Positions 1-64,000 of a DNA stretch of 64,000 nt are shown piece after piece. Made by a program: the position numbers and the translations under genes. Origin of the DNA: Thermoanaerobaculia bacterium (GTDB lineage: Bacteria; Acidobacteriota; Thermoanaerobaculia; Multivoradales; UBA5704); NCBI GenBank assembly GCA_039918595.1, contig JBDSHF010000538.1, positions 1,641 through 65,640 on the forward strand, written 5' to 3'. The notes beneath the pieces are model-generated. The model had not been told where the DNA came from. It did no database searches and worked only from the letters and a program-made list of their open reading frames with translations. Numbering within the stretch: the first letter of the stretch is position 1; each line of letters starts with the position of its first letter.

Positions 1-2388
1 GCTGGTAGCCCGCCTGGCAGGTAGATAGGTAGCGGCCAAGGCCGCCGTCGCCAAGACAGCGATTACGCCCAGAAAGCTGAGAGGATCCGCGTAGCTGACG
101 CCGTACAGGGCGCTGCCGACCAATGCCATGATGGGGAAAGCGACGACCAGCCCGACGACGATGCCGACCGTGACCAGGACCATCGATTCCTTAATCACCA
201 GGCGCAGAACATTCCCCGGTTGGGCGCCGAGGGACATTCGGATCGCCATCTCGCGGAACCGTTGACGGATCGAGTAGGAGATCACACCGTAGATCCCCAT
301 GCTCGCCAGCCCGAGAGCGAGGAGGCCCGAAACGATGAAGATCATTCCTCCAACCTTTCTGGGCAGCAGGGCAAACGCGACCTGGTCTTCCAGCGTGGTG
401 GCGTCGAGCGCCTGGAACCGTGGGTCCAAAGATTCGATCGCCTGGCGCACCGGGCCGGCGAGTTGCAAGGGCTCCCCCTCGGATCTAACGTGGAGGACGA
501 CCGCTTTCGAGTAGTCCTGGAACAGCGGAGTGTAGACATAGGGCGTTGGGGATTCGCCGAGGAAGCGATATTTCGTCGTCCTGACGACGCCCACCACTTC
601 AAAGTCGTTGTCGCCGTCGGAGAGGCGCTTACCGACAGCGTTTTGCCCCGGCCAATACTTGTGGGCCATGGCTTCGTTGATGATGATCACCTTGGGCTTG
701 TTCGGAACATCCTGCTGGCCAAAGTCTCGGCCCGCGATCAGCGGAATGTCCATGGAACGGAAATAATCGGGGCTCACCAGGTTGCAACTGAGCGTCTCGA
801 CCACCCCCGGCTGGTTCGGCACCTGGATCGACGCTTCCTTACGCTCGAAGCCCAGAGGCACCGTCGCGGCCAAGCTCACGGCACGCACGCCGGGCAGGCT
901 CTGAACCCGGCTGAGCAGGTTGCGCAAAAAAGGAGCGGCTTTCGCGGCATCGTAGTCGTGCTCTTTGAGGTCTAGGTTCACTAGGAGGACGTTGCGGGTG
1001 TTGAATCCTGTCTCCGTCCCTTTCAACTGTCCGAGACTGCGTAGAAAAAGCGACGCCCCGATGAGGAGCACTACCGAGACCGAGACCTGCGCGACGACGA
1101 GAAGATTGCGCAGCGTCATCCGGCGGCGCTTGCCCCGTGGCTGGCCGCCCAGGTTCTTCAGTGTCGAGTTGAGATCCGGCCGGGTCGCCGCCAGCGCCGG
1201 CACTAGGCCAAACAACACTCCGGTCAGCAGCGAGAGCAGGAGCGTGAATCCGATCGCTCCAGGGTCGATGCCGACTTCCAGCGCGATCGGGATCTGCTCG
1301 GGAGGCTGGAAATGGCGGATCAAGCCGGTAGCCCAGAAGGCTAGAAGAAGCCCCGCGGCACCGCCCGCCAGAGAGAGCATGAGGCTTTCCACCAGGAGTT
1401 GCCGGATCAGCCGTTTGCGCGTGGCCCCGATGGCCAGCCTGATCCCGATCTCACGCTGACGCCCCCAGGCCTTGGCGAGCAGCAGGTTGGCTAGGTTGAG
1501 GCAGGCGATCACGAGCACGATCCCAACGAGCGCCGTCAGGAAGATGCCAAGAGCGGAGAGGATCTCGCGAATCCGGGGATGCACTCCCGCCTTTTCGGCG
1601 GAGAGGGCTCGGAAGCTTCTGTCCTTGTTAGTTTCCGGATAGGCTTGCTGGAGCCTAGCGGCGAGGCCCTGCATCTGCGCCGAGGCCTCGGCGATCTTCG
1701 CTCCCGGGCGGAGCCGGCCCAAGACCAGAAGGTCGCGATGTCCGCGCTGCTGCAACTCCCCCGCCAGCGGCCCCGTGCTCGTGACGATGGGTATCCACAC
1801 GCTGACAGAGAGACCGGCAAGCGTGTCTCGAAAGCCTTCGGGCACGACGCCGACCACCGTAAACGTCTCCCCGTTGAGCCGCACGCTTCGCCCCGCGATG
1901 CCAGGATCGGCCGCGAAGCTCCTGCGCCACAGTTTCTCGCTGATGACCGCGACCCGCGGCCCGGCACTGTCCTGCTGGGCCGTAAAAACGTGACCGACGA
2001 TCGGCTTTGCCCCCAGTGTCGAGAAGTAGTTCGGCGAGACCCGCTCACCGAGGACGAGCGACGCCTCGCCATTGATGTCGAGACGGAACCGCGCGACGGT
2101 GTAACCGATCAGTTCACGAAATGCCCCGACACCGCTCTGCAGGTCCGCATAGTCGGCATACGAGGTCGTGCCCCAGGGATCCGTGGGACCGGCGGTGAAA
2201 ACCGACACCAGCTCCTCCGGCTTCTCGACCGGCAGAGGCTGAAAAAGGAGAGTGTGGAAGACACTGAAGACGACAGAGTTGGCGCCGATTCCCAGGGCTA
2301 GCGAGAAGATCGCCACGGCGGTGAACACCGGGCTCTTCGCCAGGAGCCGGCCTGCATATTGAACATCCTGGGTCAAATTCCCGAACAT
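1..2388 (-). CDS. MacB/FtsX-type duplicated permease (ADOP-like, acidobacterial duplicated orphan permease family); C-terminus cut by the window edge
   Basis: Absent from the supplied ORF track because it runs off the left edge. My reverse-strand translation from ATG 2388-2386 stays open for 796 codons to nt 1. It reads MFGNLTQDVQYAGRLLAKSPVFTAVAIFSLALGIGANSVVFSV..., then LNLANLLLAKAWGRQREIGI (nt 1441-1500), RMSLGAQPGNVLRLVIKESM (nt 181-240) and LPARRATS at nt 1-24. This gives an N-terminal TM helix, a large extracytoplasmic domain and an FtsX-type TM bundle, present twice. The ORF ends inside the family-typical C-terminal LPARRA motif, so about 15 aa are missing. The start overlaps the NRPS-5 stop (TGATG, 2386-2390). 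SD AAGGAG lies at 2402-2397. Confidence 0.86.
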   Translation of the reverse strand, partial: MFGNLTQDVQYAGRLLAKSPVFTAVAIFSLALGIGANSVVFSVFHTLLFQPLPVEKPEELVSVFTAGPTDPWGTTSYADYADLQSGVGAFRELIGYTVARFRLDINGEASLVLGERVSPNYFSTLGAKPIVGHVFTAQQDSAGPRVAVISEKLWRRSFAADPGIAGRSVRLNGETFTVVGVVPEGFRDTLAGLSVSVWIPIVTSTGPLAGELQQRGHRDLLVLGRLRPGAKIAEASAQMQGLAARLQQAYPETNKDRSFRALSAEKAGVHPRIREILSALGIFLTALVGIVLVIACLNLANLLLAKAWGRQREIGIRLAIGATRKRLIRQLLVESLMLSLAGGAAGLLLAFWATGLIRHFQPPEQIPIALEVGIDPGAIGFTLLLSLLTGVLFGLVPALAATRPDLNSTLKNLGGQPRGKRRRMTLRNLLVVAQVSVSVVLLIGASLFLRSLGQLKGTETGFNTRNVLLVNLDLKEHDYDAAKAAPFLRNLLSRVQSLPGVRAVSLAATVPLGFERKEASIQVPNQPGVVETLSCNLVSPDYFRSMDIPLIAGRDFGQQDVPNKPKVIIINEAMAHKYWPGQNAVGKRLSDGDNDFEVVGVVRTTKYRFLGESPTPYVYTPLFQDYSKAVVLHVRSEGEPLQLAGPVRQAIESLDPRFQALDATTLEDQVAFALLPRKVGGMIFIVSGLLALGLASMGIYGVISYSIRQRFREMAIRMSLGAQPGNVLRLVIKESMVLVTVGIVVGLVVAFPIMALVGSALYGVSYADPLSFLGVIAVLATAALAATYLPARRATS

Positions 2389-5300
2389 CAAGAACTCTCC
2401 TTTTTCTTTTTCAAAAACGATACGCTCGTGAACTGTCCCGGAGAACCGGTACGACTCAGAGAGCTCGCCAAGCGCTCGGCGAAAGACCTCACCTGGGGCT
2501 CACGCAATACGTGGTAGTGATCCCCAGGAGTCTTCCAGAGGTCCAGACCTCCCGACGCCAGGGGCGCCCAGCCCAGCTCGGGGCCGTCACCCGCTGATCC
2601 TTCCTCCGCTGCGACGACCGTCAGTCGGCCCGAGTACGGCTGCGCCCTGTACTCCTCCATCCCTCGTGCGTTGGTCCTAAAGACCGCGAACAGGCGGTGG
2701 AGATCCTCGAGATCCAGGTCTGGAGGGATGACGGCGGCGCTCCTGGCTGCGACCAGCACCTCATCGACCAGATCTCTTCCTGTCGTTTCGCGCTGAAGCT
2801 TATCAGCAAGTTGAACCAGAATTTCCCGGCGGAGGCCGAGCTCAAGGGCAAAGGCGGCCAGAATCTCAAGATCGGTCAGGGGAGCTCCAACCGCACCGGG
2901 AAGATGAGTATCCAGGAGGGTCAGAGAGCGGACCTCCCTCCCTTCTCCCGCGAGCCGCTGGGCCATCTCGTAGGCCACCAGGCCTCCCATGGACCAGCCG
3001 CCCAGATGATATGGACCTTCTGGCTGGAATCGGAGGAGCTCGGCGCAGTACTCGACCGCCATGGAGGCCACCTCCGCGAGGCAGACTTCCCCCTCTTCCA
3101 GCCCCCGTGCCCGGAAGGCGTAGAAGGGTTGGTCCAGTCCCAGGCGCCGCGAAAGCTCCATGTAACAGAGGACGTTGCCGCCCACCGGGTGCACCCAGAA
3201 CAGAGGCGCCTTCGAGCCGGCGGTTTGAATTTCAACCAGGCAGGAACGCGTCGATGGCTCACCTCGCCGCAACGCTGCCGCCAGGCGCTCGATAGTGGGC
3301 TCGCGCATGAGCAGCGCCAGCGACAGCCGCCGCCCCGTCTGCCGCTGAATACGCGCGACGACACGAGTCGCCAGCAGCGAGTGGCCGCCGAGCTCGAAGA
3401 AGTCGTCTGTGACCCCTAGACCCGAAACTCCCAGCAGCTCCTCCCAGATCCCCACCAGCTCCAATTCCAGGAGGTCGCGAGGTGGCACGCTCGCCCCCTC
3501 TGCGGAGCCTGAGACGAGCTCCGGCGCCGGCAGTGAGCGGCGAGCGATTTTGCCGCCCGCCGTGCGCGGCAGCGACGACAAAGCGACGAAGACCGACGGG
3601 ACCATGTAGTCCGGCAAACGCTCGCGCAGGTACTCTCGCAACTCGCGTACCGGCACCGGTTCTCCCGACGGCACCACGTAGGCCACCAGACGACCGTATC
3701 CCTGCGCGTCCTCCCCAGCAACCACCGCCGACTGTCGCACACCCGGATGCGACATCAGCACCGATTCGATCTCGCCCGGCTCGATGCGGAAACCCCGCAC
3801 TTTGACCTGCTGGTCGATCCGACCCAGATACTCCAACTCCCCATTCCCACGGAAGCGCCCCAAGTCTCCCGTGCGGTACAGCCGATCCCCGGCACGTACG
3901 CGGAACGGATCGGGCACGAACAGCTCGGCCGTGCGCTCGGGCCTCCCCAGATACCCTCGGGCCACCCCCGAGCCCCCGATGCAGATCTCTCCCGGCGTGC
4001 CCAGGGGGACCGGGCGCAAGACCGCGTCGAGCAGATAGACCCGAGCCTCCTCCCTGGCGCGCCCGATCGGTACCCGGTGATGTTCCTCGCTCCAGGCCGC
4101 CAGATCGCTCCGCGTGCCGTCCACCGTCACCTCGGTCGGACCATACGAATTGATCACCGGCACCCTGGTCCGGCGCCGCCAAGCCCGCGACCGATCCGCC
4201 CGCGCCTCCTCCCCGCCGATGATCACCAGGCGCACCGACGGCGGGACCTCCAGCTCTTCCGTATCCATTGCCGCCGCGAGCTCGTGCCAATAAGACGTCG
4301 CCATCGAAACCACCGTCAACCCCAGACGGCCGCACTCCGCCAGGAACCCGCTCGGAGAGTCCAGCATCGACGGCGAGCGCAGCACCAGAGTCCCCCCATG
4401 GGTCAGGCAGGGATAGATATCCTCGACACTGGCATCGAAGGTGATCGAGGCGAACTGAAGGACCCGGTCGTCAGGGACGACTCCGTAGCAGAGCCCTGCT
4501 CCCCGTATGTAAGCGGTCAGGGCGCCGTGCGAGACCATGACTCCCTTGGGAGCCCCCGTCGAGCCCGAGGTGTAAAGGACATAGGCCAGGCTCTCCAAGG
4601 CCACCGGTACCCGGACCGTCTCTTCGCTCTCCCCCTGAATGAGGGCCTCCTCCTCTTCCAGACAGACGAGTCGCGGACCGTCCGGCACCTTCGCGGCCAG
4701 ATCCCGCCGGGACAGCAGGAGCAAGGCCCCGGAGTCCCGCAGCAGAGCGCCCAACCGCTCGCCCGGATCCGCCGGGTCCAGCGGCAGATAGGCCCCCCCC
4801 GACTTCAGCACCCCCAGCAGGGCTACAAGCAGGTCCAGCGAGCGGGGAAGGGCAATGCCCACCAGGACCTCCGGCCCGACTCCCAGCCGGCGCAGGTAGC
4901 GGGCAAGCTGGTTGGATCGCCGGTCCAACTCGCCGTAGCTCAGGCTTTGCGCACCGGAGATCACCGCGGGCTGTTCCGGATCGGCCGCCGCCCTCTCCGC
5001 GAAACACTCATGAACCGGACGGTCCTCCCTTCCAGCCGCGGTGTCGTTCCACTCCAACAGAAGCGCGTGCCGCTCGGGCAAAGCCAGCAATGGCAGCTCC
5101 GACAGGCGGCGGACCGGCTGCGCCGCCACCGCCTCCAGCAGAGCCGTCAAATGCCCGGACAGCCGCTCCACTGTCACCGCGTCGAACAGGGAGGGGTCGT
5201 ACTCGAACCCGCCTCCAATCCCTCGTGCCCCCGCGCTCAAGGTCAGAGACAGATCGAACTTCGCCGCTGCTGCCTGCCCTTCCAGCCCTGCGATCCGCAG

Positions 5301-8300
5301 CTCCGGCAGACGGACCTCCGGAACCTCCACGTTCTGCAGAGCGAACAGCACGTCGAAAAACGGCGTGCGGTCCACGTTGCGATGGGGCGCGATCTCCTCG
5401 ACCAGCTTTTCGAACGGCACGTCCTGGTGGGCAAAGGCCGACAGGGACTCTTCCCGCGTCCGCTTCAGGAGCTCGGAAAATCCGGGATCGTCCCCCAGGC
5501 GCGACGGCAGCGCCAGGGTGTTGACGAAAAAGCCGATCAGCGGCTCGGTCTCGAGCCGGTTGCGGCCCGCGATCGGAGTGCCCACGACCACCGCCTCCTC
5601 TCCTCCGCCATAGCGCCAGAGGAGCGTCTGCACCGAAGCCAGCAGCAGCATGAACGGCGTCACCCCGTGCGCCCTCGCCACCTCCTCGAGGGCTCTCGAG
5701 GTCCCGCCCGCGAGGAGGAAGGGCTGCTGCGCTCCCCGCCGGCCCACCTGGGGTGTCCGTGGCCGGTCGAGCGGCAGGCTCGCCCGGCTCTCCGTCCCCG
5801 AGAGGCGCGATGTCCAGAAGCGCAGTTGCGCCTCCAGGACCTCTCCTTGCAGCCAGCTCCGCTGCCACTCCGCGAAGTCCCCATACTGGACCGCAAGCTC
5901 GGGGAGAGGCGACTCCTCGCCCCGGCGGAAGGCTTCATAGAGGGCCGACAGCTCGCGGATCAGCACGCCGATCGACCAGCCGTCGCCGACCACGTGGTGC
6001 ATCGTCAGCAGCACAACGTACTCCACACCGTTCCGGAGCAGCACCGTGCAGCGCAACAGCGGACCTTGGGCCAGGTCGAACGGCGACCGCCCCTCCTCCC
6101 GCGCCAGACGGCGCACCGTCGCCTGCCGCGGCTCTTCGGCGAGACCCGAGAGGTCGACCACCGGCACCGGCACCGGCTCTGCCGGCAGCACCACCTGCCG
6201 CGGCTCGCCGTCGACGCTCGGAAACACCGTGCGCAGTACCTCGTGGCGGCGCACCACCTCCGAGAGCGCCCCGGCGAAAGCCGCCACGTCCAGCGCTCCC
6301 GAGACGGCCAACGTCTGCGGCAGGTTGTAGGCCGGGCTCTCGGGATCGAGCTGATGGAGGAACCAGAGACGCTGCTGAGCGAACGACAGCCGCAGGGGAC
6401 GGTCCCGCGGCAGGGGAACGAGCGGCGGAGCGCTGCCGCCCTCCCCCCCCCGCACCGCCGCGTCCACCCGCTCAGCCAGCGTGGCGACCGTGGGGCTCTC
6501 GAACAACGCCCGCAATGGCAGATCCGCCCCGAACCGCTCGCGCACCCGCGACATCAGACGCGTCGCCAGCAGAGAGTGACCGCCGAGCTCGAAGAAGTCG
6601 TCCGTCACTCCCACGGGCCGAACTCCCAGAAGCATCTCGAAGAGATCCACCAGCTCCAGCTCCAGGAGGCTGCGCGGCGCCACCGTCGCCCGCTCCGCGG
6701 AGCCCGACGCCAGATCCGGCGACGGCAGCGAGCCGCGGTCGATCTTGCCGCTCGCCGTGCGCGGCAGCGACGCCAGCTCCACCAGGAACGCCGGGACCAT
6801 GGGCTCCGGCAACCGGTCGCGCAGGTACTCCCGCAGCTCCTGGGCCGGGACCTCCTCGCCGGATGGGACCATGTAGGCTACCAGACGACGGTCCCCGCTC
6901 CCGTCCGTCCACGCTACCACCGCGGCCTGGCGGACCCCCGGGTGAGACTCCAGCACGCTCTCGATCTCCCCGGGCTCGATGCGGAAGCCCCGCACCTTGA
7001 CCTGCTGGTCGATCCGGCCCAGATACTCCAGCTCTCCGTCCGCGCGGAAACGCGCCAGGTCCCCCGTGCGGTAAAGACGTGAGCCCGGGCCGCCCGCCAG
7101 AGCCGCCAACGGATTCGGCACGAACGACTCGGCGGTCCGGTCCGGACGCCCGAAGTAGCCGCGCCCGAGCCCCGCGCCTCCCAGGTAGAGCTCTCCCGGC
7201 ACCCCCGGAGACACCAGCCGATCCCCATCGAGGAGATACACCTGCGTGCCGGCGACCGGACGGCCGATCGACGACGGTCCGCTCTCACCGCTCCCGATCG
7301 CCGCGATCGTCGAGAAGGTCGTGTCCTCCGACGGGCCGTAGAGGTTGTACAGCCGCAACCGGCCCTGCGCGTGGACGGCCTCGGCCAGGGCCCGCGGCAG
7401 CGGCTCGCCGCCGAGGTTGACCGTGCGGACCGAAGCTGGCAGTCCGCCCCCGGCCAGCAGCTCCGCCATCGCCGAGGGCACCGTGTTGACCAGCGTCACC
7501 TCGCCGGCCGCGGGCAGCCGCGGCAGCTCCAGGACGTTGGCTGCCATCAGTACCCTGCCCCCCCGCGACAGCGGCACGAACAGCTCGAAGACCGACATGT
7601 CGAACCCGATCGAGGTCGAGCCCAGCACCCCGGCCAGCTCCTCCGGTGAAAAGACCTCCCAGGCCCAGCGCACGAAGGCCACCGCGCTGCGGTGCTCCAA
7701 CGCCACCGCCTTGGGCACTCCCGTCGAGCCCGAGGTGTAGATCAGATAAGCCAGGTTGCCAGGCACCGCCAGCGCCGTCGCGTCCGAAGGCACCTCTGCC
7801 GCGGGCTCGCTCTCCCAGCCCGCCGCCAGGAGAACCGGCTGCACGCCTTCCGGGACCGTCCCCAGCGAGGCCAGCAGACCGCTCCGGGTAACCAGCGCCG
7901 ACGCTCCCGAGTCGCGCAGGAGGAAAGCCAGGCGGGCTTGCGGATAAGCGGCGTCGAGCGGAACATAGGCCCCGCCCGACTTGAGCACCGCCAGCAGCGC
8001 CACCACCAGCTCCGCCGTCCGCTCCAGCAGCACGCCGACGCAACGCTCCGGACCGATCCCCAGCGCCCGCAGACGGCGGCTCAGCAGCTCCGCCCGGCGG
8101 TCCAGCTCGGCATACGTCAGGGTCTCGTCCCGACCCACCACCGCCACCGCACCGGGAGTCCGCGCCACCTGCGCCGACACCAGGTCCTGCAGACAGGCCG
8201 GCGCGGACGCCACCGCGGCCACCGCGGCAGTGTCGTTCCACTCCCACACCAGCGCCTGCCGCTCGGGCTCGCCGAGCAGCGGCAGCTCCGACAGAGGACG

Positions 8301-11300
8301 ATCCGGCTGCGCCACCACCGCACTCAGCAGCGACCCCAGGTGCGCCGACAGCCTCTCCACCGTCACCCCGTCGAACAGGGCCGGGTCGTACTCGAAACCC
8401 CCTCCGAGCCCACGCGCCCCCACGCTCAGCGACAGCGACAGATCGAACTTCGCCGCTCCCCCCTCCCCGGACAGCGGAGCGATGGCCAGCTCCGGCAGTT
8501 GCAACGCCGGCAGCGTCACCGTCTGCAGCGCGAAAAGCACGTCGAACAGTGGCGTGCGGTCCAGGTCCCGACGGGGCGCCAGCTCCTTTACCAGCTTCTC
8601 GAACGGCAGGTCCTGGTGGGCGTAGGCCGACAGCGTCGCCTCCCGCGTCCGCTCCAGTAGCAAAGAGAAACCCGGATCGTCCCCAAGCCGCGACGGCAGC
8701 ACCAGGGTATTGACGAAGAAGCCGATCAGAGGCTCGGTCTCCATCCGATTGCGGCCCGCGATCGGCGTGCCCACCCGCACCTCCCCACCACCTCCCCACC
8801 GCGAGAGCAGGCTCTGCACGGCCGCCAGCAGCAGCATGAACAGCGTCACCCCATGAGCGCGCGCCAGCTCCTGCAGCTCCTCCGCCTGCTCGCCCGCAAG
8901 GAGAAATGGCCGCTGCGCCCCCCGATGCCCGACCTGTGGCGACCGCGCGCGGTCCAAAGGCAGACTCCGGCGGTTCTCCGTCCCCGCCAGGCACGACGTC
9001 CAGAACCGCAGATGCGACTCCAGAACCTCACCTTGCAGCCAGCTCCGCTGCCACTCCGCGAAGTCCCCGTACTGGAGGAGAAGCTCCGCCAGCGGCGATT
9101 CCTTACCCCGGCGGAAAGCCTCGTACAGCGTCGACAGCTCGCGGATCAGCAGGCCCACCGACCAGGCATCGCTGGCCACGTGGTGCATCGCCAGCAGGAC
9201 GACGTGCTCTTCCCCCACCCGGCGCAGCACCGTGCAGCGCACCAGTGGGCCCTGCTCCAGGTCGAACGGCGTCCGCGCGTCCTCCCGTGCCAGCCGCCGC
9301 ACCGCCGCCTGCCAAGCCGCCTCCGGAACTCCGCCGAGATCGACCACCGGCACCGCCACCGCCGACGCCGGCGCCACCACCTGCCGCGCCTCCCCTTCCA
9401 CCGACAAGAACCGCGTACGCAGCACCTCGTGGCGGCGCACTACCTCCGCGAGGGCCGCGGCGAAAGCCGGAACCTCCAAGACGCCCGAGATAGTGAACGG
9501 CTGCGGCAGGTTGTAGGCCGGGCTCTCGGGATCGAGCTGGTGGAGGAACCACAGACGCTGCTGAGCGAAGGAGAGCCGCAACGGCTTGTCGCGCGGCACG
9601 GGAACGAGCGGCGGAGCGCTGACCGCCTCGCCCCCCTGTAGTGTCGTGTCCACCCGCTCAGCCAGCGTGGCGACCGTGGGGTTCTCGAACAGCACCCGCA
9701 ACGGCAGGTCCGCTCCGAACCGCTCGCGCACCCGCGACATCAGCCGCGTCGCCAGCAGCGAGTGGCCGCCGAGCTCGAAGAAGTCGTCCGTGACCCCTAG
9801 ACCCGAAACTCCCAGCAGCTCCTCCCAGATCCCCACCAGCTCCAGCTCCAGCAGGCTGCGCGGCGCCACCGTCGACCGCTCCGCGGAGCCCGACGCCAGA
9901 TCCGGCGACGGCAGCGAGCCGCGATCGATCTTGCCGCTCGCCGTGCGCGGCAACGACGCCAGCGCCACCAGGAACGCCGGGACCATGGGCTCCGGCAACC
10001 GGCCGCGCAGGTACTCCCGCAGCTCCTGAGCCGGGACCTCCTCACCCGATGGGACCACGTAGGCCACCAGACGACGGTCCCCGCTCCCGTCCGTCCACGC
10101 CACCACCGCGGCCTGGCGGACCCCCGGATGAGACTCCAGCACGCTCTCGATCTCCCCGGGCTCGATGCGGAAGCCCCGCACCTTGACCTGCTGGTCGATC
10201 CGGCCCAGATACTCCAGCTCTCCGTCCGCGCGGAAACGCGCCAGGTCCCCTGTGCGGTAAAGACGCGAGCCCGCACCGCCCGCCAGAGCGGCGAACGGGT
10301 TCGGCACGAACGACTCGGCGGTCCGGTCCGGACGGCCGAAATAGCCGCGGCCCAGCCCTTCCCCACCCAGGTAGAGCTCGCCCGGAGCACCCAGCGGCAC
10401 CAGGCGACGATCCGCGCCGAGCAGGTACACCTGCGTGCCGGCGACCGGACGGCCGATCGACGACGGCCCGCTCCCCTGACCCGCGATCGCCGCGATCGTC
10501 GAGAAGGTCGTGTCCTCCGACGGGCCGTAGAGGTTGTACAGGCGCAAGGGACCCTGAGCGTGCACCGCGTCGGCCAGGGCGCGCGGCAGCGGCTCGCCGC
10601 CGAGATTGACCGTGCGCACCGAGGCCGGCAACGCACCGCCGGCCAGCAGCTCCGCCATCGCCGAGGGCACCGTGTTGACCAGCGTCACCTCGCCGACGGC
10701 GGGCAGCCGCGGCAGCTCCAGCACGTTGGCCGCGACGAGCACCTTGCCCCCCCGCGACAGCGGCACGAACAGCTCGAAGACCGACATGTCGAAGCCGATC
10801 GAGGTCGACGCCAGCACGCCGGCCAGATCCTCCGGCGAGAAGACCTCCCACGCCCAACGCACGAAGGCCACCGCGCTCCGGTGCTCCAAGGCCACCGCCT
10901 TGGGCACTCCGGTCGAGCCCGAGGTGTAGATCAGATAGGCCAGGTTGCCCGGACCGGCCGGCGCGGCCACGTCCGAAGGCAGCTCCATCGCGGGCTCGCT
11001 CTGCCAGCCCGCCGCCAGGAGCACGGGATGGACGCCCTCCGGGACCGTGCCCAGCGAGGCCAGCAGATCTCCCCGGGTGATCAGCGCCGCGGCCCCCGAG
11101 TCGCGCAGGATGAAGGCGAGCCGGGACTGCGGATAGGCGGCATCGAGCGGAACGTAGGCCCCGCCCGACTTGAGCACCGCCAGAAGGGCCACGACCAGCT
11201 CCGCCGTGCGCTCCAGAAGCACCCCGACGCAACACTCCGGACCGATCCCCAGCGCCCGCAGACGGCGGCTCAGCAGCTCCGCCCGCCGGTCGAGCTCGCC

Positions 11301-14300
11301 ATAGGTCAGGGTCTCGTCCGGCCCCACCACCGCCACCGCGGCGGGAGTGCGCGACACCTGCGCCGCCACCAGATTCTGCAGACAGGCCGGCTCGGCAGCA
11401 GGCGCCACCGTGTCGTTCCACTCCCAGATCAGCGCCTGCCGTTCGGGTTCCCCCAGCAGCGGCAGCTCCGACAGACGCCCCCCCGGCGCCGCCACCACCG
11501 CCCGCAGCAGCGACGCAAAATGTACCGACAGCCGCTCCACCGTGACTGCGTCGAACAGCGCTGGGTCGTACTCGAACCCGCCCCCGAGCCCCCGCTCCCC
11601 CGCACCCAGGGAGAGCGACAGATCGAACTTCGCCGCGCTCCCCTCCCCATGCAGCGGGGCAATGGCGAGCTCCGGCAGTTGCACCGTGGGCAGCGTCACA
11701 TTTTGCAGGGCAAAAAGGACATCGAACAGCGGCGTGCGATCGAGATCGCGCTGTGGAGCGATCTCCTCGACCAGCTTCTCGAACGGCAGGTCCTGATGGG
11801 CGTAAGCCGACAGAGTCTCCTCCCGCGTTCGCTCCAGCAACTCGGAAAACACCGGATCGTCTCCCAATCGAGACGGCAGCACCAGGGTATTGACGAAAAA
11901 CCCGATCAAGGGCTCCGTCTCGATCCGGTTGCGGCCCGCGATCGGCGTGCCAACCCTCACCTCTCCTCCACCGCCGTACCGCGAAAGCAGGCTCTGCAGA
12001 GCCGCCAGCAGGAGCATGAACAGCGTCACGCCGTGGCCACGGGCCAGCCCCTGCAGCTCCTCCGCCCTTGCCGGCGAGAGGAGGACGGGGCGCTGCGCCC
12101 CCCGATGCCCCACTTGCGGCGTCCGCGCATGGTCCAGCGGCAGGCTCAGCCGGCTCTCTGTCCCGGAGAGGCGCGAGGTCCAGAAGCGCAGTTGCGCCTC
12201 CAGGACCTCCCCTTCCAGCCAGCTCCGCTGCCACTGCGCGAAGTCCCCGTACTGAATAGCGAGATCGGCCAGCGGCGATCGGTCCCCACGACGGAAGGCT
12301 CCGTACAGGGCCGACAGCTCGCGGATCAGAATGCCCACCGACCAGGCGTCGCTGACCACGTGGTGCATGGCCAGCAGAACGACGTGCTCCTCCTCGCTCC
12401 GGCGCAGCACCGTGCAGCGCACGAGCGGACCGTGCTCCAGGTCGAACGGCGCCCGGGCGTCCTCTCGCGCCAGCCGCCGCACGGCCGCCTGCCACGCCTC
12501 CTCCGGAAGGCCCGCGAGATCGACCACCGGCACCGCCACCGGCACCATCGGCATCACGATCTGCCGCGCCTCGCCGTCCACCGACGGAAACCGCGTGCGC
12601 AGCACCTCGTGACGGCGAACCACCTCCGAAAGCGCCTCAGCGAAGGTCGAGACCTCCAGCACACCAGAGACCGCGAACGGCTGCGGGCAGTTGTAGGCCG
12701 GGCTCGCCGGATCGAGCTGATACAAGAGCCACAGCCGCTGCTGGGCGAAGGAGAGCCGTAGCGGCCGGTCGCGGGGCACCGGCACCATGGGAGGTGGCGC
12801 GTTCCCATCTCCCTCGCCTCCCTGGATCGCCGCTTCGACGCGCAACGCCAGCGCGGCGACCGTGGGACTCTCAAAAAGCACCCGTAGGGGGACTTCCACC
12901 CGGAACTGGGCACGCACCCGCGACATCAGTTGGGTGGCGAGGAGAGAATGGCCGCCGAGATCGAAAAAGTTTCCGTCCCGCCCTATCTGCTCGAGCCCAA
13001 GAACCTCGCGCCAGACGCCGATCATCATCTCCTCGAAGGGAGTGCGCGGGGGCTCGACCTCGTCTACTCCACCGATCCGTTCCGCTTCTTCGGGGGGCGG
13101 CAGGGCCGCGCGATCCACCTTGCCACGGGAGGTGACAGGCAACTGATGCAGCAACACGAAGGCCGCCGGGATCATCGCCTCGGGCAGCCGGGACAGCAGA
13201 TAGTCGCGCAAGGAGCGGGGGTCCAGTTCCTCGCTCACCGCCGCGGAGACCTCCGCTTCACCCTCCTCGATCTCCCAGCCGTCGACGGCCGCGCCGCTTC
13301 GCATCGCGAAGAGGTTGTAACGGTCAGTGCCCGTCAGCAGCTCGTCCTGTTCTATTTCCACCATAAACCCTTGCTGGCCCAGCAGTCCGGTGATCTCCCG
13401 CAGCCGTCCCTCGGTGGGCTCGCCCACCGCGTCATGAACCTCCATGACCACCTGCCGGATCTTTGCCCAGTCCACTTCATCGATGCCGCGCAGAACATCC
13501 AGCTCCGCCCGCTGTACGTCGATCTTGAGCAGGTCGATGCGCTCGACCCCCTGCTCCTTGATAACGTCAGAGAGGCGACGAAGGTTCACGTCCTGGGTCT
13601 TGCTCAGGAAGCGGCCGGCAAGAAGGTCGTCGGCCTGCTCGAGGAGCGCCGCCGCCTCGGCGGAGCCCCGCTCGCGGTCGTTCTCCAGGTAGCGCCTGAT
13701 GACCTCCTGCTCGGAGGCGGCGTCGGCGAAGGCGCTCTGGCCCGACATCATCGAGTAGTTCGGGTAGTAGGTGAACGCCTCGGATCTCTCGCGATCGGAA
13801 AGGCCGAACGGCAGCAAGCTCACCCTGGGGCCGCCAGCGTTGTCCTTCAGATTGCCGAAGATGGACGGCAGCGGCTCGAAGGCGTAGATCCGCGCGCCAG
13901 GGCGATGGAGGCCCACAAAGAGAGTGAACATGCCGATGTTGGCGCCGACGTCGAAGACCACCGGCGCCTCGCCGAGGCGGATCCCCCGGCGGGTATAGCA
14001 GCGCTGCTCGAAGATCTCCCGGTAGAGGTATTCGGTCTCGTTGCGGTTCTGGTGCGCGACCAGCAGACCGTTGGGAAGACGGTGTCGCCGCTCCCCACCC
14101 CGCGCGCTGCCTTCACGGAACCGGGGCACCAGGTAGGCGACCAGACGCAGGTTGCCGGGCCGGTCCTCGCGGGCCACCACCACCGCCTCGCGGATGCCGG
14201 GATGAAGATCGAGGACGGCGGCGATCTCGCCAGGCTCGATGCGCTGGCCACGGATCTTGACCTGGTGATCGATGCGGCCGAGAAACTCGAGGCGCCCGTC

Positions 14301-16835
14301 CCAGCGCCAGCGCACCTGGTCGCCAGTGCGATAAAGCCGGCTGCCAGGCGTGCAGCCAAAGGAATCGGGCACGAACCTCTCCGCGGTTGGCACCGGGCCC
14401 GCCAGGTAGCCGCGGGCGACGCCGGCTCCGCCCACGTGCAGCTCTCCGGATGAGCCCGGAGGCACCGGCCGGGCCTGCTCGTCGAGCACGTAGGTGCGCA
14501 CATTGGACAGCGGCCCCCCGATCGACAGGGCGCCACCGATGCGCTGCACGGAGACATCCACCGTGCACTCGGTGGGGCCGTAGACGTTGAAGTAGACACG
14601 CCGCTCGTCCGCAGCGACCTCTGCCCAGAGCGCCGGATCGACCGCTTCGCCCCCCACCAGCACCAGAGACGGGAATTCCCGCTCCTGCAACCCGGCCGCG
14701 AGAAGGAGGCGGAGTTGCGACGGCGTACAGTCGAAGACATCGACGCGATGGCTCTCCAGATAGTCGAGAAGGGACTGCCCGTCGAGACGGATCTCCTCCG
14801 GGATCGGGCAGAGGGTCCGCCCGCGCAGGAGCTGGACGAGTTGCTTGATCGCGGCGTCAAAGGAGAGGGGCGCGTTGATGCCGACGCGCAGGCCGGGGCG
14901 GCCACGATAGATCGCCGCCTCCAGCGCCTCCAGCAGGTTGACCACCGAGCGATGCTCGACAGCCACCCCCTTGGGGCGGCCCGTGGAGCCGGAGGTGAAG
15001 ATGACGTAGGCGAGGTCGCCCGGCGAAGCCTCCTCCGACGGCGGGAAAACTGCCGCCGCCCCCTCTTGGAGGTGCACATCCGCTGGACAGATCACGGCAA
15101 GGCCCCGTGCCGCGAAAATTCCGCGCAAGCGTTCCTCGGTGACCGCGATCCCAGCTCCCGCCTCTTCAAGGAGGAGGGCCAGACGCTCCACCGGCTGGGC
15201 GGGGTCCACCGGGACGAAGGCGGCACCGCTCTCGAGGATACCGGCGACCCCTACGACCATCTCCAGCGATCGGTCCAGACAGAGCACGACCCTCTCACCG
15301 GGCGCGGCCCCGAGCGACCGGAGGTGCCGGGCGAGGCGGGAGGCGCGCTCTTCGACCTCGCGGAACGTCAGGCCCTCACCCTGGAAGGCGACCGCTTCGC
15401 CTTCCGGCGTCCGCGCCACCTGCGCACGGAAGCGCCCGGAGAGAGTGTCGCCTTCGCGGAGCCCGCTCCGCGTGTCGTTCCACTCCACCAGGAGTTGGTG
15501 CCGCTCCACCGCGCTCAGAACATCGAGGTCGATCAGCCGGGCCTCGGGCTCGGCGAGCGCGCCCGCCAGCAACGCGACGAAGCGGGCCGCCAGCAGATGG
15601 GCCTCAGCAGCCGGGAAGAGCGCGGCGTCATAGCGGAGCTCCAGCGACAGGTCCCCCCCGACCCGGGCGGCCGCGAGCTCCATCCTGAAGCGCTCCGTCA
15701 CCGTCCAGAGCCGGGCCAGGGAGAAGACGGTGCCTCCCGGGGCCGGCCACTCGGCGGGCCACTCGTTCCAGGAAAAAGCGAATGGAGCCAGGGACTCGGC
15801 GGCCACGCCCGCGCCCTCCGCCACCAGCTCCCACGAAAAGTACTCCTGCCACTCCTCGGCGCCGACCACCGCCTGCCAGGCCTCCTTGACGAGAGCGTCG
15901 AAGCCGAGGCGGGCCTCGCCGCGGATGAGGGCCAGGGGCCACCGCGCGTAGAGGCCCAAGGCCTCGTGCATCTCCTCGTAGGGGCGGCCGCCGCTGAGGA
16001 CCGCGAGGGCGATCTGCTGGCGCCCGGCGGCGCGGGCCAGAACGTGATACCAGGCCGCCAGCAGGCAGGACGAGACGTGGACGTCGAAACGGCGGGCGGC
16101 GGCCTCCAGGCGGCCGGTGAGCCCGGCGGGGAGGGCGACCAGCACCGCCGCCGGGAGGAACCTACCCCCCTCCGCGGCCTCGGAGGGGAGGCGCAGGTCG
16201 GCGAGCTCGGCGAGCTTGGGGTCGCGCCAGTGGCTCCTCCCCGCCTCGCCATCGCTGGCGGTCTGCAGATCGTTCTGCCACTCGGAGAACTGCGTGTACT
16301 GCACCGGCTCCTCCGCCGGTTCCTCCCCGGCGAGGCCAGACAGGACCTGGTGGATGAGGCTGCGCAGCGACCACTCGTCCGCGCTGAGAGAGGAGACGCT
16401 GACCGCGAGCACCCAGCCGAGCCCGGTGAGCGGCAGGAGAGAGAAGAGCGCCTGCGGTCCCGCCCCACCGACCCCCAGACGGGCGCGGTCCTCGCGCAAC
16501 AGCCATTCGATCGCCTCGGCCGGGTCCGCCGTGGCGGCCGCGGGGTGGTCGGGGCCGAGCGCCCGGAAGGCGTCCGGGACCTCTTCGGCCAGCACCTGAA
16601 TCGGCATCTCCATCCCGGGCAGGCAGGCATAGCGGGTGCGCAGGATCTCGTGACGCGCCACCACGCGCCGTACCGCGAGTCCGAGGGCATCGGAGGCGAG
16701 ATCACCCCGGGCGAGGAGAGCGCACTGGCAGGCCAGTGTCGGACCGCTACGCTGGAGCTGCCAGATCCGGCGCTGCTGGGGCGCCAGGGGAAACCCTTCG
16801 AGGACACCGGCGGAGGCGAGATCCGCGGCCGTCAT
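2388..16835 (-). CDS. NRPS-5: X-A(Glu-type, FkbM-MT insert)-T / C-A-T / C-A-T / C-A-T-TE (modules 11-14, terminating synthetase)
   Basis: 4815-aa ORF. ATG 16835 overlaps the NRPS-4 stop (ATGA 16832-16835). Motifs read from the translation follow. X domain: LAPQQRRIW, ARHEILRTRY, and SVSSLSADEWS at the C3 position (no His). A domain: LAYVIFTSGSTGRPKG, SFDAAIKQ, FNVYGPTECTVD, RLYRTGD, GRIDHQVKIRGQRIEPGEI. The A domain is split by an FkbM-type MT (VVFDVGANIGMFTLF, DVGANIG = nt 13932-13952; IDLLKIDVQRAELDVLRG) before LPEAMIP..SRGKVDR. Then T (GGHSL); C (HHVVSDAWS)-A-T; C (HHVASDAWS)-A-T, a near-duplicate of the previous module; C (HHVVGDGWS)-A-T; and TE (GGWSMG = nt 2985-3002; PGDHYH). Hand codes: module 11 DAKDLGVVDK (Glu), modules 12 and 13 DMFNNGLTFK (closest remembered is Ala-type DLFNNALTYK), module 14 DAESIGSVDK (Lys/Orn-like). 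Approximate nt map: X 15516-16835; A+MT 13101-15443; T 12840-13043; C 11451-12764; A 9924-11372; T 9660-9863; C 8271-9584; A 6735-8183; T 6471-6677; C 5082-6398; A 3534-5006; T 3273-3476; TE 2469-3236. Confidence 0.97.
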   Translation of the reverse strand: MTAADLASAGVLEGFPLAPQQRRIWQLQRSGPTLACQCALLARGDLASDALGLAVRRVVARHEILRTRYACLPGMEMPIQVLAEEVPDAFRALGPDHPAAATADPAEAIEWLLREDRARLGVGGAGPQALFSLLPLTGLGWVLAVSVSSLSADEWSLRSLIHQVLSGLAGEEPAEEPVQYTQFSEWQNDLQTASDGEAGRSHWRDPKLAELADLRLPSEAAEGGRFLPAAVLVALPAGLTGRLEAAARRFDVHVSSCLLAAWYHVLARAAGRQQIALAVLSGGRPYEEMHEALGLYARWPLALIRGEARLGFDALVKEAWQAVVGAEEWQEYFSWELVAEGAGVAAESLAPFAFSWNEWPAEWPAPGGTVFSLARLWTVTERFRMELAAARVGGDLSLELRYDAALFPAAEAHLLAARFVALLAGALAEPEARLIDLDVLSAVERHQLLVEWNDTRSGLREGDTLSGRFRAQVARTPEGEAVAFQGEGLTFREVEERASRLARHLRSLGAAPGERVVLCLDRSLEMVVGVAGILESGAAFVPVDPAQPVERLALLLEEAGAGIAVTEERLRGIFAARGLAVICPADVHLQEGAAAVFPPSEEASPGDLAYVIFTSGSTGRPKGVAVEHRSVVNLLEALEAAIYRGRPGLRVGINAPLSFDAAIKQLVQLLRGRTLCPIPEEIRLDGQSLLDYLESHRVDVFDCTPSQLRLLLAAGLQEREFPSLVLVGGEAVDPALWAEVAADERRVYFNVYGPTECTVDVSVQRIGGALSIGGPLSNVRTYVLDEQARPVPPGSSGELHVGGAGVARGYLAGPVPTAERFVPDSFGCTPGSRLYRTGDQVRWRWDGRLEFLGRIDHQVKIRGQRIEPGEIAAVLDLHPGIREAVVVAREDRPGNLRLVAYLVPRFREGSARGGERRHRLPNGLLVAHQNRNETEYLYREIFEQRCYTRRGIRLGEAPVVFDVGANIGMFTLFVGLHRPGARIYAFEPLPSIFGNLKDNAGGPRVSLLPFGLSDRERSEAFTYYPNYSMMSGQSAFADAASEQEVIRRYLENDRERGSAEAAALLEQADDLLAGRFLSKTQDVNLRRLSDVIKEQGVERIDLLKIDVQRAELDVLRGIDEVDWAKIRQVVMEVHDAVGEPTEGRLREITGLLGQQGFMVEIEQDELLTGTDRYNLFAMRSGAAVDGWEIEEGEAEVSAAVSEELDPRSLRDYLLSRLPEAMIPAAFVLLHQLPVTSRGKVDRAALPPPEEAERIGGVDEVEPPRTPFEEMMIGVWREVLGLEQIGRDGNFFDLGGHSLLATQLMSRVRAQFRVEVPLRVLFESPTVAALALRVEAAIQGGEGDGNAPPPMVPVPRDRPLRLSFAQQRLWLLYQLDPASPAYNCPQPFAVSGVLEVSTFAEALSEVVRRHEVLRTRFPSVDGEARQIVMPMVPVAVPVVDLAGLPEEAWQAAVRRLAREDARAPFDLEHGPLVRCTVLRRSEEEHVVLLAMHHVVSDAWSVGILIRELSALYGAFRRGDRSPLADLAIQYGDFAQWQRSWLEGEVLEAQLRFWTSRLSGTESRLSLPLDHARTPQVGHRGAQRPVLLSPARAEELQGLARGHGVTLFMLLLAALQSLLSRYGGGGEVRVGTPIAGRNRIETEPLIGFFVNTLVLPSRLGDDPVFSELLERTREETLSAYAHQDLPFEKLVEEIAPQRDLDRTPLFDVLFALQNVTLPTVQLPELAIAPLHGEGSAAKFDLSLSLGAGERGLGGGFEYDPALFDAVTVERLSVHFASLLRAVVAAPGGRLSELPLLGEPERQALIWEWNDTVAPAAEPACLQNLVAAQVSRTPAAVAVVGPDETLTYGELDRRAELLSRRLRALGIGPECCVGVLLERTAELVVALLAVLKSGGAYVPLDAAYPQSRLAFILRDSGAAALITRGDLLASLGTVPEGVHPVLLAAGWQSEPAMELPSDVAAPAGPGNLAYLIYTSGSTGVPKAVALEHRSAVAFVRWAWEVFSPEDLAGVLASTSIGFDMSVFELFVPLSRGGKVLVAANVLELPRLPAVGEVTLVNTVPSAMAELLAGGALPASVRTVNLGGEPLPRALADAVHAQGPLRLYNLYGPSEDTTFSTIAAIAGQGSGPSSIGRPVAGTQVYLLGADRRLVPLGAPGELYLGGEGLGRGYFGRPDRTAESFVPNPFAALAGGAGSRLYRTGDLARFRADGELEYLGRIDQQVKVRGFRIEPGEIESVLESHPGVRQAAVVAWTDGSGDRRLVAYVVPSGEEVPAQELREYLRGRLPEPMVPAFLVALASLPRTASGKIDRGSLPSPDLASGSAERSTVAPRSLLELELVGIWEELLGVSGLGVTDDFFELGGHSLLATRLMSRVRERFGADLPLRVLFENPTVATLAERVDTTLQGGEAVSAPPLVPVPRDKPLRLSFAQQRLWFLHQLDPESPAYNLPQPFTISGVLEVPAFAAALAEVVRRHEVLRTRFLSVEGEARQVVAPASAVAVPVVDLGGVPEAAWQAAVRRLAREDARTPFDLEQGPLVRCTVLRRVGEEHVVLLAMHHVASDAWSVGLLIRELSTLYEAFRRGKESPLAELLLQYGDFAEWQRSWLQGEVLESHLRFWTSCLAGTENRRSLPLDRARSPQVGHRGAQRPFLLAGEQAEELQELARAHGVTLFMLLLAAVQSLLSRWGGGGEVRVGTPIAGRNRMETEPLIGFFVNTLVLPSRLGDDPGFSLLLERTREATLSAYAHQDLPFEKLVKELAPRRDLDRTPLFDVLFALQTVTLPALQLPELAIAPLSGEGGAAKFDLSLSLSVGARGLGGGFEYDPALFDGVTVERLSAHLGSLLSAVVAQPDRPLSELPLLGEPERQALVWEWNDTAAVAAVASAPACLQDLVSAQVARTPGAVAVVGRDETLTYAELDRRAELLSRRLRALGIGPERCVGVLLERTAELVVALLAVLKSGGAYVPLDAAYPQARLAFLLRDSGASALVTRSGLLASLGTVPEGVQPVLLAAGWESEPAAEVPSDATALAVPGNLAYLIYTSGSTGVPKAVALEHRSAVAFVRWAWEVFSPEELAGVLGSTSIGFDMSVFELFVPLSRGGRVLMAANVLELPRLPAAGEVTLVNTVPSAMAELLAGGGLPASVRTVNLGGEPLPRALAEAVHAQGRLRLYNLYGPSEDTTFSTIAAIGSGESGPSSIGRPVAGTQVYLLDGDRLVSPGVPGELYLGGAGLGRGYFGRPDRTAESFVPNPLAALAGGPGSRLYRTGDLARFRADGELEYLGRIDQQVKVRGFRIEPGEIESVLESHPGVRQAAVVAWTDGSGDRRLVAYMVPSGEEVPAQELREYLRDRLPEPMVPAFLVELASLPRTASGKIDRGSLPSPDLASGSAERATVAPRSLLELELVDLFEMLLGVRPVGVTDDFFELGGHSLLATRLMSRVRERFGADLPLRALFESPTVATLAERVDAAVRGGEGGSAPPLVPLPRDRPLRLSFAQQRLWFLHQLDPESPAYNLPQTLAVSGALDVAAFAGALSEVVRRHEVLRTVFPSVDGEPRQVVLPAEPVPVPVVDLSGLAEEPRQATVRRLAREEGRSPFDLAQGPLLRCTVLLRNGVEYVVLLTMHHVVGDGWSIGVLIRELSALYEAFRRGEESPLPELAVQYGDFAEWQRSWLQGEVLEAQLRFWTSRLSGTESRASLPLDRPRTPQVGRRGAQQPFLLAGGTSRALEEVARAHGVTPFMLLLASVQTLLWRYGGGEEAVVVGTPIAGRNRLETEPLIGFFVNTLALPSRLGDDPGFSELLKRTREESLSAFAHQDVPFEKLVEEIAPHRNVDRTPFFDVLFALQNVEVPEVRLPELRIAGLEGQAAAAKFDLSLTLSAGARGIGGGFEYDPSLFDAVTVERLSGHLTALLEAVAAQPVRRLSELPLLALPERHALLLEWNDTAAGREDRPVHECFAERAAADPEQPAVISGAQSLSYGELDRRSNQLARYLRRLGVGPEVLVGIALPRSLDLLVALLGVLKSGGAYLPLDPADPGERLGALLRDSGALLLLSRRDLAAKVPDGPRLVCLEEEEALIQGESEETVRVPVALESLAYVLYTSGSTGAPKGVMVSHGALTAYIRGAGLCYGVVPDDRVLQFASITFDASVEDIYPCLTHGGTLVLRSPSMLDSPSGFLAECGRLGLTVVSMATSYWHELAAAMDTEELEVPPSVRLVIIGGEEARADRSRAWRRRTRVPVINSYGPTEVTVDGTRSDLAAWSEEHHRVPIGRAREEARVYLLDAVLRPVPLGTPGEICIGGSGVARGYLGRPERTAELFVPDPFRVRAGDRLYRTGDLGRFRGNGELEYLGRIDQQVKVRGFRIEPGEIESVLMSHPGVRQSAVVAGEDAQGYGRLVAYVVPSGEPVPVRELREYLRERLPDYMVPSVFVALSSLPRTAGGKIARRSLPAPELVSGSAEGASVPPRDLLELELVGIWEELLGVSGLGVTDDFFELGGHSLLATRVVARIQRQTGRRLSLALLMREPTIERLAAALRRGEPSTRSCLVEIQTAGSKAPLFWVHPVGGNVLCYMELSRRLGLDQPFYAFRARGLEEGEVCLAEVASMAVEYCAELLRFQPEGPYHLGGWSMGGLVAYEMAQRLAGEGREVRSLTLLDTHLPGAVGAPLTDLEILAAFALELGLRREILVQLADKLQRETTGRDLVDEVLVAARSAAVIPPDLDLEDLHRLFAVFRTNARGMEEYRAQPYSGRLTVVAAEEGSAGDGPELGWAPLASGGLDLWKTPGDHYHVLREPQVRSFAERLASSLSRTGSPGQFTSVSFLKKKKESS
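2397..2402 (-). promoter_or_regulatory. Shine-Dalgarno (AAGGAG) for the permease, embedded in the last codons of NRPS-5
   Basis: The minus strand reads ...AAA AAG AAA AAG GAG AGT TCT TGATG. AAGGAG lies 8 nt upstream of the permease ATG and also encodes part of the NRPS-5 C-terminal KKKKESS tail. Confidence 0.6.
2469..3236 (-). other. Type I thioesterase (TE) release domain of NRPS-5
   Basis: PLFWVHPVGGNV, GGWSMGG (nt 2985-3002) and PGDHYH are present. It is the last domain before the stop at 2388-2390. Confidence 0.9.
6399..9584. repeat. Tandem module repeat, copy 2 (C-A-T of module 13)
   Basis: See copy 1. The repeat period is about 3.18 kb (offset 3183-3186 nt, depending on a 1-codon indel). 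Confidence 0.9.
9585..12764. repeat. Tandem module repeat, copy 1 (C-A-T of module 12)
   Basis: The 1060-aa module is near-identical to the following 1062-aa module. There is a 122-nt exact DNA match, 10129-10250 = 6943-7064. Confidence 0.9.
13281..14093 (-). other. FkbM-type methyltransferase domain inserted in the A domain (A8/A9), NRPS-5 copy (subtype a)
   Basis: NRNETEYLYREIFEQRCY, VVFDVGANIGMFTLFVGLHRPGARIYAFEP, IDLLKIDVQRAELDVLRG. Confidence 0.8.
15516..16835 (-). other. X domain (condensation-superfamily fold, catalytic His absent), NRPS-5 copy
   Basis: LAPQQRRIW, ARHEILRTRY and VQYTQFSEWQ are retained. The C3 position reads SVSSLSADEWS. Confidence 0.8.
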
Positions 16836-19800
16836 CGCGGCGCTCCCGTTCCAGCCCCGGCGCGGGACCTCACCGCCAGGAACCGTTTCCGATTCGAGTC
16901 TTTGAGAGCTCGCCGATGCCGTTCGAGCTCGGCCTCTTCCTCGTCGGTGAGGACCCTGAGAGCGTCGAGCGGTTCGTCCGGCCGTGCCGAGGCCTCGCGC
17001 AGGAGGGTCTCGAGATGACCCTGCATGCGCGCGATGGTGGCGGCCTCGAACAGGTCCGCGTTGTAGGTCCAGCTCAACCCCAGCGACTCGCGACCCTCGT
17101 AGAGCCAGAGCGTGAGGTCGTAGCGAGAGCTCTCGAGCTGGGCGCCGACCGGTTGCAGTTTCAGACCAGGGAGGTCGAAGACCTCCCGCGGCGCGTTCTG
17201 CAGGCCGAAGGCGACCTGGAAGATGGGCGAGCGGCCGGCGCCGCGCTCCGGGGCCAAGTCCTCGACCAGCTTCTCGAACGGCAGATCCTGATGCGTATAG
17301 GCGTCCAGGGCAAAACGGCGCACGCGGCCCACCAGCTCGCGGAAGCTGGGGCGTCCCGACAGATCGGCCCCCATTACGAGCATGTTGAGGAAGCAGCCGA
17401 TCAGATCCTCAGTCTCGCGCCGGTTGCGGCCGGCAATGGGCACGCCAACCAGCACGCGATCCTGACCGCTGTAGCGAGCGAGGAGCGCCTGGAAGCCGGC
17501 GAGGAGCGTCATGAACAGGGTCGCCCCCTCGCCCCGGCTGAGCTCCTGGAGACGCGCCGAGACCTCCGGCGCGAGGCGGAAGCTCTCGCGGCCGCCCCGG
17601 AAAGTCGGCGCCGCCGGGCGCGGGCGGTCGGTGGGGAGGTCCAGCACCGGCGGCTCACTCCCGAGTTGCCGCCGCCAGAAGGCGAGCTCCCGCTCCAGAA
17701 CCTCGCCCGCCAGCCAGTGCCGCTGCCAGAACGAAATGTCGGCGTACTGCACGGGCAGCTCCGGAAGCGGCGAGGGGAGCCCCGCCAGGAAGGCGGCGTA
17801 GAGAGTCGCGACCTCGCGCACCAGCACGCCGAGAGACCAGGCGTCGCTCACGATGTGATGCATGGTAAGGAGGATCACATGCTCTTCCTCCCCGAGGCGC
17901 AGGAGATGGGCCCGCAGCAGCGGCCCACGGGCGAGGTCGAACGGCCGCCGCGCCTCCTCCGTCATCAGGCCGAGGCTGACGGTCTCCCGCGGCGAGTCCG
18001 CCAGCCCCGTCAGGTCGATCCGGGGCAGATGGAAGGGGGACACCGGGGCGATCCGCTGGCGGGGGCCGCCGTCCGCCGTCGGAAAGGTGGTCCGCAGAAC
18101 CTCGTGACGGCGCAGCACCTCCCCGAGCGTCCGTTCCAGAACGGCGGCATCGAGGCGGCCGGCGAGGCGGACAGCCTTCGGGCTGTTGTAGGCCGGGCTG
18201 TCCGGCTCTACCTGGTGGAGAAACCAGAACCGCTGCTGGGCGAAGGAGAGCGGCAGGTCGCCGTCGCGCGACACCGGCAGGATGGGCGGCGCCTCCAGCC
18301 CATGACCGGCGCGCACGACGCTCTCGATCCGGGCGGCGAGCCCCTCCACCGTCGGCTCCTCGAACAGCGCGCGCAGCGGCAGCTCGACCTGGAAGGCGGA
18401 GCGCGCCCGGGACATGACTTGCGTGGCGAGCAGGGAGTGGCCACCGAGCTCGAAGAAGCTCTCGTCGATCCCCACCCTGTCCACCCCCAGGACCTCGGAC
18501 CAGATCCCCACCAGCACCTCTTCGAAGGGCGTGCGAGGCGGCGCCGCCTCGCGGGCCGGAGCGACGTCCTCCGGCAGGGGGAGGGCGGCCAGGTCGACCT
18601 TGCCGTTGCGGGTGAGCGGGATCTCGTCGAGCCAGACGAAAGCGGTCGGTACCATGTTGTCCGGGAGCCGAGAGCGCAGGAACTGGCGCAGGTCGGCGCT
18701 GGCCAGAGGAACCGTTTCCGCCGGCGGCTGTGACCGCGGAGTGGCGATCCGGGGCTCGGCCACCGCCCCGGCCGGCAGGCGGAGAGAGACGGCATAGACG
18801 TTGTGGCGATCCGTGCCGCGGAGCAGCTCATCCTGCTCGGCCACCGCCCGAAATCCGCGCCGGTCGAGGAGCGCGAGCACCTCCGCCACCCGCCCCTCGC
18901 TCTCGGTGCCGGGGGCATCGTGGACCTCCATCGCGACCTGGTCGACCGCCGCCCAGTCCCCCTCGTCGAGCCCCTGCAGTACCTCGAGCTCGGCCCGCTG
19001 CACATCCACCTTGAGGAGGTCGACCCGCGCGATCTTCTCTTCCCGCAGCACGTCGGAGAGGCGGCGCAGGCGGGCCGTCACGTCGTCCCCCTGAAAACGT
19101 CCGGCGAGGAGATCGTTGGCCTCTTCGAGCAGAATCTCGGCATCCTGGCTCCCCTCCTCGCGGAGGTTTTCCAGGTAGCGTTTGACGACTTCGGTCTCGG
19201 ACTCGGGACGGGCGTGCCGGCTCTGGCCGGACATCATGGTGTAGCGGGGATAGAAGGTAAACGCCTCTTCCCGTTCGCCGTCGGAGAGGCCATACGGGAA
19301 GAGCCTGGTCCCCGGGGCGTACAGCTCGCAGTTGGCGCGGAGCGATTCGAAGATGGCCGGCACCGGCTCAAAAGCGAAGACGCGGGGGCGCGCGCACTCC
19401 TGGTGGACGAAGAGGGTGAACATGCCGATATTGGCCCCGACGTCGAGGATGCAGGCGTCGTCCGGCAGCCGCAATCCGTGCTGGAGATAGCAACGCTTGT
19501 CGAAGATCTCTTCGTAGAGGTAGTCGGTCTCGTTGCGGTTCTGATGCAGGATCGTCATGCCGTTGGGCAGCTCGTAGCGCGGTCGCCCGGCCGGAGCGGC
19601 GCCCTGCCGTCCGGGCAGGACGTAGGCGACCAGCCGCTGGTCTCCCGGATGGTCCTCGCGGAGGACGACCAGGGCGTCGCGCACCAGAGGGCTCTCCCGC
19701 AACGTAGCCTCGATCTCGCCGGGCTCGATGCGCACCCCGCGGACCTTGACCTGGCGGTCGAGACGGCCGAGGAACTCGAGGCGCCCCTCGGCGAGGAAGC

Positions 19801-22279
19801 GCACCCGGTCCCCGGTCCGGTAGAGACGCTGGCCGGGCTCGGCGGTGAACGGATGCGGCATAAATTTTTCCGCCGTCAGTTCAGGATGCCCTAGATAGCC
19901 ACGGGAGAGCTGGAGCCCTCCCAGGCAGAGCTCCCCGGCCACGCCGAGAGGCACCGGGCGCAGCCGCTCGTCCAGAACATGGACCCCGACGCCAGGAAGG
20001 CAACGGCCGATGTTCGGCGCGGTACCCGCCTCCACCCGGCAGGCCGTGGCGTCGACCGTGCACTCGGTGGGGCCGTACACGTTGTAGTAGCGCCGCCCGG
20101 TGTCCGCCGCGAGCTCGGCCCAGAGATCCGGCCGGATCGCCTCCCCGCCTACCAGGAGGACGCGCGGGAAGGGTGACTGGCCGCCGGCAAGACCGGCGGC
20201 CAGAAGCAGGCGCAGGTGCGAGGGGGTGCAATCCGCGACGTCGATCCGGTTCTCCCCTAGCCAGGCGAGGAGGGCCTCGCCGTCCCCCCGCACCTCCTCG
20301 GGGACGACCCACAACGAATGACCCCGCAGGAGCTGGATCACCTGCTTGACCGAGGCATCGAAGGAGAGCGGGGCGTTGACGGCGACGCGGAGTGCCGAAC
20401 CGTCCTCGAAGTCCGCATACACCGCCGCGGCGAGCGCCTCGGAGAGACAGGCCACGGAGCGGCTTTCGATGAACGCGCCCTTGGGGGTCCCGGTCGACCC
20501 GGAGGTGTAGATGACGTAGGCGCAGCTCCGCGGGCTCGCCGCGCCGGGGCTTGAGGGGAGAGCCGCGCCGGCTTCCTCCAGGGTGTCGACCAGTACGAGA
20601 GGCAGGGCGCCGGCAGGGAGGGACGCCACCATCGCGGTCCGGGTCAGCACCGCAACCGCGCCGGAGTCGGCGAGCATCCAGGCCAGACGCTCCCCCGTCT
20701 GCCCCGGATCGATCGGCACATAGGCCCCACCGGCCTCGAGCACCGCCAGCAGGGCGACGATGGCCTCCACCGAGCGATCGAGGTAGAGAACCACCCGGGA
20801 CTCCGGCCCCACGCCGAGCCGGCGCAGGCAGCGGGCCAGCGCGTCGGCCCGCTCCGCCAGCTCCCGGAATGTCAACCTCTCGGCGCCGGCGACGACGGCA
20901 AGCGCCTCCGGGGTGCGGGCGGCCTGGGCGGCGAAGCTCCGCGCCGGCAGCGGCTCGGCCGGCGGCGGCGCCGGCCGCAGGCTCCAGGAAGCGAGCCGAG
21001 CGAGTTCGTCCGGGCCGAGTAGATCCAGCTCGTCGATTGGCTTGCCGGGGGCACCCAGCGCACTCCCGAGGAGGGTGAGGAACCGCTCCGCGAGGAGCCG
21101 TAGCGCCTCCATATCATGGGCCGCGGAGTCGGCCAGGAGCTCCAGCGCGAGATCGTCGCCGCGCCGCCGCGCCCAGAGCGTGAGCGCCGGACCACCACCG
21201 GCCCAGAGCTTGTCGACGACCGAAAAGCGCACGCCGCCGCCGCTTTCCAGCTCGGCGGGGGCCTCCTCGAAGGCGAAGGCGAGGGCGCGCCTCTCCACCG
21301 CGGTCTCGCGGCAGAGCTCCTGCCGCTTGGCCGCCTCCGCGATCAGGCTCCCCACACGGCCCAAGGCGCGGGTGAAGGGCCGGCCGTCGAAGCCGCGCAG
21401 GCCGAGGGGGAGGAAGCGGCCCAGGGGGCCCAGAGCCCCCGCGAGCTCGGCGAACTTTCGACCGTCGAACAGCACGTCGAGGGTGATCTCCTGGACGCCC
21501 GCCAGGTGGGCCAGGAGAGAGCCCCAGCAGGTGAGGAGGAAGGCCTCCAGGGAGGCGCCGTGCTCGCGAGCCACTCGCCCCCCCTCGCGCGCGGCCCCGG
21601 GCGGCGAGGCGAAAGCCAGACGCACGAGGGGTGCGGAGCTGAGGGCTGCCTGGCCGTCCAGGACCTCGATTCCCTGCTGGTCCCAGAACTCCTGGGCCTC
21701 CCGGGCCTCTGCATCCTCCAGGATCTCGTTCTGCCACTCCGAGAACTGCACGTACTGTAGCGGCTCGTCCGGCAACTCGCCGCCCTGGACCTCGGCTGCG
21801 TAGGCTCGCACGACCTCGGCGGCCAGATTGTCCAGGCTGCGGGAGTCGGCGAGGAGCACCGGCAGCGTGATCACCAGCAGCCGCCGCTCCCCCGCGAGCG
21901 TGGCCAGGGCGCAGTGGAGAGAGGGTTCACCGTCACGGCCCCCGAGGTGGACCGGCAGGCCGCGCTCGCGCTCCAGAAGAGTCGCCAGCGCGGCGTCCTC
22001 GGGAACGGCGTCGAGCTCGACCTCGCGGAAAGCGAGCAGCGGCTCGCCGGAGATGACCTGGATCGGTACCTCCATTCCGGGGAGCCGCTCGAAGCGGGTC
22101 CGCAGGATCTCGTGCCGGGAGACGACCCGGAGCAGCGCCCGCTCCAGCGCCTGTACGTGGAGATCCCCCTCCAGCGCCAGAGCGCACTGGGCCTTGCCGA
22201 CGACATGTCCATCCCGCAGCGGCCACAGACGCTGCTGCTGGGGGGAGAGGCGGAAACCTTCGATCACTTGCTGCGGCAC
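16832..22279 (-). CDS. NRPS-4: X-A(Glu-type, FkbM-MT insert)-T-C (module 10; AmbE-like minus T2-TE)
   Basis: 1815-aa ORF. GTG 22279 is preceded by AGGAG (22289-22285, 5-nt spacer). The stop overlaps the NRPS-5 ATG. X domain: LSPQQQRLW, SRHEILRTRF, and ITLPVLLADSRS at the C3 position. A domain: CAYVIYTSGSTGTPKG, SFDASVKQ, YNVYGPTECTVD, RLYRTGD, GRLDRQVKVRGVRIEPGEIE; hand code DAKDLGVVDK. It is interrupted by an FkbM-type MT (ILDVGANIGMFTLF, Asp codon 19442-19444; VDLLKVDVQRAELEVLQG), followed by LPDNMVP..RNGKVD. Then T (GGHSL), C (HHIVSDAWS) and a 40-aa charged tail. Approximate nt map: X 21005-22279; A+MT 18584-20947; T 18332-18538; C 16955-18262; tail 16835-16954. Confidence 0.97.
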   Translation of the reverse strand: MPQQVIEGFRLSPQQQRLWPLRDGHVVGKAQCALALEGDLHVQALERALLRVVSRHEILRTRFERLPGMEVPIQVISGEPLLAFREVELDAVPEDAALATLLERERGLPVHLGGRDGEPSLHCALATLAGERRLLVITLPVLLADSRSLDNLAAEVVRAYAAEVQGGELPDEPLQYVQFSEWQNEILEDAEAREAQEFWDQQGIEVLDGQAALSSAPLVRLAFASPPGAAREGGRVAREHGASLEAFLLTCWGSLLAHLAGVQEITLDVLFDGRKFAELAGALGPLGRFLPLGLRGFDGRPFTRALGRVGSLIAEAAKRQELCRETAVERRALAFAFEEAPAELESGGGVRFSVVDKLWAGGGPALTLWARRRGDDLALELLADSAAHDMEALRLLAERFLTLLGSALGAPGKPIDELDLLGPDELARLASWSLRPAPPPAEPLPARSFAAQAARTPEALAVVAGAERLTFRELAERADALARCLRRLGVGPESRVVLYLDRSVEAIVALLAVLEAGGAYVPIDPGQTGERLAWMLADSGAVAVLTRTAMVASLPAGALPLVLVDTLEEAGAALPSSPGAASPRSCAYVIYTSGSTGTPKGAFIESRSVACLSEALAAAVYADFEDGSALRVAVNAPLSFDASVKQVIQLLRGHSLWVVPEEVRGDGEALLAWLGENRIDVADCTPSHLRLLLAAGLAGGQSPFPRVLLVGGEAIRPDLWAELAADTGRRYYNVYGPTECTVDATACRVEAGTAPNIGRCLPGVGVHVLDERLRPVPLGVAGELCLGGLQLSRGYLGHPELTAEKFMPHPFTAEPGQRLYRTGDRVRFLAEGRLEFLGRLDRQVKVRGVRIEPGEIEATLRESPLVRDALVVLREDHPGDQRLVAYVLPGRQGAAPAGRPRYELPNGMTILHQNRNETDYLYEEIFDKRCYLQHGLRLPDDACILDVGANIGMFTLFVHQECARPRVFAFEPVPAIFESLRANCELYAPGTRLFPYGLSDGEREEAFTFYPRYTMMSGQSRHARPESETEVVKRYLENLREEGSQDAEILLEEANDLLAGRFQGDDVTARLRRLSDVLREEKIARVDLLKVDVQRAELEVLQGLDEGDWAAVDQVAMEVHDAPGTESEGRVAEVLALLDRRGFRAVAEQDELLRGTDRHNVYAVSLRLPAGAVAEPRIATPRSQPPAETVPLASADLRQFLRSRLPDNMVPTAFVWLDEIPLTRNGKVDLAALPLPEDVAPAREAAPPRTPFEEVLVGIWSEVLGVDRVGIDESFFELGGHSLLATQVMSRARSAFQVELPLRALFEEPTVEGLAARIESVVRAGHGLEAPPILPVSRDGDLPLSFAQQRFWFLHQVEPDSPAYNSPKAVRLAGRLDAAVLERTLGEVLRRHEVLRTTFPTADGGPRQRIAPVSPFHLPRIDLTGLADSPRETVSLGLMTEEARRPFDLARGPLLRAHLLRLGEEEHVILLTMHHIVSDAWSLGVLVREVATLYAAFLAGLPSPLPELPVQYADISFWQRHWLAGEVLERELAFWRRQLGSEPPVLDLPTDRPRPAAPTFRGGRESFRLAPEVSARLQELSRGEGATLFMTLLAGFQALLARYSGQDRVLVGVPIAGRNRRETEDLIGCFLNMLVMGADLSGRPSFRELVGRVRRFALDAYTHQDLPFEKLVEDLAPERGAGRSPIFQVAFGLQNAPREVFDLPGLKLQPVGAQLESSRYDLTLWLYEGRESLGLSWTYNADLFEAATIARMQGHLETLLREASARPDEPLDALRVLTDEEEAELERHRRALKDSNRKRFLAVRSRAGAGTGAPR
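18776..19582 (-). other. FkbM-type methyltransferase domain inserted in the A domain (A8/A9), NRPS-4 copy (subtype b)
   Basis: NRNETDYLYEEIFDKRCY, CILDVGANIGMFTLFVHQECARPRVFAFEP, VDLLKVDVQRAELEVLQG. Confidence 0.8.
21005..22279 (-). other. X domain (condensation-superfamily fold, catalytic His absent), NRPS-4 copy
   Basis: LSPQQQRLW, SRHEILRTRF and LQYVQFSEWQ are retained. The C3 position reads ITLPVLLADSRS. Confidence 0.8.
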
Positions 22280-22312
22280 GCGTGCTCCTAGCTCACTTGA
22301 GATCCGGCGTCG

Positions 22313-23362
22313 TCAAAGGCCGGGATGGGTGTGCAGATCCGCCATCGCCACGAGGACGGTACGGGGGCCCTCGAACGGCTCGCGGCCGTGCGACGCCAGG
22401 ATGTTGTCGACGAGAAGGACGTCCCCCTTCTCCCACGGAAAGCTCACCGCCGTGTCCTGATAAACCTGACGAATGTGCTCCAGGACGGCATCGTCGATCG
22501 GCGTGCCGTCGCCGTAGAAGGCGTTGCGGGGCAGCTCATCCGGAGCGAACTCGGAGAGCAGCGACTCGCGAACCGCCGGCTGCAGGTTGGAGACGTGGAA
22601 CATGTGAGCGTGGTTGAACCAGATCGTCTCGCCGGTGCGCGGGTGCTGGACCATCACCTGGCGCACCGAGCGGGTGCGGAGCCGATCCTTGTCCCGCCAT
22701 TCCACGGTGGCACCGGCCTTTTGGCAATACTCCTCGACCGCCGCGCGGTCGTCGGTCTGGAACGCCTCCCGCCAGGAGAGGTCGACGCCCTCGCCGTAAT
22801 TGCGGATGTACATCACCTTCTTCTCCAGGAACCGCCGCTTGATCTCGGGGTCGAGGCGATCGATCACCTTGCGGTCGTCGGCGACCGGAGTGCAGCCCCC
22901 CTTGCGAGCCGGCTGATCGCAATAGAAGAGGATCTTGGTCGGCCAGTTGTGCGAGTAGGACATCTCGTGATGGAGCGGGATGTACTGGTCGGCCGGGAAC
23001 TCGGTCGAGGTGTAGATCTTGCTGCTCACCTCGTTGCGCGGGGCGGCGCGCTCGCGATAGTCGAGCAGCTCCGGATAGAGCGCCTTCGAGACCTCGTAGA
23101 AGTGTTCGGCCGAGCTCACGCCGAAGCCGCGGAACAGGATGACGCCGTGGCGCAGCAGCTGCTCCTCGACAGAGGCACGGTTGGCCCCCGCCCAGGAAGT
23201 CAGGTTGATGCTCTCGGCATTCGGCTCCATCACCAGGGGAAAACGGTCGGCGTCGCCGTCGAGGTAGCGCGTGCGGACGAGCTCCTCCTGGGACAGCCGC
23301 ACCGCCTTGCGGGGCCGGGACCGGAAATCATTGAAGTTGGATCCACTGATCGGGTTGCTCAT
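22313..23362 (-). CDS. TauD/TfdA-family (SyrP-like) Fe(II)/2-oxoglutarate-dependent oxygenase, paralogue 2
   Basis: The ORF track gives 449 aa starting at 23662. Its first 100 aa are Arg/Gly/Pro-rich and partly overlap the NRPS-3 3' end out of frame. ATG 23362 (MSNPISGSNFNDFRSRPRK...) is preceded by the purine-rich AGAGGA and lines up with the start of the paralogue at 51752 (MSSEDSSFNKFRARPRQ...). This gives 349 aa. Family features: LLRHGVILFRGF, an H-x-E facial-triad element (IPLHHEMSY), and a distal His-Arg (ILASHGREPFEG). Confidence 0.9.
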   Translation of the reverse strand: MSNPISGSNFNDFRSRPRKAVRLSQEELVRTRYLDGDADRFPLVMEPNAESINLTSWAGANRASVEEQLLRHGVILFRGFGVSSAEHFYEVSKALYPELLDYRERAAPRNEVSSKIYTSTEFPADQYIPLHHEMSYSHNWPTKILFYCDQPARKGGCTPVADDRKVIDRLDPEIKRRFLEKKVMYIRNYGEGVDLSWREAFQTDDRAAVEEYCQKAGATVEWRDKDRLRTRSVRQVMVQHPRTGETIWFNHAHMFHVSNLQPAVRESLLSEFAPDELPRNAFYGDGTPIDDAVLEHIRQVYQDTAVSFPWEKGDVLLVDNILASHGREPFEGPRTVLVAMADLHTHPGL

Positions 23363-23385
23363 CGAATCTGTCCTCTCTTCTCTGG

Positions 23386-45233
<21,848 letters not shown>

Positions 45234-45234
<1 letters not shown>

Positions 45235-48200
45235 CAGCGGCCTCCCACACTTCTGCGCTCGACCCGCTTCAGCCGCGCGACATTGGCGTCCTCGCGCTGC
45301 CGGCGGCGCCGCTCCTCCTCCTCGCGGGCGGCCGCGGAGACCACCGTGAGGTCCTTGAGGGGCGTCTGCGGCGCCGCCACGGCGCTCTCGAGCAGGGAGG
45401 CGAAGCTCTCATGCAGGCCGGCGATCGTGGCGGCGTCGAACAGGTCGGTGCTGTAGGTCCAGTTCGAGGCCAGCCTCCCCCCCTCCTCCCACATCCAGAC
45501 GGTGAGCGGAAAACGGGCCACCTCGTATTCGACGGGGATCGTCGTCAGCTCCAGGCCCGGCAGCCTCAGGTCATACGGCGGCGCGTTCTGAAAACCGAAG
45601 GCCACCCGGAAGATCGGGGCCGGGCCCGAGCTGCGCTCGGGTTGCAGCTCCTCGACCAGCTTGTCGAACGGCAGGCCCTGGTGCGCGTAGGCGCCGAGCG
45701 CCGCCTCGCGGACGCGGGTGAGAAGATCGAGGAAGGTGGGGTTGCCGGACAGATCGGTGCGCAACGGCAGCATGTTGACGAAGAAGCCGATGAGCCCCTC
45801 GGTTTCGATCCGGTTGCGGCCGGCGATGGCGGTGCCCACGATCAGGTCCTCCTGCCCGCTGCAGCGGGCGAGGAGGGCCTTGAAACCGGCGAGCAGGGTG
45901 ATGAACAGGGTCGCTCCCCGGGCGTAGCTCAGCGCCGCGAGCGACTCCGCGAGCCCCTCCGGCAGCAGAAACGTGCCGCGGCGCCCGCGGTAGGTGAGCG
46001 CCGCGGCGTGCTGGCGCTCGAACGGCAGCTTCAGCTGGGGCAGCGGGCTGCCGAGACGCTGGCGCCAGTAGAGCAGGTGGGCCGCCAGAGCCTCGCCGCG
46101 CAGCCAGTCACGCTGCCAGCGGCTGAAGTCCGCGTACTGTACCGGCAGCTCGGGCAGCGGCGAGGGGAGCCGCTCGAGGAAGGCCGGATAGAGCATCCCG
46201 ACCTCGCGGACCAGGATGCCCATGGACCAGGCGTCACACACGATGTGGTGCATGCCGAAAAGAAGGGCATGCCGCTCCGGTCCCTGCCGCAGGAGGGTCA
46301 CTCGCAGCAGCGGCGCCACGGCCAGGTCGAAGGGACGCAACGTATCCCGCGCCGCGAGCCGCCCTACCTCCTCCTCCGCCGCGGCCGCGGGCAGGCCGGA
46401 GAGGTCGACCCGCGGCAGGGTGAGCTGGACCGCGGGCAGGATCTTCTGGATCGGCCGCCCGCCCACCACCGGAAAGGCGGTGCGCAACACCTCGTGCCGG
46501 CGCACCACCTCGGCGAGGGTACGCTCCAGCACGGCGAGATCCAGGGGCCCCTCCAGCCAGAGGGCGCGGTTGGTGGAGTAGAACGTCCCTCCCGGCTCGA
46601 GCTGATCGATGAACCAGAGGCGCTGCTGGGCGAAAGAGAGGGGGAGCTCGCCGTCCCGCGGAACCGGCGTCACCGGCGGCGACTGCAGCCCGTTCGCCGC
46701 CCGGACCGCCTCTTCCGCCCGCCACGCCAGGCCGGCCACGGTGGGCGATTCGAACAGCGCGCGCAACGGCATCTCGATCTGAAAGATCTCGCGCACACGG
46801 GACATCAGCTGAGTGGCGAGGAGGGAGTGGCCGCCCAGCTCGAAGAAGTTCGAGCTGGCCCCGACCCGGTCATGGCCCAGCACGCCGGCCCAGATCGACG
46901 CCATGATGCCTTCGAAGGGGGTCTGCGCCGCCACCAGGTCCGGGCCGCTCGCCTCCTCATCCGGTACCGGCAGGGCCGCCCGGTCCACCTTGCCGTTGCG
47001 AGTCAGCGGCAGCTCGTCCAGCACCACGTAGGCCGCGGGCACCATGACCTCGGGCAGGCGCGACTGCGCCAGCTCCCTGAGACCGCCGGCGGTGAGATCG
47101 GCGCCGTCCGGCTCCGCCACCGCTTCGTCGGCGCCGATCCCGGCACCCTCGAGCCCGGGGCGCACGGCATAGAGGTTGTGGCGGTCGGTGCCGGCGAGCA
47201 GCTCGTCCTGCTCGCTGGTCACCTGGAAGCCGTGGAGCTCCAGGAGGGAGGTGATCGCCGCCAGCCGCCCCTCGCTTTCGGCGCCCGGGGCGTCGTGGAC
47301 CTCCATGACCACCTGGAGCACCTTGGGCCAGTCCGCCGGGTCGATCCCGCGCAGGACGTCCATCTCCGCCCGCTGCACGTCCACCTTGAGCAGGTCGACG
47401 CGCTCGATCTCCTGCTCGTGCAGGACGTCGGACAGACGGCGCAGCAGGACCTCGTGGAGCTCGCCCTGGAATCTCCCCTCCAGGAGCTCGTCGGCATGAT
47501 CGAGGAGCGCCGCGGACGCATCCGCGGCTCCGGACCCGCGGGCGTTCTCGAGGAAGCGCTTGATCACCGTCACCTCTCCCGCAGCGTCGGCGCTGGAGCT
47601 GCGGCCGGACATCATGGTGTAGCGGGGGTAGAAGGTGAACTCGTCCCGCCGCTCCTGGTCCGCGAGGCCGAAGGGGAAGAGGTGGGCTCCCGGGGCGTAG
47701 AGGTCGGCGTTGGCCTGAAACGTCTGGCAGAGCGGCTGCAGGGGTTCGAAGGCGTAGATCCGCGCCGCCGGACGATGGCGGGCGACGAAGAGGGAGAACA
47801 TCCCGATGTTGGCCCCCACGTCGAGGACCACCGGCGCGTCCGGCAGCCGGACGCCGTGGCGCACGTAGCAGCGGTTCTCGAAGATCTCCCGGAAGAGATA
47901 CTCGGTCTCGTTGCGGTTCTGCCCGGCGACCGCCATGCCGTTGGGCAAGCGGTGGCGCTGGCGGCCGCCGGGGAGGGAGGGCTGGCGCCGTTTCGGCGTC
48001 ACGTAGGCGATCAGCCGGCGGTTGCCCGGCTGATCTTCCCGGACGTCCACCACGGCGGCGGCGACCGCCGGGTGCTCCCGCAGCACCGCCTCGATCTCAC
48101 CCAGCTCGACGCGATGGCCGCGCAGCTTGATCTGGTGGTCCAGCCGGCCCAGGAACTCGAGCGCGCCTTCCTGCAGGTGGCGGACCCGGTCGCCGGTGCG

Positions 48201-50684
48201 GTAGAGCCGCGTTCCCGGCTCCGCCGAGAAGGGGTCGGGGACGAACCGCCCGGCGGTAAGCTCGGGGCGGCGGGCGTAGCCGCGGGCCAGTCCGGCGCCG
48301 CCGATCCAGAGCTCGCCGGCGGCTCCCGCGGGCACCGGCCGGAGCCGCTCGTCCAGGACGTAGACCCGCACGTTCGCCAGAGGCCGGCCGATGGTGGGCG
48401 TGCCGGGAAGGATCTGGCAGGCCGTGGTGTCGACCGTGCACTCGGTCGGGCCATAGACGTTGTAAAAGCGCCGGTCCGGATCGCCGGCCAGCGTCCGCCA
48501 CAAGCCGGGATCGATCGCCTCCCCACCCACCAGGACGCGGCGCGGCGCGCCCGGACCCGCGAGACCGGCGGCCAGGAGGAGGCGGAGCTGAGTGGGCGTG
48601 CAGTCGAGGACGTCGATGCGCTGCGCGCGCAGAAAGGAGAGCAGGGCCTCGCCGTCGGCGCGGATCTCCTCCGGCATCAGGCAGAGCGCGTGTCCGCGGG
48701 CGAGCTGGCCGAGCTGTTTGATCGCGGCGTCGAACGACAGGGGGGCGTTGAGGCTCACCCGCAAGGGGCCGCTCTCCCCCGCGTAAACCGCCTGGTCCAG
48801 GGCGGCGAGAAGGTTGACCAGCGCACCGTGGCGGATCAACACCCCTTTGGGGCGGCCGCTGGAGCCGGAGGTGAAGATCGCATAGGCGAGATTCTCCGGA
48901 CCGGCCTCGATGCCGAACGGCTCGCCGCTCTCGCCGGCGATCTCATCCGCCAGGAGGTCGAGGGGGACCGGGGGGCAATCCTGCCCGAGGAAAAGCGGCA
49001 GGAGCCGCTGCTGGGTCAGCACGGCCCGGGCTTCCACCTCCGCGAGCATGAAACGGAGGCGCTCCGGAGGCTGGGTCGGATCGAGGGGCACGAAGGCCGC
49101 GCCGCGCTTGAGCACGGCCAGGACCGCCACGATCTGCTCCGGCGAGCGGTCGAGGCACAGGGCCACCCGCGAATCGAGCCCCACGCTCCAGCGCCGAAGG
49201 TAGCGGGCCAGCCGGCTCGCCCTCTGGTCGAGCTCGCGGTAGGTGATCTCCCGGCCGTCGGCCACCAGGGCCGTCGCCTCCGGAGCGCGCTGGGCCTGGA
49301 GCTCCACCAGGCGGTGCAAGGGGCCTTCCCAGGGCACTTCGCGGCGGGTCCGGTTCCACCCCGCGAGCACCTGCTCCCGTTCCCCGGCGCCCAGGATCTC
49401 GAGGTCCCCCAGGGGTCTTCCGGGCTCCCGCGAGCCCTCTCGCAGCAAGGTCTCGAAGCGGTCCAGGAGGAGCCCGGCGTCGTCCGGCGTGAAGCAGGCC
49501 GGCTCAAAATGAAGCTCCAGCGTCAGCTCGCCGCCCGTGGCGATCACCGCCAGCCGCGCCCGGTGGCGGTCGACCCTCGCCGATTGCCGCAGCCAGGAGA
49601 CGCGCAATCCGGCCGCTTCCGCCGCCGCCGGAACCTCCCGGAAATCGAAGAGGACGGGGAGGAAGCCGACACCATGATCCCCGGGCGCGAAGGACAGCTG
49701 GTGGTCCGCCGCCTCGCGGAATGCCGCGGCCACCGTGCGCACGGCGTCGTGGAAATCGAAGTGCTCCTCGAGCCCGCAGCTCACGGGAACGTAGCCCGCG
49801 AAGGGTCCGATCGCCCCGCGGAGCGGCTCCAGGGGGCGGCCGTCCACCAAGGCGCCGACGACGACGGTGGCAGCCTCGCCGAGACGGCGGAGGGTGGCGC
49901 ACCAGGCGGCGAGGAACACGATCGAGAGCGGGACACCCGGGGCCGTCAAGGCGGCGGCCGCGGCGGCCAGCGCGGGGCCGACAGGGCGCGACAGCACTCC
50001 GGGGTGGAAACGGGAGGCCTGCCGGCCGCCGTTCTGGTACCGGGCGAGGGGGTCGGCGAGTGCCCCGGGCGCGAGATGGCTCCAGTGGGCGCGCCCGGCC
50101 TCGGCCGTCTCCTCCTCCTCCAGGGAGGCCTGCCACTCGGAGAAATCGGCGTACTGTACCGGCGCCGGGTCGGTTTCAGCGCCGGCCACCCGGCAGGCAT
50201 AGGCGCGGACGATCTGGTCCACGGCGTTGTCGAGGCTCAGCGGATCGGCGACCAGGGCCGACAGCACCAGCAGGAGCACCCGGCGGCGTTCGTCCAGGTG
50301 GAGCAGGACATAGCGCGCCAGCGGCCCCCGCCGGAGGTCGAACGGCCTGCTCCTCTCCACCTCGAGCTGCCCGGCCACCAGCTCCTCGAGACTGATCCCA
50401 TCCGCCATTTCCGAGGCCCGGACCTGCCGCAGCTCCGGCTCGGAGGGCTCTCCGATCACCTGCAGCGGAGCCTCGACCCCGGGCAGGGTCTGGAACGTCG
50501 TCCGCAGGATCTCGTGGCGGTCCCCCAGGTCCCGCAGGGCCTGGCGAAAAACCTCTTCGCGCACCTCCCCCGTGAGGAGCAAGGCCCCCTCGACCCGGTA
50601 CTCCGCTCCCTCCTCAGAGAGGCGCCAGAGGTGCAACTGCCGGGCGGAAACCCGGAACCCTTCGATCGTCGCCGTCGTCGTCAT
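45234..50684 (-). CDS. NRPS-2: X-A(Glu-type, FkbM-MT insert)-T-C (module 3; AmbE-like minus T2-TE)
   Basis: 1816-aa ORF. ATG 50684 lies 15 nt after the TauD-1 stop, with GGGAG upstream. X domain: VSARQLHLW, DRHEILRTTF, and LVLSALVADPLS at the C3 position. A domain: LAYAIFTSGSSGRPKG, SFDAAIKQ, YNVYGPTECTVD, RLYRTGD, GRLDHQIKLRGHRVELGEIE; hand code DAKDLGVVDK. It is interrupted by an FkbM-type MT (VVLDVGANIGMFSLF, Asp codon 47820-47822; VDLLKVDVQRAEMDVLRG), followed by LPEVMVP..RNGKVDR. Then T (GGHSL), C (HHIVCDAWS) and a 36-aa charged tail. Approximate nt map: X 49395-50684; A+MT 46971-49322; T 46719-46928; C 45345-46652; tail 45237-45344. Confidence 0.97.
47151..47957 (-). other. FkbM-type methyltransferase domain inserted in the A domain (A8/A9), NRPS-2 copy (subtype a)
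   Basis: NRNETEYLFREIFENRCY, VVLDVGANIGMFSLFVARHRPAARIYAFEP, VDLLKVDVQRAEMDVLRG. Flanked by GRLDHQIKLRGHRVELGEIE (A8) and LPEVMVP (A9). Confidence 0.8.
49395..50684 (-). other. X domain (condensation-superfamily fold, catalytic His absent), NRPS-2 copy
   Basis: C1/C2/C4-like cores are retained. The C3 position reads LSALVADPLS instead of MHHxxxDGxS. Confidence 0.8.
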
Positions 50685-50699
50685 CGCCGCTCGGCTCCC

Positions 50700-51752
50700 C
50701 TACGTATGTCCAACCTGGTCCCAGCTCACCGGGTTGGCCATCGCCACCACCACCTTGCGCGCTCCCTCGAAGGGTTGGCGCCCATGGGCGACGGCGACGT
50801 TGTCGAGCAGGAGGACGTCCCCCGGCTGCCAGGCGAAAGCAACCGTCTCCTGGGTGTAGGCATCCCGGAGGTGTTCCATCACCTCCGGCTCGATCGTCTC
50901 ACCGTCCCCGTAGAAAGTGTTGTTGGGCAGGTCGTGCTCTCCGAACTCCGACAGCAGCGAATCGCGAACGCTCGGGACCAGGGTCGAGACGTGAAAGAAC
51001 GTCAGGTGATTGAACCAGCAGAGATCCCCGGTGCGGGGGTGCCGGGCCACCGCGCGCCGCACCTGCGAGGTGCGCAGGCGACGGCCGCCATCCTTCCATT
51101 CCAGGTCGATGCCGTTGTCCCGGCAGTACTGCTCCACGGCCGCCGCGTCCGCGGCCTGGAACGCCTCCTGCCAGGTCAGGCCGAAGCCGTCGCCAAAATT
51201 CCGGACGTACTGATAGCCCCGCTCGCCGAACCGCCGGCGGATCTCCGGATCGATGCGCTGAAAGATCTTCCGCGTATCAGCGATGGGGGTCTCGCCACCC
51301 TTCGCGGCCGCGACCACGCAATAGAAGCTGATCGCCCCCGGGAAACGCAGGTTGTAGGACTGCTCGTTGTGGAGAAAGATCGGGTACTGGGGCGGATAAT
51401 CCGTCGAGGTATAGATCCGTCCGCTCACCTGGCTGCGCGGCGAGGACCGCTCGGAATAGCGCAGGGGCTCCCCGGCGGCCGCCTCGACGAACTGCTCGAA
51501 ATCCGCCACCGATTTCGGGTGGAAGTTGCGGAAGAGCACCCCGCCGAAACGGTCCAGCCGCTCGCGCACCCAGTCGCGGTTGCTGGTCGCCCAGCCCACC
51601 AGGTTCATGCTCTCGGCCACCGCCTCGCAGACGAGGGGCAGGGTCCTGCCCTCCTCCAGGAAGGATTCCTTGACCAGGCTCTCCTGCGAGAGGCGCATGG
51701 CCTGTCGCGGCCGCGCGCGGAACTTGTTGAAGCTCGAATCTTCACTGCTCAT
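50700..51752 (-). CDS. TauD/TfdA-family (SyrP-like) Fe(II)/2-oxoglutarate-dependent oxygenase, paralogue 1
   Basis: 350-aa ORF. ATG 51752-51750 overlaps the NRPS-1 stop 51751-51749 (ATGA). Family features: RFGGVLFRNF, H-x-E (IFLHNEQSY), and a distal His-Arg (VAVAHGRQPFEG). It is collinear with the paralogue at 22313-23362, and roughly half of the aligned residues are identical by eye. Confidence 0.92.
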   Translation of the reverse strand: MSSEDSSFNKFRARPRQAMRLSQESLVKESFLEEGRTLPLVCEAVAESMNLVGWATSNRDWVRERLDRFGGVLFRNFHPKSVADFEQFVEAAAGEPLRYSERSSPRSQVSGRIYTSTDYPPQYPIFLHNEQSYNLRFPGAISFYCVVAAAKGGETPIADTRKIFQRIDPEIRRRFGERGYQYVRNFGDGFGLTWQEAFQAADAAAVEQYCRDNGIDLEWKDGGRRLRTSQVRRAVARHPRTGDLCWFNHLTFFHVSTLVPSVRDSLLSEFGEHDLPNNTFYGDGETIEPEVMEHLRDAYTQETVAFAWQPGDVLLLDNVAVAHGRQPFEGARKVVVAMANPVSWDQVGHT

Positions 51753-54700
51753 GACTCGTTACCTTTCTCCGGGGTTCGCTCGATGGCGGACTCCTGCCGT
51801 GGTACATGGACACGCCGCCGCCGCACGTTGAAGAGCTGCTCCACGAGCTGCCTCTCGGCCACCTTCTCCTCGGCCGCGCGTTCGGCGCGCTCGGCGTCGG
51901 GGAGCATCTCGAGCAGCTGGATCCTCTCCTCCGGCCGCTCCACGGCGCTGCGCAGCAGGCGCTCGAAGCGGCCGTGCATCCGTTCCACCGCGGCCGCCGA
52001 AAACACCTCCGTCCGGTAGGTCCAGGAGACCCGCAGCCCGTCCTCCCCCTCGACCACCCAGACCGTGAGATCGAACCTGGGCACCACCGCCCCGGTCTCG
52101 TCGGCGCGGACCTCGAGACCGGGGAGCTCCAGCCTTTCGGAATGGGCGTTCTGGACCCCGAACGCGATCTGGAACAGCGAGCGGTCCCGGCTCTTACCCA
52201 GCTCCTCGACCAGCTTCTCGAAGGGGAGGTCCTGATGGGCGTAAGCGCCGACGGCCACCTCCCGGACCCGCGCGAGCAACTCGCGGAAGCGGGGGTTGCC
52301 GGACAGGTCGGTGCGCATCACCAGCATGTTGACGAAGAAGCCGACCAGCCCCTCGACCTCGGGGCGGTCGCGGCCTGCCACGGCCGTGCCGACGACGATG
52401 TCCGACAGTCCCGTATAGCGGTGGAGCAGGACTTTGAACCCGGCCAGCAGGGTCATGAACGGGGTCACCGCCTCGCGCCGGGAGAGATCGCCGAGGGCCG
52501 CGCTCAAGTCCGGCGCCAGGGGGAGCTCCCGCCGGGCGCCGCCCGGGGCCGCCGCCGCCGCCGGCTCCACCGGCAGACGCAGCGCCGGCAGCTCCCCCGC
52601 GAGCCGCTGCTTCCAGTAGGCGAGCCGGCTCTCCAGAACCGCGCCCGAGAGCCATGCTCGCTGCCAGGCGGCGTAGTCCGCGTACTGGATCGGCAGCTTC
52701 GGCAGGAGCGCCGGCCTGGCCTGAGAGAGACTGGTGTAGAGAATACCTATCTCGCGGATGATGACGCCTGTCGACCACCCATCGCCAACGATATGGTGCA
52801 GGTTGTAAATCAAATGGTGACAGTCGCCGGCCAGGCGCAGCAGGGTGGCCCGGAAAAGCGGGCCGCGGGCAAGGTCGAAGGGGAGAGCGGCGTCTTCCGC
52901 GGCCAGCCGGTCAGCCTCCGCCCCAGGCTCTGGAGACCCGCTCAGGTCGACCAGCGGCAGCGGCAGGCGACCGGCGGGAGACACCGTCTGCACCGGCCTC
53001 CCCTCGACGCTGGCGAACGTGGTGCGCAGGACCTCTTGCCGCCGCACGATCTCCCCCAGGCTCGCCGCGAGCGCCGCGACGTCGAGGCGCCCCCTCAGGG
53101 TCAGGCGTCCGGGCCCGCTGTAGGCCGTGCTCCACGGCTCGAGCTGGTGGAGAAACCAGAGGCGCTCCTGGGAGAACGACAAGGGGCGCGGCCGGCCGGG
53201 CGCGGCGTCGGCCGGCTCCAGCCGCCGCACGGCCCGGGGGTGATTCCGGGCCAGCAGGGCGGCCAGGCCGGCCACGGTCGGCGCGTCGAAGATCGCCACC
53301 ACCTGGACGCTCTCCCCCAGCGTCTCCTGCAAGCGGTTGATCAGAATCGCGCCGCTGATCGAGTTGCCACCCAGGGCAAAAAAGTTGTCGTGCACGCCGA
53401 AGCTCTCCTCCGGCAGCTTCAGCGTCTCGCTCCACAGCCCGGCGAGGGACCGCTCCATGGCCGTGCGCGGCGCCACCCGCTCGCGCCGGTCCGGCGTCCA
53501 CTCCGGTGCAGGCAGGGCCTTGCGGTCCACCTTGCCGCTGGCGGTCAGCGGCATCGACGCGAGCACCACCAGCGCCGCGGGGAGCATGTACTCCGGCAGC
53601 CGGCTCGCCAACCGCTCTCGCAACCCGGCGAGCGACGGCGGTTGCATGCCCCGGCGCACCGTCACATAGGCCACGAGGTTCACCGCCCCCAACCCCTCCC
53701 CCACCGCCCGGGCCACCACCACCGCCTCGCGCACCGCCGGCTGCTCGCCGAGCGCCGACTCGATCTCCCCCAGCTCGATGCGCAGCCCCCGTACTTTCAC
53801 CTGGTGGTCGGTCCGGCCCAGGAAGTCCACCGCTCCGACCGCCAGTTGGCGGGCCAGGTCCCCCGTCCGGTACAGCCGCGCCCCTGCCACTCCCGACAGC
53901 GGGTCCGGCACGAACCGCTCCGCCGTCAACTCGGGACGCCCAAGATACCCCCGGCACACCTGCACGCCGCCGATGAGAAGCTCTCCCGCCACCCCGATCG
54001 GCACCGGCCGCAACTCCCGGTCGACGACGTGGATCCACGTATTCGCCACCGGCCGGCCGATCGGGACCAGCCCCTGCCAGCCTTCCTGTTCGCAGGCCCA
54101 GGAGGTGACGTCCACCGCCGCCTCCGTGGGGCCGTACAGGTTGTGCAGCGCGACCGCCGCCAGCCGCGCGAAGAACCTTCGCGCGAGCTCCGGCGGCAGC
54201 GCCTCGCCGCTGCACACCACCCGCCGCAGGACGGCGGCGCAATCCTCGACCCCCGGCGCCTCCAGGAACACCTGGAGCATCGAGGGCACGAAGTGCAGCG
54301 TGGTGATCCCCGCCTCCCGGATCGTCCGCGCCAGGTAGGCCGGATCCTGGTGCCCCCCGGGCCGGGCGATCACCAGCCGCGCTCCCGTCAGCAGTGGCCA
54401 GAAGAGCTCCCACACCGAGACGTCGAAGCTGAACGGGGTCTTCTGCAGCACCCGGTCGCGGTCCCCGAGACGGTACTGCCGCTGCATCCACAGCAGGCGA
54501 TTGACGATCCCCCGATGGGTGTTCATCGTCCCCTTAGGCCGGCCGGTCGAGCCGGAGGTGTAGATCACGTAGGCCAGGCCGTCCGGCACCGCGCCGCTCG
54601 CCGGCGGCGCTCCGCCGCGCTCCTCGCGGGCTTCGCCCGCGCCGTCGAGCGGCACGACGCGGACCCTCGCCGCCGGCAGCCGCGCCAGCAGCCGCGCCTG

Positions 54701-57700
54701 CGCCAGCACCACCGGCGCCGCCGCGTCGGCCAGCATGAACCCCAGGCGGCCGGGCGGATGATCCGGGTCGAGCGGCAGGTACGCCCCGCCGGCCTTGAGC
54801 ACGGCCAGCAGGCCCACCACCAGCTCCAGCGACCGCTCCGCCAGCACTCCCACCACCGTCTCCGGACCCACCCCCGCCGCCTGAAGCTGCCGCGCCAGAC
54901 GGTTGGCGGCGCGGTCGAGCTCCCGGTAGGTCAGCTCGCCCTCCGCGCAGCTCAGGGCCACCGTCTCCGGCGCGCGCCCCGCCTGAGCCGCGATCAGCTC
55001 GTGCAGGCAGGATTCGGCCGGCCAGGCGGCGGCCGTGTCGTTCCACTCGCGCAGGAGCTGGTGGCTCTCCGCCGCTCCCAGGAGCGGCAGCTCCGAGAGC
55101 CTGCGGCCCGGCTCCGCGACCGCCGTGGCGAGGAGGGTCTCGAGATGCCTCATCATGCGCCCCGCCGTCGAGGCCTCGAATCGGTCACGGGCATAGACGA
55201 GAAGGCCGGCGAGGCCGTCCGCGGTCTCGGTGAAGGTGAGGGTGAGCTCGAACTTCGCGGCGCCCCCCTCTTCCCCGATCGGCGTGAGGACCAGGCCGGG
55301 CAGCTCCAGCGGGCCTAGCGGCGCGTTCTGCAACACCAGCAGGGCCTGCACCAGCGGCGAACGGGTGAGATCCCGCTCCGGCGCCAGCTCCTCCACCAAG
55401 CGCTCGAAGGGGAGGTCCTGGTGGGCGTACGCCCCCAGCGCCGTCTCCCGAGCCCGGTCCAGGAACTCCTCGAAGGGCGGGTCGCCCGCCAGCTCGCCCC
55501 GCAGCACCAGGGTGTTGACGAAGCATCCGATCAGACCCTCGACCTCCACCCGCGTCCGGTTTGCCACCGGCGAACCGACCAGCAGGTCTTCCTGCCCCGT
55601 CACCCGCGCCAGCAGCGCCTGGAACCCGGCCAGCAGGCCGATGAAAAGCGTGCCGCCGCCGCGCCGCGCCAACCGGCGCAGCTCCTCCGTCACCCCGGCC
55701 GGGAGTGGCACCGCGAGACCGCCGCCGCGCTGGCTGGCCGCCGGCGGCGGCGGATGGTCGGCCGGCAGGTCCAGCATCCGCGGCGCGCCGGCCAGGCGCT
55801 GCCGCCAGTAGGCGAGCTGGCGCTCCAGGGCTCCCCCGGAGAACCAGCCCCGCTGCCAGACCGCGAAGTCCGCGTACTGCACCGGCGGCTCCGAGAGCGG
55901 TGAGGGGTGGCCGGCCATCAGGGCGCCATAGAGGACTGACAGCTCGTGCACCAGCACCCCCAGCGACCAGCCGTCAGAGGCGATGTGGTGCAAGGTCACC
56001 GCGAGGGCGTGCTCGGCGGCGTCCAGGCGCAGCAGCAGAGCCCGCGCCAGCGGCCCCCGGGCGAGATCGAACGGCAGCTCCGCCTCCGCGGCCAGCCGTT
56101 CCCGGACCACCCTCTGCCGCCGGCCGGGAGGCAGGGCGGAGAGGTCGATCAGCGGCAGCGGTGAGGGCGCGGGCGGAAGGATCTCCTGCGCCGCGCTGCC
56201 GCCGGAGATCACGAAGCGGGTCCGCAGGGCCTCGTGCCGGCGCACGATCTCCGTCAGGCTCGCCGCCAGCGCGGCGGGCTCCAGCCGGCCCCGCAGGAAC
56301 ACCGTCCCGGGGACGTTGTACGCGCTCCCGCCCGGCGCGAGCTGGTGGAGAAACCACAGCCGTTCCTGGGCGAAAGATAGAGGGATGGCGGCGCCGCGAT
56401 CCCCCCGGGCCACCAGCGGCGGCTCCGCCGCTACGCTCTCCCTCAAGGCGCGCTCCACGCGTTCACCCAGGGCCGCCAGCGTCGGCGTCTCGAACAGCGC
56501 CCGCAGCGGCAGCTCCACCCCCAGGGCTCGCCGCACCCGCGAGGTCACCCGCGTCGCCACCAGGGAGTGTCCGCCCAGGTGGAAGAACGAATCCGTCCGC
56601 CCCACCGCCGCGATCCCCAGCACCTCCATCCAGATTCCAGCCAGCACCTCCTCGACCGGCGTCCGCGGCGGCGCGGCCTCCCCGCCTTCCACCCGGTACT
56701 CCCGCGCCTGGCTCGCCAGCCCGCGGCGGTCCAGCTTGCCGTTGGGCGTCCGCGGCAACGCCTCCAGCTCTACCCAAAGGGACGGCACCATGTGCTCCGG
56801 CAGCCGCGCCGCCAGGTACGGCCGCAGGCTTGCCGTGACCGCCGTTCCCTCCGCGGACGGCACGACGCAGGCCACCAGGCGCCGCTCCCCGGCGCCGGTC
56901 TCCTGGACCGCGACCGCCACCTCCCGGACCCCGGGGTGCTCCGCCAGCAGGGCCTCGATCTCGCCGGGCTCGACCCGGAAACCCCGGATCTTCACCTGCT
57001 GATCGATGCGGCCCAGAAAGTCCAGACCGCCGTCCGCCAGCCGCCGGACCAGATCCCCCGTGCGGTACATCCGGTCTCCGGCCTCTCCGAACGGATCGGG
57101 CACGAACCGCTCCGCCGTCAGCTCCGGCCGTCCCAGGTACCCCCGGGCCAGGCCCTCCCCGGCCAGACAGAGCTCCCCCGGCACCCCCACGACAGGCGTG
57201 CGGCTCAACCAGCGGTCCACCACCCGCTCCCGGGTACCCGGGAGCGGGCGGCCGATGGACGGCCGCGCCGTCCCCTGTGCCACCAGCTCCCCGGTGGAGT
57301 AGACCGTATCTTCCGTCGGTCCGTAGAGGTTGAACACCCGCTCCACGGTGCCGAGGCCGTGGAGAGCGTCGACCAGCGATCCCATCAGGGATTCGCCGGC
57401 CAGGCATACCGTCCGCACCGTCGCCGGCAGCGCCCCCAGGCGCACCAGCTCCGCCGCCGCCGACGGCACCGTGTTCAGCAGACGCGCCTCGATCCCCGCC
57501 GGCAACCGCGCCTCGGGCAGCGCCAGGGCATCCCGCACCAGGATCACCGTCCCGCCCGCGGCCAGGGGCGCGAACAGCTCGAAGACAGAAAGATCGAAGG
57601 TCACCGAGGTCGACGCCACCAACCCCTCCAGGTCGCGGCCGAATCTCTCCCGCGCCCAATGGGCCAGCAGAGCCGCGCTGCGGTGCTCGACGGCCACCCC

Positions 57701-60700
57701 CTTCGGCCGCCCCGTCGAGCCCGAGGTGTAGATCAGGTAGGCCAGGTTCCCGGCCACCGCCTCCGGAAAGCCGGCGGACCGCTCCCCGTCTCCACGCTCC
57801 AGCTCCTCCAGCCGCAAACGCTCCGGACCCGCGGGCACGCGGCCCGCCGACGCCTCGTCCACCACCACCCAGCGAGCGCCGCTGTCCGTGGCCAGGAACG
57901 ACAGCCGCTCCGCCGGATAGCGCGGATCGAGCGGCAGATAGAAGCCCCCGGCCCGCAGCACCCCCAGCAGCGCGGTCACCAGGTCCGCGGTGCGCTCCAT
58001 GCAGACGCCCACCGCCACCTCAGGGCCGACCCCCAGGGCCGCCAGGCGCGCCGCCACCCGGCCGCTGCGCCGCTCGAGCTCCGCGTAGGTGAGCCGCGCC
58101 CCGCCCGCCACCAGCGCCGTCGCCTCCGGCGTGAGCCGGGCCTGGCGCACGAACAGCCCGTGGAGCGTCTCGTGCCGCGGATGGGCGTGGCGGGCCTTTT
58201 CATCCCACGCGGCGAGCTGCCGCAACTCCGAGGCCGTCAGCAGCGCCAGCTCCGAAAGCCGCCGCTCCGGCGTGTCCGCAAGCCCCTCCAGCAGGTTGGC
58301 GAGGTGTCCGAGCATGCGCTCGGCGGTCGCGGCGTCGAAGAGGTCGGCGTCGAGCTGCAGGGTGGCGGCAATGCCACCGTCGAGCTCGGCCGCCAGCAGG
58401 GTGACCTCGAACTGCGTCGCCGGCGCCGCGAGCGCCACCGACTCCAGGGTCAGCCCTCCCAGCTGCAGCCGCGCTCCCGCCTCGCCCAGGGCAAAGGCGG
58501 CGAGGGCCTCCAGCTCCGGGACGGGCGCCTTCTGCAGAGTGAGCACGGCGCGCAGCAGGGGCTCACGGCCGGCGCCCGCCTGCAGGCGCTCGGCCAACCA
58601 GGGGTAGGGAAAGTCCTGGTGCTCGAAGGCGCCCAGGGCCGCGGCGCGGACGCGCTCCAGCCACTCCCCCGTCCGGGGATCCGATCCCAGATCGGCTCGC
58701 AGAGCCACCGGATTGACGAAATACCCCACCAGATCGGTCAGCCGCGCTCCCGGGGCCGCGGACCGGCCGTTGGTGAGCGCGCCCGTCAGGAAGTCTTCCT
58801 GCCCGCTATAACGGCCGAGGAGGGCCTGGAATCCCGCCAGCAGCACCATGAAAAGCGTGCCGCCGCTCCGGTTGGCCAGGGCGTGGAGGGCGGTGGCTGC
58901 GCCCGCATCCAGGCGCAGCGACCGCACGGCCGCGCGGTGGCCCGGCACGGCGGGCCGGGGGTGATCGACCGGCAGCTCCAGCGGCGGCACGCCGGCAAGC
59001 CGCCGCCACCAGCCTTCCCAGTGCCGCTCCGCCATGCCCGCCGCCAGGGCCTCCTCCTGCCAGGCGGCATAGTCACCGTATTCCAGCGCCGGAGCCGGCG
59101 GGGCGGCGGCGGCGAGGCCGGCGGCGAACGCGTCGTACGCCGTGCCCAGGTCCCGGGCCAGCAGCGCCAGCGACCAGAGGTCCGCCACCAGGTGGTGCAC
59201 CGCGAGCACCAGGATGTCGTCCTTGCCGGCGGGCAGGCCGCGGGAGAAGAGAGCCGCGCGAAACAGCGGCCCGGTCTCGAGGTCGAACGGACGGAAGGCC
59301 TGGTCGTGGAGCCGGCGCCGCAGCTCCTCCGCGGTCCAGCCATCGGCGCGCTCGCGCCGGAAGTCCATCCCGGCCGTGGACAGGACCCGCTGCCGCGGCC
59401 CCTCCGGCCCGTCCGCGAAGGTCGTGCGCAACGCGGGGTGGCGGTCCATCAGGGACTGGAAGGCCCGCCGCAGGATCTCGGGGTCGGCGCCGTCCGGCAG
59501 CAGGGCCGCGCCGGCGATATTGTAGGCCGCGCTCTCGGCGTTGAGCTGCTCCAGGAACCAGAGGGCCTTCTGGCCGACCGTCAAGGGCAGCGGTCCGCGC
59601 CGGGCGTCCGCCGTCAGCTGGATGAGCGGCGGGACGCCCTCCACGACCTCCCCCCCCAGCAGGACCAGGTCGGCGAGGTCCCGCAGGCTGCAACCTCCGC
59701 TCAGGCGGGCCAACGGCACTGGAACGCCGAGTTGCGCCTCCACCTCGGCCTTGAGCTCGAACGCGGCGAGAGAGTCGAGGCCCAGCTCCGTCAACGGCCG
59801 CGACGGGTCCGGGCGCTGGCCGAGAAGGCGCGTGACCCGCCGCTCCAGGTCGGCTAGCAAGGCCGGCAACCGCGCCGCCGGGTCGAGCAGGGCCAGGCTG
59901 GACGCGTCCAGGGGCGCCGCCTCGCTCTCCCCGGCCCCGCCGCGCGGGAGCGCGCTCGCTCCGACCACCGTCAGCGACCCGGCCAGATAGGCGGCGCGAC
60001 ACGCTTGACGCTGGATCTTGCCGCTGGAGGTCTTGGGGATCGTCGCGGCCTGAACCAGCACGACCTCGAAGACCTGAACCTCGTGCTCTTCCGCGATCGA
60101 CCGCCGCACCGCGCCGGCGATCTCGTCCACCGTGGCGCCCGGCCGGGATTGGATCTCGCAGACCAGCACCAGCCGCTCCTCACCGTCCAGATCCACCGCG
60201 AAGGCCGCACCGCACCCGGACCGGAGACCTGGATGCGCGCGCTCCGCCGTGAGCTCCAGATCCTGCGGATAGTGGTTGCGCCCCCGCAGGATCACCAGAT
60301 CCTTCAACCTCCCGGTGACGAACAGCTCCCCGCCCTCGACGAACCCGAGATCGCCGGTCCGCAGGAAACCCCGCCCGCCCGCCTCGCCGGCCAGGATGGC
60401 CCGGAAGTCGTGCTCCGTCTGCTCGGGGCGGTTCCAGTAGCCGAGCGCCACGCTCGCTCCGCCGACCCAGATCTCCCCGATCCTCCCCGCCGGCAGCTCC
60501 GCTCCCGACTCGGGATCCACGACGGCGATCCGCTGCCCCTCCCAGGCCTCGCCGCAGCTCACGAGCCGGCGGGTCGGAGCTCCCGGGGACGCCGGCTCCG
60601 CCTCGTGCCGTTCCAGGGACGCGGCATCCACCGCCTTCACCCGGGCGCCGCGGCCCGGCACGCCGCCGGCGACGAACAGCGTCGCCTCGGCGAGGCCGTA

Positions 60701-61651
60701 ACAGGGATAGAAGCTTTCCCGCCTGAAACCGCTGGGGCCGAAGGCGGCGGCGAAACGGTCGAGAGTCTCGGCCCGCACCGGCTCGGCTCCGTTGTAGGCC
60801 ACCCGCCAGCTCGACAGGTCGAGTCCCTGGCGGGCCTCCGGCGGGATGCGGCTGACGCAGAGGTCGTAGGCGAAGTTGGGGCCGCCGCTGGTCGTCGCGC
60901 GATACCTGCTGATCGCCTCCAGCCAGCGCCGCGGACGCTGCAGGAACGCCGCGGGCGACATCAGCACGCAGCGGCCGCCGCAAAAGAGCGGCTGCAGGAC
61001 GTTCCCGATCAGGCCCATGTCGTGGTAGAGAGGGAGCCACCCCACGACCACCGACTCCTCGTCCTGCTCGAACGCGGCACGGATCATCCGCTCGTTGTGC
61101 ATCAGGTTGGCGTGGGTGACCATCACCCCCTTGGGCAGAGCGGTGGAGCCCGACGTGTACTGGAGAAAAGCGATCGAATCCGGGGCCGGCCCGGAACCAT
61201 TCCAGGCTCTTGCCGGCAATTCGTCCACCGCGATCCAGACCGCCTCGGCGAGCTCGGGCGCCTGCCCGAGACCGGCGCCGGCCATCTTGCGCAGAGAGGA
61301 GGTGGTGAGCACCACGCGGGGAGCGGCATCACGAGCGATGGCGCGCAGCCGCGGCGAATCCCGCCGCGGCTGGGGTGGGTGGGCCGGGACCGCCGCGACC
61401 CCGGCGAGCAGACAGCCGAAAAAGCTGGCAATGAAATCGATCCCGGGAGCATGGAGGAGCAGCGCCCGGTCGCCCGGAGCGGCGACCGCCCTCAGGGCGG
61501 CGGCGATGCTCGCCGCGGACCTTTCCAACTCGACATAGGTGAGGCTGTCGACTTCCGCGCCATCACCAGTGAGGACCGAATACACCCGCTGGTCGGGCCT
61601 CTCTGAGGCACGGCGCCGCAGAACATCAACAAACGTGCCATGTTTTAACAT
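51749..61651 (-). CDS. NRPS-1: FAAL-ACP / C(starter)-A-T / C-A-T / C (lipo-initiation plus modules 1-2)
   Basis: 3300-aa ORF (count closes exactly) starting at ATG 61651. FAAL motifs: [79 protein letters not shown], with the Ser codon at 59771-59773. The starter-type C has [9 protein letters not shown]. A1 hand code is DLFNCALVYK (Ala-like), followed by T (GGHSL) and C (HHIASDGWS). A2 hand code is DVWHVSLVDK (Ser-like), followed by T (GGNSI), C (HHIVGDGWS) and a 55-aa charged tail. Approximate nt map: FAAL 59972-61651; ACP 59657-59869; C 58247-59599; A 56717-58159; T 56462-56668; C 55082-56389; A 53516-55009; T 53252-53470; C 51917-53188; tail 51752-51916. Confidence 0.97.
   Translation of the reverse strand: [3300 protein letters not shown]
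59657..59869 (-). other. Acyl carrier domain following the FAAL
   Basis: [15 protein letters not shown] is present. The phosphopantetheinyl Ser codon is at 59771-59773 (verified by back-translation). Confidence 0.85.
59972..61651 (-). other. Fatty acyl-AMP ligase (FAAL) loading domain of NRPS-1
   Basis: [57 protein letters not shown] and SSGKIQR are present. Confidence 0.9.
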
Positions 61652-61687
61652 TGGGAGAAGCTAGATCTCGATCCGCAGCTCCTGCGA

Positions 61688-63456
<1,769 letters not shown>

Positions 63457-63726
63457 TCATATGCTGCAAATACCCGCGACGAGCTCCTCTTCACCGGAAG
63501 CAAAGAATGCCGGCCCGAGATATCTCATGAAGCTGCTCAGCCTAGGGAGTAAGAGTCCAGCTTGCCCGACCCTATGAATCACTATGTTTGATCTGCGCCG
63601 CAGCTCATTGTTCTCAAAGGCCAGGAATTTCTTGCAGATCCTCTTTCGCGCGATGGCGGACTGGAAGGGGCGTTCCAGGCGATGGGCGTCGTAAGGATTC
63701 TCCCCCCACGGCAGGCCCAGCCCCAC
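63457..63726 (-). pseudogene. Possible degenerate transposase (IS3/rve-like C-terminal) remnant
   Basis: The 89-aa ORF contains GENPYDAHRLERPFQSAIARKRI. This weakly resembles the G-N-x-Y-D-N-A-x-x-E-S-F-F-x-x-L-K motif at the end of rve-type integrase cores. It has no start context, lower GC, and sits at the cluster edge. The match is weak. Confidence 0.2.
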
Positions 63727-64000
63727 CTGCCTCGGCAGAACCGAATGTCCTAGATATGTACTCTGCTATTTGGCAGGATTTGAACCCGGGACCCCCTGAA
63801 CCCCATTCATGTGCGGTGAACCTGACCACCCCTGTCTAACAGGGCCGTTCCTATAGAAGCGCAGGCCCAACTTCTTCCGTCTCGCTTCTGCTCCCCGCTC
63901 TTTGCCGGTCTTATCCCGCCTTATCTAGAGGCGGAATGTACTACTTATGTACTAGGGCGCGTCAACAGACGCGGGAGGACAAGACAATGACAGCTAAGAA

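Follow-up and report, generated by a model that had tools for sequence, protein, structure and literature searches.

A 14-module lipopeptide NRPS line of a Thermoanaerobaculia bacterium carries, at modules 3, 4, 10 and 11, four X-A[MT]-T units that are homologous to the front half of AmbE, and two TauD genes, one of the ambD type and one ambC-like, accompany them. The C domains that follow the units are not of the CmodAA type. On balance, we think that the line probably makes an N-acylated 14-mer in which 3-hydroxy-4-methoxy-glutamate (residue mass 175.05 Da) stands at positions 3, 4, 10 and 11. The earlier note on this DNA had proposed up to four Glu-derived, hydroxylated and O-methylated residues at these positions, and the homology to AmbE, AmbC and AmbD together with the Glu pocket supports that proposal. 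Its further option, residues of the oxyvinylglycine type, is disfavoured: AMB formation depends on the CmodAA domain of AmbE for dehydration, and the C domains here are ordinary.

The assembly line

The window, that is, the whole stretch of 64,000 nucleotides that was analysed, holds five NRPS genes and two TauD genes, all on the minus strand, with the NRPS genes co-directional (Table 1; gene map and Pfam). The line runs from a FAAL at its start to its sole TE domain at the C-terminal end of N5, and further elongation modules come after the X-A-MT-T units. At all four protein junctions (N1/N2, N2/N3, N3/N4 and N4/N5), an intact C domain is followed by an X domain. TauD-1, whose first codon overlaps the stop codon of N1, precedes N2 and N3, and TauD-2 precedes N4 and N5. 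The gene map bears out what the earlier note had read from the letters: a 14-module lipopeptide NRPS, a unit of about 1,330 aa at the N-terminus of NRPS-2 to -5 (a C-fold domain lacking HHxxxDG, an A domain, an FkbM MT and a T domain), a protein ending in C ahead of each unit and a TauD gene before each pair of units. The span highlighted there, 12840-51752, runs from about residue 1332 of N5 to the TauD-1 start codon. N2 and N4 are compact single-module proteins of about 1,815 aa (X-A-MT-T-C). Module 9, in N3, has a degenerate A domain (A*).

Table 1. Genes, units and condensation domains of the assembly line, with positions in the window.
Feature	Position	Strand	Description
N1	51749-61651	minus	FAAL-T-Cstarter-A-T-C-A-T-C
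N1 C-terminal C	51872-53197	minus	HHIVGDGWS; predicted in-trans condensation of acyl-dipeptide onto unit 1
TauD-1	50700-51752	minus	Fe/2-oxoglutarate oxygenase, AmbC-like (HNEQSY, FNHLTFFH); PF02668 168 bits
N2	45234-50684	minus	X-A[MT]-T-C
Unit 1 (module 3; N2 residues 1-1330)	46695-50684	minus	X 49365-50684; A N-part 47958-49361; FkbM MT 47154-47957; A C-part 46935-47153; T 46695-46922
N2 C-terminal C	45315-46682	minus	HHIVCDAWS; between units 1 and 2; an ordinary C domain, not CmodAA
N3	23386-45234	minus	X-A[MT]-T-C-A-T-C-A-T-C-A-T-C-A-T-E-C-A*-T-C
Unit 2 (module 4; N3 residues 1-1335)	41230-45234	minus	X 43906-45234; A N-part 42484-43902; FkbM MT 41683-42483; A C-part 41461-41682; T 41230-41457
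C after unit 2 (N3 C2)	39865-41211	minus	HHIASDAWS; ordinary type
N3 C-terminal C	23515-24849	minus	HHIVSDAWS; upstream of unit 3
TauD-2	22313-23362	minus	Fe/2-oxoglutarate oxygenase, AmbD type (HHEMSY, FNHAHMFH); PF02668 166 bits
N4	16832-22279	minus	X-A[MT]-T-C
Unit 3 (module 10; N4 residues 1-1325)	18305-22279	minus	X 20990-22279; A N-part 19580-20971; FkbM MT 18779-19579; A C-part 18545-18778; T 18305-18538
N4 C-terminal C	16940-18292	minus	HHIVSDAWS; downstream of unit 3, upstream of unit 4
N5	2388-16835	minus	X-A[MT]-T-C-A-T-C-A-T-C-A-T-TE
Unit 4 (module 11; N5 residues 1-1340)	12816-16835	minus	X 15495-16835; A N-part 14088-15494; FkbM MT 13293-14087; A C-part 13062-13292; T 12816-13052
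C after unit 4 (N5 C2)	11466-12800	minus	HHVVSDAWS; ordinary type

The X-A-MT-T units

The four units are only 50-56% identical to one another and are thus old paralogues, not an assembly artefact. As AmbE references we used the amb clusters of Pseudomonas mangiferae (L002) and Pseudomonas sp. RIT-PI-AD (L001), which have the gene order ambB-C-D-E and an AmbE fragment 60% identical to that of PDB 7R9X. Units and AmbE have the same X-A-MT-T architecture, with the A domain split alike in Pfam. Aligned as the earlier note had suggested, the MT, the A domain, its pocket and a Q-domain search all support the AmbE-like reading.

Both His residues of HHxxxDG are missing from all four X domains, which read SALVADPLS, LPLWGDPRS, PVLLADSRS and SSLSADEWS at this place; the C-like domain without catalytic His described earlier is really there. 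PDB matches to X span full-length C domains, and PF00668 scores a clearly significant 157.6 bits on the N3 X domain (profile positions 7-455). Used as a phmmer query, the N-terminal Q domain of AmbE matches the X domains only among the 19 C-type domains of the window (48-52 bits), and Q and X have in common an N-terminal LEGFxLSPxQ motif and (L/F)xADxxSL instead of HHxxxDG. Pairwise, X is no closer to Q (30-35% identity) than to ordinary C domains (28-34%). The missing His and the position between C and A fit the published concept of the interface domain (PMC13638107, PMC12230676).

The Stachelhaus code, read by alignment to the GrsA ruler, is DAKDLGVVDK in all four units, exactly as had been extracted by hand. 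It had been called a Glu code, and indeed it equals the pocket of the Glu-incorporating surfactin module 1 (Glu-1; DAKDLGVV, PMC10548584). The AmbE orthologues have the pocket DSKDLGLVNK, 7 of whose 10 residues, K239 and D278 among them, are common to the units. Their A domain shares 44-50% identity with those of the units, versus 36-42% with the eight other A domains of the window tested. In silico, the unit A domains are predicted to be of the Glu type.

PF05050 (FkbM) scores 55-69 bits in the units, where it separates PF00501 from the second half of PF13193, and in the alignment the insert sits between A8 (GRxDxQVKxRG) and A9/A10 (LPxxMVP, NGKVDR). The AmbE orthologue has it at the same insertion point, with PF00501 before it and the end of PF13193 behind it. 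Thus, the FkbM-type MT does lie between A8 and A9, and the Pfam pattern foreseen in the earlier note was found with its PF00501 match split by PF05050, but not with the weak PF00668 match it had expected. The SAM motif DVGANIG (DVGANIGMF) is intact in all four inserts, which are 45-55% identical to the AmbE MT. Many stand-alone FkbM enzymes of this family are just as similar (44-49% identity), and no exclusive clade uniting AmbE with the units emerges from the MT tree, so homology does not fix the target atom of the methylation.

The oxygenases

Both TauD proteins have intact HxE...H iron ligands and they are 52% identical to each other. TauD-2 is 51-52% identical to AmbD orthologues, shares HHEMSY and FNHAHMFH with them and falls within their clade (89% bootstrap); HHEMSY occurs in 118 of the 120 best TauD-2 homologues. 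TauD-1 is 44-45% identical to AmbC orthologues and has HNEQSY in common with them, but the tree puts it among acidobacterial TauD proteins and not in the AmbC clade of Pseudomonas and Micromonospora, which makes its regiochemistry less certain. The proposed match to the AmbC/AmbD pair is clear for TauD-2 and uncertain for TauD-1. By analogy with these enzymes, TauD-1 is predicted to be the C3 (beta) hydroxylase and TauD-2 the C4 (gamma) hydroxylase of T-bound Glu.

The condensation domains

The C domains following the units cluster with other elongation C domains in the tree, and they score lowest against AmbE-C2: their 67-85 bits do not exceed the scores of other C domains. In the alignment, they contain none of the CmodAA signatures DAYPMSRLQLGM, HGRPEEPGAD and acidic insert. 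The best PDB matches of the N2 C-terminal C domain are Txo1/Txo2 and TycC6, and 7R9X is missing among its 40 PDB matches below 1e-20. A genome scan found bona fide CmodAA domains in Thermoanaerobaculia and Holophagales genomes, so their absence here is not due to a phylum that lacks the domain. The four protein-terminal C domains (N1-N4) cluster together with 75% bootstrap.

A proposed pathway and its rivals

In AMB biosynthesis, AmbC introduces the C3 hydroxyl, AmbD the C4 hydroxyl, the MT methylates the 4-hydroxyl and AmbE-C2 dehydrates (PMC10880069, PMC8968710). The regiochemistry, timing and final residue that we propose are modelled on this pathway. The A domain of each unit would load L-Glu onto its own T domain. 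The His-less X domain, an interface-type homologue of AmbE Q, would do no chemistry itself and may instead position the free-standing oxygenases, the upstream C domain, or both. Acting in trans on all four units, TauD-1 would hydroxylate the tethered Glu at C3 and TauD-2 at C4, and the embedded FkbM MT would O-methylate the 4-hydroxyl. The growing chain would then be moved onto the modified Glu by the intact C domain with which the preceding protein ends. Because the following C domain is ordinary and without CmodAA signatures, it would act in non-dehydrating elongation and the residue would keep its hydroxyl, methoxy and gamma-carboxylate groups as the chain moves on, which makes 3-hydroxy-4-methoxy-Glu a likelier product than methoxyvinylglycine.

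Could the line instead run the full AMB chemistry? The hydroxylated and methylated residue would then be 2,3-dehydrated and decarboxylated, by the ordinary-looking following C domain or by an enzyme whose gene lies beyond the window, to give up to four methoxyvinylglycines. We find this quite unlikely, even though the upstream AMB parts are all in place (Q-like domain, Glu A domain, MT, AmbC- and AmbD-type oxygenases) and the unusual motif HHxxxDAWS marks all four C domains following the units. Dehydration has been reported for C domains that do not belong to the CmodAA clade (PMC10880069), and a non-CmodAA C domain of myxoglucamide has been proposed for decarboxylative dehydration (PMC13638107). 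However, the DAWS variant is also found in N5 C3, a C domain with no unit on either side, the following C domains look like elongation domains by signatures, tree and PDB matches alike, and the true CmodAA domains of the same phylum are not used in this line. That AMB-type chemistry is completed here without CmodAA, with up to four PLP-enzyme-inactivating methoxyvinylglycine (enol-ether) residues per lipopeptide, is a long shot; if true, it would mean a multi-warhead antimetabolite peptide and a new dehydrating/decarboxylating class of C domain (HHxxxDAWS type)!

Each TauD gene lies directly upstream of one pair of units, and in the related loci L061 and L064 one TauD stands between NRPS genes within the stretch recovered. 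This arrangement could reflect a division of labour, with TauD-1 serving units 1-2 only and TauD-2 units 3-4 only. Each Glu would then receive one hydroxyl and be O-methylated, so that positions 3 and 4 carry 3-methoxy-Glu and positions 10 and 11 carry 4-methoxy-Glu. Such a division is unlikely: locus L062 has a single unit but an adjacent pair of TauD genes that represents both types, which argues that one unit needs both oxygenases. Moreover, the two TauD types form distinct, conserved lineages that occur as a pair in all amb-like clusters examined (Pseudomonas, Micromonospora), and the close relationship of the four MT domains (58-76% identity) suggests a single type of substrate. The MT itself might not act on a side-chain hydroxyl at all, being inactive or esterifying the gamma-carboxylate, with (di)hydroxy-Glu or Glu methyl ester derivatives as products. 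The FkbM family is diverse, the MT tree does not settle the matter, and the MT is not tied to hydroxylated Glu, since MT-bearing units with a Gln-type pocket exist, one of them (L063) with no TauD in the stretch recovered. We nevertheless give this reading little credence: the inserts keep their SAM motif, their AmbE counterpart has a published role in 4-O-methylation, and the MT is found together with AmbD-type oxygenases in several loci. We thus favour O-methylation at the C4 hydroxyl, with both oxygenases probably serving all four units.

Relation to known systems

In our literature search, we found no description of in-line AmbC/D/E-type units, and the AMB tailoring logic is described only as a stand-alone Pseudomonas toxin pathway. 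The earlier note likewise knew of no in-line, multi-copy use. However, X fits the interface domain, which is already a published concept. The genome scan also recovered stand-alone amb-like clusters from Micromonospora. In-line units of a similar kind are found again in metagenome contigs of Acidobacteriota, and uncultured Acidobacteriota are rich in near relatives of the unit module and of the AmbD-type oxygenase. We know of no peptide in which 3-hydroxy-4-methoxy-glutamate has so far been described, and we envision that this predicted building block may be common in soil lipopeptides. The AMB tailoring logic (MT-interrupted Glu A domain, AmbC/AmbD pair, His-less C-like domain) would thus be a portable in-line module, used here four times, and the unexplained Q domain of AmbE becomes linked to interface-type domains. 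Because the same front end exists with and without CmodAA, nature provides an experiment on what CmodAA contributes. Given their compact single-module format, N2 and N4 are well suited to in vitro reconstitution.

In this line as in the AMB system, the upstream protein ends in a C domain acting in trans. The next protein opens with a C-like domain lacking the catalytic His and goes on to a Glu-type A domain, into which an FkbM MT is inserted between A8 and A9, and then to a T domain. Both systems also have two TauD-family oxygenases of different lineages, one of them here clearly AmbD-type. Unlike AMB, a stand-alone dipeptide system of Pseudomonas, the acidobacterial line has four copies within 14 modules, neither CmodAA nor T2-TE comes after the unit, ordinary C domains elongate further, and the predicted endpoint is 3-hydroxy-4-methoxy-Glu instead of a vinyl ether.

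Interrupted A domains with an MT between a8 and a9 are reportedly known from the O-methylating KtzH A4 of the kutznerides and from TioS/TioN. The insertion site, the intact SAM motif and the bifunctional adenylating/methylating enzyme are the same here, whereas the MT is of the FkbM/PF05050 type and its predicted target is an oxygenase-made hydroxyl, not a native Ser/Thr hydroxyl or backbone N. In kutzneride biosynthesis, KtzO and KtzP are also said to beta-hydroxylate Glu on a T domain, with a truncated A* domain that is loaded in trans. Both systems thus have TauD-type enzymes for the hydroxylation of Glu on its carrier, and a degenerate A domain occurs here as well (module 9), but KtzO/KtzP reportedly work without an MT or an I-type domain and differ in stereochemistry, not regiochemistry.

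Finally, systems that combine an interface (I) domain with a 2-oxoglutarate beta-hydroxylase, such as the siderophore Asp/His hydroxylases (Reitz et al. 2019), glidomide GlmF and myxoglucamide MxgA/MxgB, likewise have a His-less C-fold directly N-terminal to the A domain in the module that carries the residue to be hydroxylated, and an intact C domain before it. For in-line beta-hydroxylation of Glu with an I domain, the myxoglucamides are a known case (PMC13638107); they also resemble the present line in their T-bound L-Glu substrate and in a C/I-A-T split over two proteins. MxgA has a fused Ox domain, whereas the oxygenases here are free-standing. Two oxygenase types, an embedded O-methyltransferase and multi-copy units set this line apart from the I-domain systems.

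Architecture of the assembly line

The earlier note described a 14-module NRPS line with four in-line units, and this is confirmed: the units, each composed of X, A with an embedded methyltransferase (MT), and T, lie at modules 3, 4, 10 and 11. The domain order (table) was established from Pfam scans and a phmmer map seeded with the window's own domains. All relevant genes are on the minus strand and overlap or are tightly packed.

Genes and selected domains of the cluster (X, C-fold domain without the catalytic His; A[MT], A domain with embedded FkbM methyltransferase)
Feature	Coordinates	Strand	Domains and remarks
Tryptophan halogenase	61688-63367	minus	flavin-dependent; PF04820, 541 bits; directly upstream of N1
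N1	51749-61651	minus	FAAL-T-Cstarter-A-T-C-A-T-C
TauD-1	50700-51752	minus	
N2	45234-50684	minus	X-A[MT]-T-C
N3	23386-45234	minus	X-A[MT]-T, 4x C-A-T, E, C, degenerate A remnant, T, C
TauD-2	22313-23362	minus	
N4	16832-22279	minus	X-A[MT]-T-C
N5	2388-16835	minus	X-A[MT]-T, 3x C-A-T, TE
ADOP-family duplicated MacB-like permease	1-2385, runs off window	minus	TIGR03434, 866 bits
Protein-terminal C domains	51872-53197, 45315-46682, 23515-24849, 16940-18292		
Sole E domain	N3 residues 5591-6040		
Module 9 A remnant	25129-25593	minus	N3 residues ~6490-6715; C-terminal subdomain only
N5 modules 12, 13	~6700-12800		near-duplicates

The four units are 50-56% identical to each other over ~1,320 residues, which makes them old paralogues, and we rejected recent duplication or an assembly artefact on these grounds. 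X lacks the catalytic His, as had been read from the DNA, the HHxxxDG motif being replaced by SALVADPLS, LPLWGDPRS, PVLLADSRS or SSLSADEWS. It is a genuine C fold whose PDB matches run along entire C domains, for example those of Txo2 and TycC6; PF00668, expected to be weak over X, is present but reaches 157.6 bits, and the match spans nearly the entire profile. The predicted FkbM domain indeed sits inside A (PF05050, 55-69 bits), after A8 and before A9/A10, with its SAM motif DVGANIG kept. The Glu-type pocket DAKDLGVVDK recurs in all four units, and module 1 of surfactin, which takes Glu, has the pocket DAKDLGVV (PMC10548584). Each unit is also preceded by a protein ending in C, as claimed: an intact C domain and then X are found at all four protein junctions. 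These protein-terminal domains were considered as E domains and rejected as such, C-type motifs being present.

Several other features of the line deserve mention. The motif HHxxxDAWS (catalytic Gly to Ala) occurs in six C domains (residues N2 1479, N3 1486/6941, N4 1474, N5 1491/2551), which include all four C domains that follow a unit and also C3 of N5, with no unit on either side. Modules 12 and 13 share the pocket DMFNNGLTFK, and the A-domain seed of module 12 reaches 965.6 bits against the A domain of module 13 and 1095.5 against itself, which suggests a recent internal module duplication. In module 9, the degraded A8 reads GPLGERLVIHGRPVWPGEVE and A10 has lost its Lys (GGRVDR); because this remnant stands between C and T, the T domain has to receive its substrate in trans or be passed over. 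This arrangement resembles the A-less T2 of AmbE, from the pathway that converts Glu into methoxyvinylglycine (AMB), and the A* domain of KtzH is another parallel. The halogenase gene has a G+C content of 59.5% versus 73% in N1 (window ~72%). Module 8, which has the pocket DGWTVAAICK and precedes the sole E domain, is a candidate for the incorporation of a D-(halo)Trp residue. N5, which contains the TE, is directly followed downstream by the ADOP-family permease, a likely exporter. The permease also serves as a taxonomic marker for Acidobacteriota; along with the top homologues, it speaks for an origin of the DNA in that phylum, probably in Thermoanaerobaculia.

Relation to the AMB proteins

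Reference genomes were scanned with a 287-aa AmbE fragment rebuilt from the HMMER alignment to PDB 7R9X. The scan returned clusters from two Pseudomonas and three Micromonospora genomes; P. aeruginosa was not among the matches. The amb references used here, from Pseudomonas mangiferae and Pseudomonas sp. RIT-PI-AD, are thus orthologues and not the PAO1 proteins. Both loci are syntenic (ambB-ambC-ambD-ambE), with 60% identity over the AmbE fragment, and AmbE in both is arranged as published, Q-A-MT-T1-C-T2-TE (PMC10880069).

The alignment to AmbE that the earlier note had asked for came out in favour of kinship. The unit MTs are 45-55% identical to that of AmbE. The unit A domains share 44-50% identity with the A domain of AmbE, compared with 36-42% for the eight other A domains of the window that were tested; the AmbE pocket, DSKDLGLVNK, has K239, D278 and five further positions in common with the units. 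When Q, the N-terminal domain of AmbE, was run with phmmer against the full set of 19 C-type domains in the window, it matched X only (48-52 bits) and none of the ordinary C domains. Q and X have in common an N-terminal LEGFxLSPxQ and, in place of the catalytic motif, (L/F)xADxxSL; reciprocal phmmer ranking and these motifs separate X from ordinary C domains, while pairwise identity fails to do so. The neighbour-joining tree of the MTs is poorly resolved and shows no exclusive clade of AmbE and the units (all our trees are distance-based). AmbE was not among the matches of a homologue search with full-length N2, which multi-module NRPSs dominate, and a search with the MT alone gave, among the matches listed, only short proteins (<470 aa) and no AmbE. 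NCBIfam holds no Amb-specific models and yielded generic NRPS and weak TauD matches only.

The two oxygenases had been likened to AmbC and AmbD, and this is clear for one of them. In a neighbour-joining tree (300 bootstraps), TauD-2 falls in an AmbD clade (89%) with a Thermoanaerobaculia MAG orthologue, Pseudomonas AmbD and the second oxygenase of the Micromonospora amb-like clusters, but the AmbC clade does not include TauD-1, which is placed among HNE[QN]SY-type acidobacterial TauD proteins. The motif LHNEQSY is common to TauD-1 and AmbC, and HHEMSYSHNWP and FNHAHMFHVSN are common to TauD-2 and AmbD. TauD-2 is equally close to AmbD (51-52%) and to TauD-1 (52%); judged by their sequences, the two are not simple duplicates. 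The AmbD signature HHEMSY is found in 118 of the best 120 TauD-2 homologues, which are 62-99% identical and mostly from Acidobacteriota MAGs.

Proposed mechanism and product

All that we say of function beyond domain homology we infer. In AMB biosynthesis, AmbC hydroxylates C3, AmbD hydroxylates C4 and the MT methylates the 4-hydroxyl, all on T1-bound Glu and prior to condensation (PMC8968710, PMC10880069); dehydration by AmbE-C2, the so-called CmodAA domain, leads to a decarboxylative vinyl shift (PMC10880069). By analogy, each unit would load Glu, TauD-1 would act at C3 and TauD-2 at C4, in trans on all four unit T domains, and the embedded MT would methylate the 4-OH. The C domain ending the preceding protein would then condense onto the modified Glu and elongation would go on, so that the product most likely carries four 3-hydroxy-4-methoxy-Glu residues. 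The two oxygenases could instead divide the units between them; action in trans is favoured over such a division of labour because a related cluster, L062, has one unit and two adjacent TauD genes, one per type.

The four protein-terminal C domains form one cluster (75% bootstrap) and have in their C-lobe a signature, RFDLTVW...W(T/S)Y, that the other C domains do not show. This signature may mark an acceptor site specialised for the modified Glu, or a contact with X in docking; together with the clustering, it would fit gating at the acceptor site of the kind shown for MxgA of myxoglucamide biosynthesis (PMC13638107).

The earlier note went one step further and envisaged oxyvinylglycine-type residues at positions 3, 4, 10 and 11. 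The hydroxylation and O-methylation parts are present, but the vinyl step finds no counterpart in the C domains that follow the units. In the PDB they come closest to Txo1/Txo2 and TycC6, and their 40 hits below 1e-20 do not include 7R9X. AmbE-C2 scores 67-85 bits on them, no better than on other C domains, and in the alignment none of the CmodAA hallmarks (DAYPMSRLQLGM, HGRPEEPGAD, the acidic insert) is seen in them. In a distance tree they cluster with neighbouring elongation C domains. A CmodAA role was rejected on the PDB matches and the alignment, and by these comparisons the four domains are ordinary. CmodAA-like domains, 36-44% identical to AmbE-C2, do occur in Thermoanaerobaculia, Holophagales and Pyrinomonadaceae genomes, some adjoining a TauD-1-like gene; thus the phylum has CmodAA and this cluster does not use it. 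We consider it improbable, though of high interest if true, that a vinyl ether is made after all.

Three loci (L015, L024 and L059, from Thermoanaerobaculia, Acidobacteriota and Pyrinomonadaceae) each pair one TauD-1-like oxygenase (50-56% identical) with a CmodAA-like C domain a few kb away and carry no MT. They probably represent, within the same phylum, a hydroxylation-dehydration route to dehydro-amino acids.

Relatives and known systems

A JGI metagenome contig (3300055048) carries a 96-99% identical cluster, and the Thermoanaerobaculia MAG locus L061 has the same TauD / X-A-MT-T-C / X-A-MT-T-C... arrangement. In-line units are also present in L062, L064 and L066. L062, a related lipopeptide cluster with one unit, additionally has genes for a CmlA-type di-iron beta-hydroxylase (PF18456; 18619-20991) and an MbtH protein, both absent from the window. 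A variant X-A-MT-T, whose pocket is of the Gln type (DAWQFGLID) and whose FkbM MT is more divergent, is found in L063 (10001-17251), with no TauD gene within 10 kb, and in L064 (301-8916). The three Micromonospora clusters (L003, L007, L008) are stand-alone and amb-like, each with two TauD genes, one per type, a CmodAA domain and an AmbE-like NRPS that includes an MT; actinomycetes thus seem to have AMB-type oxyvinylglycine pathways.

Full-text literature searches returned no paper on AmbC/AmbD/AmbE-type units within larger NRPSs and no description of methoxy-glutamate residues in peptides. As relayed by citing papers, an interface domain is a C-like domain that lacks the His and precedes the A domain for a residue that is hydroxylated (PMC13638107), and X, from its motifs and position, fits this definition as so relayed. 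Interface domains are indispensable in glidomide and dispensable in myxoglucamide (PMC13638107), and their role seems to vary with context. Among published in-line cases, that of myxoglucamide comes closest, in which an I-A(Glu)-T module works with a fused oxygenase and has no MT (PMC13638107).
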